Origin: Terriglobia bacterium
Lineage (GTDB): Bacteria > Acidobacteriota > Terriglobia > 20CM-2-55-15
Direction: 5' to 3'
Assembly (NCBI GenBank): GCA_965262675.1
Contig: OZ253554.1
Span: 570,997 to 634,996, forward strand
Length of the DNA stretch: 64,000 nt
Position 1 is the first letter of the stretch. Each line of letters starts with the position of its first letter. A program made the position numbers and the translations under genes. Positions 1 to 64,000 of the stretch are shown piece after piece. Below the pieces are notes generated by a model. That model searched no databases and was not told where the DNA came from. It was given only the letters and a program-made list of their open reading frames with translations.

Positions 1-717
1 GGTAGTCGATGTTCGCAAAGGCAAAGCCGGGAAGATCGAGTTGGAACCGGAAACCGGGAGTGATCTTCAGAATCCTGGACTGCGCGCCCCAACTCAGCCC
101 ACCCAGGGGTCCAACGTCCCGGATGAATCCCCATGAGATATTTCGTCCGGTGACCGCGCCCAAACTCACGTACGGATACCATTCCAGATAAACATCCCGA
201 TTCGCCACGGCGCCGGCGCAACATTGCATGTCCACGAAGAGAAAATTCTCGCCGTAGTTCCAGGCGCTCGCGTGCTGAAAGGTCATGACGTGCTGAAACC
301 CATCGGGGCTTACCCGGTGCGGACGCAATGCACCGCCGCCCTGGTAGTGGAATTCGGTGACGCTGAACCCCTGGGCGCGAGCAGTGCCACCCGCCACCTG
401 CAGGCAACTCGCGAGGAGTGCGAGTTGGACCATCTTCGGAAACAAGAATCTTGACCGAATGCCGAATCCGCCGCTCACTCCCAACACCATCTTCGCGCCT
501 CCGGGCAGATGGGTGAGTCCCCCAACCGGTTCTTTCCAACCCGAATGGCCGATCTTGAATGGGTCGCGCCCGGGTACGTGGATTTCCCGCGGTCGGATGC
601 CTATTCCCATTCCGGTTCCTTGTGCCGGTTGGCCAAACCATTCCTCGGCGCCATGATTTGCCACGTTTCCTACTTTAACGTTTTTGGTTCATACGCGCTT
701 CAAGGCCGCCTAAAATA

Positions 718-1842
718 TTGACCATGCTCGAAACTCACAAGTTCTCTCGCGAACGGAAACCGTCGCCCGTACTTGCAATTTTCGTGCTGGGGTTCACGTT
801 GACCGCGCCTTTCATGCTGGGGCAGGACGCGGATCCCACCGCCGAAATCCGTCGATTTGCCGATGATGGGAACGCCTCAGCCCAGGCCACTCTCGGTTTC
901 ATGTACGAAATTGGACAAGGCGTACCTCAGGACGAAGCCGAAGCCGTAAGGTGGTATCTGCTCGCCGCCGAGCAGGGGGAGGTCGTTGCCCAAATCAACC
1001 TCGGCCTCATGTACGCCGACGGACGGGGCGTGCCCGAAGACGACGCCGAAGCCGTACGGTGGTTGCAGCTCGCCGCCGACCAGGGTCACAGCGACGCCCA
1101 ATTCAACCTCGGCCTCATGTACGACAACGGTCATGGCGTTCCTGAAAACGACGCCGAAGCCGTTAACTGGTACCGACTGGCCGCGGATCAGGGGGACGCG
1201 GCCGCCCAGGCGACCCTCGGTCTCATGTACATCGACGGACGGGGCGTGGGTCAAGACGAGGCCGAAGCCGTGAGGTGGTTCCAACTCGCCGCCGACCAGG
1301 GGGTCGCTGCCGCCCAATTCAACCTCGGCCTCTTGTACGACAACGGACGTGGCGTGCCTGAAAACGACGCCGAAGCCGTAAGGTGGTATCTGCTCGCCGC
1401 CGATCAGGGGGACGCGGCCGCCCAATCCAACCTCGGCCTCATGTACGCCGACGGACGCGGCGTGCCGGTAAACGATGCCGAAGCCGTGAAGTGGTACCGG
1501 CTCGCCGCAGATCAGGGGGTCACCGCCGCGCAGTACAACCTCGGCATCATGTACGCCAACGGACGGGGTGTGGCTGAAAACGATGCCGAAGCCGTCGACT
1601 GGTACCAACTCGCCGCCGACCGGGGTTACGCCGCGGCCCAATCCAACCTCGGCCTCATGTATGCCAATGGGTGGGGCGTGCCCGAAGATTACGTCCGCGC
1701 CTATGCCTGGTGGATCCTTGCCGCCGCGCAGGAGATCGAATCGGCCATCCAGAACATGAACGATCTCGAGACACGCATGACCGCCGATGACATCGCGCGC
1801 GCCGAGGAACTGAGCGCCGCCCTGTTGGACCGCATCGAATAA
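718..1842 (+). CDS. Sel1-like repeat (SLR/TPR) protein, secreted
   Basis: N-terminal hydrophobic segment followed by about 9 tandem 36-aa repeats (AQxNLGLMYxxGRGVPExDAEAVxWYxLAADQG). The start may be the ATG at 724. Confidence 0.95.
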   Translation: MTMLETHKFSRERKPSPVLAIFVLGFTLTAPFMLGQDADPTAEIRRFADDGNASAQATLGFMYEIGQGVPQDEAEAVRWYLLAAEQGEVVAQINLGLMYADGRGVPEDDAEAVRWLQLAADQGHSDAQFNLGLMYDNGHGVPENDAEAVNWYRLAADQGDAAAQATLGLMYIDGRGVGQDEAEAVRWFQLAADQGVAAAQFNLGLLYDNGRGVPENDAEAVRWYLLAADQGDAAAQSNLGLMYADGRGVPVNDAEAVKWYRLAADQGVTAAQYNLGIMYANGRGVAENDAEAVDWYQLAADRGYAAAQSNLGLMYANGWGVPEDYVRAYAWWILAAAQEIESAIQNMNDLETRMTADDIARAEELSAALLDRIE

Positions 1843-1844
1843 CC

Positions 1845-2070
1845 CCGGCGCGTGCCTCGCGCCGGGCGCGTAGCGGCGTGTTCCTCACGCCGGATCGAGC
1901 GCGGCGTGTTCTCCGGTGCGTGCCTCGCACCGGGCGCGTAGCGGCGTGTTCCTCACGCCGGATCGAGCGCGGCGTGTTCTCCGGCGCGTGCCTCGCGCCG
2001 GGCGCGTAGCGGCGTGTTCCTCACGCCGGATCGAGCGCGGCGTGTTCTCAGGCGCGTGCCTCGCGCCGGG
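1845..2070. repeat. 68-bp GC-rich tandem repeat, about 3.3 copies
   Basis: Units start at 1845, 1913, 1981 and 2049 (ccggcgcgtgcctcgcgccgggcgcgtagcggcgtgttcctcacgccggatcgagcgcggcgtgttct). It lies between convergent genes and has no spacers. Confidence 0.95.
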
Positions 2071-2107
2071 GGGCATCCCGGGAACAGTTTCCACTCCTCG
2101 CCCCGGG

Positions 2108-4696
2108 TCAAGAAGCCCGCAACGTGCGTGTCGGATCGACGCGCGACGCGCGGAACGCCGGAATGAGAGCGGCCAGTGTGCCGGCCCCTGCCAGCATCAA
2201 GGCCACGGCCACGAAAGTCAGAGGATCGGTTGGTTCCGTCTGGAAAAGGAAAGTCCGGATGATGCGGGCACCGACGGCGGCCCCACCGAGACCCAGAAGC
2301 GTACCTGCCACGATGGGCACAACGGAGTCCCTCACGATCATCCACACGACCTGGGGGCGCGTGGCGCCAAAGGCTATCCGCACGCCGATTTCCGCCGTGC
2401 GGCGCGCCGCCGCGTAGGCCGTGATGCCAAACACGCCGACCAGGGTCAGTACAAGACCGAGGCCGCCGAGCAGACCCAACAGAAGCGTCCGGCGGCGGGG
2501 CGTCGCGACGCGGTCGCCAAACCAGTCATCGGCAGTCCGAACGCTTTCGACCAGCACGCGCGGGCCCACCGATTGCGCCACGCTCCGCAGTTGCCCCAGC
2601 GGATTCGGGCCGGAACCCGAGGGTCGCACGACGATCGTCATGGCTCGGGTCATATTGGCTTCACTCGCCTCGAATGGGAGATACACTTGGCTGTTCGTAA
2701 GTTGCACGCTTAACGGCCCGCCGTGGCGGATATTCCCAACGACACCGAGAACGGTCCAGCGTTCACTCTGACCGAGGCGTGTAAACCGCCTCCCGACCGC
2801 CGCTCCGTCAGGGAATATCCGCCGAGCCGCCGCCCGATTGATAACCGCACCCCGGTAGCCGGATGCATGGTCCTGGTCCGTCGGCAGCCGCCCGTCGAGA
2901 AGTTCAACGTCAATCGTCTCGAAGTAGCCCGGTAGCACACGGAACATCGTGATCAGGGTCGATTCGCCACCAACCTGTACCGCGGTAAACATCATGCTGT
3001 CTCCGAGCGAAAAGTTATCCACTCCGCCCGCGGACGCGATACCAACCGTTGCACGAAGGTGACTGAGCAACTCCAGGTAATAGGTTTCGTGAACGCCGGG
3101 ATCGGGACTCAGGGGCAAGACCTCCATTGCCACCAGGCCATCGGGATCGAAACCGAGGTCGAAAGCCGCCAGCCGCGCATACGTCCGAACCATCAACCCG
3201 GCACCAACGACGAGTATCGCGGCGAGTGCCACTTCCGCGACGATCAGCATCTGTCCCCCGCGACGGGAAAGCGTGGACGATACCGAGTGCCGGGCGCCGT
3301 GGGCAAAGGCCTGTGCGAGGTTCACACGCGAGAGCAGAATCGCAGGCATAAACCCGAACACGACGACCGTTGGTATGAGGAGGGCCGCGGTACCCGCGAG
3401 AACTCGAAGATTGATCTCGACCGCCGAGTTCTCCGGTATGGACATCGGGATGTTGGCAACGATCGCATCCAGCGCCACCGACGCCAGCCCGACACCGACC
3501 ACAGCTCCGGCAAGGGCGAGGACGAGGCTTTCAGTCAGCAACTGGCGCGTCAAGCGGGGCCATCCCGCCCCGATGGAGAAGCGCGTCGCGAACTCCGGCT
3601 GACGCGCAGTTCCGCGAGCGAACAACAGACCCGCGACGTTCACGCACGCGATCAGAAGGATCAGCGCCACCGCCGCAACAAGCACGTTCACGGTCGTCCC
3701 GTAACCGTCGGTCGTCAGATTCAACCGCGAGTCGACGATCGCACGGGCCTCCAAGGCGCGGCCCGGTACCGTCAGGGACGACAACCGTTCACTCGCCGCA
3801 TCGATCGTGATGCCCGGCTGAAGCCGTCCATAAACCGACACGCGGCCGGTGCCTCGCGATGAAGCTTCGTCGAGCGGGACCCGCAGAGGCCGGGACACCG
3901 GACTACCCGTGTTGAACGACCGAGGCAACACGCCAACGATGGTCGCCACGCCGTCACTGAGGCGAATCGATTCGCCGATCGCATCGGTGCGTCCCCCGTA
4001 ACGGCTTTGCCAATATCCGTAGCCCAGGAGCGCCACCGGGGGGGCCTCCGCCCGCATGTCCTCGAACGAGAAGTCGCGCCCCAGGAAGGGCGTGACCCCG
4101 TGCATCGACAGGTAGTCTTCGGTGAATTCGAATACCTGGATGCGCTCGGGTTCGGGACCGTCGGCGATGCGGCCTCCGAACGCCCCACCCCACGCGGCGA
4201 CGGACAAGAAAACATCGTCGGCATTCTGCCAGGCTCGCATGTCGTCCATCGATGGCATTGGCTGGGATACGCTTCCATCCGGAAAATCCACTTCAGTCCG
4301 GATCGTGACGAGGCGATCCGGATTCGGGTAGGGCAACGGACGCAGCATTGCGGCGTCGATGACGCTGAAGAGCGCCGTGGACGCTCCGATGCCGAGAGCC
4401 AGTGTCAGGACCGCGACGACCGACCAGCCACGCGCGCGCGCCAACTGCCGGATCCCGTATCGGATGTCCTGTAGAAGCTGTTCGAGCCAGACGAGGGCCC
4501 AGACCGCGTGCGCGTCCTCCGAATTTCGCAAGACGCTGCCGAATCTGCGCCGTGCCTCGGACCGGGCGTCGGCTTCGCCCAGACCCTTGCGCCGGAGTTC
4601 CGCCGCCGCTTCCGCAATGTGGAGTTCCATCTCCTCGCGCAAGGCAGCCCGCCTTCTGGCGCTGCCGATCCAGTATCGAAGTCTCCTTGTCAGCAT
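2108..4696 (-). CDS. ADOP-family duplicated ABC permease (MacB/FtsX domains)
   Basis: Motifs QDIRYGIRQL, TLALGIGASTALFS, LLIACVNVAGLL and RRTAEIGVRIAFGA. The ATG at 4696 overlaps the PadR stop (ATGA). Confidence 0.93.
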   Translation of the reverse strand: MLTRRLRYWIGSARRRAALREEMELHIAEAAAELRRKGLGEADARSEARRRFGSVLRNSEDAHAVWALVWLEQLLQDIRYGIRQLARARGWSVVAVLTLALGIGASTALFSVIDAAMLRPLPYPNPDRLVTIRTEVDFPDGSVSQPMPSMDDMRAWQNADDVFLSVAAWGGAFGGRIADGPEPERIQVFEFTEDYLSMHGVTPFLGRDFSFEDMRAEAPPVALLGYGYWQSRYGGRTDAIGESIRLSDGVATIVGVLPRSFNTGSPVSRPLRVPLDEASSRGTGRVSVYGRLQPGITIDAASERLSSLTVPGRALEARAIVDSRLNLTTDGYGTTVNVLVAAVALILLIACVNVAGLLFARGTARQPEFATRFSIGAGWPRLTRQLLTESLVLALAGAVVGVGLASVALDAIVANIPMSIPENSAVEINLRVLAGTAALLIPTVVVFGFMPAILLSRVNLAQAFAHGARHSVSSTLSRRGGQMLIVAEVALAAILVVGAGLMVRTYARLAAFDLGFDPDGLVAMEVLPLSPDPGVHETYYLELLSHLRATVGIASAGGVDNFSLGDSMMFTAVQVGGESTLITMFRVLPGYFETIDVELLDGRLPTDQDHASGYRGAVINRAAARRIFPDGAAVGRRFTRLGQSERWTVLGVVGNIRHGGPLSVQLTNSQVYLPFEASEANMTRAMTIVVRPSGSGPNPLGQLRSVAQSVGPRVLVESVRTADDWFGDRVATPRRRTLLLGLLGGLGLVLTLVGVFGITAYAAARRTAEIGVRIAFGATRPQVVWMIVRDSVVPIVAGTLLGLGGAAVGARIIRTFLFQTEPTDPLTFVAVALMLAGAGTLAALIPAFRASRVDPTRTLRAS

Positions 4697-5034
4697 CAGT
4701 TCGTCCCCATCACGCGCGCGATAGCGACCGTGAGCCTCCGGTAGCGCTGAACCTCGTGCGCGAGTTGCTTGCGGCCCGCCGCGGTAATCTTGTAGATGCG
4801 CGCTCGCCGGTTGTTTGGCGTCAGCCCCCATTCCCCGTCGATCCAGCCGTGGAGTTCCAGACGCTGAAGCGCGGGGTACAAGGATCCTTCTTCGATAAGG
4901 ATCTTATCGCCGGAAGTTTGCTGAATGATCTGCATGATCGCGTAGCCGTGCAAGTTGGCTCGCGTCAGAGTCTTGAGGATGAGCATGTCCAGCGACCCGG
5001 GGAGCGAGTCGTTCTTTTTTGATTTCCGTCCCAT
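4696..5034 (-). CDS. PadR-family transcriptional regulator (acidobacterial type)
   Basis: Motifs GSLDMLILKTL, HGYAI, EGSLYPALQRLE and NNRRARIYKIT; coupled to the ADOP permease. Confidence 0.95.
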   Translation of the reverse strand: MGRKSKKNDSLPGSLDMLILKTLTRANLHGYAIMQIIQQTSGDKILIEEGSLYPALQRLELHGWIDGEWGLTPNNRRARIYKITAAGRKQLAHEVQRYRRLTVAIARVMGTN

Positions 5035-5108
5035 ACCAAGAATTCATACCTTTATGCGACTTGACGTTACATATCGATCGTCATTAATGTCCAGAGAATT
5101 CTTGGTAT
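5033..5108. promoter_or_regulatory. 13-bp inverted repeat, candidate PadR operators
   Basis: ATACCAAGAATTC (5033-5045) and GAATTCTTGGTAT (5096-5108) are perfect reverse complements; the first overlaps the padR start codon. Confidence 0.5.
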
Positions 5109-5159
5109 CGTAAAACGCGAGGCGAATTTTTCGGAAGCGGCATCCGTTTGCTGTGGGCA

Positions 5160-5350
5160 CTAGCGGCCTTTCTCACGGGTTTTCGTCGCAAAGAGTCGGA
5201 GACGCCGTCAGAGCTACGGCGCGCGCCCGGAGGGCACCGGAGGCGGACTTCTTACTGCCGCACCAAGGTGCGCTTAGACGGTACGTCGAGGAGCCCGCGC
5301 TTGATCCGGCGCGATCAGCGCCAGGAAAGCGCCTGAGAACGCGCCGTAGG
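5160..5350 (+). repeat. MITE-like intergenic repeat, copy 1 (partial)
   Basis: ctagcggcctttctcacgggttttcgtcgcaaagagtcggagacgccgtcagag... matches 19074-19307 and 63841-64000. Confidence 0.8.
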
Positions 5351-5450
5351 TAGACAAACGGAGCATCGGACCCCGGCATGTGCTCGGCGGTACCGGCCCA
5401 ACCGGAGCCACAGTCGATATGTCCGGCAATTCAGGATTCGAAGGGCGCCC

Positions 5451-6245
5451 TCAGAGATCGATCGGCCGGGCGTCGGCAATCGCCGCCATCATCGTGTCGT
5501 GAAACTGCCCGTTCGACGCCAGAATCTCACGGGATTCCACCTGATAGGATCCGCCATCGAACCGGCTCACCCGCCCGCCGGCTTCCTCCAGGATCAGCAC
5601 ACCGGCCGCGGTGTCCCAGGGGTGCAGATCGAGTTCCCAGAAACCGTCGCACCGCCCCATCGCCAGATGGCACAGATCGAGGGCCGCGGAACCTCCGCGC
5701 CGGATCGCCTGAGCCTTGAGCAGAAAGCCCCGAAACAGGCCCAGGGCCCACGATACGCGCTCCTCGATGTTGTAAGGAAAGCCCGTCAACAGCAGCGCGT
5801 CGCCCAGACCGGACACTTCCGACACGGATATCGGTTCACCGTTCAGCCTGGCGCCGCTCCCGCGGCGTGCCGAAAACATTTCATCGCGAACCGGATCGTA
5901 GACAGCCCCGCATTCCATCCGCTGGTTGACCTCCAGGGCGATCGACACGGAATACATCGGGTACCGATGCGCGTAATTTGTTGTACCGTCCAGCGGATCG
6001 ACGATCCAACGGTGCGTCGGGCTATCCCCCTGACCCGCCATCGGACCCGACTCCTCGGCCAATACCGAGTGGTCCGGATATCGGGCGCGGATCGCGTCCA
6101 GAATCAGGGCTTCGCTTTCCTTGTCGGCGACCGTGACCAGATTGCCGCGCCCCTTCAACTCCACCTGCTTGTCCCGGGATGCGTAGTAATTCAGAACCTC
6201 GCCGGCGGAACGCGCGAGTTCGACTACGAATTCGGAATGTTCCAT
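5451..6245 (-). CDS. suhB: Inositol monophosphatase family protein
   Basis: Motifs WIVDPLDGTTNYAH, RRGGSAALDLC and LHPWDTAAG. Confidence 0.92.
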   Translation of the reverse strand: MEHSEFVVELARSAGEVLNYYASRDKQVELKGRGNLVTVADKESEALILDAIRARYPDHSVLAEESGPMAGQGDSPTHRWIVDPLDGTTNYAHRYPMYSVSIALEVNQRMECGAVYDPVRDEMFSARRGSGARLNGEPISVSEVSGLGDALLLTGFPYNIEERVSWALGLFRGFLLKAQAIRRGGSAALDLCHLAMGRCDGFWELDLHPWDTAAGVLILEEAGGRVSRFDGGSYQVESREILASNGQFHDTMMAAIADARPIDL

Positions 6246-6271
6246 TCGATGTTGAGATGCAGTCTTGAAGT

Positions 6272-7501
6272 CTATCCGGACGACTGGAGCGTCACCATCA
6301 ACTGCACGAAGCGCATGTCTTCGGCCAGGAGGCTGAATACGGAATCCGCAAGCAAGTCCGCATCGTCGAAGCCTTCTTCGACGGCGCGATAGAGATAGGA
6401 CATCGTTCGGTCGGCATCGCCGAAGTTTGCGAACACTTTCGCCATGTAGAAATTGGTCATGGCTTCGTTGACTCGGGTTGCCTGGGCCAAGGTTGGAAGA
6501 CCCTCGCTGTCCGCGGCGTCAAACATCGTGGGATCGGCCCGAAGCGCGCGTATGTAAAACTGCAGGCCCTCCTCATATTGTTCCAGCGCAAACAACAGGG
6601 CGCCGATGTTCTGCAAAACCACGCTGTATTCGGGTTGTATCTCGAGGGCATCCTGGTAGTAGCCCATGGCGCGTTGGTACCTGTTTCGGGTCTGTTCCAG
6701 GGAACCCAGGTTGTTCAACACCGGCACGTAGTAGGGATTCACCTTCAAGGCTTCCTTGAACTGCTTTTCCGCGTCACCCATCTCCTGCAACTGCAAAAAC
6801 GTCAGTCCGAGCTTGTTCGCGACAAAGGGATCGTAGCGGTCGATCCCAAGATACTGCTCGTACTCGGACGCCGCGTCTTCATACATCTTGCGCGCAAGAA
6901 ATATGTCGCCACGGGTTTCGAGGTTCTGCAGTTCATCCTGAATAGCGGGAGGGATCAACAGATCGACCCGCAAGGTATCGCCGACCAGCCTCCGTACCAG
7001 AAGCGGGCTCGTCAGGCGAAGTTGCGCCGCCAGGGCCCGGGCTTCGTCACGGTTTTCGCGCGCATATTTCGCGGCATGCAGATTGTCCTGAATGTTCCGG
7101 TTCAAGGGACTGCGTTCGGCGGCATCCCTGAAACGATCCTCCGCGTCATCGAAATCTTCTCTGGAGTAATAGAGGACACCAAGATTGTTGTAGGTCTCCG
7201 CCAGTTCGCGATCCCGGCTGGTGGCCACACGGAACGTCCCTTCGGCGTCGCGCTCGCGGCCCTGCATAAAGTAGGACACTCCGAGCCGGTTTTGGGCCTG
7301 GGGCAGGATTTCGATAGGGGAAAATTGCCTGAACGCGTCGATCGCCAACTGAAAATCACGCGCTTCGAAAGCGGCGTTTCCGATCTCGAGGTAGTCCGGC
7401 GAGGCAACCGCGGCCTGGGCGTCCGACGGCGTTTCCTGACGGGCAATTGCATTGGGAACCATCAACCCGGCGACAGCGACGATCATGCAAAAGGCTCTCA
7501 T
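6272..7501 (-). CDS. TPR-repeat protein with signal peptide
   Basis: Multiple TPR motifs (YNNLGVLY, ANKLGLTF, LNNLGSLE). Start chosen at MRAFCMIV, after a GGAGG-like RBS. Confidence 0.85.
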   Translation of the reverse strand: MRAFCMIVAVAGLMVPNAIARQETPSDAQAAVASPDYLEIGNAAFEARDFQLAIDAFRQFSPIEILPQAQNRLGVSYFMQGRERDAEGTFRVATSRDRELAETYNNLGVLYYSREDFDDAEDRFRDAAERSPLNRNIQDNLHAAKYARENRDEARALAAQLRLTSPLLVRRLVGDTLRVDLLIPPAIQDELQNLETRGDIFLARKMYEDAASEYEQYLGIDRYDPFVANKLGLTFLQLQEMGDAEKQFKEALKVNPYYVPVLNNLGSLEQTRNRYQRAMGYYQDALEIQPEYSVVLQNIGALLFALEQYEEGLQFYIRALRADPTMFDAADSEGLPTLAQATRVNEAMTNFYMAKVFANFGDADRTMSYLYRAVEEGFDDADLLADSVFSLLAEDMRFVQLMVTLQSSG

Positions 7502-7532
7502 AGAGGCGCCCTCCCCGTTTGCCGTAAGTTTA

Positions 7533-9524
7533 TCATGCGATCTCCAACCGCCGGGCACGAAGTGCTTTCGCACGGTCCCGCAATTCCGCGGCCCGCTCGA
7601 ATTCGAACCGTCGCGCGGCCTCTCGCATGTCCTTTTCGAGCTTCTCGATTCGATCGTCGATCTTCCCGATATCCTCTTCGATCTCATCGTCAGCGGGACC
7701 GTCGATCGGTGTTTCGACGTAGTCGGCCTCGGAAACGGCGATCAAGGTCATGTCGACCGGCTTGACGATGCTTTCCGGAGTGATCCCGTTGACCTCGTTG
7801 TAGGCGACCTGGATCGATCGCCTGCGGTCGGTCTCCTCTATCGCCTGCCGCATTGAATCGGTTACCTTGTCCGCGTAAAGGATCGCCATCCCTTTCACGT
7901 TCCGCGCCGCCCGGCCAACGGTCTGGATCAGCGACCCCGCCGATCTCAGGAACCCTTCCTTGTCGGCGTCCAAAATTGCCACCAGCGAGACTTCCGGAAG
8001 GTCGAGTCCCTCGCGTAGCAAGTTTATCCCGATCAGAACGTCGAACTCACCCTTGCGCAGCCCACGAAGAATCTTGATACGTTCCAGCGTCTCGATTTCG
8101 GAGTGCAGGTATCGGCATCGTACGCCGACTTCAGTGTAGTATTCGGCCAGATCCTCGGACATGCGTTTGGTCAGGGTGGTCACCAGCACCCGCTCCCGAA
8201 CCGCGACGCGATCGCGGATCGCGTCGAGCAGGTCGTCGATCTGCCCGCTCACCGGCCGCACGTCAACCACGGGATCGGTCAGCCCCGTCGGACGGATGAC
8301 CTGCTCGACGACCACGCCCCCGGACCGCGTCAGTTCATACGGACCCGGCGTTGCGGATACGTACACCAATTGGTTGATCCGTTTCTGAAACTCGGTGAAC
8401 GTCAGCGGCCGATTATCCAGGGCCGATGGCAATCGGAACCCGTACTCCACCAAGTTGGCTTTTCGCGACCGGTCCCCATGGTACATGCCGCGCAATTGGG
8501 GTACCGACTGGTGGCTTTCGTCGATAAACATCAGCGCGTCTTTGGGAAGGTAGTCGAGAAGAGTGGGCGGGGGCTCCCCCGGCATACGCCCGGTCAGGTG
8601 GCGGGAGTAATTTTCGATCCCGTGGCAGTAGCCCACTTCCTTCATCATCTCGATGTCGAACAGGGTGCGTTGATGAACGCGTTGAGCCTCCAGAAGTTTC
8701 CCCTGACGCTCCAGCAGGGCTTCCCAGTCGTTCAACTCGGCCCGAACCGTGCGCACCGCCTGCTCCAGTCGCAGACGCGGCATCACGAAATGACTCTTCG
8801 GATAAACGGTCAGTCGATCGAGTCTTCGAAGCGTGTCCCCGGTCAGCGGATCGAACGTGCTCAGTTGCTCGACGTCGTCGCCCCACAACTCGATCCGATA
8901 CCCGATGTTCTCGTATGTGGGAAACACTTCGATCGTGTCCCCGCGAACACGGAAGGTTCCTCGCCTGAAATCGGCATCGTTACGTTCATAAAGAACCTCG
9001 ACCAGCTTCGTCAGCACCTCTCTCCGGCTCACCTTCTGACCTTTTTCGAGCATCAACAGCATCCCGTAATAGGCCTCCGGAGATCCGAGACCGTAAATGC
9101 AGGAGACGGACGCGACAATCAGCACGTCGCGGCGTTCGAACAGGGACCGTGTTGCCGACAGTCGAAGGCGGTCGATTTCATCGTTGATTGTCGATTCCTT
9201 CTCGATATAGGTGTCGGTCGACGCCATATAGGCTTCGGGTTGGTAGTAGTCGTAATAACTGACGAAGTACTCGACGGCGTTGTTGGGAAAGAAGGAACTG
9301 AACTCCTGGTACAGTTGCGCTGCAAGCGTCTTGTTGTGAGCCAGTACCAGCGTCGGGCGGTTGACGGCCTCGACGACCTTAGCCATCGTGAACGTTTTTC
9401 CCGACCCGGTAACTCCGAGCAGAACCTGGTGGGGGTCCGCGTCCCGGACGCCGCGAACCAACTGTTCGATAGCCGATTGCTGGTCGCCGCGTGGCTCGTA
9501 AGATGATGCGAGTTCGAACGTCAT
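7533..9524 (-). CDS. uvrB: Excinuclease ABC subunit B
   Basis: Motifs [36 protein letters not shown] and [14 protein letters not shown], plus a C-terminal UVR domain. Confidence 0.99.
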
Positions 9525-9732
9525 GGAAACTTTTCATTGTAACAAGGGTTGGGTTGAACAGACCCGGAACGCCCCCCCAATCCGCGGCAACAGCCGGCAG
9601 CTATCGAAACGCCACCAACCGGCGACCGAACCTCTCTTGACACCACATCGTTAAATCGCCTAACCTTGCCCTTTTCGTGACAGGACCTGGGCAGAACTCG
9701 TAAACCGATATGCTAAAAGGGGTTCTGGAGAT

Positions 9733-10563
9733 TTGAAGCACATACTGTTGCCCGAAATTCTGGAGATACTTCGGTGTCCCGAATGCGAATCCCCAGGGCC
9801 GCTCGCCAGCAACGGCAACGGTCATTTGAGATGCTCGGGTTGCCACTCCGAATATCCCCTGGGCCGTGGTTATGTGAACCTGTGCCCCGACTTCACCGAA
9901 TCGGTCACGCCGATCCAGTACCTTTGCCAGTCCCCGCCGATGATTGCCATTTATGAAAACATCTGGCGCCCCCTCGGCTATTTCTTTTCGAGTTCGCGTT
10001 CATTCCCCGAAGATCTGGAACGTATTACGGCGTTGATGGAGCCCTCCCGTCACGGAATGATTCTGGACCTTGGCTGCGGACCGGGCAACTTCACCCGGCA
10101 CATTGCGCGGTGCGGTACGAGAACGACGGTTGTGGGTTTCGATCTGGCGGAACAGATGTTGCATCGGGCCGTGGACCTTTCACCGAACGACGAGTTTTCA
10201 AACGTCTGCTACATGCGCGGTAACGCGCTCGACCTGCCTTTCGAATCGGAATCCTTCGACGCGGTGATCTGCTGTGGGGCCTTGCAGATCTTTACCGACT
10301 ACGCCCAGGCGCTTTCCGAAGTCGCCCGGGTATTGAAGCCCGGCGGCGAGTTCGTCTGCCAGACCATCGTGACTCCAAACCCCACGCCACTGTGGCTCCG
10401 CATGGCCGACCGAATCATGAGTTTCGGCTACTTCCGCATGGCCGACCTCAAGACCCAACTCCAAGGGCTTGAACTGGATGTAGTGGACGAGGAATCCTCC
10501 AAGGTCAGCTATATCTTCCGCGCCGAAAAACGCTGCCAGAACGCCATGTCTTCGGCAGGGTAG
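9733..10563 (+). CDS. Class I SAM-dependent methyltransferase with N-terminal Zn-ribbon (Trm112-like)
   Basis: CPEC...CSGC, LDLGCGPG, LPFESESFDAV and RVLKPGG. Confidence 0.88.
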   Translation: MKHILLPEILEILRCPECESPGPLASNGNGHLRCSGCHSEYPLGRGYVNLCPDFTESVTPIQYLCQSPPMIAIYENIWRPLGYFFSSSRSFPEDLERITALMEPSRHGMILDLGCGPGNFTRHIARCGTRTTVVGFDLAEQMLHRAVDLSPNDEFSNVCYMRGNALDLPFESESFDAVICCGALQIFTDYAQALSEVARVLKPGGEFVCQTIVTPNPTPLWLRMADRIMSFGYFRMADLKTQLQGLELDVVDEESSKVSYIFRAEKRCQNAMSSAG

Positions 10564-10601
10564 CCCGTCGGATCTGGCAGCAACAAAAATCGAAGAAATA
10601 G

Positions 10602-11192
10602 ATGAAAAAATCCGCCGATGCCCAATACCCCATCAACCCTCTGATCGAGAAAAGATGGAGCCCGCGATCGTTCCTGGATCGGGCCGTTGAACCCGAAAAG
10701 TTGCGATCCTGCCTCGAAGCGGCCCGTTGGGCGGCCTCGTGCTTCAACGAACAGCCATGGCGCTACATAGTCGCGGTTTCCGACGACGAATCAGGCTTCA
10801 AGCGCCTGGCTGATTGTCTGGTGCCGGGGAACAGTTGGGCCAGGCAGGCCGGCGTACTGATCATTTCGGTGGCATCCATGAAATTTGCGAATAACGGCAA
10901 CCCGAACCGCAATGCGTTCCACGATGTGGGGCTGGCGACAGCGCACCTGGTCTTGCAGGCGACCGAACTGGGACTGTCGGTCCATCAGATGGCCGGGTTC
11001 GATCGCCAAAAGGCTCGCGGAGCATGTTCCATTCCAGATGACTTCGATCCGGTGGCGTTTCTGGCAATGGGTTATGCCGGCGAACCCGACCAGCTTTCGG
11101 ATGAGTTGAAAAAGCGCGAACTGGCCCCGCGGGTCCGGCGCTCCCAGGCCGACTTTGTATTCAACGGCACGTGGGGCGCGACGCTGGGTTGA
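10602..11192 (+). CDS. Nitroreductase family protein
   Basis: Motifs RWSPRSF, AARWAASCFNEQPWR and HQMAGFD. Confidence 0.93.
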   Translation: MKKSADAQYPINPLIEKRWSPRSFLDRAVEPEKLRSCLEAARWAASCFNEQPWRYIVAVSDDESGFKRLADCLVPGNSWARQAGVLIISVASMKFANNGNPNRNAFHDVGLATAHLVLQATELGLSVHQMAGFDRQKARGACSIPDDFDPVAFLAMGYAGEPDQLSDELKKRELAPRVRRSQADFVFNGTWGATLG

Positions 11193-11590
11193 TCGCAAGC
11201 ACCCGGAGCCATCTGTAGCGGGTTCGTCGAATCCGTCCCGCGCTGTGTCGAGACCGATGACCGTCCGCGTTGGGCCCTTTCCCGCGTCCGATCAACTCCC
11301 CAAACCGACACCGGGGACGCGCTGCCAAATGGAATAGGAACGGCGGTAGCCGGATTGAGTATCGATCCGATCGGTTCCCTCGCCGGTTCAGAGGATGAAC
11401 TCCAATTCATACTTGATCTTCCCGCCTTGTTGGTCCCGATATCGGTGCCGGAATCGAACAATCATTCCAATAGCGGACACTCGGATCTCACACACCAGTG
11501 CCCGAACAAGCCCTCGCGCTGAATCATAAAATCACCTAAATCATTGAAATAATTTGGCTTCTGCCAAGCTGAACTGGTTCCAGAAGCACT

Positions 11591-11606
11591 TGGTATGCAA
11601 GTTGCA
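11591..11606 (+). promoter_or_regulatory. sigma54 -24/-12 promoter
   Basis: TGGTATGCAAGTTGCA fits TGGCACG-N4-TTGC with correct GG/GC spacing. An AT-rich stretch lies upstream and a sigma54 activator is encoded downstream in the cluster. Confidence 0.65.
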
Positions 11607-11632
11607 TTCAGTTAACCGAACGGTTTTGGGGG

Positions 11633-14197
11633 ATGCGACAGGGCACGGCGCGTTCGATCTTCCGGGAGGAACGGATGGCTCATTGGCTCGGTAGTACGAT
11701 CAACGTGTTGGGCGGTGAGTTCCGCGATGCCATACGACATCTTGCTGGAACTCCGGCGTTGACTACCGCTGCGATCCTGATCGTCGCGTTGGCGATAGGC
11801 GCGACGGTTACTGTGTTTAGCCTACTCGATCGTGTCCTTTGGAAACCACTGGATGTCGTTGAGCCATCCAGGCTCGTTGTCGCTGCGCGCAACGGACAGG
11901 GTAACCTCATGCGAACGGGCTTCTGGTGGGGAGATTACGAGCGGCTCCGAGCGACGTCCATGCGCACGCTCGGTGGTCTGGCAGCGTCCAGTGACTCCGG
12001 TGATCCCGGGACGAACGGCATTCCATCCGTGTTCAGACCCGGCGCTCCCATCGAGCATGTGCGGGGTTCTTTCATAACAGCAAACTATTTTCGTGTTCTC
12101 GGTCTCACTTCGCAGATCGGTCGAGGTTTTAGTCCGGCAGACGACGTCGGTGGTGCGGAGCTCGTGACGATACTGAGCCATCGAGTGTGGCGCAGTCGAT
12201 TTGGCGGCGGTGTCGGAGCAGTCGGTCAGACCATTGAGGTCAATGGGCATATCGTTCGGATCATCGGTGTCGCTCCGCGCAGTTTCACGGGAACCGATAT
12301 TACCGTCACGCCGCCGGATCTATTCTTTCCCTTGATGGCCGCAGAACGTCTGGTACCCGCAGGAGGACTACAGACCGATGGACGAGGAAATATTTTCAGT
12401 CCTGGGTCCAACGACGCCGCCGTGTCACCGATCGATCCACTTACGTTGCTGACGATCGTTGGTCGGTTGAGAGAGGGAGTAGAGATTGAACAGGCCCAGG
12501 CTGAATTGGAAGTGGTGGTGGGACCCAATGAAACTATGACCCTGGTTCCTTTGACTGCGGCCGCCTTTTCGTTCCAGTCAGGCACCGGCATCCGAGGCTT
12601 CATTGCACTGCTCGCCGCGGCCGTGAGTCTGACGTTCCTGGTTGGATGTGCGAACCTCGCAAATCTTTTGGTCGTCCGCGTCGAGAAGCGACGGAGCGAA
12701 CTCGCCGTTCGCATGGCACTTGGAGCGAGTCGATTTCGACTCGCGCGCGGGCTGGTGGTCGAAGCTGGCGTGACGGCGCTGGCGGGCGGGGCTATAGGGT
12801 TGCTGGCCATGAACTGGATCAGCCGGGGGTTGTCGTTCTTCGAATTGCCCGGTGGCATCGCTATCTCGACCTTGCGGGATAGCATCGATGCGCGAACGGT
12901 AGCCTTCGCGGTATTGGTCACGGCCGTGTTCGCTTTCATCATCAGTTTGGCTGCCGTGTGGCGCGTCGCATCGATCGATCACTTGGGTAATTTCAACAGA
13001 ATCGCCGGATCGTCGAGACGCGGAGCGGTCCGCCCCTTGGTTGGCATCCAGATAGGTATCAGCATCGTTCTCGTATTCGGCGCGATTCTGTTCATCAGGA
13101 GCGTTTCCGAGGGACTGGCGACGGACCTTGGTTTCGAGCCGGACGAGCTGATGGTGGCCTCTGTCAGCCCTCCCGCGATGACTACACGGGCCGCGGGTTT
13201 CCGGGCACAGGCTGCGGTCGAGGGATTGCTGGACAGTGTGATCGGGACGTCCGGTGTTTCGAATGCAACGATCGGGCTGGTACCCGTCTTGTCGGGGAGC
13301 AACTCTTCGGTGGATCGAGTACGGGTCGATGGCCGGGCGGTAAATCTACCCGTGCCGCTACAGACGTTCTACGTCGGTCAAAACTATTTTGCGACGTTGC
13401 GCCAGGATCTCGCTCAGGGTAGGGACTTCACGTCTGCCGACCAGACCGGTGCTCCTGTAGCCATCGTCAATGACGCGGCAGCTCGGCGCCTGTGGCCGAA
13501 CCAGGATCCTATCGGTCGTTCGTTGAGCGATTCCGTTCTGCCGAGTCCTTTTACGATCATTGGCGTTGCGAGGGATGCCAAAATTGGAAGTCTCCGAAAT
13601 AGTGGCGTTCCGGCGGTCTACATGACCGGATCGGTTTTTCTTGGCTCACGCCTGTTCGTCGGCGGCAACGCCTTTCTGATCATTCGGACCCGTGGAGGGT
13701 CCGCTTCTGTCTTTCAATCGCTCGATCGTCTGGCTGCGGACGCTGGATTGTCGATCGGTGAGGTGTCCACTGTCGACGAACGGATCAGAGCGCTCCTGAT
13801 GCCACAGCGTTTGGGGCGTGCGATGCTCATCTGGCTGGGCATCATGGGATTGATGCTGACTGGAGCGGGAATCTTTGGTCTCGTGTCCAACGCAGTTGCC
13901 AGGAGCGAGAAGGAGATAGGGGTGCGTCGGGCTCTGGGCGCGTCACGAAGTGACGTCGTCCGCACAATCATGAAGAAGACGCTCAAGCCGATACTCGCGG
14001 GCATTGTGTTCGGTACGGTCGTGGCATGGTGGGCGGGGGGCTTTGCTGACCGATTCATGTACGGAATTGCGGGATCCGATCCGGCGACGATCGTCATTGC
14101 CGTTGCCACACTTTCAGTCCTGGTCTCCGGCGTGTCGCTGATTCCCTTGAGACGTGCCGTTCGCGTCAGTATCGTCGAGGTTCTCCGTAGCGAGTAG
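11633..14197 (+). CDS. ADOP-family duplicated ABC permease
   Basis: Motifs ALAIGATVTVFSLLD, VGCANLANLL, ELAVRMALGASR and EIGVRRALGAS. The start could be 11675. Confidence 0.9.
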   Translation: MRQGTARSIFREERMAHWLGSTINVLGGEFRDAIRHLAGTPALTTAAILIVALAIGATVTVFSLLDRVLWKPLDVVEPSRLVVAARNGQGNLMRTGFWWGDYERLRATSMRTLGGLAASSDSGDPGTNGIPSVFRPGAPIEHVRGSFITANYFRVLGLTSQIGRGFSPADDVGGAELVTILSHRVWRSRFGGGVGAVGQTIEVNGHIVRIIGVAPRSFTGTDITVTPPDLFFPLMAAERLVPAGGLQTDGRGNIFSPGSNDAAVSPIDPLTLLTIVGRLREGVEIEQAQAELEVVVGPNETMTLVPLTAAAFSFQSGTGIRGFIALLAAAVSLTFLVGCANLANLLVVRVEKRRSELAVRMALGASRFRLARGLVVEAGVTALAGGAIGLLAMNWISRGLSFFELPGGIAISTLRDSIDARTVAFAVLVTAVFAFIISLAAVWRVASIDHLGNFNRIAGSSRRGAVRPLVGIQIGISIVLVFGAILFIRSVSEGLATDLGFEPDELMVASVSPPAMTTRAAGFRAQAAVEGLLDSVIGTSGVSNATIGLVPVLSGSNSSVDRVRVDGRAVNLPVPLQTFYVGQNYFATLRQDLAQGRDFTSADQTGAPVAIVNDAAARRLWPNQDPIGRSLSDSVLPSPFTIIGVARDAKIGSLRNSGVPAVYMTGSVFLGSRLFVGGNAFLIIRTRGGSASVFQSLDRLAADAGLSIGEVSTVDERIRALLMPQRLGRAMLIWLGIMGLMLTGAGIFGLVSNAVARSEKEIGVRRALGASRSDVVRTIMKKTLKPILAGIVFGTVVAWWAGGFADRFMYGIAGSDPATIVIAVATLSVLVSGVSLIPLRRAVRVSIVEVLRSE

Positions 14198-14257
14198 TTT
14201 CGCTTGCTCGCATCGCGGACCAATGCAGTCGTTGGCTAGATGGCCGGGGAGGTATTG

Positions 14258-14815
14258 ATGAAGACAATCTTTCGAATGGGCACGATCTCGCTTTTCCTGA
14301 TGGCCCTCGGGTGTACACCACAGCAAGAAGACCCGGAAGCCGTGTCCGACGCGACTGTTCCGGTTGAGAGGGATCTTTCTGTCGCGACGCGAGAAGTCGA
14401 GTCGTCGGGGTTGGAAGGACTGGTATTGGAACGCCTTGAGGGGGCCGAACAAGGCGTCCGTGTGCCGGCAGGCTGGACGCTGACGCTTGCGCTGACCGAT
14501 GCGCTTAGCACTGAACGAAACCAAGCTGGCGACGAATTCACGGCGCGGCTGGTGGATGCCGTCACGATGGACGAAGAGACAGTGATTCCAGCGGGTTCAA
14601 CAGCCTACGGTCGAATAGTGACAGTGGAGCCCAGTGCCTACGGGCCGCGCATCGAAATGTTGCTAACGCGACTCGAAGCGGGAGGGCGTTCGTATGATCT
14701 GGAGACGAATCAGTTTGGGAGGGTAAGTGTGGGGCCTCAAGACTCAGCCCTGGAGCTTGCCGCCGAGGACACGATGGATATCACACTCGCCGCTGCGGTG
14801 ACGATCGTCCCATGA
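14258..14815 (+). CDS. Putative lipoprotein
   Basis: Lipobox ALGC and a beta-rich domain (LSTERNQAGDEFTARL...IPAGS). GGAGG RBS before the ATG at 14258. Confidence 0.7.
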   Translation: MKTIFRMGTISLFLMALGCTPQQEDPEAVSDATVPVERDLSVATREVESSGLEGLVLERLEGAEQGVRVPAGWTLTLALTDALSTERNQAGDEFTARLVDAVTMDEETVIPAGSTAYGRIVTVEPSAYGPRIEMLLTRLEAGGRSYDLETNQFGRVSVGPQDSALELAAEDTMDITLAAAVTIVP

Positions 14816-15017
14816 TGCGACCATGCGGCAGTCGGAAAACGAGTTTGATGCAATCGTTGCATTCCGGTTCCCGAACGGTTTTGGGGGATGCAACAAGGCA
14901 GTACGGCAAGCAGCATTCAACCATGTTGTTCATTGACCAAATGGGAACTCCGCCGTGAACTGGTAAATTTATCTCGGCAAGATGCGGTCGAGCGCAACCG
15001 ATCACAAGCCAGAATCC

Positions 15018-17441
15018 ATGTTCCAACAGAAAACGGGTAGTCGCTGGAAGTCAAGAAGGTGGGCCGTCATCTTGACGCTTGGCGTGGTCATCATGTTTGT
15101 CAGCACGAGTCTCAGCGTCGTTGAGACTCTTTTTTTCAACCGCCTGCCTGTAGCCAATGAAGGCTCATTGACGATCATCGAACACAACGCTTCCAACCTT
15201 CTGCCTGACGGATTCCCGGGCAGGGGAACGTATCTCCCATATGCGGCTTTCGAATATCTGGGTCGGGATTTCATGGGGATGGACATGGCGGCCATGTCCG
15301 CCTATGAAGCCACTATCATGGATCGGGGATTTCCCGAACGGATAGGTATCGAACTGGTTTCTGCCAACTTCTTTCGCGTCCTTGGCGTTGAGCCCGCGTT
15401 GGGACGCACGTTCATCGACAGCGATGAATCCGGGCAGTTGAAGTCCGCAGAACCGGTCTGCGTTATCAGCGAGACACTCTGGCAACGCCGATACAACCGG
15501 GACCCCAACATTCTTGGACGTCAGATATTTCTGAATGGCGAGAGCGTAACAATTGTCGGCGTCTTGCCCCCGGGCTTTGAGAGTTGGCGGAATGAAAGGA
15601 CCGAACTCTGGGCGCTACTCGATCGATCCCCCTCGGTTCTATCGCCCACGGCGTTGGCGGGACCGAACTACCTGGTCATCAGGATCGTTGCCCGCGTGCC
15701 TTCGAACCGCAGCCTCGCAGAGGTTCGAAGCGGTGCGGAGGCCGCGCTGGCTGAATCGCCGGACTTCAGATTGCGAGAATCCGTCGAGGGTGTCCTGGTG
15801 TCCCCCCTTAGAGGCGCGATATCCGATCCGCGGGTTGAGCGGGCTTCAATACTCATGCTCTTCGCAGCGCTTCTGGTTATGGCGATTGGAGTCCTGAATG
15901 CCGGTAATCTTTTTGCGGAAGGTTCAATATCGAGAGCACGCGAAATAGCGATTCGCGTGGCTGTAGGGGCGACTCCATTACGGATATGGCGCCGGCTCAC
16001 TCTGGAGTCTCTTGGCCTTGTGTGCGCCGCGTCGTTGTTGGCCCTGATTGGCACCATGGCCTTGTCAAGTCTGATCGACATTACCTACTCGGGAAGTCTT
16101 GCTGCCCCGGTGGGACAGATGAGTTGGCGGATGTTTCTGGCGAGTTCAGGCGCCGTGGCCCTGTTCACCTGCCTTTGTGCCGCCGTGGTGTATTGGCGGC
16201 CGGTCAGGCACGTTGCGATTTCCGGATTTTCATCCGATTCTGTCAATTCGGAGTCCCCGCGTTCCCAAAAGCTGAGGCTTGTACTTCTTGCCGTTCAAGC
16301 GGCATTGGCAACTTCCGTTACGTTATATACCGTGGTCGCTGTCGATAACCTTGCCCGCCTGACTTTTGTGGAGTGGGGATTCGACTCCACTGACGTATTC
16401 ACGATGCAGATCGACCTGAGTGGCGATGAATACCAGCCGGAACGAGCGAATACAATGTTCGGCAACCTTCGGCAGGAGTTGGGCGCCCTGAACGGCATTA
16501 ACGGCGTCGCAATATCGACTAACCTGCCCATTCCGAATTCCGGTTTTACAGCTTCGCTGAGTCTTGAAGATGGCCGAAGAATTCTGAACTCGAGTCTCGA
16601 ACCGACGCCGGGCCAGCATTATGTGACACCCGGATTCTTCTCGACACTCGGAATTCCATTTGTCCAGGGACAGGGCTTCACCGATTCCGATGTCAGACTG
16701 CAACGCCCGGTGGCGGTCGTCGATGAAACGTTTGCACGGCAGTACTGGCCGGGAAGAGAACCTCTTGGGAGATTCCTGCGCTTTGACAGCGACGAACCCT
16801 GGTTGGAGGTCGTGGGCGTGGTGGGTCGAGTCAGAATAGGGGAACCCGCGATGGCTTTCAAGCCAGAGGTCTATCTGCCATTCTCTCAACGGTCCGCGGC
16901 GTTCCTGTCAATCAATGGCGAGTTCGAGCGGGCGGCGGTTCTGAATCGAGTGAGAGAGATCGTCAATCGAAGCTCACCGGGCGGGGTCGTTTATGACGTT
17001 GAGTCTCTGGATTCAAGAATTTCGATGACAAGCGTAGACCTGCGATTTACGACTACAGTGGCAACGATTCTCTCTTCGGTGGGTGTGATCATCGCGTTGT
17101 TCGGGATGTATGCATTCGTAGTGTTCTCGGGGAACGAACGTCAACGGGAGATTGCGATTCGTGGAGCGCTGGGCGCCAGCAGATGGCAGATCCTGCATAC
17201 AGAATTGCGGAACGTGATAGCGAGCATCGCATTCGGTCTGGTTTCAGGAACAGGTTTGGCGCTCCTCCTCAGCGAAACGGTGCGGAGATCCTTTCCCGAA
17301 CTGGACACTGCCGCGATATCGGTCTTCGCTTTTCCAGTGGCTGCTGTGCTTTTGGCGTTGTGCATGGCGACGGGTGTGCTGGCCGCTCAGTCCACACTGT
17401 CCTCCCATCCATGGGCGATCCTCAACCGGAACCAAAAGTAG
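15018..17441 (+). CDS. ADOP-family duplicated ABC permease (divergent)
   Basis: Motifs VSANFFRVLGVEPALGRTF, REIAIRVAVGA and REIAIRGALGAS. Start uncertain (14982 or 15018). Confidence 0.88.
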   Translation: MFQQKTGSRWKSRRWAVILTLGVVIMFVSTSLSVVETLFFNRLPVANEGSLTIIEHNASNLLPDGFPGRGTYLPYAAFEYLGRDFMGMDMAAMSAYEATIMDRGFPERIGIELVSANFFRVLGVEPALGRTFIDSDESGQLKSAEPVCVISETLWQRRYNRDPNILGRQIFLNGESVTIVGVLPPGFESWRNERTELWALLDRSPSVLSPTALAGPNYLVIRIVARVPSNRSLAEVRSGAEAALAESPDFRLRESVEGVLVSPLRGAISDPRVERASILMLFAALLVMAIGVLNAGNLFAEGSISRAREIAIRVAVGATPLRIWRRLTLESLGLVCAASLLALIGTMALSSLIDITYSGSLAAPVGQMSWRMFLASSGAVALFTCLCAAVVYWRPVRHVAISGFSSDSVNSESPRSQKLRLVLLAVQAALATSVTLYTVVAVDNLARLTFVEWGFDSTDVFTMQIDLSGDEYQPERANTMFGNLRQELGALNGINGVAISTNLPIPNSGFTASLSLEDGRRILNSSLEPTPGQHYVTPGFFSTLGIPFVQGQGFTDSDVRLQRPVAVVDETFARQYWPGREPLGRFLRFDSDEPWLEVVGVVGRVRIGEPAMAFKPEVYLPFSQRSAAFLSINGEFERAAVLNRVREIVNRSSPGGVVYDVESLDSRISMTSVDLRFTTTVATILSSVGVIIALFGMYAFVVFSGNERQREIAIRGALGASRWQILHTELRNVIASIAFGLVSGTGLALLLSETVRRSFPELDTAAISVFAFPVAAVLLALCMATGVLAAQSTLSSHPWAILNRNQK

Positions 17442-17537
17442 GCTGAACTCATTACGTTGAACTTCGGATATGATCGCTCCGCATCCTGATTCCAGGAAGG
17501 CACAGGTCAGCTACGATACCCTGCGGCATACGCCCGA

Positions 17538-18953
17538 GTGACTGGAGTTGAGGAGGAAAACCACCCCGTGGCCGTTTCAAGACAGGCGGAATCGGAGATC
17601 CTGATCGCGGACGACCAGTCCTATGTGCTGGAAGCGCTGCAGATTCTTCTGAAGCCGGAGGGATACCGGATCCATACCGCGTCCTCGCCACGCGCCGTAA
17701 TCGACGCTGTCGACGCGCATGAATTCGATCTCGTGCTGATGGATCTGAACTACACCCGCGATACGACGTCGGGAGACGAGGGCCTGGACATACTGACGGA
17801 GATCCACGGAACGGACTCGACGCTGCCGATCATCGTGATGACCGCTTGGGGCACCATCGATCTGGCGGTAGAGGCGATGAGAAGGGGCGCCCGCGATTTC
17901 GTCCAGAAGCCATGGGAAAACCAGCGGCTGTTGACAATCGTTCGGACTCAGATCGAACTTTGCAGGGCCCTGAGAAATGCGCAGCGATTGGAGTCCGAAA
18001 ACCGCCTTCTGCGCACCACGGGCCGGCCCACGCTCATCGCCGAATCGCCGGCGATGCGACATGTACTTCAATTGATCACGCGAGTGGCCCCTTCGGACGC
18101 GAACATCCTGATTACCGGTGAGCACGGGACGGGCAAGGAGGTTGTCGCGCATACGATTCATGCGCTCTCCAACCGCGCCGGCATGCCGCTGGTGACGGTC
18201 AATGCCGGCGGTCTGGCCGACGGAGTATTCGAAAGCGAACTGTTCGGCCATACGAAGGGCGCCTACACCGATGCGAAGACCGACAGGGTCGGACGCTTCG
18301 AGCTTGCAGACAAGGGAACCCTGTTTCTCGATGAAATCGCAAACGTCCCTATCGGCCAACAGTCAAAGCTGTTGCGGGTCCTTGAAACCGGGGAACTCGA
18401 ACGGGTCGGTTCTTCGAAGACCAGGAAAGTGAATGTACGGGTGATCGCGGCAACGAACGCGGACGTCTCCGTGGAGGTCGATCGTGGACGTTTTCGTCCA
18501 GACCTGCTGTTCCGTTTGAACACGATCGAGGTGAGGTTGCCAACCCTCAGAGACCGCCGGGAGGACATTCCTCACCTCGCGTCGTATTTTCTGCGAACTT
18601 TTGCCGAGCGCTACCGAACGAACGTCCGGAACTTCCAGCGGGATGCGCTTCAGCTGATGACGAACCATCCCTGGCCGGGCAATGTCCGGGAACTGAGTCA
18701 CGCCGTGGAACGGGGAGTCCTGATGGCGCAGGACGAATCGGTCAGTTCAGCGGACCTGGGGCTGCACGGCGCGCAGGAACGCGGAAACACGATCGACAGC
18801 ATGAGCCTCGACGACGTCGAGTCGTTCCTGGTGCGAAAGACCCTGACCCGGCACGGCGGCAATGTCAGTCAGGCAGCGAAGGCGCTGGGGCTGAGCCGCA
18901 GCGCCATGTACCGCCGAATCCAGAAGTACAACGTTCAGAGTTACGAGATGTAG
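17538..18953 (+). CDS. sigma54-dependent NtrC-family response regulator
   Basis: Receiver domain, GEHGTGKE, ESELFGHTKGAYTDA, GTLFLDEI, WPGNVREL and a Fis-type HTH. Confidence 0.96.
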   Translation: MTGVEEENHPVAVSRQAESEILIADDQSYVLEALQILLKPEGYRIHTASSPRAVIDAVDAHEFDLVLMDLNYTRDTTSGDEGLDILTEIHGTDSTLPIIVMTAWGTIDLAVEAMRRGARDFVQKPWENQRLLTIVRTQIELCRALRNAQRLESENRLLRTTGRPTLIAESPAMRHVLQLITRVAPSDANILITGEHGTGKEVVAHTIHALSNRAGMPLVTVNAGGLADGVFESELFGHTKGAYTDAKTDRVGRFELADKGTLFLDEIANVPIGQQSKLLRVLETGELERVGSSKTRKVNVRVIAATNADVSVEVDRGRFRPDLLFRLNTIEVRLPTLRDRREDIPHLASYFLRTFAERYRTNVRNFQRDALQLMTNHPWPGNVRELSHAVERGVLMAQDESVSSADLGLHGAQERGNTIDSMSLDDVESFLVRKTLTRHGGNVSQAAKALGLSRSAMYRRIQKYNVQSYEM

Positions 18954-19073
18954 GTCGCGTCCCGACCCCAGGATCGCGGGCATCCAACGTTTCCGGAGGG
19001 CCTGCCGAAAACCGGGTCCGAATCGTGGCCGATCGATTTCGCGGTCGAGGAACGATCCCGCAATCGAAACGTG

Positions 19074-19307
19074 GCGCGCCTTTCTCAAGGGTTTTCGTCG
19101 CGAAGAGTCGGAGACGCCGTCAGAGCAAGGCGCGCGCCCGGAGGGTACCGGAGGCGTACTTGACGGTACGTCGAGGAGCCCGACCGCGCTTGATCCGGCG
19201 CGAGGAACGCGCCGCTACGCGCCCGGCGCGAGGAACGCGCCGTAGAACGCAGCACTGGCGGATGGATCCGGCGCTGTAGCAGACAACTCGTGAGAAATGC
19301 GGGTTAG
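19074..19307 (+). mobile_element. MITE-like repeat with terminal inverted repeats, copy 2 (complete)
   Basis: Left end gcgcctttctcaagggttttc, right end gacaactcgtgagaaatgcgggttag (reverse complement of the left end seen at 63841). Contains one unit resembling the reverse complement of the 68-bp repeat. Confidence 0.75.
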
Positions 19308-19333
19308 CGCGAGATCCTCTGGTCCAACACTTC

Positions 19334-20689
19334 ATGCAACATCAACGACGCATCGTTTCGCTCGCCGCGCTCGCGGGACTGCCGGGATCGATCGTGGCCC
19401 TCGCGTTGCTATGGATGAACGACTACCCCGCCAGGATTCAGTGGGGCCTCTCGCTGGTCATCGCGGTTGTCTGGATTGGCGCCGCTATTGCAACCGAACG
19501 GCAGGTCGTGTCGCCTCTTCAAGCCATCTCGAATCTGCTCAAAGCTCTTCGTGAACACGACTACTCGGTCCGAGGGAAAGTCGAGTCGCACGATGCGGTC
19601 GGGGTCGTTGTAGAAGAGATCAACGATCTGGCGCACACGCTCCGATCGCAGCGAATCGACGTGCTGGAAGCAGGCAAACTGCTGAACAAGATCATGGACG
19701 AAATCGACGTCGCGATACTCTCGTTCGACCTCGATGACAAGCTGCGCCTGATCAACCGCGCTGGAGAGCGACTGTTGGACGGAACGGCCAAGACACTGCT
19801 CGGCCGTACCGCGGGCGAGTTGGGGCTGGCGGAATGCCTGTATGGCAGGACGCCGCGATTGATGGAGTTCGGTCTGGCGGGAGGAGGCGGCAGGTGGGAG
19901 GTTCGGCGTACCACGTTCAGACAGGGCGGAGTTCCACAACAGCTTCTGGTGCTTTCCGACCTGAGCCGTGCGCTGCGCGAGGAAGAGCGGCGCGCGTGGC
20001 AGAGAATCGTCCGGGTACTGGGCCACGAACTCAACAACTCGTTGACGCCGATAAGTTCCATCTCCGAAAGCCTCACCGGCCTTCTGTCCCGCCGGTCCAG
20101 GCCCAACGATTGGGAGCAGGACCTGACCCGAGGACTCTCGGTGATATCTTCACGTTCGGAATCGCTGACTCAATTCGTCGAGTCCTATTCGAAATTGGCA
20201 CGGCTGCCCGAACCCACGCTGGAGCCTTGCACGATTGCGCCGCTTGTCCGGAGGATCGTCCAATTGGAGACTCGACTGGGTGTCGAGATACTTCCCGGAC
20301 CCGACATCACGATAATGGTGGACGTCAGTCAGATCGAACAGTTGCTGATCAACCTGATTCGCAACGCCGTCGATGCCGCCCTCGAGACCGCGGGAGATGT
20401 CCGCATCGGTTGGAAGAGCCTGCCGACGCAACTGGAACTGTGGATCGAAGACGGCGGGCCGGGGTTGGCCGGCACGGCCAATCTATTTGTGCCCTTCTTT
20501 ACGACCAAGCAGGGAGGGTCGGGTATCGGACTCGTCTTGTGCCGGCAGATCGCCGAGGCGCACAATGGCGCGCTCGTTCTCCGGAACCGCATTCCCGGAC
20601 CCGGATGCGAGGCCCGTCTCCGGCTGCCGAGACATTCGGACCCAACGCCGCCCGGCACATCCTCCACTTCCGAGAACCCCACACCCTGA
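19334..20689 (+). CDS. Sensor histidine kinase (NtrY-like; HAMP, PAS)
   Basis: H-box GHELNNSLTPI, N-box INLIRNA, and DGGPG, FFTTK and GSGIGL. Confidence 0.95.
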   Translation: MQHQRRIVSLAALAGLPGSIVALALLWMNDYPARIQWGLSLVIAVVWIGAAIATERQVVSPLQAISNLLKALREHDYSVRGKVESHDAVGVVVEEINDLAHTLRSQRIDVLEAGKLLNKIMDEIDVAILSFDLDDKLRLINRAGERLLDGTAKTLLGRTAGELGLAECLYGRTPRLMEFGLAGGGGRWEVRRTTFRQGGVPQQLLVLSDLSRALREEERRAWQRIVRVLGHELNNSLTPISSISESLTGLLSRRSRPNDWEQDLTRGLSVISSRSESLTQFVESYSKLARLPEPTLEPCTIAPLVRRIVQLETRLGVEILPGPDITIMVDVSQIEQLLINLIRNAVDAALETAGDVRIGWKSLPTQLELWIEDGGPGLAGTANLFVPFFTTKQGGSGIGLVLCRQIAEAHNGALVLRNRIPGPGCEARLRLPRHSDPTPPGTSSTSENPTP

Positions 20690-20789
20690 AGGGCCCTTCA
20701 CTTGCGGGTCGTTCAAGGACGGGTCAACGAACGATCCATTCTTCAGGGATGGCGTTTCGGAGTTATAATGACGGGCTGAATTTCGCCTT

Positions 20790-20876
20790 GGAGAGGTGCT
20801 AGAGCGGTTGAATAGGCCGGTCTCGAAAACCGGTGTGGGGGTAACTCCACCGTGGGTTCGAATCCCACCCTCTCCG
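20790..20876 (+). tRNA. tRNA-Ser(CGA)
   Basis: Acceptor stem GGAGAGG/CCTCTCC, anticodon arm ccggt-ctCGAaa-accgg, long variable arm, T-loop GGTTCGAATCC. CCA is not encoded. TATAAT at 20764. Confidence 0.97.
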
Positions 20877-21015
20877 TTACTTTTGGAATTAAGGCACCGT
20901 GATGTCGATGATTTCATTCATATCTTGTGTAATTGGTCTCCCATTCAGCCCCCTTAGATCGGAAACTAGATGAGCAGATCCATCGACGCATCGCTTTGAC
21001 AACGTAAAGTTAAAG

Positions 21016-21632
21016 TGACCCCCGGCAAAGCCGGGGGCTTATTTTTGTGAGCCCCTCAAAGGGGCATATTCAGGAGCCGCCTGAAGGCGGCTGGTCCGAC
21101 CACGCCATGTTCAGCTGTTCAAGGCGTTGGTCCTCTTTCTCCTGATCGCGGATGTACTGCCTCACCATTTCCTCGTCCAGCCCCACCGTGGACACGAAAT
21201 AGCCCCGCGCCCAGAAACTTTCTCCGGTGAAGTTGCGTTTCCGACCCATCAGGTTCCGCGCGATCGAAATCGCACTCTTCCCCTTGATGAATCCCACCAC
21301 GCTGGACACCGCATATTTCGGCGGAATGCTGATGCAAATGTGCACGTGATCCGCCATCAAGTGCCCCTCCACGATTCGGCTCTCCTTCTGCCTTGCCAGT
21401 TCGTGAAATACCTCTCCCAACCGCTGGCGGATCACTCCGAATATCCTCTTCCGTCGGTACTTCGGGATGAACACCACGTGATACTTGCAGTCCCATTTCG
21501 TGTGCGATAGGCTCTGGTAGTCTTTCACTTGTCCTCCTTGTTCGAAAGTTGCCGCTTTCCAAGGAGGACTTTCTTCTTTACTGCTTCACTCGGTCAAACC
21601 TTTGCGAGTCTCCCCGGCAGAGCCGGGGGTTT
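21016..21632 (-). mobile_element. IS200/IS605-family element (tnpA only)
   Basis: Near-identical hairpins ccccggcaaagccggggg (about 21020) and ccccggcagagccggggg (about 21612) flank tnpA. Confidence 0.85.
21070..21528 (-). CDS. tnpA: IS200-family HUH (Y1) transposase
   Basis: Motifs YHVVFIPKYRR, DHVH, KGKS, FWARGYFVSTVG and the catalytic YIRDQ. Confidence 0.96.
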   Translation of the reverse strand: MKDYQSLSHTKWDCKYHVVFIPKYRRKRIFGVIRQRLGEVFHELARQKESRIVEGHLMADHVHICISIPPKYAVSSVVGFIKGKSAISIARNLMGRKRNFTGESFWARGYFVSTVGLDEEMVRQYIRDQEKEDQRLEQLNMAWSDQPPSGGS

Positions 21633-21680
21633 ACCTATGGGAATTAGCCCACCGCGATCGAGTAAAAGGGTCCCACCTCC

Positions 21681-21957
21681 CCTCGGCGGTCACCCAAAAC
21701 CGGCCAATAGCGGTCACTTGAAAACCGGCCAACGATAAGGTCCGGGACATTGACAGCGACGGAGTAGGCTCCGTCGGCATGAGCAATGTCTTGAGCGCCG
21801 AAAAACGAGAACAAGTAGTGGCATTGGGGCGGCTGGGATGGTCGCTCCGACGGATCGAACAAACGACCGGAGTGCGCCGGGAGACGGCTTCAGGCTACCT
21901 GAAGGCGGCCGGTTTTGCGGTGACCATCGTTGGCCGGATTTGAAGTGACCACTGAGG
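21681..21957 (+). mobile_element. Internally deleted IS21-family element (mini-IS)
   Basis: Inverted ends CCTCGGCGGTCACCCAAAACCGGCCA and TGGCCGGATTTGAAGTGACCACTGAGG, each with a tandem subterminal repeat. Only the IstA N-terminal HTH remains (MSNVLSAEKREQVVALGRLGWSLRRIEQTTGVRRETASGYLKAAG, from 21779). Confidence 0.82.
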
Positions 21958-22003
21958 GAATCACGACAAAAGATCGTTCCGGATACGCAAGATTCACGAC
22001 CCA
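21958..22003 (+). repeat. 281-bp junction element, internal fragment (left part missing next to the mini-IS21)
   Basis: gaatcacgacaaaagatcgttccggatacgcaagattcacgaccca matches the middle of the copy at 52349-52558. Confidence 0.9.
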
Positions 22004-22226
22004 AGAACAGGGTGCCGTGGTCCAGGCATGGATTCAGGAAGTCGAGGAGAAGGGACTTGAGGACGGAGAATTTCTACGTGTTCGGGGTGCCGCCCTGGGT
22101 TATTTCAACCGCATCCGACCCGAACTTCAGATCCTGTTGTGGCAGAGGAATCCCCAGGGAACCATTCGTCTCCCGACAACGGTCAATCAAGCCCGCTTGA
22201 GGGCTGTGGCCCAGATATATTTCTGA
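22004..22226 (+). pseudogene. 3' fragment of an unidentified gene
   Basis: Open frame with protein-like sequence (QGAVVQAWIQEVEEKG...RAVAQIYF*) begins abruptly at the element fragment. Confidence 0.4.
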
Positions 22227-22336
22227 TCTCGATATCTTGGCGTGTACGGAAGCGTTACAAGGAAATAGGAGTCGGGCTCTCAAGCAGGATGGTGAAAAAG
22301 CCCTCAATGGCTTTTCTCAGCAGTGTTCCGTCCTGT

Positions 22337-22690
22337 TCATCCCACGTTCAAGAGGAGGTAAATGGCCACCCCGGACCCTATCGTAGCGCTCCCGTAAGTA
22401 AGAACAACAATTACTTCATTGAGGTGCTTAATCTGTGCTCCGTCGTAGAGTGTGTAGCGAAACCGGTGTGCCCAGTGAAACAGTGATAGTACGCATAGAA
22501 CGAGCAGGTAAATGCGGGTCACAGGCGATTGGAGTAAACCGAGCAGGCTTTCATGGCTGGGAGAGGCAATCCATCCCAGCGGGAACGCGAGCCCGAACAA
22601 AAACACGTGCACGGGTAACAGGAAAGCGGAGACGACGCCCCCAGCGCTGAACAAGGCCCAAAAGAAAGCTACATATGATCTTTTGGCCAT
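22337..22690 (-). CDS. frdD: Fumarate reductase membrane anchor subunit D
   Basis: Motifs FWALFSAGGVVSA and FHWAHRFRY; last gene of the operon. Confidence 0.9.
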   Translation of the reverse strand: MAKRSYVAFFWALFSAGGVVSAFLLPVHVFLFGLAFPLGWIASPSHESLLGLLQSPVTRIYLLVLCVLSLFHWAHRFRYTLYDGAQIKHLNEVIVVLTYGSATIGSGVAIYLLLNVG

Positions 22691-22691
22691 T

Positions 22692-23108
22692 CTAACCTCC
22701 CACGATAACCCAGGCTAAGAAACCCGATATCACCAGCCATGCGACGTAGTTTGGGGCGATGATCAGAATGTCGGGAACGCGCTTTCCGCCGAGTCGAACA
22801 ACGATGGCCCGTGGCGTAAGGTTGAACCAGGTGACGGTGTGTAAGAGTAGGAACAGAAATCCGACGCTATTCAGCAGGATGACGAGGGGATTACCTAAGA
22901 ATTCCTGCAGCTCGGCGTAACTGGTCGCCCCGATAGTTAGTGCCCGAACCTGCAGGAGCGTAATCACTATGAAATATCCGACGAATACGCTGCTCAGCTC
23001 CCTCAGCATGAACTTGGTGTAGGACCACTGAGAAAGCCACCAGTAGGTGGAAACGCGAGGGCGGTACCACTTTGGATGAAATTCCGTGTACGCGGACCGT
23101 TCCCTCAT
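22692..23108 (-). CDS. frdC: Fumarate reductase membrane anchor subunit C
   Basis: Motifs YWWL...[10 protein letters not shown] and [13 protein letters not shown]. The ATG at 23108 overlaps the frdB stop. Confidence 0.9.
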
Positions 23109-23848
23109 TTGGTTCCCCGCGGCATCAGGAAGGACTTGAACCATTCCGTCGTCGCAGTCACCTTGTACTGCTGAATCGCTCCCGCCGGATCTACGTGTTT
23201 GGGGCAGACCTTCGTGCACTCGCCTACAAAAGTACAAGCCCATATCCCTTCATGCTCCGACAGGATCCCGAGGCGTTCGGCGGCCCCCTGATCGCGTGCA
23301 TCCATGTTGTAGCGCTGAGCTAAGGCAATCGCCGCCGGGCCCGAAAAAGCGTCATCCAGGCCGTAAACGGGGCAGGCGGAGTAGCACAACATACAATTGA
23401 TGCACATACTGAACTGTTTGTATGAATCAAGTTCCTCAGGAGTCTGGAGATATTCTCCTTCCTCGATGGGCTTCTCATCTTCCCGGATGATCCAGGGCTT
23501 GACTTCCTTCAGTTTCGTCATGAAGTCCGACATTTCTATCGTTAGATCTCGGATGATCGGAAAATTCTTGAGCGGCTCGATTCGTACCGGACCGGGCGCA
23601 TACTCGGAGAGAAACGTGGCGCACGTGAGCTTGGGTTCGCCGTTCACCATCATCCCGCAACTCCCGCAGATCCCCATCCTGCAAGACCATCGGTACGACA
23701 GCGTCCCGTCCACCTCATCTTTGATGTAGTTCAAGGCATCGAGGATGACCCAGTCCTGGGTGATCGGCACCTCGTACTCTTGAACCGTCGGTTCTGTTTC
23801 CTGTTCCGGTCTATAGCGTGTGACTTCGAGGGCGATTGTGTCCGTCAT
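23105..23848 (-). CDS. frdB: Fumarate reductase/succinate dehydrogenase Fe-S subunit
   Basis: Motifs [21 protein letters not shown] and [13 protein letters not shown]. Confidence 0.95.
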
Positions 23849-23854
23849 CCGTAC

Positions 23855-25600
23855 CTACTTTCTTCCGTATACGCGTTCGGCCGGCGGCCATCGTGTGATG
23901 TTCACCGGCAGATACTCCATTCGAGAGGTGCCGTCTTCGTTTCGAAACACCAGAGAATGTGCGAGAAATTTTTCGTCGTCCCGGGCGGGAAAATCCGTCC
24001 TCTGATGCGCTCCACGGGACTCCGTGCGGTTGGCGGCACATTGCACGATCGTTTCGGCAACGTCGAGCATATAAGCCAACTCAAGTGCTGAAACCAGTTC
24101 CGTGTTAAACGTGCGACTGTGGTCCTGGATTGCGATGTCGTTGAAGCGATCCTGTAGTTCCCGAAGCTTCTCAGAAGCCCGTTTAATAGCTTCGCCGTTA
24201 CGGTAAATGCCCGCGCCATCCTCCATCGCTGCCTGCATCTCCTTCCGGATCGTAGCGATCGGTTCCCGCCCGCTTGTCTTTCGAAGAAACTTCTCTTCCA
24301 GGCGCCTCTTTTCATCGTTCGCTTGAGCGATAACGTGATTCCCAGGCGCCTTCCGAGTGGAGGCGAGAGCTGCGGCTGCCGATCCCGCTCGGCCGCCGAA
24401 AACGAGTAGTTCGGTCAGAGAATTCGAGCCGAGCCGGTTGGCACCGTTGATGCTGACACACGCGACCTCTCCCGCGGCGAACAATCCGTCCAGCGGAGTC
24501 GCGCCGTCTTTGTCGGTATGCACTCCACCCATCACGTAGTGAATGACAGGCCGCACGGGTATTTTTTCCCGAACCGGATCGATATTTTCGTACTTGAGAC
24601 ACAGTTCCCGGACAAAGGGAATTCTGGAGTCGATGTGCTTTTCTCCCAGATGGCGCAGATCGAGGTGTACGTAGTGGCCGTAAGGACCCTCCATAGTTCG
24701 TCCTCTCTCCTGTTCTTTGACGAACGCCTGGGAGAGCCGATCGCGAGGACCCAGTTCCATCGAGCGCAGCACGGGTTTGGCCTGTGGGGTCCCCAAATCG
24801 TAGTCCTGCAGGTACCGGTAGCCGTCCTTGTTTACCAGATGCCCGCCCTCGGCCCGGGTTGCCTCGGTGATCAGGATTCCGGTAAAGGGAAGACCCGTCG
24901 GATGGTACTGGACAAATTCCATGTCCTTTAAAGGGATACCGGCCCGGTAAGCCATCGCCATGCCGTCGCCGTTCTTGATGTTGGCGTTCGTGGTAAACGG
25001 AAACACTTTGCCGCACCCGCCCGTGCAGAGAATCACTGCTTTTGCAGTGATAGCCTGGATCTTCCCGGACATCAGCTCCAAGGCCACGACTCCCTGAACC
25101 TGGCCGTCGTCAACCAGCAACTTCGTGACGAACCACTCGTCGTAGCGGACGATGGGGTCATATTTTAACGACGTCTGGAAGAGCGTGTGGAGCATATGAA
25201 AACCCGTCTTGTCGGCGGCGAACCAGGTGCGCTTGTTTTTCATACCTCCAAACGGCCGCACGGCGACCCGGCCGTCGTCTGTCCGGCTCCAGGGGCAGCC
25301 CCAATGTTCCAGTTGCAGCAACTCTCTCGGGGCTTGCTCGACGAACAGTTCGACAGCGTCCTGATCACAGAGCCAATCGCTTCCTGAGACCGTGTCGTAA
25401 GCGTGTTCATCCAGGCTGTCGTCGTCGGCGATAACCCCGGCAGCTCCCCCTTCAGCTGACACTGTATGGCTCCGCATCGGGTAGACCTTCGAAACAACGG
25501 CAACTTTGAGCTTTGGATCGAACTCCGCAACGGCTATGGCCGCCCGCAGACCGGCGCCGCCGCCGCCAACCAAAAGAACATCGTAAGAAGAAACGTCCAC
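23855..25600 (-). CDS. frdA: Fumarate reductase flavoprotein subunit
   Basis: Motifs [37 protein letters not shown] and ESRGAH. GTG start after a GGAGG RBS. Confidence 0.95.
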
Positions 25601-25710
25601 TACCCCTCCGCGCCCTATGAAAGACCTCATAAAACGGCGTTTTCGATCAGTAAACCGTCGAGAATCTACACGTTGTTACGCCTGCTTGTCAAGAGATCGG
25701 CTGCAGAGGG

Positions 25711-27791
25711 CAGGGCCATTTTATTGTTCGTTCGGCGGTTTTCGGCAGCCCTGGTTGAATCCGGAGCTGGCTATTTTGTTTTCGATGTGGCAGAGTATCC
25801 GTCATGGGAGGGCCACCGGCACAGGGTTGCGATATTGATCTGCGGGCAGTGGCGGTGCGTCCGACCTGGGGCGCGGAGGAACACCGGCGCTGGGACAGGC
25901 TGGTGGCGGCCCATCACTACCTGCCGTTTCATGGCGTGTTCGGGAAGGGCTTGCGCCACGTCGCGACGCTGGGCTCGACCTGGCTTGCGCTGATCGGCTG
26001 GCAGCCGGGCGCGTTCAAGCTGGCCGCGCGCGACCGCTGGATCGGCTGGAGCGCGGAGCAGCAGTTCCAGCGCTTGCATCTGATCGCCAACAACGCGCGC
26101 TTCGTCATCCTGACGCCGCGCACGGTGCCCAATCTGGCCTCGCGGGCGCTGGGTCTGAGCCTGCGGCGGCTGTCGCAGGACATGCAGGCGGCGCACGGCT
26201 ACCCCGTCTTGCTGGCAGAGACGTTCGTGGATCCGGCCCGCTTTGCCGGGACCTGTTACCGCGCGTCGAACTGGCGCTGGCTGGGCCGGACCCGCGGCTA
26301 TGCCCGGGAGCCCGGCGGCGCGGCGCGCTGGCGCCATCACGGCCAACCCAAGGAGATCTTCGTGTTCGAACTCACCGGCCATGCCGCCGAGGCGCTGAGC
26401 CAGACCGAGACGCCGGCCTCGTGGCACGGTGAACCCCGAACCGCGCCCATGGCCGCGCCGCGTCTGCGCAGCCTGTTCGAGCGCCTGGGCGAAGTGCCCG
26501 AGCGGCGCCGCGCCCGGGGCAAGCGCTACCCGCTCCACACCGTGCTGACGCTCGCCGTCGCGGCCCGCCTGGCCGGCTACCGCGGGGTGACCGCCTTTGC
26601 GCAGTTCGCCCGCCTGCTCAGCCAGGAGCAACTCCAGGCCGTGGGCGCCTTCTACAGCCCCTCGAAGCAGCGCTACACCGCGCCCTCGATCACCACCTTC
26701 CACAACATCCTCGCGGCGCTTCCGCCCGAGACCCTCGACAACGCCATCGGCCGGTGGGCCGGCCAGTACAGCGCCGCTCACGCCCCGGTGGCCATGGACG
26801 GGAAGGACCTGCGCGGCGCCTCGGCGCAGACCGGGCACGGGCGCCGGATGATGGTCGCGGCGGTCGAGCACGGCTCCGGCCTGGTCCTGGGTCAGAAAGA
26901 GATCGACGACAAGACCAATGAAATCCCCGCCGTGCGCGACCTGTCGGGCGGCCTCGACCTCGCCGGACGCACCGTCACCCTCGACGCGATGCATGCCCAA
27001 CAGGACACCGCCCGCTGCCTGCTCGACCAGTGTCACGCCGACTACGTCGTCACCGCGATCAAGGACAACCAGCCCACGATGCATGACGACCTCCGGTCGG
27101 TCGACTGGAGCGCCGCGCCCTCGCACGAAACCCTCGAGAAGGCCCATGGCCGCATCGAGCGCCGCCGTTGCGCCGCCATCGACCTCTCCGACACCCCCTG
27201 GGACGGTTACGCCAACCTCTATGGACGCCGCCAGGCGATGCGCATCGAACGGGAGCGCGAGACCGTCAAGACCGGCGCGTGCAGCGTCGAGGTGACCTTT
27301 TGCCTGACCTCGCTGGATGCGGAGCGCGCCAGTCCCGAGCAACTCCTGGCCCTGGTCCGGAATCACTGGCACATCGAAAACCGTCTGCACTACGTCCGCG
27401 ACTTCACCTACGATGAAGACCGTTGCCGGGCCTATGTGCGCCACTTGCCGCGCAATCTCGCCTGCCTCACCAACGCCGCCATCGCCATCGTGCGCTGCCA
27501 GGGGCGCTTCCGCTACCTGCCCGAGGCCAACCGTCATTATGCCGCCCGCGCGCAGGATGCCCTCGACGCCATCCTGAATGCCCCCACAGCCTGACCCCCC
27601 CCGACATCCCTGCGGAATCGGGCGCGACGCGCCGCTGGACACCTGTGCCCGCCGGGCACGAAGACGCCATGCGACGCCTGCAAGCGGCCCCCTTTACGCG
27701 TCTCCCGCAACCCCGCGACGCGCCGATCCCCTTCCAACCTACGCGATCTTCCTCATCCCGCGTCCCGAGGCGGGACAATAAAATGGTCCTG
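25711..27791 (+). mobile_element. ISAs1-family IS, complete, with 10-bp target duplication
   Basis: Inverted repeats CAGGGCCATTTTATTGT and ACAATAAAATGGTCCTG. Direct repeat CTGCAGAGGG at 25701-25710 and 27792-27801. Confidence 0.93.
25804..27594 (+). CDS. ISAs1-family DDE transposase with N-terminal DUF4338-like domain
   Basis: N-terminal HHYL...ARDRWIGW...NNARF...ETFVD...GTCYRASNW; C-terminal AMDGKDLRG, KTNEIP, TLDAMHAQ, HGRIERR and HWHIENRLHYVRD. Confidence 0.92.
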   Translation: MGGPPAQGCDIDLRAVAVRPTWGAEEHRRWDRLVAAHHYLPFHGVFGKGLRHVATLGSTWLALIGWQPGAFKLAARDRWIGWSAEQQFQRLHLIANNARFVILTPRTVPNLASRALGLSLRRLSQDMQAAHGYPVLLAETFVDPARFAGTCYRASNWRWLGRTRGYAREPGGAARWRHHGQPKEIFVFELTGHAAEALSQTETPASWHGEPRTAPMAAPRLRSLFERLGEVPERRRARGKRYPLHTVLTLAVAARLAGYRGVTAFAQFARLLSQEQLQAVGAFYSPSKQRYTAPSITTFHNILAALPPETLDNAIGRWAGQYSAAHAPVAMDGKDLRGASAQTGHGRRMMVAAVEHGSGLVLGQKEIDDKTNEIPAVRDLSGGLDLAGRTVTLDAMHAQQDTARCLLDQCHADYVVTAIKDNQPTMHDDLRSVDWSAAPSHETLEKAHGRIERRRCAAIDLSDTPWDGYANLYGRRQAMRIERERETVKTGACSVEVTFCLTSLDAERASPEQLLALVRNHWHIENRLHYVRDFTYDEDRCRAYVRHLPRNLACLTNAAIAIVRCQGRFRYLPEANRHYAARAQDALDAILNAPTA

Positions 27792-27899
27792 CTGCAGAGG
27801 GGCGCACGTCAGGAAGGTGAGACAGGTTCGGGTGACCAGTAACGGCAACGGTTGCGACGGGCTATTCCTACGGATATAGTGTCCGTAGGAGGTATGCCG

Positions 27900-28228
27900 A
27901 TGAACCGAGAGGCGATCCCAGCAACTGTTCGTAACGTGGCGCGAGAATTGGCCGAGCCCCGGCCGATGCGACGGGGTTCGGTGTCGGAACGGTCGATGAA
28001 GTGTGGCCGGAAAGAATGCCGGTGTCAGCAAGATCCCGAGGCGCGGCATGGGCCGTACTACAGTCTGACGCGGGCGGAGGGAGGAAAGACGCGGTCCCGG
28101 TACGTGAATGCAGAGCAGGCTTCAGCGGCGCGCCGGCAAGTGGAGGCCGGACAGGAATTCCGGAAGCGGGTCGAGGCCTACTGGCGGGCCTGCGAACAGT
28201 GGGCCGACGCCCAACTGGAAGCGGTGGG
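27900..28228 (+). pseudogene. DUF6788-like IS accessory ORF, truncated by IS3
   Basis: MRRGSVSER..KCGRKECRC...HGPYY; the frame runs into the IS3 end at 28229. Confidence 0.7.
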
Positions 28229-28408
28229 TGAGGGGCTCCCCATTCTTCGGACAGAAAATCCCGGTTCTTAAGGTGGATCGCTGCCGTTGAAATGGGTTGA
28301 TATTTGGCCCGTCGCCGAGCCTGTGGCAACTGTGAAAAAGCCGAGTCTCCGAGGCTGTTTTCAAGCAGCTGTGGGAATCCGCGTCGTGTGCGGATTTCCA
28401 CAGCTGCG

Positions 28409-29284
28409 TCAGTTTCCACAGGCCCCTGGCGGGCGTTGAAAGTAAACGGCCTCGGGTGTCCGATAGTCGAATGCTTCGTGGCCGCGTTCCCGATTGTAAT
28501 GCCTGAAATACAGATTCAGGTTCGAGATCGCCTCGGGAACGCTCAAGTAGTCCTTCAGGTACACTTCCTCGTACTTCACGGTTCGCCATAAGCGCTCGAC
28601 GACGATGTTGTCCAGGAACCGGCCCCGGCCGTCCATGCCGATCGTGATGCCGCGGTCTTCGAGCCGGCGCGTGAAGACATCGCTGGTGAACTGCGCGCCC
28701 TGATCCGAGTTGAAAATCTCGGGTCGCGCCTGGGTCAGCGCCCAGTCCAGTGCCGACACGCAAAACCCGCTGTCCATCGTCGTGGACACTTCCCAGGCCA
28801 GCACGTACCGGCTGAACCAGTCCATGATCGCCACCAGATAGATGAATCCTTGCCGAAGCCGGATATAGGTGATATCCGTGGCCCAAACCTGATCGGGACG
28901 CACAATCTCCAGATGGCGCAACCGGTACGGGTAAATCCGGTGTCCCGGGGCCGGCATCGACAACCGCGGTTTGGGATAGATCGCTTCCAGTCCCATTCGC
29001 CGGACCAGTCGCCGAACCCGCTTCGCATTGACCGGCCGGCCTTGCGTCTTCAACCACCAGGTCATACGCCGAATCCCGTAATACGGGGTGCGCGTATACT
29101 GCTCGTCCAACAGACGCATCAGCGCGATGTTCTCGGCGCTCTCGCCCACCGGTGTGTAGTAGAGTCCCGATCGGGACACTCCGCTCAACCGGCACTGCTC
29201 CAAGATGCTCAACTCGTCGTGATTGGATTCGATCCATGGCCGTCGTTGCTCTAACGGGAAAGTCCCGACTTTTTTTTGAGCCAC
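28409..29284 (-). CDS. IS3 transposase OrfB (integrase core), -1 frameshift fusion with OrfA
   Basis: Motifs WATDITYI, NSDQGAQFTS and DNIVVERLWRTVKYE. Slippery A8G at about 29269-29277. Confidence 0.93.
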   Translation of the reverse strand: MAQKKVGTFPLEQRRPWIESNHDELSILEQCRLSGVSRSGLYYTPVGESAENIALMRLLDEQYTRTPYYGIRRMTWWLKTQGRPVNAKRVRRLVRRMGLEAIYPKPRLSMPAPGHRIYPYRLRHLEIVRPDQVWATDITYIRLRQGFIYLVAIMDWFSRYVLAWEVSTTMDSGFCVSALDWALTQARPEIFNSDQGAQFTSDVFTRRLEDRGITIGMDGRGRFLDNIVVERLWRTVKYEEVYLKDYLSVPEAISNLNLYFRHYNRERGHEAFDYRTPEAVYFQRPPGACGN

Positions 29285-29544
29285 TCCACCTCGACCTGTA
29301 ATCGTCCGATCTGTTGGTAGAGTTCGGCCTGCGCTTGCTCATCGGCTTCACTGGCCTGTGCCCGGCCATTGGAGAAGATCTCCGATACGCCGTCGAGCAC
29401 TTGCTTTTTCCACTTCGTCACCATGTTCGGGTGAACTTCGTAGTGGGACGCGATCTCCTGGATCGTGCGCTGCCCCTTGACCGCTTCCACGGCGATCTTT
29501 GCCTTCAAATCCGCGCTGTACTGCTTCCGCCCTCGCTTCTTCAT
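29251..29544 (-). CDS. IS3 transposase OrfA (HTH)
   Basis: RKQYSADLKAKIA...HPNMVTKWKK...LYQQIGRLQVEVEWLKKK. Confidence 0.92.
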   Translation of the reverse strand: MKKRGRKQYSADLKAKIAVEAVKGQRTIQEIASHYEVHPNMVTKWKKQVLDGVSEIFSNGRAQASEADEQAQAELYQQIGRLQVEVEWLKKKSGLSR

Positions 29545-29608
29545 CGGCCTCTCCCGAGGCAGCGATTTTACACCTTAGCCACCTGTCCGAATTTTGGGGA
29601 TCCCCTCA

Positions 29609-31080
29609 CCAACCGGAACAAGCGCTGTTGCTGCCGCCGAATGTGCGGGATTGGTTGCCGGAGGGTCACCTGGCGGACCATGTGAGCGATCTGGTGGACG
29701 GTCTGGATTTAGCGGTGTTCTACGAGCGTTACGAGGGGGACGGTCGCCGGAAGTCGCCCTATGAGCCGCGGATGATGTTGAAGCTGCTGATCTACGGTTA
29801 TGCGACGGGGGTGTTTTCGTCCCGGGGGATGGCGCGGAAGCTGGATGAGGACGTGGCGTTCCGGGTGTTGGCGGCGGACAACTATCCGAGCCATCGGACG
29901 ATATGCGAGTTTCGCCGCCGTCATTTGTCGGCGTTCAAGCGATTGTTCGTGGAGGTGGTCGGCTTGGCGCGGGAGATGGGCGTGGGGAACTTCGGCAAGT
30001 TATCGATCGACGGGACGAAGGTTCGAGCCAACGCCAGCAAGCGCAAGGCGATGAGTTACGGTCGGATGCGGGAGGAGGAGCGGCGTCTGGCGGGCGAGAT
30101 CGAAGCGTTGCTGTCGCGGGCGCGGGAGACCGACGAGGCGGAGGATGCGCGCTTTGGGGAGGCGTTTCGGGGGGGCGAGTTGCCCGAGGAGTTGCGCCGG
30201 CGGGAGGACCGGCTGGCGGCGATCCGGGCGGCCCGGGCGCGTTTGGAGGCCAGGCAACGGGAGGCGGACGAGGCGCGGGGACGGGAGCCCGGTTCGAAGC
30301 GCAACCCGAAGGGCGGGCGGCCCTACAAGCGGGAATACGGGGAGCCGGACGAGAAGGCGCAGGACAACTTCACGGATCCGGAAAGCCGGATCATGAAGAC
30401 CTCGACGGAGGGATTTCAGCAGTGCTACAACGCGCAGGTGGCGGTGGAGGGAGAGAACCAGTTGATCGTCGCTACCGAGGTGTCGTCGAACGCCAACGAC
30501 CAGGGCCGGATGGTCCCGCTGGTGGACGAGGTGGAGGCCACCCATGGGGACGGCCCGAGACGGTGTTGGCGGATGCGGGCTACTGCAACGAGGACGACCT
30601 GCAGGTGCTGGAGGCGCGCGGCGTGGACGGCTATGTGGCTCTGGGCCGGGAGGGCAAACACGAGATCCGGGTGAATGCGGCCAAACATCCGGCGAAGGCG
30701 CGCATGGCCGAGAAGCTGGCGACGGAGGCGGGACGGGCGCAGTACGCCCAACGCAAATGGCTATCGGAGGCGCCCAACGGGTGGATCAAGGAGGTGCTCG
30801 GTTTCCGCCGATTCAGCCTGCGCGGCCTGAGCAAGGTCCAGGGCGAGTGGAACCTGGTGTGTCTGGCATTGAACGTCAAGCGGATGCAGGGGCTTCAGGT
30901 AGCCCAATGACCGGGATACCGCCCGCAAATCAGGCCGTCAGAGGGTCGATTCAGGCGCCCGTGGCGCACCCAGCGGCGCCTCGTCGTCCAAAACGCCCTT
31001 TCCCCGGCCACCGATGCCGATCAATCGCTATCTCGCGAAATTCGCCAACCCGCAAATCGTCCTACGGCGCAGGCTCCTAG
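29609..31080 (+). pseudogene. IS1182-family transposase remnant (5'-truncated, frameshift at about 30550)
   Basis: LLPPNVRDWLPEGHLA, YGYATGVFSSR, IDGTKVRANAS and NFTDPESRIM, continuing in another frame as LADAGY...GFRRFSLRG. Right end GGCGCAGGCTCCTAG. Confidence 0.88.
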
Positions 31081-31199
31081 GACCGATTGGCGACATCCCA
31101 CCGGCCGAGTTCGAACAGATGTGCGATCAGCAGCAACAGTCCCGCCTCGTCGAGGCGGGACTCAACTAAAACTGTCTCCGGAAAAACCGGTGAGGTTCA
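31081..31199 (+). mobile_element. 3' end fragment of a second IS3-family element
   Basis: IGDIPPAEFEQ...AGLN* followed by an inverted-repeat-like end tctccggaaaaaccggtgaggttca. Confidence 0.7.
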
Positions 31200-31210
31200 A
31201 GTTGTGGATC

Positions 31211-31460
31211 GGGTAGATTCCTGAGGAAATGAAAAAGGCGGAGTATCCTAATCTCGTGAAATTCAAAAATGCGAGAACCCCAGTTAGATCTGGGGAAGAG
31301 AACGCCGCCCATGCTGAAGATAACCGAGAACGGACAGGAACAAGACGAGAACGTGGAGACGCACCTGGATTCTTTGATCTGGACGGGGGCTCAGAAGATG
31401 TTGAGGATTGCGATCGAGTCGGAAGTTGAGGAATACGTCGATCGGTTCCGGAATGAGACC
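31211..31460 (+). mobile_element. 5' fragment of an IS256-family element
   Basis: MLKITENG...LDSLIWTGAQKMLRIAIESEVEEYV resembles IS256 transposase N-termini; similarity stops abruptly. Confidence 0.6.
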
Positions 31461-31605
31461 GGTCTTGGCGGTCGTGACCAACCGCACCTCGCGGATTTCC
31501 TGCACGACTGCCGGTAAACCGGGTGGAATGGTGGGACGCCCACTGGATTGAGGGCCTCCTGCGACTCAAGTTGGGCAAGGCCTTGAAGGGATAAGCGGAC
31601 ACCCC

Positions 31606-32802
31606 ATGACGAAAATCGAGCGCAGCAAACCCACGCCGGAGATCCCCTCCTGCGTCAAGAAGGTAGAACTCGAAGGCCGGCAGATCTACCTCGTCGCCAC
31701 GGCCCACGTCTCGAAGCAGAGCGTTCAGGACGTCCGAGATACCGTCGATGCCGTCAATCCCGACTCGATATGCGTCGAACTCTGCGATTCGCGATACCGC
31801 AACATCATGGATCACGAGCAGTGGAAGCGAACCAACATCTTCAAGATCATCCGCGAGAAGAAGGCCATGCTTCTCCTGAGCTCCCTCATCATGAGTTCGT
31901 TCCAGCGCCGCATCGCGCAGCAACTCGGCGTCACTCCGGGCGCAGAAATGGTCGAAGGAATCCGGCTGGCGGAGAAGCGGCAGGCAGCCTTGGTGCTGGC
32001 CGACCGCGACATTCAGATCACTTTGCGCCGGACCTGGGGCAATCTGGGGTTCTGGAGCAAGCTCAATATGATGGGGCACCTCATGATGAGCCTGTTCTTC
32101 GTTGGCAAGATCGACGCGGAAACCGTCGAGGAGATCAAGCAGGAGGAACAGCTTGCGGACGTGCTGGGGATGATGGCCAAGGAATTTCCCACCGTCAAAG
32201 GTACATTGATCGATGAACGAGATGTCTACCTGTCGCAGAAGATCCGCAGCGCCGAAGGCAAGACTGTTGTCGCGATCTTGGGCGCAGGCCACGTTCCCGG
32301 CATCCTGCAGGAGATCCAGAAGGACACACAGTTGGGGCCCCTTGAACGGCAACCCAAGCCCTCGTTCTGGCCGCAGCTCCTCAAGTGGGGCATTCCTGCA
32401 GCGATCGTCGGACTGCTTGTTTACGGTTTCTTCAAAGGCGGAGCACAGCACTCGATGGAGTCGATGGCCATCTGGGTGCTGGTCAACGGCACGTTCTCCG
32501 CACTCGGTGCACTCCTTGCACTGGCGCATCCGTTGACCATTCTCACCGCCTTCGTGGCGGCGCCGCTCACCAGCCTGAACCCGATGATCGCCGCCGGTTG
32601 GGTCTCGGGGCTGGTGCAAGCGGTCCTAAAGAAGCCGACGGTTGAGGACCTAGAGAATCTGTCCGAGGAGATCACCACGGTCAAGGGTTTCTGGACCAAC
32701 CCGGTGAGTCGCATTTTGCTGGTCGTCGTGCTCTCGAACCTGGGAAGCACGCTCGGGACGATCATCGGAGGAAGCTGGATTGTCGGTCGCTCGCTGGGCT
32801 AG
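31606..32802 (+). CDS. TraB/GumN (PrgY-like) family protein
   Basis: Motifs ATAHVS, CVELC, PGAEM, LADRDIQITLRR, LIDERD and GAGHVPGI; C-terminal TM region with APLTSLNP. Confidence 0.92.
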   Translation: MTKIERSKPTPEIPSCVKKVELEGRQIYLVATAHVSKQSVQDVRDTVDAVNPDSICVELCDSRYRNIMDHEQWKRTNIFKIIREKKAMLLLSSLIMSSFQRRIAQQLGVTPGAEMVEGIRLAEKRQAALVLADRDIQITLRRTWGNLGFWSKLNMMGHLMMSLFFVGKIDAETVEEIKQEEQLADVLGMMAKEFPTVKGTLIDERDVYLSQKIRSAEGKTVVAILGAGHVPGILQEIQKDTQLGPLERQPKPSFWPQLLKWGIPAAIVGLLVYGFFKGGAQHSMESMAIWVLVNGTFSALGALLALAHPLTILTAFVAAPLTSLNPMIAAGWVSGLVQAVLKKPTVEDLENLSEEITTVKGFWTNPVSRILLVVVLSNLGSTLGTIIGGSWIVGRSLG

Positions 32803-32821
32803 TGGATTATGACAGTCCGCT

Positions 32822-32949
32822 GCGGATAAGTAGAATAAGCGGGCTTCGCAGTACAGGGACTGGCAAGACGCACGACCGGAATGTCGCCGTTGCGGTGTTA
32901 TGTTGAGCCGGAGGGCGCCAGGACGGGAGAATCACGACAAAAGATCGTT
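32822..32949 (+). repeat. 281-bp junction element, right-truncated copy (128 bp)
   Basis: Runs from GCGGATAAGTAGAATAAGCGGG to ACAAAAGATCGTT, then unrelated sequence. Confidence 0.95.
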
Positions 32950-33060
32950 GAATTCTTCGATCGCGAAATCTATGGCCGAGTTCCCGAGGGCACACCGGAC
33001 GTCGACTGGGACAACACGGCGACGGCGCGCACGGAAATCGGAGAGGTTCCCGTCATCCAG
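32942..33060 (+). pseudogene. Short internal fragment resembling a CE15/acetylxylan-esterase-like protein
   Basis: IVEFFDREIYGRVPEGTPDVDW...EIGEVPVI; no start and no continuation. Confidence 0.5.
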
Positions 33061-33065
33061 CCTCG

Positions 33066-34688
33066 ATGTTCGGCCGTGCCGACGAGAGCGTCGTCAACAG
33101 CAACACGATCGGCTATGCCATCTGTCCCGCGTCGGGATGCGCGAGCGTGGCGGATGCCGACGACGGACCCGATCCGGAATCCCGTGCCGTGGCCATGAAG
33201 TACGCCCTCGCCGGGTTCGGCCGCGCCGTGGGCGGCAACGTGATCGAGATGGTCGGACAACGCGGCGCCATGAGGGACATCGAACTCGTCGAATCGTACG
33301 TTGCGGTCGGCGGATGGAGGCTGGATCTGGACACGCTCGGCTTCGGCGAAGGCGATGGCGGAGGGTTGTCCGGCTGGGTCACCAGCGCCTTGGACTTCGT
33401 CGGCATCGATCTCGACAGCGATCAGGGCCTGTTCTGGGAGGCCGCGCAGGCGGCGGGGATATCGTCCGGCCGGCTGAATCTGAATCTATTGCCGGACGTG
33501 GGCGATCTGCTGCGCGGCAGTTCATTCGAGATGCCGTTCGGCGGCGGGAGCAACGGCGCCCCGAGCCGATAGACGCTGTGGGGCGTGGGCGGCGACATGT
33601 CCGCGTTTTCGGGTCGGCCCGAGGACCGGTTCTCGATGGACGGCGAGGTGTTCGCTGGTCATCTGGGTCTGGATTACCGCGTCAACGATACCCTGCTGGC
33701 GGGGACCATCGTCAGCCACAGCGGCGGGGAGGTGGACTATCGCTTCAGCGGACCTGCCGGCGACGACGGCGGGGTCCGCATGGACCTCACCAGTGCGCAT
33801 CCGTATGTGCACTGGGAACCCATGTCCGGGCTCAGCGTCTGGAGTTCGGTAGGCTTCGGCCGCGGCAGCGCCACACTTGCGGACGACAAGGGCGAGGCCG
33901 AGACCGGCATTGCCATGCGCATGTTCGCCGCGGGTTCGCGTCGGGAACTCATGTCGGTGGGTCGCATCGACCTGGCTGTCAAAGCCGATGCGTTCCTGAT
34001 CCAGATGCAGTCCGATGAGCATGAGTACCTGCCCGGCGTGGGCGCGGACACTTCGAGGCTACGACTGGCGCTCGAAGGCAGCCGAAGCTTCGCGTTCGCA
34101 AACGGATCCTCGCTGACCGGAAGCCTCGAGCTCGGCGGTCTCGCGGACGGAGGCGATGCCGAAACAGGCGCCGGTGCCGAGTTGGGTATGGGCATCGCCT
34201 ACAGGCATCCGGCCGGATTGGACATCCATGCCCGTGGCCATGTCCTGCTTGCCCATGAGGACAGCGAGTTTGAGCAATGGGGTGCCGGCCTGACGGTCAA
34301 CTTCGACTGGGGGGCGCAAGGCGAGGGCCTGTTCTTCGCGTTCGCGCCGACCTGGGGCACCCCATCCACCGGAGCGGAGGGCATGTGGAGCAGTACGCGG
34401 GCGGCGCAAGCCTTGCTTGCCACCGGTGGAGCGGAACTCGGTATGAACCTGGACACGCGGGTCGGCTACGGGATGAACCTGTCCAACGGCAAAGGCCTGC
34501 TGACGCTGTTCAGCGAGATGGGCAAGCCGAATGGCGGACCGGCGCACTTGCGTGTGGGAACTCAACTCGGGCGGCTCCAAACCAAGGGGTCGCAGCTGAC
34601 TCTCGAGCTTTATGGCGAGCGCATCAGCCCCATTCTGGACGAAGAACCGGCGTACGGAATCGTGCTCAACGCTGGCGGACGCTTCTGA
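33066..34688 (+). pseudogene. Autotransporter beta-barrel fragment with in-frame TAG
   Basis: ALAGFGRAVG, R*TLWG (TAG at 33570, probably from TGG), LGLDYR, HPYVHW, RLRLALEGSR and DGGDAETGAGAELG, ending in F. The passenger domain is missing. Confidence 0.8.
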
Positions 34689-34880
34689 TCGATCTCTCAA
34701 GGAACTGCTGCATCTCCTTCGCGGCAATTCCCACTCGGCTCCGCTCTGGGAAGCCGCCGTTCGCCGTAGCTTAAGCAACGTCGACCCCGGTTGCGGGGAA
34801 AGAGTAGACGGCGACTGGTCGCTTGGGCGTAGAATCCCGGAAACACCAGGAGCACTGGACATCCAGGAGGAGATCGGAAA

Positions 34881-36077
34881 TTGATTGCGAAAGTTATCAC
34901 GGGCGTGTCGGCGCTTGCGTTGACAACAACACTTCTGTCTACGCCGGCAGTGCAGGCGCAGGTAACAGCCGAACTGCAGCAGACAATCGAGGCGCGGCAG
35001 CCACCGCCGGGTATAGAGCCGCTGCCGGTCGATCTCTTCACGACCGGGGACTTCTACCTCGATTCCGAGTACTGGGAGGATCCGCGCTACACGCGGTGCA
35101 ACTCGCCAGAGCGAATCGGCGATATGTGGGTTGACAATACCGTTGGCGAGTGGGGGGACTGCGAAAACGGGCTCTCGGTGGAAGAGTTGATGAGTTCGTA
35201 TCCGTACAAGACAGCGGAAGAGCACTACAACGCGCTGATGGCGGAAGCGACAGCGAATGGCGGACCGACGATCTACGATCGCGACAACCCGCCGCCGGCC
35301 TGGGACGGCTACTACAATTCCCGCACGCGCCAGCAAGAGCAGTGGACCTTCGGAAACAACGTCCAGTCCGGGACGTTGATGCAGATGCTGACGCCGGAAT
35401 ATCAGCAGCGGTTTACCCAGTCGCTCTATCACGTTGCGATCAGCAACTCGCCGCAGTGGATGTCATCGACCTGCTACCCGGAAGGCATGATCCGCTGGTG
35501 GGCCCAGGGCATTCGCGACATCCAGGTCTCGGTGACCCAACACCACGTGCAACTCCTCTCCGGCACGGCGATGAACATACTCCGTCAGATCCTCATTGGT
35601 CAGGAGCACAAAACCCTGATCTCGCAGTGGTACGGGGAGTCGGTCGCCTTCTGGGACGAGGAGACGCTCGTCGTGTGGACGGACAACGTGCAAGGCTGGT
35701 GGATGTCCCACGCGTTGCCTGAGTTCAGCAGTGACTTCGAGGCGATTGAGATCTACACGCGTGACGAGGAACGCAACATCCACCTCGAAGTCACCCTGTA
35801 TGACCCGGTGGCATACGTCACTCCGATGCGCCTCGATGTGATCTACACCTATCGCGACGGACCCGATTCCGACGTGCGCTATCAGTGGAAAGAGTGCCAG
35901 CGGAACCTCTGGAACATCGACGGTCGACTTCAGCCGGTGAGGGCCGGTACCGTCATCGAATTCCACATCCCCGACTGGTACGACCGGCCATGGGCGCGGG
36001 TCTGGGAGGAATATTTCGAGGAGGGCATGGCGCGTCCCGAGGTTGAGAACGATATATTCGATTTTTCCAGGAACTAG
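34881..36077 (+). CDS. Conserved hypothetical secreted protein (homolog of 45179-46549)
   Basis: Signal peptide; [20 protein letters not shown]...[24 protein letters not shown] and C-terminal DIFDF are shared with 45179-46549. Confidence 0.8.
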
Positions 36078-36164
36078 CCGCCCAGGTTGACCGCTACCTG
36101 CACGGTGCTGGCGCGCGACGCGATCCGCCTATACTTCGAAGTAGTCAAATAGAGGGGAGACGAT

Positions 36165-37709
36165 ATGGATGGCAGGACTTTGCAGCTGAGCCCGTCACGC
36201 GGTTCGAAGCTTCTGATTGCGGTGGCCGTGTGTCTCACCGTTTCTCAGGTGTCCGCCCAGAGTGATGACGCCGCCCGTGACCTGCTCTTGCGCGCTGCCG
36301 AAGCGATGGGCGGTCATGATCGCCTGCGGCAACTCGATAATCTCGTCATGACGGGCTTCGGGCAGCGCTATGCCGCCAACGGTATGCTCAGTGCTGACCC
36401 GAAAGCGCCGCCCAAGTGGGTCGTCGTCGCGGATGCCGAGCGTATTTTCGATCTGCGCAACGAAAGAGCGCTCAATCGGGAACGAAATGACAACATGTTT
36501 CCGTTCGCGGCCCGATTCGGCCATGCGATGAACCGGTCGAACCAGCTCCAGACCGGCGCGACGATGCTCGATCATCCGCTGCCTGCGGTGCTCGAGGCGC
36601 TCGACGAGGAAACAACGCTCGGGTCTGTTCAGGTCGAGGACGGCATAGCCGTGGTCGAGTTTACGATCGAGGACGGCACGACCCTGTGGATCGGGATCGA
36701 CACGCAGACCGATCTGCCTTACTGGACGCGCCGGATCACGGGGGACACGACACTCGGCGATCTGACTCGTACGACCTGGTTCACCGGTTACCTGCCGCAT
36801 GACGGTGTCTGGCTGCCGACCGGCATCATGGAGGAGATCGATTGGCGCGATCAGACGACGCTGATGTTTCAGGTCGATTCCTACCGTCTCGACGTCGCCG
36901 AGTTGCCCGAGTTCCCGGAGCCTTCGCTTTCGCCGCCGCCTCAAGAGCCCAACGTCGTCGTCACAGCGATAAGTGATGGCGTATGGGACGTCGCCGTCTT
37001 GCGCGGTGAACGGCGTGACGGCGGTGCCGTCATCGAGTTCAGCGATCATCTGGTGATGTTCGAGCCCTATGGCAGCGAAGCGGCCACGCTTGCGCGTATC
37101 GATGCGGCGAATCGGCTCGTCACAGGCAAGGAAGTCACAGCCGTTGTCGTCAGCCATCATCATGCGGACCACGCGGGAGGTGTGCGCGCTGTCGCCTCGC
37201 GCGGCATCACGATCATTGGGCAGCGCAGGACACGGGCATTGTTCGAAGAGTGGGTCGCGCGTCCGGCAGTGCTGTTTCCCGATGAACTGGCCGCCAATCC
37301 GCAACCTTTGAAATTCCAGGCCGTCGACGAGCATCTCGTGCTTGAAGACTCGATGCGGCGTCTCGATGTTTATCACGTTGTTGGCCACATGCACATGTCG
37401 GATGCGCTGTTCGCCTACCTGCCCGAAGAGCGCATCATCATGGAAGGCGACTTCACGGACGAGTCCTGGGACTTCAACTGGTGGGCAGGTGCGATGCAGG
37501 CCAACATCGATCGCTATGATCTCGACCCGGAACTGGACATACCGGTTCATGGTTCGGTTGCGACCGTCGAGGAGAAGCTCGCAAGAACGGCGGAACAGGT
37601 CGCCAATGCCCAGGCGTTTTGCGCCTCGCTCGCAGAAAATGGCAGGCACCTGCTCGGTTGTCCCGTTCAACACTCGACGGGAGGGCCGCAAGTTTTGCGA
37701 CCTCGATAA
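36165..37709 (+). CDS. Secreted protein with C-terminal metallo-beta-lactamase fold
   Basis: Signal peptide; motifs SHHHADHAGG, HMSD, EGD and PVHG. Confidence 0.82.
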   Translation: MDGRTLQLSPSRGSKLLIAVAVCLTVSQVSAQSDDAARDLLLRAAEAMGGHDRLRQLDNLVMTGFGQRYAANGMLSADPKAPPKWVVVADAERIFDLRNERALNRERNDNMFPFAARFGHAMNRSNQLQTGATMLDHPLPAVLEALDEETTLGSVQVEDGIAVVEFTIEDGTTLWIGIDTQTDLPYWTRRITGDTTLGDLTRTTWFTGYLPHDGVWLPTGIMEEIDWRDQTTLMFQVDSYRLDVAELPEFPEPSLSPPPQEPNVVVTAISDGVWDVAVLRGERRDGGAVIEFSDHLVMFEPYGSEAATLARIDAANRLVTGKEVTAVVVSHHHADHAGGVRAVASRGITIIGQRRTRALFEEWVARPAVLFPDELAANPQPLKFQAVDEHLVLEDSMRRLDVYHVVGHMHMSDALFAYLPEERIIMEGDFTDESWDFNWWAGAMQANIDRYDLDPELDIPVHGSVATVEEKLARTAEQVANAQAFCASLAENGRHLLGCPVQHSTGGPQVLRPR

Positions 37710-37976
37710 ATCGCCGCGCTCGCCGAGCGTGTGGCCCGCCTGAAGGGCGTTCGATCTGATCTAGTCAATCGGCTTGCGCGTCAGCGATAACTTCGCCTGC
37801 GAAAATCTCTGCGAACCTCAGGCCTCGTTACCGCCGAATAAGAAAACCAATTGATGGGTTACGCGGCCGCTCCCCGGTACACACTTCAATGTCGTGCGCC
37901 ATAACGGGCGCCGGCTCGATCAACGACATGCCGACGGCCGCGAGCAACGCGGCCGTGAAGTAACGGCGATCCCGAT

Positions 37977-38360
37977 TCATGGGATCGGCGAGCCGTCTTC
38001 CCGTCTCAGGCCGCCCCGGACGAGGATGCCGTGGTAGTCCTCGGCCCGCGCCGGGTTGCCGCGGACGATGATGACCTCGCCGGGCGAAAACGTGTCGGGC
38101 GTATAGCCCTGCCGGCGCAGGGGGCCGGCCGCCGAGCCGCCGAAGCTGACGTCCCATTCCTCCAACGCGCCGTTCTCGCCCTCGACCTCGACGATCAGGA
38201 ACGGATGCGGGTTGACCAGCCGCCATTCCTTGACGACGGCCGTGATCTCCACGGTCTGGTCCTCGTGATAGATGTTGTTCGTGCTGTGGTGGGCCGATGC
38301 CGGCGCCGCGAGGAACCCCAAGCTCACACCGGCCAGGGCCAACAGCGTAACGAGCCTCAT
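37977..38360 (-). CDS. DUF6152-like secreted protein
   Basis: SAHHS after the signal peptide; VNPH, W and L.RQG...PGE motifs. Confidence 0.78.
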   Translation of the reverse strand: MRLVTLLALAGVSLGFLAAPASAHHSTNNIYHEDQTVEITAVVKEWRLVNPHPFLIVEVEGENGALEEWDVSFGGSAAGPLRRQGYTPDTFSPGEVIIVRGNPARAEDYHGILVRGGLRREDGSPIP

Positions 38361-38369
38361 GTCTGCCTC

Positions 38370-39116
38370 CTACGGTTGAATGCGGACCACATCAGGATCC
38401 TCGGGATAGTCGGTCGGAAGCAGGCGCAGCGTCTGCCGCGCCGCTTCGAGCTGGCAGTCCCAGGGCAGATCCAGCGGCTGGTCGTCGGGCCGGGACCGGA
38501 CGTCGAACACCCAGGGCTCCCGCAGGAAGAATGTGTCCTCGATCGTGACGTGGAGCCTCAACGCGTCGCCCTCGCGGGAATACCGCTCGGTCACGCGTTT
38601 CTGGGTGGACGACGGCAGCTTGAAGTCGCTGTTCAGCCCCGTCGGGTCGAACGTGAACTTGGTGGTCACCACCACCAGCGCGCCGTCCTCGTAGCGCCCC
38701 GTCGCGTATCCGTGGACGAAGTACTGGTTCCCCGCGGGCGCGAGATGGCCGTTGCCCTCCAGCCACACGGTCCTGACGACGTCGTCCTTGCCGTAGGTAA
38801 AGATCACCCGGTCCGGGAGCTGCTCGATCCGGTACGAGTACGGGTCGGTGAACATGTGCGGGATCGTCATCGGCGCGCAGTCGTACTTGGGCGCCGCCAC
38901 CTCGTCGAAAGCGTCCCGGAAGGCGCGCGCCCGAGCCGTCAGCCGCGCGTCGTCGGCCTCGAGCAGCATGCACCCGAAACCCGGTCCGTCGATGCACCGG
39001 CCCCAGGCCCAGATGCCGTTCAGTTCCGGGGCCTGGGCATACGCGGGCGGTCCCGACGCCGCCCATGCCATCGGGATCAGAACAAGCAGGCCAAAGGTCA
39101 CGGCGTTTCGTTTCAC
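38370..39116 (-). CDS. Hypothetical secreted protein (typical DUF6152 neighbour)
   Basis: Signal peptide; LNGIW, YDCAP, HGYATGRYEDGALVVVT, VTERY and TIED. Confidence 0.72.
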   Translation of the reverse strand: MKRNAVTFGLLVLIPMAWAASGPPAYAQAPELNGIWAWGRCIDGPGFGCMLLEADDARLTARARAFRDAFDEVAAPKYDCAPMTIPHMFTDPYSYRIEQLPDRVIFTYGKDDVVRTVWLEGNGHLAPAGNQYFVHGYATGRYEDGALVVVTTKFTFDPTGLNSDFKLPSSTQKRVTERYSREGDALRLHVTIEDTFFLREPWVFDVRSRPDDQPLDLPWDCQLEAARQTLRLLPTDYPEDPDVVRIQP

Positions 39117-39190
39117 GGGTCCCCTCCTCTCGATGTCGTCGGAACACCCCAAAGATATCAGACGCGGCGCTCGTGTGCGGACACATAAAG

Positions 39191-39219
39191 AAAGGGCTTC
39201 CCTTGCGGGAAGCCCTTTT
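39191..39219. terminator. Intrinsic terminator-like hairpin
   Basis: aaagggcttccc-ttgc-gggaagccctttt, downstream of the TonB-dependent receptor fragment. Confidence 0.75.
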
Positions 39220-39246
39220 CGGATCGAAGGCCGGAGGCCGTTCGGA

Positions 39247-41555
39247 TCAGAAGTCGATGCGCGCGTTCAGGGTGAATGTGCGCGCGCCGCCCGCCCCGGT
39301 GATCCGACCGAAGTCTACGGAATTGATGTTCACGTTCGGGTCGTTCCACAGCGGCGTGTTGAGCAGGTTGATCGCGTCGATCCGGAGCGTGAAATCCATG
39401 TTCTCGCAGATCTGGACGGACTTGGACAGCGCGGCGTCGACGCCCAGGCTGCCCGGTCCTTGCAGCCAGGCCGGACCCAGGTTACCCGTGGTCCCCGGCT
39501 TCGGGTTCCGCAGGATGGCATTCCCCGAGCCGTCGACGATCTGAAAGAGCGCGGCGTGTGCTTGCAGCGCATCCGGGTTCGAGCCGTAGTAGTCGGTCAC
39601 CGGCTCCGGTGACCGGGTCAGGCCCGTGAAGTAGCTGATGTCGCCGTCCGTGCCGACCCGAACTTCTCCGAATGACTTCGGCAGCGAGTCGACGCCGCCG
39701 ACCAGGTCGGGCGTGTTGAACACGTCGTTCGCCACGATCGTCTGCAGACCACCCGTGCCCCACAGCGGGTTTCCGGTCACCAGCGACAACGGCGCCCCGG
39801 ACGACCAACTGAAGATCGACGACAACGGCCACCCCTCGATGATGCGGGCCAGCGCCGCCGGAGCGCCCGAGCCGAGCGCGCGGCCGGGTCCGAACGGCAA
39901 CTGCCACACGCCGTGCGCGTTGAACGCGTGCGTGCGGTGGAAGCCGACCGGGCCCTTGTTCAGGTTTCGGTCCCGCGAATCGCGGATCGCGCCGCTCTGA
40001 TCCTCGCGGGCGCGGAACGTCGCCGTTCCGGCGTTCCCGAGAGCCTTGGACCGGGTATAGGTGACTTGGCCGCTGAATCCCGCGGACAGCCGCTTGGTCA
40101 ACTGCGTCTGCAGCGAGTGGTACGTGGAGTGGTCCTGGTTGCCGTAGATGTCCACGTCATCGAACTGCGGGGCAATCACGATGAAGTCTTCCGGATAGTC
40201 GTTGGCGCGAAGCATGCCGCCTCGGACGCCTCCGACGGCGTTGGTCCAGTAGACGAACTCGGCGAACCCGGCCGCCTCGCCATCGGCGAAGAAGTCGTCG
40301 GTCGAGGCCCATTGGCGCAGCGCCGCCGAGGCCGTGCAACCGCCCTGGCCAATGATCTGACTGTCCAACCCCAGGCACGTGCCACCGAAGCCAAGGCCTT
40401 CGAACATGTCTTCGAACAACGGGGCGACCCCGCCGCCGCGTACGATGTTGAACGCGTCGAGGATGCCGTTGTTGAAGATCTCGTACTCGTTCAGCTCACG
40501 CTCGCCCCACAGAGACACGCCCGTGGTCCCGACGTAGGCGACGCTCAGGTTGGTGTCGGGCGCGATCTCGGTCTCGACCGAGAGGTTGAAGTTCTGGATG
40601 TAGCGAATCCGCCGGTCCGGGGCGTAGGCGAAGGCGTCCACGTTCCGGTTGGTCAGCGGCACGGTTCCGAACGGCTCGATCGGGTTCGGCAGAGGGAACT
40701 GCGCCGTGGCGGCGCTGGGGTTCCCGACGATGCCCGGCACTGCGGTGAACACGGTCGGAGTCACGTTGGCGGTATAGGACTTGCCGGGGTTGCGGCCCAG
40801 GCCGAAGTCGTACTGCAGGAACGTCGCCGCTCCCGAGTAGCTGATGCCGTAACCGCCGCGGACCACCGTGGTCCGGTCGAGCCACGGCACGCGGTAGCTA
40901 AAGCCGAAGCTGGGCGCAATGTTGTTCCAGTCCTTCGGGTAGAGACCGAGATCCGTATTCGGGCTGAACCGCCCGACCTGAATGAACCGGACCAGGCTAT
41001 TCGGGTTGTTGGCGCCGCCGTTGATCAACAGCTCCGGGTCTTCGGGCGCCGTGTTCAGACCCTTGGCCTCGTACGGGACGCCGTAGTTGATGGTCAGGTT
41101 CTGCGTGGCGTTCCAGTCGTCCTTGAAGTAGGCCGCCCAGTCGTCCTGGTGATAGTTCAGGTTCTGCTTGGGCGTGACCAGGATGTCGTCGAATCCCCGG
41201 GAGGGATCGTTGACGATATAACCCATCGTCAGGCTGCCGACCGATCCGGACAGGTCGTTCAGGATCTCTTCGGCGGTGCCGGCGTCCGCGCTCGATAACA
41301 ACGGAAACGCCTCATTGCCGGCAATATTGACCTCGAAGTTGCCGTTTCCGATCGCGACGTTCGGCCAGAGGCTGCCGCCGTTCCGGCCGTCCGAGTCGGC
41401 CCAGGCGCCTTCCCAGCCGGCCTGGAACGAATGCGGTCCCACGACCCAACTCACGTTGTCGGAGATCACGTAAAGCGGGCTGTTCTGCGTGCGCGTCGAA
41501 CCCAGGGCCGGAACGGCCATCCACTTGTTGCCGCCGATCGACTCCAGGTTCTGCA
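39247..41555 (-). pseudogene. TonB-dependent receptor (Oar-like), C-terminal part only
   Basis: YFKDDWNAT.NLTINYG, DWNNIAPSFGFSY, STYHSLQ and GARTFTLNARIDF. The signal peptide and plug domain are absent; the frame is cut at about 41555. Confidence 0.85.
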
Positions 41556-41558
41556 GCG

Positions 41559-41831
41559 GATAGCGCCGCGTTGGCGGTGGACTGCGACGGAGGGCTCGGG
41601 TTGACGGTCGGACCGGCGGTGATGGACCTCGCCATTGAACGGGCGGGCCAGTATGGCGTCGGCGTCGCCGTGGCTTTCAACGGGGGCCACTACGGGGCGG
41701 CGGCATATTTCGCGCATCGTGCGCTCGACAAGGGAATGATCGGCATATCGATGACCTCGGGCGGCGTCTCGGGTGTGCCGACAGGGGGCGCGGAACCCTT
41801 GCCAGGCCTGAACCCCATCGCCATCGCAGCG
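41559..41831 (+). pseudogene. Internal fragment of an Ldh_2-family (malate/L-lactate/ureidoglycolate) oxidoreductase
   Basis: VDCDGGLG...AMDLAIERA-like...NGGHYGAAAYF...GMIGISMT...GLNPIAIAA, cut at both ends. Confidence 0.85.
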
Positions 41832-41877
41832 GATAAGTAAAATAAGCGGGGTTCGCAGTACAGGGACTGGGAAGACG
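41829..41877 (+). repeat. 281-bp junction element, right-truncated copy (49 bp)
   Basis: GCGGATAAGTAAAATAAGCGGGGTTCGCAGTACAGGGACTGGGAAGACG, 2 mismatches to the consensus. Confidence 0.93.
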
Positions 41878-41887
41878 GAGACGATTC

Positions 41888-42922
41888 ATGAACATCGTTC
41901 AACGGGGAATCGCTCGTATCGCCGGGATCGAGTATCGGTCTGGCTACACGGATCTGATTGTCTCGGGCCTGATCGCGCAAGCGGAAGGTTCGGCGGTTCC
42001 GAACGTCGCGGGCGTCGCTGCGGTCGAGACGGCGGCCGGTTTGTATTCACGATGTTTCGCCACTGCGGGCGTGGGCGCATCCGAACCGATCCTCCGTCTA
42101 CTGAGACCGGCAATCCTCGGGCAGATCGGGCGCGAGTTGATCGCGAATGGAGAATCGGTCTGGCTGTTGACGGCTGCGGACAGCCTCGAACTGGTTCCGG
42201 CCTATCAATACGACGCGGCAGGTTCCGCGTTCTCTTGGCGGTATTCGTCGGTCTCGGTGAATGGACCCAGTAACACCACCACCCGGCGCAACGTGGATCA
42301 GGACGAGGTTCTGCACGCGCGGTATTCGACCGACGCGCGAGAGCCTTGGCGCGGGATCGGGCCGTACCAGAGCGCCCGGATAACTTCTCGTATTCAGTCG
42401 CTACTGGAAAGCGCCCTCGGGGATGAATCATCCGGAACAAGCGGCCATTTGTTGCCAGTACCGAAACAATCGGGGCTCAAAGAAGACCTCAAGAAGCTGA
42501 AGGGCCAACTCGCGACGGTCGAACATGCGCAGAGTGCAAGCTACGGCACTTCCCTTGAGCGCGGCGCGTCGGGATCGCTCCGGCCGATTCGACTCGGGGC
42601 CGATCCGCCGATGGCGTTGGTGAACCTTCAAGAAAAGATCCACTCGGAGTTGCTGGCCGTCGCTGGCCTACCGACCGCGCTATTCGATTCGGACGCGAGC
42701 GCTGCGGCCAGCCGTGAAGCATTCAGGGCGTTCCTGAGTACATCACTGAAACCGCTGGGCGTTTTGGTCTCGGGCGAGCTATCGCGGCTGTTCGAGGAGG
42801 ACGTAACGCTGGCATTCGATGAAATCGCCGGGTCCGACCTGATGGCGCGGTCGCGAGCGCTCGGCAGTTTGGTGACGGCGGGCGTCGAGTTGGCTGAAGC
42901 GAAGAAACTCTGCGGGTTCTGA
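41888..42922 (+). CDS. Phage portal-like protein (HK97-type, divergent)
   Basis: AAVETAAGLYSR, ELIANGES, EVLHARY...WRGIGP, LAVAGLPTALF and FLSTSLKPL follow the layout of a portal protein. Confidence 0.62.
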   Translation: MNIVQRGIARIAGIEYRSGYTDLIVSGLIAQAEGSAVPNVAGVAAVETAAGLYSRCFATAGVGASEPILRLLRPAILGQIGRELIANGESVWLLTAADSLELVPAYQYDAAGSAFSWRYSSVSVNGPSNTTTRRNVDQDEVLHARYSTDAREPWRGIGPYQSARITSRIQSLLESALGDESSGTSGHLLPVPKQSGLKEDLKKLKGQLATVEHAQSASYGTSLERGASGSLRPIRLGADPPMALVNLQEKIHSELLAVAGLPTALFDSDASAAASREAFRAFLSTSLKPLGVLVSGELSRLFEEDVTLAFDEIAGSDLMARSRALGSLVTAGVELAEAKKLCGF

Positions 42923-43070
42923 CAAGGCTTCTCAATCCCCCGTCAACGTTACGACCTCATGTTCTCCTGCCGGTTGGATCTTCACTACCTGCCAAATCGT
43001 CCCCGGCCCGCGCTCTCAGGCCGTGGGTAATCGCCGACCGCCGACAAACTCGACCTTGTCGCGCGTCCTG

Positions 43071-43358
43071 TCAGTCATCGCACAGGAATATCGTATCCGG
43101 GTTTCCCGGAACCAGCGGCCTGCAATTCCGGTTGCACTCGTAGTCCGCGCTGATCCATCCGGCGGCCTGGATCGTTTGGAGCGCCACGACGATGCAAGTC
43201 TCTTCTGATGAAAACTCGCCGATGGTTTGGTGAACGAGGAGATTGCCGCCGTCCGGGTATAAATGTCCGAGCCACGTATCGTGCGAATGCGAACGGAAGT
43301 ACACGACAGCGGCGACGATCGCCACAACGAGGATGGCAATTGTGGTGTTCTTGGTCAT
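43071..43358 (-). CDS. Small exported Cys-containing hypothetical protein
   Basis: N-terminal TM segment; motifs W.G..YP and DYECNRNC. Confidence 0.6.
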   Translation of the reverse strand: MTKNTTIAILVVAIVAAVVYFRSHSHDTWLGHLYPDGGNLLVHQTIGEFSSEETCIVVALQTIQAAGWISADYECNRNCRPLVPGNPDTIFLCDD

Positions 43359-43669
43359 ATGGTGTCACCTGTCTTTCTTGTCGACGGTTCGCAGAATTCT
43401 GTGACCGTCATGGGAGATTCCGAACTCGTTAAGTGCTGCCGTTCGATCCGTCGAGCGGCTCCGGCATGGCCGACGCTGCAACCGGCGCGAACGACTCCAT
43501 AAGCGCCTTCACGTCCGGGGCAACCGGGCCCGTCGAGCGGTCCAGTAGGAACGCGGCGACCCGTTGGACGGTTTCGACGTGCTTCATGGTTGCAACGTCG
43601 AGGCGGCGGGTTGTGTGGTAGACGGCGGTAGAACGTCCGAGCGTTCCCGCTGCTGCCCCCCTATTGGCG

Positions 43670-44095
43670 TTACGCGATACTGTGTCCGTTGGCTAGACGA
43701 CGGAGAACTCGACTGGCTTCCACATATTCGTTCGTGTCGTCGTAATCGACGGCGTCCAGCGTGGTCCTGTACGCGGCTGCAACAACAGGGCCGAATTTGT
43801 GACTAAGGTACTCCACCACATCGTGGCGCAGCGTGTACGCGTATTCGATTTCCGGTCTGAGGTCGAGCCCAACAGAGTGGTTCTGTAAGTGGTTCACGAA
43901 CTCAAGGAGCTCGCGTCGGGTTCCCGTGCACCACAGACAAAAGCGCTTGAGCATAGCCAGTGCGAATGGTGCGTGCTTTCGAATCGCTAACAGCGAGCGT
44001 ACCAAGCGTACGATCGGAAATAGGTCGAGCAGCGGTTCCGGAAATAAAGACTTGGCGAACTCGAAGATCTCCTTCAACTTTTCCATGATGGGCAT
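43670..44095 (-). CDS. Hypothetical protein
   Basis: 141-aa ORF with plausible composition; no recognised motif. Confidence 0.4.
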   Translation of the reverse strand: MPIMEKLKEIFEFAKSLFPEPLLDLFPIVRLVRSLLAIRKHAPFALAMLKRFCLWCTGTRRELLEFVNHLQNHSVGLDLRPEIEYAYTLRHDVVEYLSHKFGPVVAAAYRTTLDAVDYDDTNEYVEASRVLRRLANGHSIA

Positions 44096-44256
44096 AAGTT
44101 ATGGCGCACCGCTGTCAGAACAGGTCCACGCCTTGCGCGGACACGCCCCATATTGTTCCCTCCGTACGGCCCGGCGCGTTACACCAAACCGCTGCCGCTG
44201 TTACCTCAGTGTCACACCGGAAGATTCCGACCTGCCAGAGATCTTGGATATATCAT

Positions 44257-44356
44257 GCGGATAAGTAAAATAAGCGGGCTTCGCAGTACAGGGACTGGCA
44301 AGACGCACGACCGGAATGTCGCCGTTGGGGTGTTATGTTGAGCCGGAGGGAGCCAG
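44257..44356 (+). repeat. 281-bp junction element, right-truncated copy (100 bp)
   Basis: Runs from GCGGATAAG to GGAGGGAGCCAG. Confidence 0.95.
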
Positions 44357-44915
44357 CACTTCGATCTCGTGGAGGCTCGGACGCGGCTGCGGTGTCAGGC
44401 TGATCTCACCGGTCCATAGCACGCCCGCCTCGGCGAGATCCCGAACGGCCTGCCGCGCCGTTTCGGGCGTGTTGTTGCCAAGGCCGATCCGACCGGACGG
44501 GATGATGCGCGGGCCGTTGATCTCACCGCTCTCGATCCGATCGCGGAGGATGACGTTGCCCTCAGCCGGCCCACCGCAGGACAGGATCGTCGTGTAGCCC
44601 GCTTCGAGCTGCGCCTGCATTTCCTAGCGTTCATTGGGACCGGTGTTGATATGGCGGTGCGCGTCGATAAACCCCGGCATCGCCGTCAGGCCGTCTGCGT
44701 CAATCGTGGGCAGACCGGGAGCGCTGATCGGTCCAGGGCCGATTTCGGCGATCCTGCCGCCTCGAACGACGATCGTGCCCGAATCGATGACGCTTCCATC
44801 ACCAGCGATGATCCTGACGTTGGTGACCGCGATGTCTTGCGCCAGCAGAGAATTGGCGCTGAGCACGCCGACCCATACCAAAGTGCACAGGAAAGTCCGA
44901 AGTTTCAGCTTGAGC
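44352..44915 (-). pseudogene. Amidohydrolase-family protein, N-terminal fragment with in-frame stop
   Basis: Signal peptide, IVVRGGRIAEIG and MPGFIDAHRH; TAG at 44624-44626; then EAGYTTI and GPRI, cut at the element. Confidence 0.82.
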
Positions 44916-45178
44916 CCCTTTCGTCGACCAGGTTTGTGGCTCGATTCTACCCGGACAACCATCAAAATCGTTGGCTCAAATCACGCTCTCGCAGGACGCA
45001 TGATTGACGCGAATCGCGGCAACGTCAAGTCCGGGTCCGGTCGGCCATCCGCCTCGTGTGTGATTTGCGTTCCTGTTAGGGACACCGTCCAGAAATCATT
45101 GGACTGTGCTATCCCTTCGAAGTAGCGTTCACCAAGGCTCGATCGGAGCGGAGGCCGGTCCAGATGGGAGGAAGAGTC

Positions 45179-46549
45179 ATGAAAAAGGTGCTGTGGAGTG
45201 CGATTACGCTTGTTCTGACATTGTCGTTTGCCTGGTTCGGCCTTGCCCAACAGGCCGTGGATCCGGGATTCGAAAGCGTCGGCCGGGGTGCGGCGATGCT
45301 GGCAGATATCGCTGACTACCAGGGGGTTGGCGCGGGTGGCCGCGGTGGCCGCGGTGGACGTGGTGGTGGTGGCGGCGGTGGCGGCGCAGCGTTTGACGGG
45401 GGAGCGCCCGTCGGCGAGACGCCTCCAGGGATCCAACCGCTCGCAGTGGATATGTTCACCACGACGGACTTCTACCAGGACAGCGACCTGTGGAGCGATC
45501 CGCGTTATTTCCGGTGCAACAGCTCCACGGCGATCGAGGGTTTCTGGACCCGCAACGCCGAGCTCCTGCTCGGTGACGATCCGCCGCGAACCGCGGCTTG
45601 GGGGCATTGCGACCGCAACTATCCGCGCGAAGCCATCGTCAGTCCGTATGAGTTCGATACGGCCCAGGCCCACTACGAGGCGCTCATGGAAGAATCGCGG
45701 CAGCGCGGCGGGCCGACCGAGCACACCTATGCCACGGTTCCCGGCGAGTGGACCGGCCGCTACCGTTCTGCCGGCGGGTACTGGTTCCGGATGGGCCAGA
45801 TGCAGATACCAACCGTCCTGTCGCTTCTGACCGACGAGTACCAGACGCGGTTCGTGCAGGAAACCTACCATCACGGCGTGACGAACAGGTCCATGTGGCC
45901 TTCGCAGTACTGCTGGCCTGAAGGGTTCTTGCGGCGATGGCACGGAGCTGCGGTCCGGGATCACAGCATCATGGTGACGCCGTCGATGGTCCAGATCCTG
46001 GCCGGAGTGGCGGACAATTTCATCACCAACATCCACATCGGACGCGAGTTCAACATGAACGGTGTGGTGCCGCGTCTCGGGGCCGATGTGCCCCGGTGGT
46101 ACGGGGAAACGATTGGATTCTGGGACGAGGACGTGCTGATCACCTGGACGTCCAACATCCAGGGTTGGAAAGTACATGCGGCGATCGAGCACTCCAACAT
46201 GATGCAGTCGATCGAGATCTATGCGCCGACGCACGATGAGGACGGAACGTTAGTCGGGATCAACCACGAAGCGATCTTCTACGATCCGGAAGCTCTGGTC
46301 GAACCCGTGCGCATCGTTCGAGACTTCGTCAAGACCAACGATTTCGAACAGGGTGATTCCTACGTGTTCGTCGAATGCCTCCAGACGATCTATCCGATCG
46401 AAGGGGTTGGAACATCGATGGCTCCAGGCTCGGTGTTTGAGTACGAAATGCTCGACATGTACGGCCGACCCTGGGCCCAGCTCTGGGAAAAGTACTGGGA
46501 AGAGGGGATGGAACAGCCGGAAGAGGAAGATATCTTTTCCTTCAATTAG
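45179..46549 (+). CDS. Conserved hypothetical secreted protein (homolog of 34881-36077)
   Basis: Signal peptide, Gly-rich linker, PPGIQPLAVDMFTTTDFYQD...DPRYFRCNS, CWPEG and WYGETIGFWD. Confidence 0.82.
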   Translation: MKKVLWSAITLVLTLSFAWFGLAQQAVDPGFESVGRGAAMLADIADYQGVGAGGRGGRGGRGGGGGGGGAAFDGGAPVGETPPGIQPLAVDMFTTTDFYQDSDLWSDPRYFRCNSSTAIEGFWTRNAELLLGDDPPRTAAWGHCDRNYPREAIVSPYEFDTAQAHYEALMEESRQRGGPTEHTYATVPGEWTGRYRSAGGYWFRMGQMQIPTVLSLLTDEYQTRFVQETYHHGVTNRSMWPSQYCWPEGFLRRWHGAAVRDHSIMVTPSMVQILAGVADNFITNIHIGREFNMNGVVPRLGADVPRWYGETIGFWDEDVLITWTSNIQGWKVHAAIEHSNMMQSIEIYAPTHDEDGTLVGINHEAIFYDPEALVEPVRIVRDFVKTNDFEQGDSYVFVECLQTIYPIEGVGTSMAPGSVFEYEMLDMYGRPWAQLWEKYWEEGMEQPEEEDIFSFN

Positions 46550-48496
46550 TCTGAAGTTCCCCCGCCAGTATGGACGTATCTAGCTGAGAAATAAGAACAA
46601 ATCACGATATGGAAATGTCGGCTACTGGGAACGTCTTGATCAGTTCGGCAGCGCGCCGTTGCAGAGGGGTGGGTTCGGTGAGGCGTTCGAGAGGCGGGCC
46701 ATCGGGATCGGTTTGGAGTCGGCAGGCGCACCGGCATTGGGTCGCCAACTCGGCGAGCAGGGTGGACATGCTGTGCAAGGGCAAACCGTCATCGGTCCGG
46801 CGGCGGTTCTTCTTGGCCTTCGCCGTGTCGGACGCCTGGGCGGGCAAGACGGGATCGCGCGTGGCGCGTTGCAGGTCGAGTTCTTCGTCGTGGAACAGCA
46901 ACGGCGCGAGCGCCTGGCGCAGGTGCCATTCGACGTAGTAGGCGAGCATGCACAGGAAGATATGGGCGCGCACACGCGACTCGGCGCGATGGTATATGGG
47001 CCGTATCCGCAAGTCCACGGTCTTCAGGGACCGAAAGGCGCGTTCGACGCGGGCGAGGTTCTTGTAGCCGCGGACCACGGCGGCGGCGTCGAGTCGCGTG
47101 GCCGGTTCGCTGGTGCGGACGACGTAGTACCCGTCCAGGGCCGCTTCGCGTTCAATGGCGGCGGTCTTGCGCTGGTAGGTAAAGCGGTGGTCTTCAATGA
47201 CGGTTTCGAAGTGCTTGGCCATCTTGAAGCGGTTCTGCGCGCGCCCGACTTTCTCGGCAATGGCGGTCGCGGTGAGCGGCGTGCGGGTCCGCCGCGCCAC
47301 CTGGCGCTGGATCTTGCCGAACGCCTCTTCGGTGGCCGTGAGCAGCGCGTCGCGTTTGCGCCGGCGGCGCTCGGCCAGTACCGGGTTGTGGCAGACCACG
47401 AGCCGCTCGTCCGGGTACGCCGCGACGGTGATTTCGGCCAGATTCCGCGCATCGAACAACGACGTTTGCACCGCGCCCTGCTCGAACAACCGGCGAATGT
47501 CGGTATGCCGCAACGCCGAAATCCAGCCTAACCCCGGGTGCTGTTTGAGATGGTCGATCTGCGTCTGCGTCAGCATGCCGCGATCGCCCACCAGCACCAC
47601 CCGTTCGAGACCGAAGCGATCGCGCAGTTTCGCCACCTGGTCCGGAACCGTCTTCGGATCGGCCGTGTTGCCCTCATAGGCCTGTATGGCCACCGGCCGC
47701 CCCGCCGCATCGGTCATCGACCCATAGACCACGATGGGCCGTCCCCGCTTGCCGTCGCGGCTGTAACCGAACTGGGCCAGGGCACAGGCGCGCCCTTCGT
47801 AATAGCTGCTGCTGACGTCATAGAGCACGTGCCCGCTGTCGGTCAGATGCCGCGCGGCCAGCCGCCGTTCAATCCGCTCCTGACGCTCCAGCAGCCAGTC
47901 CATGGCGTCGTAGAGATCGTCCTCATCGGCGTTGTCGAGCGCCAATTCCTGAGCCAGCGTGGTGGTGTGCCACAGCCGCGTGGCGGCGAGCTTGGACGTG
48001 GGCGCCAGAAGGCGCTGGACCAGCATCGCCAGCACCAGGTCGCGCGGCCGGGACCGTTTGCGGTCCAGCAAGGCCGGCAGGTCGAGACGGCGCAGCAGGT
48101 GCAGGATCAGTGCGACATGGCCGTGCGGCAGCGCACGGTCGATGGTGAATGCCTCCTCGGGGTGGACCAGGGGTTGGTCCTTGAGCAGTTGGCGGAGGCG
48201 GGCGACTTTCTGCGCGGGCCAATGGGAGAGATTGGCGATGGTGCGTTTGCGGACGCGATGGCCTTCGCGCCAGCCTTCCCGCAGCAGGACGGCGGGTGGC
48301 GAGTTGCGGTTGGGAACCGTTTCGACGTACATGGGAACATAAGATACGTGATATAGCCGATTAAAACAAGATAAAAATGAGACAAGAGATTCTATTACAT
48401 GGGAACAACTGGCACTTCTATGCCGGGGCATAATGCCCCTTAATTCAAGAGGTTGGGGTGCGTTTTCGACCGAAATGCCGAGGGAACTTCAGTCTA
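46547..48496 (-). mobile_element. IS1634-family element
   Basis: Inverted repeats TAGTCTGAAGTTCCC and GGGAACTTCAGTCTA flank the transposase. Confidence 0.88.
46602..48332 (-). CDS. IS1634-family DDE transposase
   Basis: MYVETVPNRNSPPAVLLRE, LYDVSSSYYEG, GYSRDGK, VGDRGM, VERAFRSLK and RVRAHIFLCMLAYY. Confidence 0.93.
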   Translation of the reverse strand: MYVETVPNRNSPPAVLLREGWREGHRVRKRTIANLSHWPAQKVARLRQLLKDQPLVHPEEAFTIDRALPHGHVALILHLLRRLDLPALLDRKRSRPRDLVLAMLVQRLLAPTSKLAATRLWHTTTLAQELALDNADEDDLYDAMDWLLERQERIERRLAARHLTDSGHVLYDVSSSYYEGRACALAQFGYSRDGKRGRPIVVYGSMTDAAGRPVAIQAYEGNTADPKTVPDQVAKLRDRFGLERVVLVGDRGMLTQTQIDHLKQHPGLGWISALRHTDIRRLFEQGAVQTSLFDARNLAEITVAAYPDERLVVCHNPVLAERRRRKRDALLTATEEAFGKIQRQVARRTRTPLTATAIAEKVGRAQNRFKMAKHFETVIEDHRFTYQRKTAAIEREAALDGYYVVRTSEPATRLDAAAVVRGYKNLARVERAFRSLKTVDLRIRPIYHRAESRVRAHIFLCMLAYYVEWHLRQALAPLLFHDEELDLQRATRDPVLPAQASDTAKAKKNRRRTDDGLPLHSMSTLLAELATQCRCACRLQTDPDGPPLERLTEPTPLQRRAAELIKTFPVADISIS

Positions 48497-48530
48497 AACG
48501 GTGCTGTGAGAAGTTACCGTGAGAGGGTAG

Positions 48531-48615
48531 TGCTGGTGGTGGGAATCGAACCCACAATCCCTTACGGGAACCGGTTTTTTGAGACCAGCTCGTGTGCCAG
48601 TTCCGCCACACCAGA
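48531..48615 (-). pseudogene. Degenerate tRNA-Leu(CAA)
   Basis: Reverse complement ctggtgtggcggaactggcacacgagctggtctcaaaaaaccggttcccgtaagggattgtgggttcgattcccaccaccagca. T-arm, long variable arm and discriminator A are intact; G1 is lost, the anticodon loop has 8 nt and the D-stem has mismatches. Confidence 0.82.
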
Positions 48616-48646
48616 TTAAGGAAACACTAATTTTCGCAGCAGACCT

Positions 48647-48668
48647 GCGGATGAGTAAAATATGCGGG
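48647..48668 (+). repeat. 281-bp junction element, 22-bp degenerate left-end remnant
   Basis: GCGGATGAGTAAAATATGCGGG versus consensus GCGGATAAGTAAAATAAGCGGG (20/22). Confidence 0.8.
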
Positions 48669-49046
48669 ATCGAGTATCGGATCTAGGGCCGGAAGTTCAA
48701 CATCGCGGGACCGTCCAACGGCGGGATCGTTGCGTTCCATGTGGCGGCGGCGCATCCGGAGTAATTCCTCTCGGTAACCGCCTTCCCCGGATACATGCGG
48801 CGGCCCAGCAACGCCAAGCTCGACGCGATCTCGGGCATGTGTGTGTTCATGTACGTGGGCGAATTCGACCGGTACATGTGGCACGACGAAATGAAGAGAG
48901 AAACCGACTATCTGGCTTCCAAAGGCACCCTGGCCCGTTACACTGTCGAGATAGGCCATCCCCACGGTATTGCGACACTCACCGGAGCCTGGGCGGGCCG
49001 CCTGTTCGACGGATTCGAAGAAACCGTGAACGGCTGCAGCCAATAG
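48669..49046 (+). pseudogene. Alpha/beta-hydrolase C-terminal fragment with stops
   Basis: IAGPSNGGIVAFHVAAAHPE*FLSVTAFPG...MYVGEFD...HPHG; stops at 48684 and 48762. Confidence 0.65.
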
Positions 49047-49171
49047 GAAATCGAAGCTTGGCCGGGGCTTGACTTCGGTCGGAAAGAATCGGCGTGACAA
49101 GCGCTTGAACGATTAATCCCCTGAATATGCGCTGGTATAATCGTTCCCGTTCCAGTTCCGAGGTGTATGTA

Positions 49172-50593
49172 ATGAACGAAGAAGAAGATGAAGACTTCGC
49201 CGCGATGTTCGAAGCCTCGGTCGGGGCCAAGCGCTTCGACCGGGGTCAGACCGTCGATGGCACGATCGTTGCGATCGGTGCCGAGGTGGCCTTGGTCAGC
49301 GTGGGCGGCAAGAGCGAGGCCCAGATCGACGTCACGGAATTGAAGGATGCCGACGGCAACCTGGAAGTCGCTGTTGGCGATCCCATCCAGGCCATCGTCG
49401 TCTCCACCAGCAACGGCATCACACTGTCGCAGAAGGGCGTGCGCAACGCTGCCACCCAGCGCGAAATCGAAGAGGCATTCCAGGACGACCTCGCCATAGA
49501 GGGTAAGGTCGAGACTGCGATCAAGGGCGGCTACGAGGTGCGCATCGCCCGGGAGCGCGCCTTCTGCCCGATGTCGCAAATCGACATCGCCCGCACCTCC
49601 GATCCGGCAGTATATGAGGGGCAGGTCTACACCTTCCGCATTATCGAGTACAAGGAAGGGGGCAAGAACATCGTGGTCTCGAGGCGCAAGCAGCTCGAAG
49701 AAGAGCAGCGCGCCGTTGCGGCCGAGGTTCGCAAATCCATCGTACCCAGCGCGGTGCTCACGGGGCGCGTCGTCTCGGTGCCCGAATTCGGCGCGTTCGT
49801 GGATTTGGGTGGCGGCATACAGGGCCTGCTGCACGTGTCCGAGATGAGCTGGTCGCGCGTGAGCAGTCCCAGCGATATCGTGGCGCCCGGCGATCGGATC
49901 ACCGTCCAGGTGCTGCGCGTGGACGACGACGCCGACAGAATTTCGCTCGGGCTGAAACAGCTCCAGAAGGATCCGTGGACCGAGGTGGCGACCCGCTACG
50001 AAGTGGGCCAGGTACACACGGGCCGCGTCACGCGAATGATGGAGTTCGGCGCCTTCGTAGAGCTGGAACCGGGCATCGAGGCGCTGGCGCACTCCTCGAC
50101 GTTCGCACCGACGGCGCGCACCGACGGGTGGATGAAGTCCATCGCTGTGGGTGCGACCGCCGCGTTCGAGATCTTGAGCATCGACCCCGAGAAGCAGCGT
50201 ATGGGTGTCGCGATGGTGGAGGAAGGTTCCACCCGAGCACCGCAGAGTGGCATCGTGGCGGGTTCGATCTTGGTTGGAAAGGTGGAGCGGCATGAGAAGT
50301 TCGGCGTGTTCGTGTTCCTGGCGCCTGGCAAGACCGGTCTCGTGCCATTTGCGGAGACCGGAGTGGACCGCGACCAAGACATGGTGAAGGCGTTTCCCCT
50401 GGGCAGCGAGGTTGAGGTGATGGTGGTCGAGGTTGATCCGGCCGGGGGCAGGATTCGCCTCAGCAAGAAGGCGGTAGCCAAGCAACGGGAGCAAGCGGAG
50501 CTACAGGAGTACGCGGAGCGACCGGATGCCCCGGCGACGGCGTCGTTTGGATCACTAGCCGACAAACTGCGAGGGGCGCTCGGCAATCGCTAG
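49172..50593 (+). CDS. Ribosomal protein S1-like multi-S1-domain protein
   Basis: Repeated S1 motifs (FGAFVDLGGGIQGLLHVSEMSW, RISLGLKQL, FGAFVEL, FGVFVFL); C-terminal FGSLADKL. Confidence 0.9.
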   Translation: MNEEEDEDFAAMFEASVGAKRFDRGQTVDGTIVAIGAEVALVSVGGKSEAQIDVTELKDADGNLEVAVGDPIQAIVVSTSNGITLSQKGVRNAATQREIEEAFQDDLAIEGKVETAIKGGYEVRIARERAFCPMSQIDIARTSDPAVYEGQVYTFRIIEYKEGGKNIVVSRRKQLEEEQRAVAAEVRKSIVPSAVLTGRVVSVPEFGAFVDLGGGIQGLLHVSEMSWSRVSSPSDIVAPGDRITVQVLRVDDDADRISLGLKQLQKDPWTEVATRYEVGQVHTGRVTRMMEFGAFVELEPGIEALAHSSTFAPTARTDGWMKSIAVGATAAFEILSIDPEKQRMGVAMVEEGSTRAPQSGIVAGSILVGKVERHEKFGVFVFLAPGKTGLVPFAETGVDRDQDMVKAFPLGSEVEVMVVEVDPAGGRIRLSKKAVAKQREQAELQEYAERPDAPATASFGSLADKLRGALGNR

Positions 50594-50706
50594 CCGATGG
50601 CTGAACTTCCCTCACAGGATTTTCTAGGCACCCCGGGGAGTCCAATCCGCCGCAACGAGCGAACCAAAAGTTTTCCAAGCGGATAATCTGACTGGAAAGA
50701 CACTGA

Positions 50707-51021
50707 GCGGATAAGTGAAATAAGCGGGCTTCGCAGTACAGGGACTGGCAAGACGCACGACCGGAACGTCGCCGTTGCGGTGTTATGTTGAGCCGGAGGG
50801 AGCCAGGACGGGAGAATCGCGACAAAAGATCGTTCCGGATACGCGAGATTCACGACCCAAAGATCGTTCCGGATACGCGAGATTCACGACCCAGGCACAC
50901 GAATCCGGCTTCGGCCTTTTGCCGTCTTCAGAGCCAGTCCGTTTCAGTGGGTTGCACAGCCGGGTTAACGGGTGGTGCACGCGAAGGCAGGCCGAGGCAG
51001 TCCAGGATTTTCTGGGTAGCG
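50707..51021 (+). repeat. 281-bp junction element, full copy with internal 34-bp tandem duplication (315 bp)
   Basis: Runs from GCGGATAAGTGAAAT to TTCTGGGTAGCG. aaagatcgttccggatacgcgagattcacgaccc occurs twice (50825-50892). Confidence 0.97.
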
Positions 51022-51097
51022 TGAAAACAACGCGGTGCTCGAGGCGGATCGCCTTTTGCGTGGACGAAGCATTGAACTGGCTGCATAGGAGCGAACA

Positions 51098-52078
51098 ATG
51101 AAGAGAAAGATTGCCCTTGAGGAGCACTTCGCTACTCCCGACACGCTGGAAGATTCTGCCCGATTCGTGCCGGCGGATCATTGGAACGAGCTGAAGCGAA
51201 GACTACTGGATATCCAGGATCGACGGCTTCGTGAGATGGATGCTCATGGCATAGAGATCATGATCCTGTCGCTCAATGCACCGACCATACAAGCCATTCC
51301 TGACGTCGTCCGAGCCAACGAGATCGCACAAAGATGCAACGATTACCTGGCTGAAGAAGTCGCGAAACGACCTGACCGATTTCAGGCCTTCGCGGCCCTG
51401 CCGATGCAGGATCCCGATCTGGCGATCATTGAGCTGGAGCGCACCGTGAAGCATCTCGGATTTCGGGGAGCCCTGGTCAACGGTTTTTCGCAGACAGATG
51501 ATTCGGACACTCTGTTGTACTACGACCTTGAGCGGTACCGGCCTTTCTGGGCCGCGATAGAACGGCTTGAGGTTCCATTCTATCTTCACCCGCGAAATCC
51601 GCTGCCCACCGATTCGAGAATCTACGATGGGCACGAATGGTTACTCGGACCAACCTGGGCTTTCGGACAAGAGACCGCCGTCCATGCGCTCCGCCTCATG
51701 GGGTGCGGATTGTTCGACCAGCATCCGCGGTTGCGGATCATCCTCGGGCACATGGGAGAAGGACTGCCTTACAGCCTGTGGCGTATCGACCATCGAAATG
51801 CCTGGGTAAATGCACGCCCACGCTACAAGGCAAAAAGGAAGATCGCTGAATACTTCTGTGAGCACTTCTATCTGACGACCTCGGGTAATTTTCGAAGCCA
51901 AACACTGATCGATGCGCTCCTTGAGATTGGTGCCGACCGGATACTATTTTCCACCGACTGGCCTTTCGAGAACGTGGATCATGCCGCCACCTGGTTTGAA
52001 AGCGCTCCAATCAGCGAAAGGGATCGAGAAAAGATCGGGCGACTCAATGCGCTCGATTTGTTCAGGATCGAGGCGTAG
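51098..52078 (+). CDS. Amidohydrolase-2 family aromatic acid decarboxylase (gamma-resorcylate/2,3-dihydroxybenzoate type)
   Basis: KIALEEHF, LSLNAPTIQ, FYLHPRNP, LLGPTWAFGQETAVHALRL, LGHMGE, TTSGNF and FSTDWPFE. Confidence 0.9.
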   Translation: MKRKIALEEHFATPDTLEDSARFVPADHWNELKRRLLDIQDRRLREMDAHGIEIMILSLNAPTIQAIPDVVRANEIAQRCNDYLAEEVAKRPDRFQAFAALPMQDPDLAIIELERTVKHLGFRGALVNGFSQTDDSDTLLYYDLERYRPFWAAIERLEVPFYLHPRNPLPTDSRIYDGHEWLLGPTWAFGQETAVHALRLMGCGLFDQHPRLRIILGHMGEGLPYSLWRIDHRNAWVNARPRYKAKRKIAEYFCEHFYLTTSGNFRSQTLIDALLEIGADRILFSTDWPFENVDHAATWFESAPISERDREKIGRLNALDLFRIEA

Positions 52079-52084
52079 GCAACA

Positions 52085-52350
52085 TGGAACGCTCAATCGA
52101 TGCCCTCGAGGAATTGTCTCAGGCCAGAGTCGGTCCGTTCCATTGGCGACTCTGCATTGCGATGGGGTTGCTCACGTTCATCAATGGTTACGACACATTC
52201 AACCCCGCTTACGTAATTCATTATGTGGCCGGACCCTGAGGTCTGCAGCCGGGGCAGGCAGGACTCCTGGTGTCGAGTGGATTGGTTGGATTCCTGGTGG
52301 GTGCCCTCGCCCACGGCATCATTGCAGACCGCTATGGATGTCGAGTAAGC
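52085..52350 (+). pseudogene. MFS aromatic-acid transporter, decayed N-terminal fragment
   Basis: LQPGQAGLLVSSGLVGFLVGALAHGIIADRYGCR (MFS motif A), cut at the element. Confidence 0.7.
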
Positions 52351-52558
52351 GGATAAGTAAAATAAGCGGGCTTCGCAGTAGCTTCGCAGTACAGGGACTG
52401 GCAAGACGCACGACCGGAATGTCGCCGTTGCGGTGTTATGTTGAGCCGGAGGGAGCCAGGACGGGAGAATCACGACAAAAGATCGTTCCGGATACGCAAG
52501 ATTCACGACCCAGGCACGCGAAGGCAGGCCGAGGCAGTCCAGGATTTTCTGGGTAGCG
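52349..52558 (+). repeat. 281-bp junction element, both ends present, with 11-bp duplication and 82-bp deletion (210 bp)
   Basis: gcttcgcagta is duplicated; the deletion lies between two GCAC; ends in TTCTGGGTAGCG. Confidence 0.96.
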
Positions 52559-52747
52559 CTGGTCTACTTTGTGATGCCCATCGATGCGATTCCCGACTTC
52601 ATTCCCTTCACCGGTTTTGCCGACAATTTGGCTGTTCTGCTCTTGGCCACGGCACTGGTCGCCATTCACATCAAACCCGAACACAAGAAGATGGCAGAGG
52701 AAACATGGGAAAGATTCTGGTCCAAGGCTAATCCCGATACTCGCTGA
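52556..52747 (+). pseudogene. YkvA/DUF1232 protein, C-terminal fragment
   Basis: ALVYFVMPIDAIPDFIPFTGFADNLAVL...*; the first codon GCG is also the element's terminal GCG. Confidence 0.85.
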
Positions 52748-52953
52748 ATTGGATCAGGTAGCGACGGCGAGGGCGTGCCGCAGCTCAACACTCATCAATG
52801 AAACACAGATCGGTGACGGCTTCGCTGGCCCCGACAATCTGGTTCACCTGATCGAAACAGGTAAAGTGGTGTCGCGCCTGCGGCGAGGCGCGGACCGCCT
52901 TCACCGACCCGCCCAGAATGGGGTGACGAAAGGCGACTGGCTGCCGCATGTTC

Positions 52954-53817
52954 TTATCCGTGGGTCCACCATTCTTTGTTTAGCCGAGCGATCTGCTCAA
53001 GCATCTCGTGCTTGCTCTTGAGCATCTCAGTTGTCATTTGGAATCTGAAACCGGATCGACGTTCTTGGAAGCTAATGCCGTTAGATTCAAGCAACTCCTG
53101 CATCTCATCACGCTTCGCGCCGTATCTGAATCTCAAGAGCACATTCTTTCCAGCACCCTTTCGTATAGATAACTGGTTATATCCCGCGTGCATTCGAGAT
53201 CGGATAACGATTGCGATCTTGTTGTATCGCAGTTCAGGATCGGTGTAGACGGAACTTGTGAGCTCAAAAAGATACTGGGCAGCTTCCAGTGCCTCTTTGG
53301 ACTTTTCACGCCAGTACGTTTCGTCGTACGTTCCACTGTCGGTGGATATCTCGTCGTCCGGCTCCTCGTAAACATCCAGAATCTTGGTGAAATGAAGACT
53401 CTGTCCATGCGGACTTTCAATCACATTGACCTGAATAGCGATCAAGGGCACCGTGTCACTGAGAAGTCGGATGACGTTGAAAAAGCGTTTGGTGATGCGC
53501 TCAGCGATAAGGACGGCAAAGTGCTGTCGTTGCGGCCATTTCCGCCTGATGAGGTCCCAGTATTCTATCGTTCTCACGATATGGTCCGGATCGGTATCGC
53601 CGAGCATCGTTTCGACTTCGTACATCGTGTCGTCCAGGGGATTCTTGAGGAGAATGTCGAGGCGCCCGCCGGAACTGACAGCACCCTCCTTTATCACTCC
53701 TTCAAGTTCGCCAAGGCCGAGGCAGGATGGATTTTCCCAAATCTGATCCTGTAACCAAGATTCATCCTTGCCGACGGAACGAAGACTGACCGTTTTTGAA
53801 ACAGGGATCGAGTTCAT
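52954..53817 (-). CDS. PD-(D/E)xK-like (NucS/EndoMS-related) hypothetical protein
   Basis: ESWLQDQI, GRLDILL...YEVETMLG..DPDHIVRTIEYW and AVLIAE. Confidence 0.65.
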   Translation of the reverse strand: MNSIPVSKTVSLRSVGKDESWLQDQIWENPSCLGLGELEGVIKEGAVSSGGRLDILLKNPLDDTMYEVETMLGDTDPDHIVRTIEYWDLIRRKWPQRQHFAVLIAERITKRFFNVIRLLSDTVPLIAIQVNVIESPHGQSLHFTKILDVYEEPDDEISTDSGTYDETYWREKSKEALEAAQYLFELTSSVYTDPELRYNKIAIVIRSRMHAGYNQLSIRKGAGKNVLLRFRYGAKRDEMQELLESNGISFQERRSGFRFQMTTEMLKSKHEMLEQIARLNKEWWTHG

Positions 53818-53922
53818 AAGGCTTATTATGAACGATGAGGATGCCACGTCTGGCATCAGCTTCAGCGTCACCTCTGGCGCTGCATCGCACTTAAGTGGAA
53901 AATCGCTAACGGAGGGTGTTTT

Positions 53923-54648
53923 ATGAAGCAAGCAAACTATCGTCAGTACTTGGAAAGCCAGGATTACCAAGAAAATACCATTAAGGCGCAGATCTCCAGG
54001 GTGAAGCGTGTTGAGGAATTTCATGGCGACCTCGGCGAGCATTACGCCCAGGACCGGATGGCAAGCGTGATAGAAGAGTTGAAATATTCGGTGGATGACC
54101 AGCGGAGCAACCGGCCCAATCCAAGCAAGATGCCGATTATTGGGGATATCTATAACAACCTTGCCTCGTACCGCAATGCTGTCGTGTATTACAGAACTTT
54201 CAGGGATAAGATCGACGGCGAGTTGGAAACATCCGGACCGAAAAAGGCCGACGGCCCTGTTGAAGAGGCCCCCGGACAGCGTATGGGGTTGGAACGTGAT
54301 CTACAGATTGCGCTCAGATCTAAAATCGAGCAACTCGAGCCCGGGCTAACTGTCATCGACGACGGAGCGGAGCGTTCGGTCGACTCAGGGTTCATCGACA
54401 TCACAGCGCGGGACTCCTCGGGCACGACCGTCGTCATCGAGTTGAAGGCTGGAGTTGCTGGACAAAGAGCGGTAGCGCAGATCTTGAGCTATATGGGAGA
54501 TGTGAGCGAAGAGGACGGCGACGTGCGCGGAATCCTCGTGGCCTCCGGGTTTGACGCCAAGGCAAAGACCGCGTCCAGAATGGTGCCCTCTCTTATTCTC
54601 AGAAAGTACAACGTTCGGTTTGCATTCTCGGACCCGTGGGATGCATGA
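53923..54648 (+). CDS. Endonuclease NucS-domain protein
   Basis: LERDLQ...GFIDITARD...VVIELK...AVAQILSYMG...VRGILVA. Confidence 0.82.
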   Translation: MKQANYRQYLESQDYQENTIKAQISRVKRVEEFHGDLGEHYAQDRMASVIEELKYSVDDQRSNRPNPSKMPIIGDIYNNLASYRNAVVYYRTFRDKIDGELETSGPKKADGPVEEAPGQRMGLERDLQIALRSKIEQLEPGLTVIDDGAERSVDSGFIDITARDSSGTTVVIELKAGVAGQRAVAQILSYMGDVSEEDGDVRGILVASGFDAKAKTASRMVPSLILRKYNVRFAFSDPWDA

Positions 54649-54892
54649 CGACAGCTATCAACTCATAGGCAAGGATCAGATGGAACCTTCCATTCTGAAC
54701 CGCAGACTGCGCCCGTGGCGACCCGGGGACGCTTCTAGGGCCCAATCCCTAGTCCAGGGTGTTCTGGCTGCGTATAAACACAGTGAGTGGCTCTCGGACC
54801 CGTTCAGATGGGAGACCAGTGTCTTTCCTTTGTTCTACTTCACGAAGACCCGCGACACACCCAGCAAAGCCGTGTACGAGCGGATATTCGCG
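54641..54892 (+). pseudogene. N-terminal fragment of a hypothetical gene, cut by the element
   Basis: The ATG overlaps the upstream stop; the frame ends YERIFA, then DK* from the element. Confidence 0.5.
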
Positions 54893-55023
54893 GATAAGTA
54901 AAATAAGCGGGCTTCGCAGTAGCTTCGCAGTACAGGGACTGGCAAGACGCACGACCGGAATGTCGCCGTTGCGGTGTTATGTTGAGCCGGAGGGCGCCAG
55001 GACGGGAGAATCACGACAAAAGA
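54890..55023 (+). repeat. 281-bp junction element, right-truncated copy with 11-bp duplication (134 bp)
   Basis: Runs from GCGGATAAG to ATCACGACAAAAGA. Confidence 0.95.
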
Positions 55024-55184
55024 GACACGCCGCCGATGTGACTGTGTCTCCGTTGGCCGCTTCCCCGACTCGTCGCGAAGATGAAATTGGCTGCATTCGT
55101 CGCCGGCGCGAAGATCGTCCGCGAAGAACTCAACGGTAAGTCGTAACCTACGATTTAGCGTCCAGCTTTCGAAGGAGGCTAGAT

Positions 55185-55703
55185 ATGCGAAATAACATCT
55201 GGACCTTGTGTCTATTGGTGACCGCTATGTGTGGTCAGGCAATGGGGCAGTCTGCACCTGACGTGATCCGCCGGGCTGCGGAGGCGCTCGGAGGCGAAGA
55301 CCGGATCCTCTCGCTCCGGACGCTCAAGATCGAAGGCTATGGTCAGGCTGCCGCGCAGAACGGGGGCGCCAATGCCTCCGCTTCGGTGGATTCGCCGCAG
55401 GTGTGGACCAACATTCAGGGCTACGAAAAGACGATCGATCTGGCCAACAACCGTGTGCGTGTCCGCCAGCGCAGCCAGGCCTTCACCTCTGCCGCGACGC
55501 TCAGTCGGGGTCTGGGAAACATTGTCACGACCCAGGTACTGGATGGAGACATCGCGTACACGGTTAATGAAGACGGAGAGGCACGGCGCGGCGGAAATGC
55601 CCCCAACCTGCGCATCGAAATGCTCACCCATCCGGTCGCTCTCATCCGCAGGGCGCTCGACGCTACGACCGTCGTCAACAACCTGCGCAAGATTGAACCG
55701 TGA
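55185..55703 (+). pseudogene. N-terminal fragment homologous to the 36165-37709 MBL-fold family
   Basis: RAAEALGGEDRILSLRTLKIEGYGQ...MLTHPVALIRRALD parallels RAAEAMGGHDRL...TGFGQ...MLDHPLPAVLEALD; the catalytic domain is missing. Confidence 0.7.
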
Positions 55704-56290
55704 CTCCGCCGACGACCCGTGGGAAGGGATATCGAGTTGAATGGCGGGATTTCAGGGCATGCTTCGAAACACCGCCGCCTGTCGACCGACGTTCGATGTA
55801 TAGGATGTGTGAGAAAGCATTCGGTCTGGGCGTTCATGTCGCTGGCGAGTTGTCGCCCAGCAGGTGCCTCGTAGTGATGCGCAGCGAGAGTGAAGACGAT
55901 ACGTCTAAACCATGGCTCGAAGCCATGCGAAAGGCAGCGACTCAGTTGTCGGGCAATCGGCCGGGGTTCATTGTTGTGCAGTTCCAGGATGTGGCTACGG
56001 AGGATCTGTTGCTGCGTCATCTACGCCGCAGAGCGGGCATCCTCTCGTATGCGCTGTATGGACACTACGGGGCGGATCATGTCAACGCAACACAGGTCTG
56101 CGGGAACGGCACCGTTGTGCCGGGTACGGAGGACGCCGGAACACCGGCGTTCTCGGTACCGAATCCGAAACCGAGGTTCCCGCTCAATCCGTCGCTTGCG
56201 TTGCCGTTCTTGGGGGGGTCAGCGACGCGGAATTCGCCGACGCGCTAGGAGTTCCGCGTCCGGGCGTAGACATTTCGACCATCCCTCACT
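55700..56290 (+). pseudogene. C-terminal fragment of a hypothetical protein
   Basis: Protein-like frame (AMRKAATQLSGNRPGFIVVQF) without a clear start; probably frameshifted near the end. Confidence 0.4.
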
Positions 56291-56461
56291 GACAGGTGGA
56301 GCGAGTTCTCGGGTCCTGTAAGAAATCTTGTGTGTTGAGCCGTTCTTCATCGTCCAAACCGTCAGCACAAAGCGGTCTCCGAACTGGATCGCGAACTGTG
56401 CCTTGGCAGCATGCCAGTACCATGACCTCCCCCCACGACAACACGCGAAAGGAATTTAGCA

Positions 56462-57571
56462 ATGCCCACTAGGCGTCCAGTGATTGCTCGTCTAAGAAGT
56501 CTCGCTTCCCCTGCAGTCAAATCTGATGGGACGCTTGCCATGGCCGAAACAATGCTCGACGCTCTTGACAGCACGGCGAATGGAAAAAGGATCGCCTGCA
56601 CGATCAATCGGCACTGCCGCACTCGGATCTTTGACTTCCCGCGAGCCCGCATCACCGAGTCAGTGCCTCACGTCCCCGTCTACCAATCCGACTCGCTCCA
56701 CGCTAGCTTAGTCTGCGACTTGGACGCCTTCTTCGAACAATCATTTAGCCCGCACTACGCCCTAAGTCCACCTCTACGCCACGAAGTCGCCGAAAAGCGC
56801 AAAGAATTGGATTCCCAAGGAAACGGCATCTACGCAATTCTTGTAGTCGAGGAACTGGACAAGCTGTTGCCTTTGGTTCTCGATCGAGGGTGCTCATCGC
56901 TCGACGAGGTCGGCGATCTAAACGGCCAACGCACTCCGCTCCTGAAGGGAGGTCGCGAAAACCAGAAATTCATCGTCGCGTACGAGACCAGCGACGGCCC
57001 GTGGCCGGATATACCCCGCAACGAACAGAAGGTGAACATGATTCTCGCCATTACCCGCGCATTTCAAGACAGCGACCAGGAGATTCGCAAACATGTTGAT
57101 CAGATGTGCCTGATTACCGACGACGATCGATATGTATGTCCCATGTCCGCGGGATTCGTCTCCGCGCGTGCAGATGTCGTAAGGAATTTGGATGCCGACG
57201 AGTTTCGTGTGACAGCCGCACGACTCCGCGCAGCCGCCGCCCTCATGGATGCCGACCTGCGATCGGAGCACATCGAGTTGCTTGTCAACGCACTCTACTG
57301 GGACGACTACAAGGACGATGATTTTAGGCGCCTGCACTATTTGAATCTCTGGGAATCGCTCTGCGAGTCCAGAAAGAAACTAGGATATGCGGCACCCAAA
57401 GGTAAACCGATTGACGACCACACCATTCTTGCGGGATCCCTAAGCATCTCAGACCTCACAAGGTATCGCCACGACATCGCTCATTTTTGGACCGGGTCCA
57501 TCGATGGGAACTATTTGGCTGGAATGTACCGGACCATCAACGAACTGATCCGACGAAAGTACTTCCCATGA
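56462..57571 (+). CDS. Hypothetical protein with C-terminal HEPN-like motif
   Basis: LHYLNLWESL helix followed by R-x4-H (YRHDIAH). Confidence 0.6.
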   Translation: MPTRRPVIARLRSLASPAVKSDGTLAMAETMLDALDSTANGKRIACTINRHCRTRIFDFPRARITESVPHVPVYQSDSLHASLVCDLDAFFEQSFSPHYALSPPLRHEVAEKRKELDSQGNGIYAILVVEELDKLLPLVLDRGCSSLDEVGDLNGQRTPLLKGGRENQKFIVAYETSDGPWPDIPRNEQKVNMILAITRAFQDSDQEIRKHVDQMCLITDDDRYVCPMSAGFVSARADVVRNLDADEFRVTAARLRAAAALMDADLRSEHIELLVNALYWDDYKDDDFRRLHYLNLWESLCESRKKLGYAAPKGKPIDDHTILAGSLSISDLTRYRHDIAHFWTGSIDGNYLAGMYRTINELIRRKYFP

Positions 57572-58438
57572 CCCACTTTCGCCACCTCGCGCAATCCAGA
57601 CCAAGCCGACCCGCCGAGCGCCAAAATCCAGCTAAGCGTACGTTTCCCGACTCGCGCGTCATTGCAGTCCAGACCTCCCACTCCTAGAGTTCGGCTCATT
57701 GGTGGCAATCACCTCCTCCCTCTCCGCCACTACCTCTTTGTAAGTGTTTATTTATAAGTGTATTTTTACAATATACGTATAACTTTTCCCACGTTATTTC
57801 TCACGGTCAACCAGAGTCCAAGCGAGACCAAAGGCGACGGTTGGATACGATCTCACGGGCGCGCTGAATCTCGCACCAACCCTCGTTTCCACAGACGCGA
57901 CGATAGCTGCGGACCGCTCCACCGTCTCAAAACTCGGTGACTCCGGGAAACCCGGTACGGTTCGGCACGGGCACCGCGCGCAGGTGCGGGGCATCCTGCG
58001 CTCGCTCAAGCGGCTGCGCGGACTTCCGCGTTCGGACGGCACTCCCGGAGCCGGGGTTCGCCCCGAACCCGGTCCATTTCGTCGATATTCGTTCGCAGGT
58101 CACGGCGCACTTGCCGAAATTCTCAATCAATTTGAGCGCGATTCATGGAACAGCATCGGAGTAGACATCCGGTCTGAGCACAAGCCACTGACGATAACTT
58201 GATGACCCAGACGACTTCTCCGTGGATAGTCACGCTTCACAGACCACTCATACGCAGCAGTCGAAGCGGTCCCCCATTTTTTGGACAGTTCTGTAAGGTC
58301 AATTCTGCTCTGACCGGGAGAGGCGAGGACCATGACCGATCACGCACCAGCCGGCTGTTCGCCATCCCGGCCTGTCATCGCGGAATCGGAATCGACTCGA
58401 ACCCTGAACAGCGATTGCGCAAGAGGTAAACAGCAAGG

Positions 58439-58834
58439 ATGTCTGAATTAACTTTGGAAAAGGTTATGGCTCGTCTCGACAACGGTTGTAATCCTGTGGA
58501 ATTGGCGGGTCATGGTCGCGAGTCAACCCACAAGGGATATCTGACCTGGCTCTTGAACACGTCGCACTGGCCAGCTGCGAACCACGCGCTTATTTGTCTC
58601 GTCGAAGCTGCCGTTCCCCATTGGCCTGACCGGCATAGAGTCAGCGCACATCGCTGGACTCAACGCTGTCCTGATAACCTGTATACCCTTTACGAACAAC
58701 GGGTCGGCAACGGCAAAGTCGACCTGATCGTGAGAGCTGGCGACGGCAACGATAGAGACCTTCTTCCCATCGAGTTGAAGACAGACAGCGCGGTCGGTAG
58801 TGATCAACTGACCAGGATGTCAGTCGAAGGTGCG
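58439..58834 (+). pseudogene. PD-(D/E)xK nuclease N-terminal fragment, cut by the element
   Basis: RESTHKGYLTWLL...VDLIV...PIELKTDS...DQL, then ADK* running into the element. Confidence 0.72.
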
Positions 58835-59039
58835 GATAAGTAAAATAAGCGGGCTTCGCAGTAGCTTCGCAGTACAGGGACTGGCAAGACGCACGACCGG
58901 AATGTCGCCGTTGCGGTGTTATGTTGAGCCGGAGGGAGCCAGGACGGGAGAATCGCGACAAAAGATCGTTCCGGATACGCGAGATTCACGACCCAGGCAC
59001 ACGAATCCGGCTTCGGCCTTTTGCCGTCTTCAGAGCCAG
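58832..59039 (+). repeat. 281-bp junction element, right-truncated copy with 11-bp duplication (208 bp)
   Basis: Runs from GCGGATAAG to CTTCAGAGCCAG. Confidence 0.96.
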
Positions 59040-59818
59040 GAAACCGAATCCATTCCTGATGCCGATGCTTTGGCATGCAACTGCCGATCACCGAGCCGTC
59101 CAGGGTATTGAGCGCGGCGAACAGCGTGGTGGTTCCGTGGCGCTTGTAATCGTGGGTCATCGTGCCGCACCGCCCCTTCTTCAGAGGTAATCCGGGTTGA
59201 GTGCGGTCCAGGGCTTGCATCTGGCTCTTTTCGTCGCAGGACAGGACCAGGGCGTTCTCCGGCGAGTTCAGATACAACCCGACCACATCCTCGAGCTTTT
59301 CGGCGAATCGGGGGTCGTTGGACAGTTTGAAGGTGCGCCCCAGATGCGGCTTCAGACCATGGGCCCGCCAAATTCGCCCGACCGTGGACTCGCTGACCCC
59401 GGTGGCCTTCGCCATCGAACTCCGGCTCCAGTGCGTGGCGTTGGGCGGCTTCTCTTCAAGCGTCCTCTTCACAATCCGGGCCTGTTTCCGGCGGCTGATC
59501 GACGGCAGCCGTCCACTTCGGGGCGCGTCCTTTGCGATCCCTCCGATGCCCTGTTCCAGGAACCGATTGCGCCATCGTCCGGCTTTCTGACGCGTGATGT
59601 TCAGTCGGGCTCCAATATCCTGATTATTCAACCCATCGGCAGCCAGCAAGACGATCCGGGACCGCTCCGCCAGCCGGACCGATGTGCTCCGGCTTCGGCT
59701 CAAACCTTCCAGTTCTTTCCGCACTGCGATATCCAGTTCGATGACCCGTGCTTTTCTCATGTCTACTTAGACGTTGGAAAGATCAATAAGTTACATTACC
59801 TATGACGGACTACATTAG
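59040..59818 (-). mobile_element. IS630-family element, 3'-truncated at the junction element
   Basis: ATG at 59760; [36 protein letters not shown] and [16 protein letters not shown]; cut after HQEWIRF, before the second catalytic Asp. Confidence 0.9.
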
Positions 59819-60020
59819 AGAGGATGTTCGGTTGGTTCCTTCGGCCCGGCACAAAAAGGGCGATCGGGCGGCAGCCGCCCCCGCGCCGACACGTCCGCGA
59901 CGGCGCTGCCCGAGAGGTCGAACCCGGCAGCGTCCCGAACCCGATCGACACGCTCTCGCCGCCTCGGCGAGCGTGTCCCCGGTCGCGGCCGCCTGTCCGC
60001 GGTACGCGTTCTCCGGGCAA

Positions 60021-62966
60021 TCAGGGCACCTCGACCACCGGGACGACGGGCAGTGTGGTGAAGATCCGGTCGACCCCATCGAGTTCGAAGGCCACCGCCG
60101 AGAAGCGTCCCGGTTCGGACGTCAGGCACCGCACCGACCCCACGAAGTCCGACGTATCGGCGGTGGGGAAGATCTCGTCGATGAACCGGGAGTCCTGGCC
60201 GTTGGCGGCAAGCGGGATCATCGTTTCGTCGAGCACGATGCCGTCCCGCATCAGCCGGCACCGCACCAGAAGGGCGGTCGTGTCCCGGTTGTGGATGGCG
60301 ACGCCCGTGTTGATGCCGCCCTCCTGGCGGCGCACCGGGACCAGGGCATCCCGGACCGGGGGACTGTCGCCGACCCCGGCGACTCCGAGGGCGGGGATGT
60401 CGAAGCGCAGGACCCCGCCAATGGGACCGTCGGCCGTCACCGCGACCGATCCGACCACCTGCCCCCCGCGGCCGTGGGTCGAGATCGTCAGTTCTCCCAA
60501 CGGGTTCATCGCCGTGACAGGGCGCAGGGCGCCGTCGTCACCCACTTCAAGATCCTCGGTGATATCCACCAGCGACTCGGCGGCGATGGGATCGCCTTGT
60601 TGATCGTAGAAGTAAATGGCGGGACGGACCGGATTGGCGCCCGCGTTCACCAGCACCAGTGAGGAGACGATCTTCCCGCCATTGGCGAAATGCGTGAAGT
60701 CCAGCCGTGTGGCGTCCTGTTCCTGTTCCTGCCCCTGTTCCTCCTCTTGCTCCTGATCCTGTTCTTCCTCTTGTTCCTGCTCCCGATCCGGGACCGCCGG
60801 TACCGGCACCACCGGCAGGGTGGTGAAGATCCGGTGGACGCCATCCAGTTCGAAGGCCACCGCCGAGAAGCGCCCCGGTTCGGGCGTCATGCACCGCACC
60901 GACCCGGCGAAGTCCGAGGTGTCGGCGGCGGGGAACACTTGGTCGATGAATCGGGAGTCTTGGCCGTTGACCGCAAGCCGGATATCCGCCTCTTCGAGCA
61001 CGGCGCCGTCCCGCATCAATCGGCATTGCAGGGTCAGAGTGGCCGTTCCCCGGTTGCGGACCGCCACGCCCGTGTTGATGCCGCCATCTAGGCGGCGCAC
61101 CGGGAGCAGGGCATCCGGAACCGTCGGGCTGTCGCCGACCCCGGCGACCCCAAGGTTGGGGATGTCGAAGCGCAGCACCCCGCCGATGGAACTGGGCGCC
61201 CGGACCGAGACCGATCCGACCCGCTGTCCCCCGCGGCCGTGGGTGGCAATGGTGAGTTCGCTCAGGGGGTTCATGACTGCCCGGGGGCTCAGGGCGCCGT
61301 CGTCCAGGACCTCCAGATCCGGGGTCAGGCTCACCAGGGACCGGGCGGCGATGGGATCGCCGTCCTGATCGTAGAAGTAGATGGCGGGGCGGGCCGGGTA
61401 GGCGCCCGCGTTCACCAGCGCCAGCGTGGAGGTGATGAACCCCCCATTGGCGAAGTGGGTAAAGTCCAGGTCGGCCACGGGCGTGGCCTCGGGCGAAATG
61501 CGGTGGGAACCGGCGCCGGCCGCGCTCACCGCGCGCAGATGGAAGAAATAGACGCGGCCGTTGATCAGACCGGCAATGGTGTGGGCGCGATCGGTCGATC
61601 CGGTCGAAATCCACTCGCCCTCGCCGTCGATCCGGTACTCGTAATGCTGAATCCGAGAACTGCCCTGGCTGGACGGCGCATTCCATCGTAGCGTCACCTC
61701 CCCATCGCCGCCCTCCGCCCGCATGGTCCCGGGATAGCTGGGCGGGCGCGTGATGACCGTGGGTGTCGCCACCGCCGCCGTCGCCGCACTGGTCAGCATC
61801 TCCGGGTTGCCGAGATCGTCGGTGAAGCGCACCCGCACCCTGATCCTCTTCCCCTCGTCGTCGCCGGTCAGGGTGTAGGTCGCTGCGGTCGCACCAGGGA
61901 TGTCCATCGGGTTCGACAGGCCGTCCGCATCCACCCGCACCCACTGGTAGGAGAAGGTCGCCGGCAGCCCGTCGGCGTCGGAGATGCCCGTGGTCGAAGC
62001 CGTCAGCACCTGCCCGACCCCCGCCGTGCCGGTAATCGTGGGCGCCCCCGTCGCCGGGGTGTTCGCCCGCGTGCTGAATGCCGTCGCCCCCATGACCCAC
62101 TCGCTGGATCCGCGCGCATTGGTGACACTGACCCGTACGTCGTACGCCGTATTCGCCTGAAGACCCCCGATGGCCGCGCGCGTCACCGGCGTTTCGCCCG
62201 CGTACCAGTTGCTCCACTCGGTGGTGCCCTGCACCCGGTAGTGCAAGTAGTTGCGAACGAGCGGCGAGCCGCCGTCACCCGGGTGCGTCCACTCGATGGT
62301 GAGCGTCTTGGTGGTGGCCGACACCAGGGTCGGCCGCGTGGGATCCGGCGGTTTGGTGGGGGTGGGGGAAACCGTCAACAGCAACCCGCCGGATCTCGGC
62401 CGGCCGTTATTTACGATTGCTCCGAAGGAAATGGTCGTACCGATCGGCGTATCCGCTGTGACGGTCAATGTCGCCGTTATTGTCGTGTTGTTAAAGATCT
62501 CGGTGTAGATCGTGTGATGGCCCTGAATGTTGTTCCATATGCCCGGACCCCTCGACGGCGAAAAACTGGCGCAAAAGTATTTCCCCGCGCCGCACGACAT
62601 CGGGTTCGAACCCAGATTGGAATGCGCGACGGAAGTGGACGTAGACGGGACATGGAAACCGGCATACTCATTTCCCGGCTGAGGCCCCGCGGTGCGGGTG
62701 ATCGTGTAGGTGTACGTACCGCCCGGAACTGGCGACGTCTCGCCGTGCAGGGACCATGTTGCGCCTTCAGCGAATTGCGAGATCGTCGTCTCGGCAGCAT
62801 GGAGCAAACTTGCAAAGCCGAGCGCCAGGGCGGCCAACGCCCCGGCTGCCGCCCGCGCGCCGCGCGGCAGGGTCGCGGCGGTCCGTGGCGGCGGCGCGAC
62901 GTCCGCCCGGCAGGTCCGCGGGTCCTTGCTCCCGGCGATGGCGCCGGACTCCGACAAACGATCCAT
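60021..62966 (-). CDS. Large secreted/surface protein with fibronectin type III domains and a duplicated C-terminal domain
   Basis: Signal-like segment, two FN3 domains, a PATGAPTITGTA repeat, and two roughly 225-aa repeats (LDFTHFANG...IFTTLPVVPV) joined by an EQ-rich linker. Confidence 0.85.
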   Translation of the reverse strand: MDRLSESGAIAGSKDPRTCRADVAPPPRTAATLPRGARAAAGALAALALGFASLLHAAETTISQFAEGATWSLHGETSPVPGGTYTYTITRTAGPQPGNEYAGFHVPSTSTSVAHSNLGSNPMSCGAGKYFCASFSPSRGPGIWNNIQGHHTIYTEIFNNTTITATLTVTADTPIGTTISFGAIVNNGRPRSGGLLLTVSPTPTKPPDPTRPTLVSATTKTLTIEWTHPGDGGSPLVRNYLHYRVQGTTEWSNWYAGETPVTRAAIGGLQANTAYDVRVSVTNARGSSEWVMGATAFSTRANTPATGAPTITGTAGVGQVLTASTTGISDADGLPATFSYQWVRVDADGLSNPMDIPGATAATYTLTGDDEGKRIRVRVRFTDDLGNPEMLTSAATAAVATPTVITRPPSYPGTMRAEGGDGEVTLRWNAPSSQGSSRIQHYEYRIDGEGEWISTGSTDRAHTIAGLINGRVYFFHLRAVSAAGAGSHRISPEATPVADLDFTHFANGGFITSTLALVNAGAYPARPAIYFYDQDGDPIAARSLVSLTPDLEVLDDGALSPRAVMNPLSELTIATHGRGGQRVGSVSVRAPSSIGGVLRFDIPNLGVAGVGDSPTVPDALLPVRRLDGGINTGVAVRNRGTATLTLQCRLMRDGAVLEEADIRLAVNGQDSRFIDQVFPAADTSDFAGSVRCMTPEPGRFSAVAFELDGVHRIFTTLPVVPVPAVPDREQEQEEEQDQEQEEEQGQEQEQDATRLDFTHFANGGKIVSSLVLVNAGANPVRPAIYFYDQQGDPIAAESLVDITEDLEVGDDGALRPVTAMNPLGELTISTHGRGGQVVGSVAVTADGPIGGVLRFDIPALGVAGVGDSPPVRDALVPVRRQEGGINTGVAIHNRDTTALLVRCRLMRDGIVLDETMIPLAANGQDSRFIDEIFPTADTSDFVGSVRCLTSEPGRFSAVAFELDGVDRIFTTLPVVPVVEVP

Positions 62967-63271
62967 TTCGGTTTTCCCTTTCCCTGTCTTCCCTGCATGC
63001 TCCGGGACGCTCCGCACGGTCCCGGTCGCGGAGGCCCCCGCACTGCCTGCCCGGCTTCCCGGGAGGCCCACATACAATTCCCCCAATAATTCTAGACAAC
63101 ATTGTGTGATAATAGTGTCCTTTTTTTGGTGTTTTTGGCGAATATTAAGCGAATTCAATGTGAAATCACGGAAACGGATCGAATCACCCCCGTCCGAGGC
63201 GGTGGGTAGAGGGAGGAGGGATGACTGATCAAGACCGGATGGAGGCCGACAACGCGGCGCTGCGCGCCCGC

Positions 63272-63498
63272 TGTTGTTTTGCACCCAAAACTGATCCACT
63301 TAAATCGGGTATTTGCATCGAAAGTTGACCCACGTGTAAACCCATTCCTGCCGATTAACCGAGCAGGAGGGCAAAGGAGTGATAGACGTGGCGATATTGA
63401 GTGTGATCAGACGCTGGCATGTACGAGAGGGCATATCGATTCGAGAGATCAGCAGGCGGACGAAGCTGTCGCGCAATACGATCCGCAAACACTTGGCG
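63272..63498 (+). mobile_element. IS21-family left end and istA 5' fragment, cut by the element
   Basis: TGTTGTTTTGCACCCAAAACTGATCCAC...AAAGTTGACCCAC end repeats; VIDVAILSVIRRWHVREGISIREISRRTKLSRNTIRKHLA. Confidence 0.85.
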
Positions 63499-63776
63499 GA
63501 TAAGTAAAATAAGCGGGCTTCGCAGTACAGGGACTGGCAAGACGCACGACCGGAATGTCGCCGTTGCGGTGTTATGTTGAGCCGGAGGGAGCCAGGACGG
63601 GAGAATCACGACAAACGATCATTCCGGATACGCGAGATTCACGACCCAGGCACACGAATCCGGCTTCGGCCTTTTGCCGTCTTCAGAGCCAGTCCGTTTC
63701 AGTGGGTTGCACAGCCGGGTTAACGGGTGGTGCACGCGAAGGCAGGCCGAGGCAGTCCAGGATTTTCTGGGTAGCG
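63496..63776 (+). repeat. 281-bp junction element, full-length reference copy
   Basis: GCGGATAAGTAAAATAAGCGGG...GGATTTTCTGGGTAGCG, with no indels relative to the other copies. Confidence 0.97.
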
Positions 63777-63840
63777 TCCGGAGGATGAATGGCTGCAAGG
63801 ACTCGCATGTGACCCTGGCGCCGCGGGCATTCCAGCACAT

Positions 63841-64000
63841 CTAGCCCGCCTTTCTCACGGGTTTTCGTCGCGAAGAGTCGGAGACGCCGTCAGAGCAAGG
63901 CGCGCGCCCGGAGGGCACCGGAGGCGTACTTGACGGTACGTCGAGGAGCCCGACGAAGCGGAACGCAGCGCTGGCGGATGGATCCGGCACTGTAGCAGAC
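63841..64000 (+). repeat. MITE-like repeat, copy 3 (runs off the window)
   Basis: ctagcccgcctttctcacgggttttcgtcgcgaagagtcggagacgccgtcagagcaagg...ctgtagcagac matches 19074-19284 but lacks the internal module. Confidence 0.85.

Follow-up and report, generated by a model that had tools for sequence, protein, structure and literature searches.

In insertion sequences of the IS91/ISCR family, oriIS denotes the end that lies 3' of the transposase gene and terIS the end that lies 5' of it. Replication from oriIS into the element has been established experimentally for IS91; canonical IS91 members require a CTTG or GTTC target, and ISCR transposases carry one catalytic tyrosine where IS91 has a pair. 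Termination fails in 1-14% of IS91 and IS1294 events, and read-through capture of adjacent DNA by IS91-type elements is experimentally documented (PMC13181058). According to PMC6218425, the exact oriIS boundary of ISCR 'common regions' adjoins variable, often truncated genes, the oriIS region of ISCR1 measures 232 bp, and no ISCR transposition had been experimentally demonstrated as of 2018. Intact and partial copies occur together at ISCR loci (PMC7722449, PMC6506621). Helitrons are likewise HUH rolling-circle transposons that join fragments of unrelated genes; in experiments their truncations and read-throughs retain the initiation end, and both kinds of product arise from Helraiser with a damaged terminator (PMC4778049).

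A site-cargo-site layout in a single orientation is also seen in integron cassette arrays and pdif modules. IS26 arrays and translocatable units consist of same-orientation IS copies with unrelated DNA between them, units entering beside a resident copy; IS26 employs a DDE transposase and whole IS copies with inverted repeats, a chemistry different from that of the element described here.

The present array lies in a 5.54-Mb Terriglobia (Acidobacteriota) genome (G000), within and beyond a stretch of 64,000 nt (the window), and was compared with a metagenome-assembled genome (MAG) of a sister Terriglobia species (G001). We treat the host as a soil-type, environmental acidobacterium and make no claim about habitat. 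An initial annotation of the window had proposed an undescribed DNA-capture array. Its view that the locus looks like the product of repeated capture or joining of unrelated DNA, in a site-cargo-site layout with one base-exact boundary, is upheld; the claim of novelty is not, as a catalogued IS family has an end that matches the repeated unit, and ISCR 'common regions' were already known. Sequence comparison supports a capture array for which a rolling-circle element of known type is responsible.

Results

The repeated unit is one end of an ISCR-like insertion sequence

The unit had been described as a 281-bp non-coding sequence with a shared right end. Its left 188 nt are the non-coding end of an element, 3' of a transposase stop codon, but the right-hand 93 nt (positions 189-281) hold, on the minus strand, the final 30 codons and stop of an HUH transposase gene. 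Nor is 63776 an end, since the 63496 copy runs to 65492; position 281/282 is a recurrent truncation point (copies at 50707, 52349 and, beyond the window, 67001). The complete insertion sequence, of the IS91-family, ISCR-like rolling-circle type, is 1,817 bp long, and the repeated unit forms its oriIS-side end. By its position in the IS91 family, the constant end 188 nt past the stop would be oriIS; in a sphingomonad IS91 the end lies 167 bp past the stop (PMC5737581). The element begins with GCGGA, and its two ends are unlike (GCGGATAAG... versus ...GATCCCTT), with no terminal inverted repeats.

The transposase matches the Pfam models Y2_Tnp (PF04986; 87.5 bits, cutoff 20.9, E 1.4e-24) and, as N-terminal domain, Zn_Tnp_IS91 (PF14319; 58.8 bits, cutoff 26.3, E 5.4e-16), and its sequence includes the motif LHLHML and the stretch ...LARYCARPP.... 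It is ~40% identical, over 94-95% of the protein, to the ISCR1, ISVsa3/ISCR2 and plasmid 'IS91 family' transposases. The best NCBIfam model is 'ISCR element clade Ia' (NF052416; E 3.1e-99, 332.8 bits), an 'exception' model with a curated cutoff of 925 bits, and a score of 333 against 925 bits indicates a distant new lineage rather than a clade Ia member by cutoff; the IS91 equivalog NF033538 gives 71.2 bits, below its cutoff of 125. Judged by its domains, its unlike ends and the retention of its oriIS end, the array element is assigned to the IS91 family in the broad sense that includes ISCR.

The element shares with ISCR1, ISCR2/ISVsa3 and ISCR8 an HUH transposase of the same clade, an exact oriIS boundary, a non-coding region of ~190-230 nt 3' of the gene and the lack of a clear target tetranucleotide; it differs in its environmental acidobacterial host and in that a scan of ORFs identified no resistance gene. 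With IS91, IS801 and IS1294 it has in common the Pfam domains, an oriIS downstream and a terIS upstream of tnpA, the absence of target duplication and one copy at CTTG, but CTTG/GTTC is missing from 16/17 flanks in G000 and 18/18 in G001, the NF033538 score falls below cutoff, and folding detected no subterminal palindromes. On both strands of both element ends, hairpins were no better than those of shuffled sequences (z 0.76 to -0.03), although short imperfect ones are possible. The likeness to Helitrons is one of mechanism, not family, as Helitrons encode a eukaryotic Rep-helicase protein, insert at AT targets and have different end sequences.

An Rfam search of 63300-64000 returned only mir-2318 (E 0.12), and a structured RNA was rejected. 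No sigma-70-like site that might act as an outward promoter, like POUT of ISCR1, was seen in 63300-63900, although this consensus may not suit Acidobacteria, and element positions 1-40 showed no special conservation (variability per 20 nt, 13 copies). On the features of the unit and its cargo, an integron was likewise rejected: the 'site' here is an IS end with no significant or attC-like fold and no Rfam match, gene fragments make up most of the cargo, and the one integrase encountered is of the tRNA-island type.

Ends in one orientation fill a tRNA-Ser island

The features of the window are as follows. Copies are read in the plus direction, with the transposase sense on the minus strand, and element position 1 is the left coordinate (for example, 32822).

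20789..20877, plus strand: tRNA-Ser (CGA), found by ARAGORN; the island's left attachment site lies at its 3' end
21958..22009, minus strand: internal element piece, positions 108-159, without an oriIS end (BLASTN, flank comparison)
32822..32949, minus strand: oriIS-end stub, positions 1-128; breakpoint just 5' of CCGGA
41829..41877, minus strand: oriIS-end stub, positions 1-47/49; left flank an internal Ldh_2 fragment
44257..44359, minus strand: oriIS-end stub, positions 1-103; stub/cargo junction crossed by X7, X1 and X11 contigs
48647..48668, minus strand: degenerate 22-nt oriIS-end stub; 2 of its first 18 nt mismatched (18-mer scan)
50707..51022, minus strand: oriIS-end stub, positions 1-282; internal 34-nt duplication, last 30 transposase codons included
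52349..52558, minus strand: oriIS-end stub, positions 1-163 joined to 237-281; 11-nt duplication, ends at 281
54890..55023, minus strand: oriIS-end stub, positions 1-123; same 11-nt duplication as 52349, left flank a NucS-type nuclease gene
58832..59039, minus strand: oriIS-end stub, positions 1-197; 11-nt duplication as in 52349 and 54890
63496..64000, minus strand: start of the full-length element (1,817 bp plus MITE), continuing to 65492 beyond the window
63845..64000 (to 64021), no strand assigned: unrelated MITE-like repeat of ~177 nt, inserted in the transposase gene

All ten copies initially annotated were recovered by repeat search, BLASTN and an 18-mer scan at, or within a few bases of, where they had been placed; all are on the plus strand as read, nine (the 22-nt degenerate 48647 stub included) begin at the same base, and BLASTN found none in window 1-21957, before tRNA-Ser. 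The array had been thought to end at 63776 but extends past the window, to ~102438 in window numbering. A 13-nt repeat of the tRNA-Ser 3' end lies at 104089-104101, again beyond the window, beside a broken integrase gene. A genomic island of ~83 kb spans tRNA-Ser to this repeat, and the array fills it. In all, the G000 array comprises 18 base-exact oriIS ends, most of them on truncated copies, and one internal piece, in a single orientation. All 18/18 island ends read '+' in the 18-mer scan and are confined to 1.5% of the 5.54-Mb genome; this one-orientation clustering is far beyond chance. A diverged element fragment (76% identical) lies in '-' orientation at 100346-100437 (BLASTN).

Elsewhere in G000, whole-genome BLASTN found few copies, at 2275018 ('-'), 2281734 ('-') and 5172269 ('+'). 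A genome-wide scatter in both orientations with rejoinable flanks had been named as the mark of an ordinary MITE; both orientations do occur among these few outlying copies, and the stub flanks are not rejoinable. Cumulative GC skew has its minimum at ~3.76 Mb and its maximum at ~0, and the 2.275-Mb copies, oriented opposite to the array, indicate no consistent strand bias relative to replication.

Between the stubs lie modules of 1-11 kb of unrelated fragments, and the island is rich in other IS elements and gene fragments. As annotated, junctions cut through genes, and those cut include Ldh_2, TonB-type barrel, IS630-type and IS21-type genes: the Ldh_2 fragment (41571-41840) covers profile positions 76-161 of 333, the TonB-type barrel gene lacks its N-terminal part, and the right flank of the 58832 stub is an IS630-type HTH transposase gene without its DDE part (58804-59760). 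The ORF to the right of the 41829 stub begins 12 nt past it, and an unrelated repeat of ~1.7 kb ends next to the 21958 piece. When the island was compared with the whole genome by BLASTN, no second copy of the cargo appeared, the only matches being other IS, the MITE and distant paralogues; the idea that the cargo was copied from the host chromosome was rejected, as no source for it was found.

The oriIS end of the full-length 63496 copy adjoins ...CACTTG of an IS21-type istA gene, whose HTH stub ends at 63495. Its transposase ORF is broken near the 3' end by the MITE-like repeat, which recurs at 5166-5250, at 19074-19284 and at many other places in the genome. The 71743 copy, beyond the window, starts at position 1 with its second base changed.

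Fragments keep oriIS and break at recurrent points

All 18/18 ends in G000 start at position 1, as do 18/18 in G001. Over the two arrays there are 34 truncated oriIS-side stubs (not all independent), two internal pieces and no terIS-only fragments; the fragments are cut at variable points on the non-oriIS side, and stubs of only 42-54 nt are among those kept. CCGGA, a look-alike of the initial GCGGA, occurs at element positions 54, 128, 282 and 427. Breakpoints fall exactly 5' of CCGGA in 6/31 independent junctions (0.49 expected, p<=5e-5), including that of the 50707 stub, and the flanks begin with GA in 10/31 junctions; both patterns were spotted post hoc, so p-values are nominal. The intact-element base after the breakpoint is C in 18/31 junctions. 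Pairs of breakpoints with identical endpoints number 7 among the 31 junctions, as against 1.27 expected (p~0.001), and recurrent positions carry differing flanks.

Flank comparison in G000 and G001 revealed no target duplication, as initially claimed for the window, nor any conserved flank, at 17 and 18 copies, respectively. A T at flank position -3 was present in 9/29 (p 0.09).

A sister genome shares modules in shuffled order

Synteny between G000 and G001 stops at tRNA-Ser, where G001 carries a matching array with common modules in shuffled order. Shared modules are 96-99.4% identical and core flanks ~94%, which we read as the trace of a horizontal history of the island. Many junctions are common to these two independent assemblies. 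Several are also spanned by contigs that come from three studies; in two of these the contigs carry SNPs and hence represent different strains. Sponge-metagenome runs X2-X6 contain small shares only, those of X2 short and diverged.

Both junctions of the 41829 stub recur at G001 678491, and the 32822 stub with its right flank at 666153; the 32822 stub carries the position-12 variant of the neighboring G001 stub, indicating that it is chimeric. The 50707 stub has its left junction in common with G001 684559 and its right one with G001 690683, and contigs cross both. An X7 contig spanning 48463-50747 crosses the 48647 stub. The internal deletion of the 52349 stub falls between short repeats; at its left junction G001 has only an 18-nt stub, which a deletion at a 4-nt microhomology produced from a state like that of G000. 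Some truncation is clearly attributable, on this comparison, to in-situ deletion of host type.

In G001, istA is uninterrupted and reveals the CTTG target of the 63496 full-length copy. G001 also retains one intact transposase ORF of 527 codons. An inverted G001 cargo block ends at the same base as a G000 cargo/oriIS junction, and other differences between the two genomes are due to IS and MITEs that inserted in the usual way, with duplication of the target. In the more distant genomes G016, G022, G007, G017 and G006 we found solo 1-x fragments and small same-orientation clusters, in a search that mixes diverged paralogues and in which conserved coding parts align alone.

Discussion

The array quite probably arose by aberrant rolling-circle transposition together with recombination between stubs and deletions. 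The transposase would nick at the constant boundary 5' of GCGGATAAG, from where replication of the rolling-circle type would proceed into the element. Where termination is unreliable, one-ended transposition could carry replication past the element into neighboring DNA, with closure at an arbitrary point z; the cargo/oriIS junctions so formed would cut genes and show neither a target duplication nor a flank consensus. An early stop, preferentially 5' of the internal nick look-alikes CCGGA (54, 128, 282, 427), would leave stubs that keep the oriIS end. The resulting circles or units may then insert beside resident copies, after which modules would be removed, reshuffled and shortened by homologous recombination of like-oriented stubs and by deletions at microhomologies. 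The expected outcome is a one-orientation mosaic of foreign 1-11-kb fragments with stubs between them. The full-length copy at CTTG in istA would be a signature of transposition. Also in favor of this reading are the identity of the transposase, the strict polarity, the non-random breakpoints, the chimeric 32822 stub, the microhomology deletion, the junctions shared by two assemblies and spanned by contigs, the signs of a horizontal history and the termination failures documented for IS91/IS1294 and for Helraiser. Several observations count against this mechanism: a CTTG/GTTC left flank is found in 1/17 copies in G000 (the full 63496 copy) and 0/18 in G001, several block boundaries have no stub (for example, 41520-41571 and the boundary between Y0/Y1 and E), an 806-bp insertion in G001 carries a stub mid-way, folding gave no significant hairpins at either end, some truncation is host-type deletion, and no module is present twice in G000, giving no sign of current mobility. 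No transposase gene is intact in G000, one copy being MITE-broken and one frameshifted, which counts against it as well.

An unlikely alternative is ordinary decay, in which full IS copies in a dispensable island were eroded by random deletions and other IS with no transposase-driven polarity. The abundance of other IS elements and gene fragments, the microhomology deletion behind one truncation, the IS and MITE insertions that explain other differences between the genomes, and the lack of an intact G000 transposase gene all favor such erosion. Random deletions, however, predict about as many terIS-side as oriIS-side fragments, as opposed to the 0 and 34 observed, and erosion does not accommodate a left boundary that is base-exact in all copies or identical breakpoints, clustered 5' of CCGGA, with different flanks. 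The annotation had named a match to the ends of a catalogued IS, with adjacent deletions, as refuting its claim, and such a match exists: the unit is an IS91/ISCR end. Simple adjacent deletion alone also fails to explain the strict polarity. It is also improbable that the stubs are working sites of a rolling-circle 'integron', from which an HUH transposase excises inter-site DNA as a single-stranded circle and re-inserts it at another stub. The base-exact boundary, single orientation, shuffled modules, stubs kept at 42-54 nt, breakpoints at nick-site look-alikes and the inverted G001 block ending at a G000 junction base would suit it; against it, one module or more was lost through a crossover within the stub, which fits homologous recombination rather than nick-site exchange, several differences between the genomes lack nick-site bounds, conservation of the terminal 20-40 nt does not exceed that of the remainder, and duplicated modules are absent. 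Whether stated for stubs alone or for GCGGA/CCGGA look-alikes as well, the proposal that oriIS stubs are live substrates, from which transposase acting in trans would excise inter-nick DNA as a single-stranded circle for re-insertion at either, seems doubtful.

Alternatively, the island's tyrosine integrase might recombine sites that overlap the IS end, for which the GIsul2 integrase acting on the CR2-sul2 unit is a precedent (PMC9376610). Its gene (Arm-DNA-bind_3, Phage_int_M, Phage_integrase) directly adjoins the last full copy, yet it is split into two frames, and the GIsul2 att site overlaps terIS, not oriIS; integrase-driven recombination was rejected as very unlikely because the apparent core, the tRNA-Ser 3' end CACCCTCTCCGTT, bears no likeness to the element end. 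The probability that the array is an assembly chimera or a plain MITE family is smaller still. Genomes that may be metagenome-derived, as the G001 MAG is, and their repeats invite misassembly, but the same junctions appear in two assemblies and in contigs from three studies. A MITE was rejected, consistent with the initial view that these are not simple MITE insertions: the unit belongs to a 1.8-kb IS, has no terminal inverted repeats, and its stubs carry one element end only, with no target duplications and with flanks that come from different genes and cannot be rejoined.

The array offers a natural example, on a large scale, of a gene-capturing element of known type; it is unusual in scale (18 ends in ~80 kb, as against a handful in the ISCR literature compared), and not a new kind of system. 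We found no description of a comparable array, strict polarity or CCGGA hot spots in the open-access literature searched, although an earlier description is possible. ISCR elements have been blamed for assembling many multi-resistance regions; here, far from clinical selection, two acidobacterial islands offer ~31 independent truncation and ~29 independent cargo/oriIS junctions of one element, with strict oriIS retention, recurrent breakpoints beside presumed-nick look-alikes and one clean CTTG insertion. This junction set gives testable predictions on transposase cut sites and on the mode of termination failure. For annotators, the 3' ends of IS91/ISCR genes should be the first comparison made when short 'non-coding repeats' in one orientation mark the points where genes are broken. 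More broadly, Helitron-like mosaics of gene fragments can arise in bacterial chromosomes, and if the stubs were live, the island would be an HUH-driven, rolling-circle counterpart of the integron and a bacterial parallel to Helitron exon shuffling.

Identity of the repeated unit

The initial annotation described the 281-bp repeat (63496-63776) as the non-coding unit of a candidate undescribed capture array. Translation of this region revealed a minus-strand open frame that terminates inside the unit (...DATQKILDCLGLPSRAPPVNPAVQPTETDWL-stop) and that, in longer copies, reads back through RYSGILAPAAKWR, YRFKHPWRDGTTHVVF and LHLHML. The encoded protein matches Pfam Y2_Tnp (1.4e-24) and Zn_Tnp_IS91 (5.4e-16); among NCBIfam models, 'ISCR element clade Ia family transposase' scores best (E 3.1e-99; 332.8 bits, short of the strict cutoff of 925), with the IS91 equivalog ranking behind (71 bits against a cutoff of 125), and tblastn against plasmids finds genes annotated as ISCR1, ISVsa3 family and IS91 family transposases at ~40% identity across 94-95% of the protein. 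Unit positions 189-281 therefore hold the final 30 codons plus stop codon of an HUH transposase gene on the minus strand; the non-coding label stands for positions 1-188, the element end downstream of that gene, which by the layout of the family would be the oriIS side. ISCR1 has an oriIS region of 232 bp (PMC6218425), and in a sphingomonad IS91 oriIS lies 167 bp past the CDS (PMC5737581). The identity of the unit is settled: it comes from a new and distant ISCR-like member of the IS91 family, of which it forms the oriIS-side end. The supposed undescribed capture array belongs to a kind of system that is already known. Position 63776 is not a true right end, since at 63496 a full element begins that reaches 65492; the position coincides with the truncation point of other copies, and several copies share well over 281 nt on rightward extension (up to 375, 427, 792 and 1,817 nt).

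63496-65492, - (transposase sense): full-length element, delimited by copy extension, with a 177-nt MITE within
63845-64021: MITE-like repeat, ~177 nt, interrupting the transposase gene of this element

The MITE-like repeat also occurs at 5166-5250 and 19074-19284, and in many dozens of copies genome-wide (70-99% identical).

Anatomy of the array

The window sits on a single 5.54-Mb contig (G000:C1:570997-634996), and the array runs 38 kb past it, up to genome position 673434 (102438 in window numbering, continued here beyond the window). Scanning with the 18-mer of the element start (up to 3 mismatches) located 18 element ends in the island, 18 on the plus strand and 0 on the minus strand, among them the degenerate 22-nt stub at 48647. 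A repeat search and BLASTN of 63496-63776 against the genome recovered every copy first reported, all on the plus strand as originally read and none before 21958.

Element ends in the source genome (window start, + strand; each begins at element position 1) and associated features
32822: cut at 128
41829: cut at 47-49
44257: cut at 103
48647: cut at 22
50707: cut at 282
52349: cut at 281, internal deletion
54890: cut at 123
58832: cut at 197
63496: full
67001: cut at 281
68637: cut at 42
71743: cut at 111, second base changed
77644: cut at 375
79711: cut at 53
83935: cut at 427
87719: cut at 54
94125: cut at 792
100622: full
21958: internal piece, element 108-159
100346-100437: diverged fragment, 76% identical, opposite orientation to the array
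20789-20877: tRNA-Ser, island edge
104089-104101: 13-nt repeat of the tRNA-Ser 3' end

The array fills a genomic island bounded by tRNA-Ser and the 13-nt repeat, directly inside which lies a tyrosine integrase gene split in two frames (Arm-DNA-bind_3 plus Phage_int_M; Phage_integrase). Left flanks of the copies show neither consensus nor duplication, and in this array terIS is never the only end that a fragment retains. ARAGORN predicts a tRNA-like gene whose anticodon has 4 bases (caaa) at 48530-48615 (-), immediately to the left of the 22-nt stub; it has 18 nt in common with tRNA-Ser and may be a relic attachment site. Local GC skew is +0.012 to +0.018 in the island (19000-35000) but turns negative across the 100 kb that flank it, as would fit a foreign origin; the cumulative skew minimum lies at ~3.76 Mb.

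The cargo between stubs (truncated copies keeping the oriIS end) is foreign to the rest of the genome, other multi-copy IS elements excepted. Among its clear gene fragments are Ldh_2 (positions 76-161 of a 333-position profile), a TonB-type barrel that lacks the N-terminal part, an IS630-type protein with no DDE domain and an HTH stub of 55 residues from an IS21-type istA. Apparently whole genes are also present, such as Amidohydro_2 (12-289 of a 289-position profile), a NucS-type nuclease and an frd-like cluster. An IS at 25708-27792, present in ~13-14 near-identical copies genome-wide, encodes a 596-aa protein whose N-terminal region is DruA-like (Pfam DruA 1.6e-22) and is joined to DDE_Tnp_1_assoc/DDE_Tnp_1. 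The full-length copy is followed, directly past its terIS end, by a ParE-type toxin and HTH antitoxin pair (genome 637007-637671, window 66011-66675), and the same pair follows the full copy of G001, a sister Terriglobia MAG. A 1,092-aa ORF with fibronectin type III domains (60021-63299, -), with a 765-nt internal repeat and many paralogues elsewhere in the genome, belongs to a block that is inverted relative to the stubs in G001.

Outside the island, a second mini-array at ~2.275 Mb comprises genome 2275018-2275145 and 2281734-2281841, both on the minus strand and 6.7 kb apart; both stubs are cut at position 128 and have 482 bp of stub and right flank in common (98% identity). An insertion of the DruA-type IS has removed the first 20 nt of the one at 2281734. 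A further element piece lies at 5.17 Mb, along with diverged paralogues. One paralogous IS91-family element has ends at genome 4567298 and 4572202 (both +) and 2195099, a common start GCGGA.AAG..AAATAAGCGGGG and a transposase fragment 54% identical (4572438-4573214). Also outside the array are a 108-nt period in six tandem copies (859-1698) and a short G+C-rich repeat array (1845-2070) with an inverted copy 17 kb off (19184-19248).

Reality of the junctions

An assembly chimera is very unlikely: many junctions are identical in the independent G000 (source genome) and G001 assemblies, and Logan contigs from sequencing runs of three studies, placed on 44001-64000, cross several. Contigs of run X7 show 0 differences from G000; those of X1 and X11 carry SNPs and thus represent other strains. 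The stub|cargo junction 44359/44360 is crossed in three runs (33-40 nt on the short side). Contigs also span the stub at 48647 and the junctions 50706/50707 (cargo|element; 41 nt on the short side) and 51022/51023 (48 nt); other junctions are reached with no more than 29-30 nt, the k-mer limit. In X1 and X11, 46549 is joined straight to an element end where G000 has an IS4-like insertion, which is strain-level variation.

Comparison with relatives

The unit is present in 14 of 41 genomes searched, counting G000. In G001, of the same genus, 18 ends, all +, span ~75 kb at the same chromosomal locus, and the full copy retains an intact 527-codon transposase ORF; no copy in G000 does. Diverged copies also form small same-orientation clusters in two genomes of another genus (2 within 5 kb in G016, 3 within 13 kb in G022).

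Cut positions in G001, in order
100, 128, 111/116, 47-49, 54, 684, 282, 18, 456, 51, 22-24, 512, full, 111, 102, 312, 159, 78
One internal piece: element 22-126

Core flanks are 94-97% identical between G000 and G001 and shared modules 96-99.4%, with module order changed and some modules inverted. The island has therefore moved or recombined between species since their divergence, and it rearranges quickly.

Individual events can be read from the comparison. The IS21-type istA is unbroken in G001 across ...CACTTG|GTGAACGG, and the oriIS end of the G000 full element follows ...CACTTG; CTTG adjoining oriIS is the IS91 target (PMC13181058), and this copy appears to be a true transposition. Because the remainder of istA is absent everywhere in G000, the event was more than a plain cut-in and involved either the entry of a longer one-ended unit or a loss of DNA. 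Elsewhere, G001 reads cargoA|stub(1-100)+743 bp|stub(1-128)+cargoB and G000 cargoA|stub(1-128)+cargoB, the G000 stub bearing the position-12 variant of the first G001 stub. This variant places a crossover inside the stub, and the module was probably lost by homologous recombination between stubs. At one left junction, G000 has stub, 2.3 kb, stub and 113 bp, and G001 an 18-nt stub joined downstream via 4-nt microhomology, the result of an in-situ rightward deletion. Four pairs have the same left junction with differing truncation and right cargo (128/100, 282/54, 281/111, 375/512). Ordinary events also distinguish G001: a 2.5-kb IS in a terminator hairpin with a 5-6-nt duplication (G001 673350-675868) and, at a CTAG, a MITE of 121 nt bounded by terminal inverted repeats (G001 680359-680479).

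Polarity, breakpoints and mechanism

Under random deletion, terIS-side and oriIS-side remnants should be equally frequent; of the former there are none among some 36 fragments of both arrays. Collapsing orthologous junctions left 31 independent stub|cargo junctions, whose endpoints are strongly skewed to the first ~130 nt of the element. Identical endpoints recur with different flanks (111 three times; 22, 54, 128 and 281 twice each); 7 pairs coincide where 1.27 would be expected from endpoints jittered by +-25 nt (p~0.001). In a pattern recognized post hoc, 6 junctions fall exactly 5' of CCGGA and 9 within 1 nt (0.49 and 1.42 expected; p<=5e-5), four of the six CCGGA sites in the element being used. 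In the intact element, C follows the breakpoint in 18/31 and position +4 is G in 23/31; the incoming flank begins with G in 18/31 and, again post hoc, GA in 10/31 (p 5e-5). The element itself starts GCGGA, and the position-128 context AAAAGATCGTT|CCGGATACG is similar to the two element ends joined, AAAACGATCCCTT|GCGGATAAG. The breakpoints may be read, from this post hoc pattern, as premature termination or transposase strand exchange at nick-site look-alikes.

There is experimental precedent: 1-14% of IS91 and IS1294 events fail to stop at terIS (PMC13181058), and damage to the terminator of a Helitron gives both truncated and read-through products, with the initiation end retained (PMC4778049). 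Aberrant rolling-circle transposition would produce the exact cargo|oriIS junctions and many of the truncations, entry beside resident copies would follow, and recombination and deletion would finally reshuffle the modules. We regard this three-part account as the best explanation and, as a whole, as probable. Its weakest link is the origin of individual truncations, transposase-made or host deletion, both of which occur. That the stubs are live sites of HUH-driven cassette exchange seems improbable to us, as both the chimeric stub and the block boundaries without stubs count against it. What sets this array apart is its scale (18 ends over ~80 kb, seen in two species), its environmental host, its strict polarity and its breakpoint hot spots.

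Follow-up and report, generated by a model that had tools for sequence, protein, structure and literature searches.

The repeat at 52349 and its surroundings

The DNA analysed here (the window) is a stretch of 64,000 nucleotides, positions 570997-634996 of a 5.54-Mb single-contig genome (G000) from an uncultured soil acidobacterium; positions of up to five digits refer to the window and longer ones to the genome. A repeat unit at 52349-52558 begins with GCGGATAAGTAAAAT and ends with ...GGATTTTCTGGGTAGCG. Its left-end 21-mer, searched with up to three mismatches, was found nine times in the window (32822, 41829, 44257, 48647, 50707, 52349, 54890, 58832 and 63496), always on the + strand, where 100 shuffles gave an expectation of 0. 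The repeat is real, far beyond chance. Its right-end 19-mer was found just three times (51003, 52540 and 63758), and at 63758-63776 the surrounding element continues for another 1.5 kb, which does not fit the original prediction of a general right end. When the nine copies were aligned, the left edge was common and knife-sharp and the right edges varied from copy to copy, so that within the window there is already one fixed end, not two. The copies are pieces of a 1817-bp element (E), delimited by BLAST with a 3-kb query and by end mapping. The features of the window that concern E are:

21958..22009, + strand: internal E fragment (E 108-159), without both ends
32822..32949, + strand: E copy, 128 element bases; a chimera whose two neighbouring parent copies have stayed apart in the sister genome, G001
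41829..41877, + strand: E copy, ~49 element bases; Ldh_2 fragment on the left, portal-like fragment on the right
44257..44356, + strand: E copy, 100 element bases
48647..48668, + strand: diverged E stub, ~22 bases, adjoining a tRNA-like fragment (48531-48615, - strand)
50707..51022, + strand: E copy, 282 element bases plus a 34-bp tandem duplication; stops 1 nt past GCG, right before the position of CCGGA
52102..52348, + strand: left flank of the unit, 5′ part of a gene for an MFS-type transporter, broken off after ..GIIADRYGCRV where the element terminus begins
52349..52558, + strand: the unit, E bases 1-281 from which 73 bp are deleted internally (E 164-236) and in which 11 bp are duplicated near base 22
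52559..52747, + strand: right flank of the unit, C-terminal fragment of a DUF1232 (YkvA-like) gene
54890..55023, + strand: E copy, 123 element bases, with the 11-bp duplication
58832..59039, + strand: E copy, 197 element bases, with the 11-bp duplication
63376..63495, + strand: N-terminus (40 codons) of an istA-like gene of the IS21 type, interrupted by the E terminus
63496..64000, + strand: start of a full-length E copy that continues to 65492; tnpA on the - strand from 63841

The MFS-type flank carries an in-frame TGA (52237-52239), and its MFS_1 match (E=6.6e-4, profile positions 28-62) lies under the Pfam cut-off. The right flank, recognised as DUF1232/YkvA by Pfam at E=3e-11, is unrelated to the left one; the two flanks are therefore not contiguous. 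According to the original prediction, both ends of the unit use a GCG core shared with the flanking reading frames. Direct reading of 52349-52558 confirmed that the unit begins and ends with GCG. The GCG at 52556 does continue in frame into the YkvA fragment, the one at 41829 comes after ...NPIAIA of the Ldh_2 fragment, and the nucleotides directly left of GCGG differ among copies, as had been proposed. A search of the whole window against Rfam at gathering thresholds gave two tRNA matches only, neither of them inside the unit, and the first 145 element bases plus flank, folded as ssDNA, were no more stable than shuffles (z = -0.90).

Several other features of the window were recorded. Six head-to-tail copies with a 108-bp period (859-1698; 72-79% identity over 300-nt frames) probably represent a repetitive coding region, and 1845-2070 holds compact GC-rich, palindrome-containing repeats spaced by 68, 28 and 40 nt (family D5; 96-97% identity among three of the four copies). 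In an ORF of 596 aa at 25804-27591 (+), the transposase domains DDE_Tnp_1_assoc and DDE_Tnp_1 occur together with an N-terminal region that resembles Druantia DruA (E=1.6e-22). At 60037-61101, 300-nt direct repeats 765 nt apart and 82% identical lie in a 1021-aa fn3-domain ORF (- strand), a region with several length variants in public contigs.

The tRNA-like fragment at 48531-48615 is a marginal match (29.7 bits against a gathering score of 29) that looks like part of a tRNA gene; on one side of it is the E stub at 48647, and on the other the end of an IS4-like element of which the genome has four copies. One contig each of the public runs X1 and X11 joins 46549 straight to an element start, at a point where this genome has the IS4-like insertion and the tRNA-like fragment instead. 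These contigs hint at a further variant of the array in other samples.

The parent element and its family

E is present in two full copies in the genome, at 634492-636488 (63496 in the window) and at 671618-673434, 37 kb beyond the window. Both ends are common to the two. Each finishes with ...AACGATCCCTT, followed by different DNA, and that end was seen only in these copies. The termini, GCGGATAAG... and ...GATCCCTT, are unrelated to each other, which makes them two different ends without terminal inverted repeats. The invariant terminus, 5′-GCGGATAAGTAAAATAAGCGG..., lies downstream of the stop codon of an opposite-strand transposase gene (tnpA) with Zn-finger, HUH and Tyr motifs. Since tnpA reads toward the GCGG end, the origin end is downstream of the gene, and in the IS91 family the end downstream of tnpA is the oriIS side, according to the available text of PMC13181058. 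The left edge of the unit corresponds to this oriIS-side terminus, and its right edge is a truncation point in the C-terminal coding sequence of tnpA.

The transposase frame of the copy at 671618 (- strand, one frameshift) runs into the repeat and ends in ...AAIHPPDATQKILDCLGLPSRAPPVNPAVQPTETDWL before its stop codon. The "right end" of the unit, GGGTAGCG, is thus inside conserved C-terminal coding sequence: it is the reverse complement of the codons for ..ATQKIL.., and the right edge encodes ..DATQKILDCLGL.. of tnpA. In alignments the motif is kept in ISCR1 and ISVsa3, with I502, L503 and L506 invariant. The original prediction had pointed to a 5-bp symmetry about the joined ends. ATTTT and AAAAT are indeed each 7 bp from the joined GCG on inspection; the ATTTT half is transposase coding sequence (..QKIL..), because the right end consists of tnpA codons.

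Neither full copy in this genome is undamaged. In the one at 63496, E base 349 is followed by an inserted dispersed repeat of 178 bp (about 63845-64021), within the transposase gene, which keeps HUH and the conserved Tyr and has an interrupted C-terminus. The one at 671618 has, besides its frameshift, Phe replacing the conserved Tyr. With both copies damaged, the array may be a fossil in this genome; G001 has an intact transposase gene of 527 aa (L044:6859-8439, - strand). The dispersed repeat of ~178 bp itself gives well over 100 BLAST rows genome-wide, at 70-100% identity.

The - strand ORF to the right of the last array copy contains Zn_Tnp_IS91 and the start of Y2_Tnp. For the transposase, both Pfam matches are above their cut-offs (58.8-62.9 bits against 26.3, and 87.5-90 bits against 20.9). 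NCBIfam ISCR_clade_Ia matches at E=3e-99 with 332.9 bits, under its curated cut-off of 925, and the transpos_IS91 equivalog at E=8e-20 with 71.2 bits, under a cut-off of 125. By tblastn against plasmids, the annotated transposases of ISCR1 and of ISCR2/ISVsa3 are 38-41% identical over 90-94% of the protein and have the same columns of four Cys, H-x-H (NLNLHLHM) and the Tyr of LERLxRY. On these matches, E is classed as a distant ISCR-like member of the IS91 family and as an equivalog of neither NCBIfam model.

E also resembles ISCR elements in having its origin end downstream of the gene. It differs from them in its score against the clade Ia model, in its host, an uncultured soil acidobacterium, in that the annotated copies carry no resistance genes, and in having a clear far end, common to both full copies; to our knowledge, ISCR elements have been described as lacking a recognisable terIS. 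In resistance regions, ISCR2 copies that are truncated on the far side and keep the origin end are common. The terminal sequence of E is presumably unrelated to the ISCR origin consensus.

Junctions, target sites and the sister genome

Genome-wide, the left end occurs 18 times within 68 kb (603818 to 671618), and all 18 copies are on the + strand. Three further occurrences are outliers: a pair of diverged copies lies at 4.57 Mb, and a single copy on the - strand at 2.28 Mb (2275146). In genome order the array copies retain 128, ~49, 100, ~22, 282, 281, 123, 197, full, 281, 42, 111, 375, 53, 427, 54, 792 and full lengths of element bases. In 16 of the 18 the origin terminus is exact and everything beyond a variable point is missing, with 21 to 792 bases kept. 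A BLAST search with the element listed 17 truncated copies with the origin terminus, of which 16 belong to the array and one is 2275146, four fragments without it, and no fragment in the genome that keeps the far end alone. To the left of the last full copy, ~330 bp at 671282-671617 match their own reverse complement at 69% identity; this stretch includes an inverted, degenerate piece of E (bases 19-86), the sole inverted E fragment in the array. Two DUF6152 genes, at 37980-38360 (-) and L026:10914-11345 (-), lie inside array modules, each next to an unannotated gene.

Relatives of E show similar arrangements. A second family member at 4.57 Mb, 66% identical, has a ~100-base stub 4.9 kb upstream of, and co-oriented with, its longer copy, and a relative in another genus (G022), 72-77% identical, has three co-oriented copies within 13 kb whose BLAST matches stop at query positions 777, 126 and 277. 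Exact matches to the left-end 21-mer in genome contigs were confined to the sister genome (14 loci). Metagenome contigs contributed four loci, too few for statistics; three share the same first ~29 bases among themselves, one of these (L063) with a tnpA ~76% identical, and the fourth looks unrelated.

The sister genome G001 is 97-99% identical to this one in shared segments. Its island also has 18 co-oriented copies, all +, with other truncation points (18 to 1817 bases), a different module order and one segment inverted relative to G000. The two genomes together gave 31 junctions with distinct truncation points or flanks: 16 belong to the G000 array, one lies elsewhere in G000 and 14 are from G001 only, the three that are common to both being counted once. 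The list was made by hand from BLAST ends and by-eye inspection and is uncertain by ~2 nt in places. A fixed right end is not borne out by this larger set, in which the copies of G000 retain anything from 21 to 1817 bases.

Whether GCG comes from the element or from the target was assessed at three junctions with an uninterrupted comparator, two of which are well-resolved empty sites. For 63496, the orthologous, inverted segment of G001 is 96.5% identical over 1.7 kb, and its istA-like gene runs uninterrupted for ~280 codons more, reading ..ACACTTG GTG AAC GGC.. (..KHLVNG..). The empty site ..ACACTTG/GTGAACGG compares with ..ACACTTG/GCGGATAAG in G000, where only the first G could be shared with the target. 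The GCG at 63496 does come after ...IRKHL of the HTH/IstA-like N-terminus, as originally noted; istA does not share it, and the "Ala" comes from the element, because the uninterrupted gene reads GTG (Val). The G001 empty site matches G000 up to the origin terminus; on the far side of the element, the G000 flank does not take up the sequence of that site again. At the G001 copy 687603, G000 reads ..GGCGGACT/CCGACC.. and shares no base with the element, and a paralogue with 88% identity to the left flank of 54890 reads ..TTC/GAG.., sharing one. Uninterrupted sequences thus lack the GCG expected at a common core. With GTG and CCG at the empty sites, GCG belongs to the element, as its first three bases, and is not a core shared with the target.

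The remaining two junctions, for which the comparators are distant only, allow an overlap of 2-3 nt: two homologues of Ldh_2, 43% identical, read FAAP with GCG for the Ala at 41829, and a 74%-identical paralogue of the YkvA gene has GCA. This overlap, the GCG at the start and end of the unit, and a 281/282 boundary common to three copies with different flanks would all suit a self-contained unit of ~210-280 bp with two defined ends, moved through a circle by a recombinase acting in trans at a target-shared GCG core. We consider such a unit very improbable in view of the empty-site sequences, of a right "end" inside conserved tnpA coding sequence through which the 63496 copy reads straight on, and of the rarity of right junctions that finish in GCG, which number only two among the 31 independent ones of the two genomes, both after 281 element bases. 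Contigs of four public runs break at the repeats; no circle junction of the 52558-to-52349 type (CTGGGTAGCG-GATAAG) was seen among them, which, since contigs do not display such junctions reliably, is no evidence either way. The unit has one true end only and is not a two-ended element, and its reading as a transposon remnant corrects the idea of a GCG-core recombination system. From that idea the trans-acting HUH enzyme survives, IS91-type HUH enzymes having been among the options named and the full-length copies encoding an ISCR-like IS91-family transposase; the GCG core does not.

The left flanks of the 18 copies show no consensus of the kind known for IS91 targets (CTTG/GTTC), and only one of them ends in CTTG; the probable reason is that most of these junctions are secondary. 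CTTG stands at the end of the one true empty site, and ATTC comes directly before a paralogue of the far-end flank.

Comparison of the two genomes also shows how copies have changed after insertion. Where G001 reads ..TraB/E(1-100)/843 bp/E(1-128)/.., G000 has ..TraB/E(1-128)/.. (the copy at 603818, window 32822), and this copy combines the variant of the left copy at base 12 with that of the right copy at ~base 94. These two informative sites carry the signature of a crossover that would have deleted 843 bp. G001 reads ..MFS′/E(1-18)/TCGTAACC.., which corresponds to the 52349 copy of G000 deleted from base 18 to 118 bp past the next copy, with TAAG on both sides as a 4-bp microhomology; the 18-base copy is clearly a later deletion of a longer, 52349-type copy. 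One common left flank adjoins 375 element bases in G000 and 512 in G001, each then followed by different DNA, and the full copy at 63496 shares its far-end flank, and not its left flank, with a full copy in G001. The evidence group REARRANGEMENT for the preferred explanation given below is made up of the module map, the 603818 chimera, the TAAG copy and the 375/512 pair. Recombination among co-oriented copies plus some illegitimate deletion suffices to account for the unrelated gene fragments beside each copy, of which the unit, with an MFS 5′ part on one side and a DUF1232 3′ part on the other, is an example.

The right edge of the island (673653-676169; L027/L028) holds a P4-type tyrosine integrase split into two ORFs, followed by a PIN / FitA-like toxin-antitoxin pair, and sequence conserved with G001 starts again at 676274. 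Near this edge, no att-like repeats of the tRNA at 20790-20876 were found at a length of at least 18 nt.

With gene cassettes separated by co-oriented repeats and a P4-type integrase gene directly past the last copy, the island might be viewed as an integron-like or island-integrase cassette array in which the repeats are attachment sites for that recombinase. We give this almost no credence: the integrase is split, the repeats are colinear transposon pieces that include coding sequence, no Rfam family or attC-like structure was found, and the "cassettes" begin and finish inside genes. An integron cassette array in the strict sense was rejected on the same grounds, there being no IntI and no significant fold.

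Breakpoints, mechanism and known systems

The truncation points are not scattered evenly along E. Six of the 31 junctions lie exactly before an E CCGGA (after base 54 twice, after base 128 twice, and after bases 282 and 427), and nine are within 1 nt of one. When breakpoints were jittered by ±10, 20 or 40 nt in 200,000 trials, such counts were reached at a frequency of at most 1.5e-5. The site after base 128, ..AAAAGATCGTT↓CCGGATACG, is similar to the true far end (..AAAACGATCCCTT↓) as well as to the context of the nick at the origin (↓GCGGATAAG). In 19/31 junctions the E base following the break is C. On the flanking side, the first base is G in 19/31 (p=5e-4; 0.003 allowing for junction assignment) and the first two are GA in 11/31 (p=8e-6; conservatively 3e-4). 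Breaks also recur after base 100 (twice) and base 111 (three times), where there is no CCGGA, and the known IS91 rules explain neither these nor the G/GA flank bias. The G022 copy of the 126 type departs from its longer neighbour at the equivalent of base 128, with GTCGAC as the next bases, not CCGGA; as judged from G022, related elements in other genera have not kept the internal CCGGA, and there the hot spot may be positional or terminus-like instead of a mimic of the nick site.

The asymmetry of the truncations suggests rolling-circle or one-ended transposition of E. Taking the evidence together, the unit is probably an oriIS-end remnant of a 1817-bp ISCR-like IS91-family transposon of the rolling-circle (HUH-tyrosine) type. 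According to this proposal, the transposase would nick at ↓GCGGA and peel the + strand off toward its own gene. Transfer would often stop early, by preference just before an internal CCGGA that mimics the nick site (bases 54, 128, 282 and 427), giving origin-end copies that are born short, as in the IS801 experiments. Homologous recombination and occasional illegitimate deletion among the co-oriented copies would then remove or swap the DNA between them, so that each copy is now found between unrelated gene fragments. Later erosion is shown directly by the three G000/G001 sequence pairs; early termination we infer. For the clustering and co-orientation, the obvious conjecture is that a strand-specific transposon moving as a single strand would hop locally.

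How much of the truncation occurred at birth is where a second scenario competes with early termination. All copies could have landed at full length and lost their far sides after insertion, none being born short. Deletions would begin inside the element through transposase nicking or abortive rolling-circle replication from the origin, and microhomology repair and inter-copy recombination would then erode it from the far side. Much in the comparison with G001 speaks for this, including the 18-base copy with its 4-bp microhomology, the flank that keeps 375 bases in one genome and 512 in the other, and the chimeric copy at 603818; in the cases with a known ancestor, later recombination or deletion explains the structures equally well. 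A search of both genomes and of genus and family synteny found no short copy between contiguous target bases. In the other genus and family genomes only paralogous outer-membrane genes and dispersed repeats matched, and they contained no empty site for 32822 or for the isolated copy 2275146. Because no truncated copy is a simple insertion with contiguous flanks, birth at short length is not directly shown here. Bardaji et al. take the same view of most genomic IS801 fragments, in the available text of their paper (PMC3189936). Against erosion as the only process, identical breakpoints recur beside different flanks (two each at 54, 100 and 128, three each at 111 and 281/282), which fits a sequence-directed event better than random deletion. 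The 427-base copy joined to istA, with a known ancestor, shows no microhomology, and partial transposition yielding such fragments has been demonstrated experimentally for IS801 (PMC3189936, available text). We therefore regard truncation wholly after insertion as possible but unlikely, and the remnant produced by early termination and later erosion as the preferred reading.

IS801 offers a close parallel. As described in the accessible part of PMC3189936, trapped fragments of 229, 360 and 679 nt had the origin end in common and each stopped at an internal site, and partial transposition of full elements was frequent; most fragments in finished genomes were attributed to reorganisation, with copies as recombination substrates. 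The present array fits both conclusions, and would combine partial transposition with later reorganisation. E is like IS801 and IS91 in keeping the origin end, in its recurrent internal stops and in a transposase acting in trans (PMC3189936; PMC13181058; both as far as available). It differs in the sequence at the breaks and in the density of the fragments. By the same partial source, IS801 fragments end at a far-end-like tetranucleotide (GAAC) and are few and scattered (17 in several genomes), whereas the breaks of E fit no one tetranucleotide and have as their clearest regularity a CCGGA directly behind them, and 18 co-oriented copies lie in 68 kb.

A more distant resemblance is to the Helitrons, eukaryotic rolling-circle transposons that always need their start end; the far end is frequently skipped or arises de novo, and truncated or chimeric copies are flanked by gene fragments. 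Helitrons belong to another host domain and have a helicase-fused transposase and AT-dinucleotide targets; we compared the two by description only.

Origin-end mini-fragments as such are of a known kind, documented for IS801 in the available part of PMC3189936, and E is a new, distant ISCR-like member of its family. What is unusual here is the density of the fragments, their strict co-orientation, the reshuffled array of the sister genome and the breakpoint hot spots. A thin full-text search turned up no published description of such an array.

A bolder possibility, to which we attach a low likelihood, is that the island is a live battery of rolling-circle origins. Solo ends with at least ~90 element bases, a length that holds both blocks conserved across related elements, could then be fired in trans by one intact transposase, with the cut sites set mainly by the bases 3′ of the nick. 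If so, each module, made up of an origin stub and the DNA on its right, would serve as a starting point for one-ended transposition, and the locus would be an ISCR-type gene-shuffling array outside the context of antibiotic resistance. The enzyme would read ↓[G/C]CGGA at the origin and internal stops and ↓G[A/C] at targets, and would thereby differ from IS91, where the rule is a 5′ tetranucleotide.

On the preferred reading, a single agent of a known kind explains both the puzzling repeat and the graveyard of gene fragments that surrounds it. ISCR and IS91 elements have been studied almost only in clinical resistance plasmids, and here a relative is found in an uncultured soil acidobacterium. 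The recurrent breaks before a mimic of the nick site give a testable hint on the choice of termination points in a poorly characterised enzyme family. The recombination, deletion and reshuffling that 18 co-oriented origin ends have undergone can be read from two genomes that are nearly identical, and together these form a natural data set on element decay and island remodelling.
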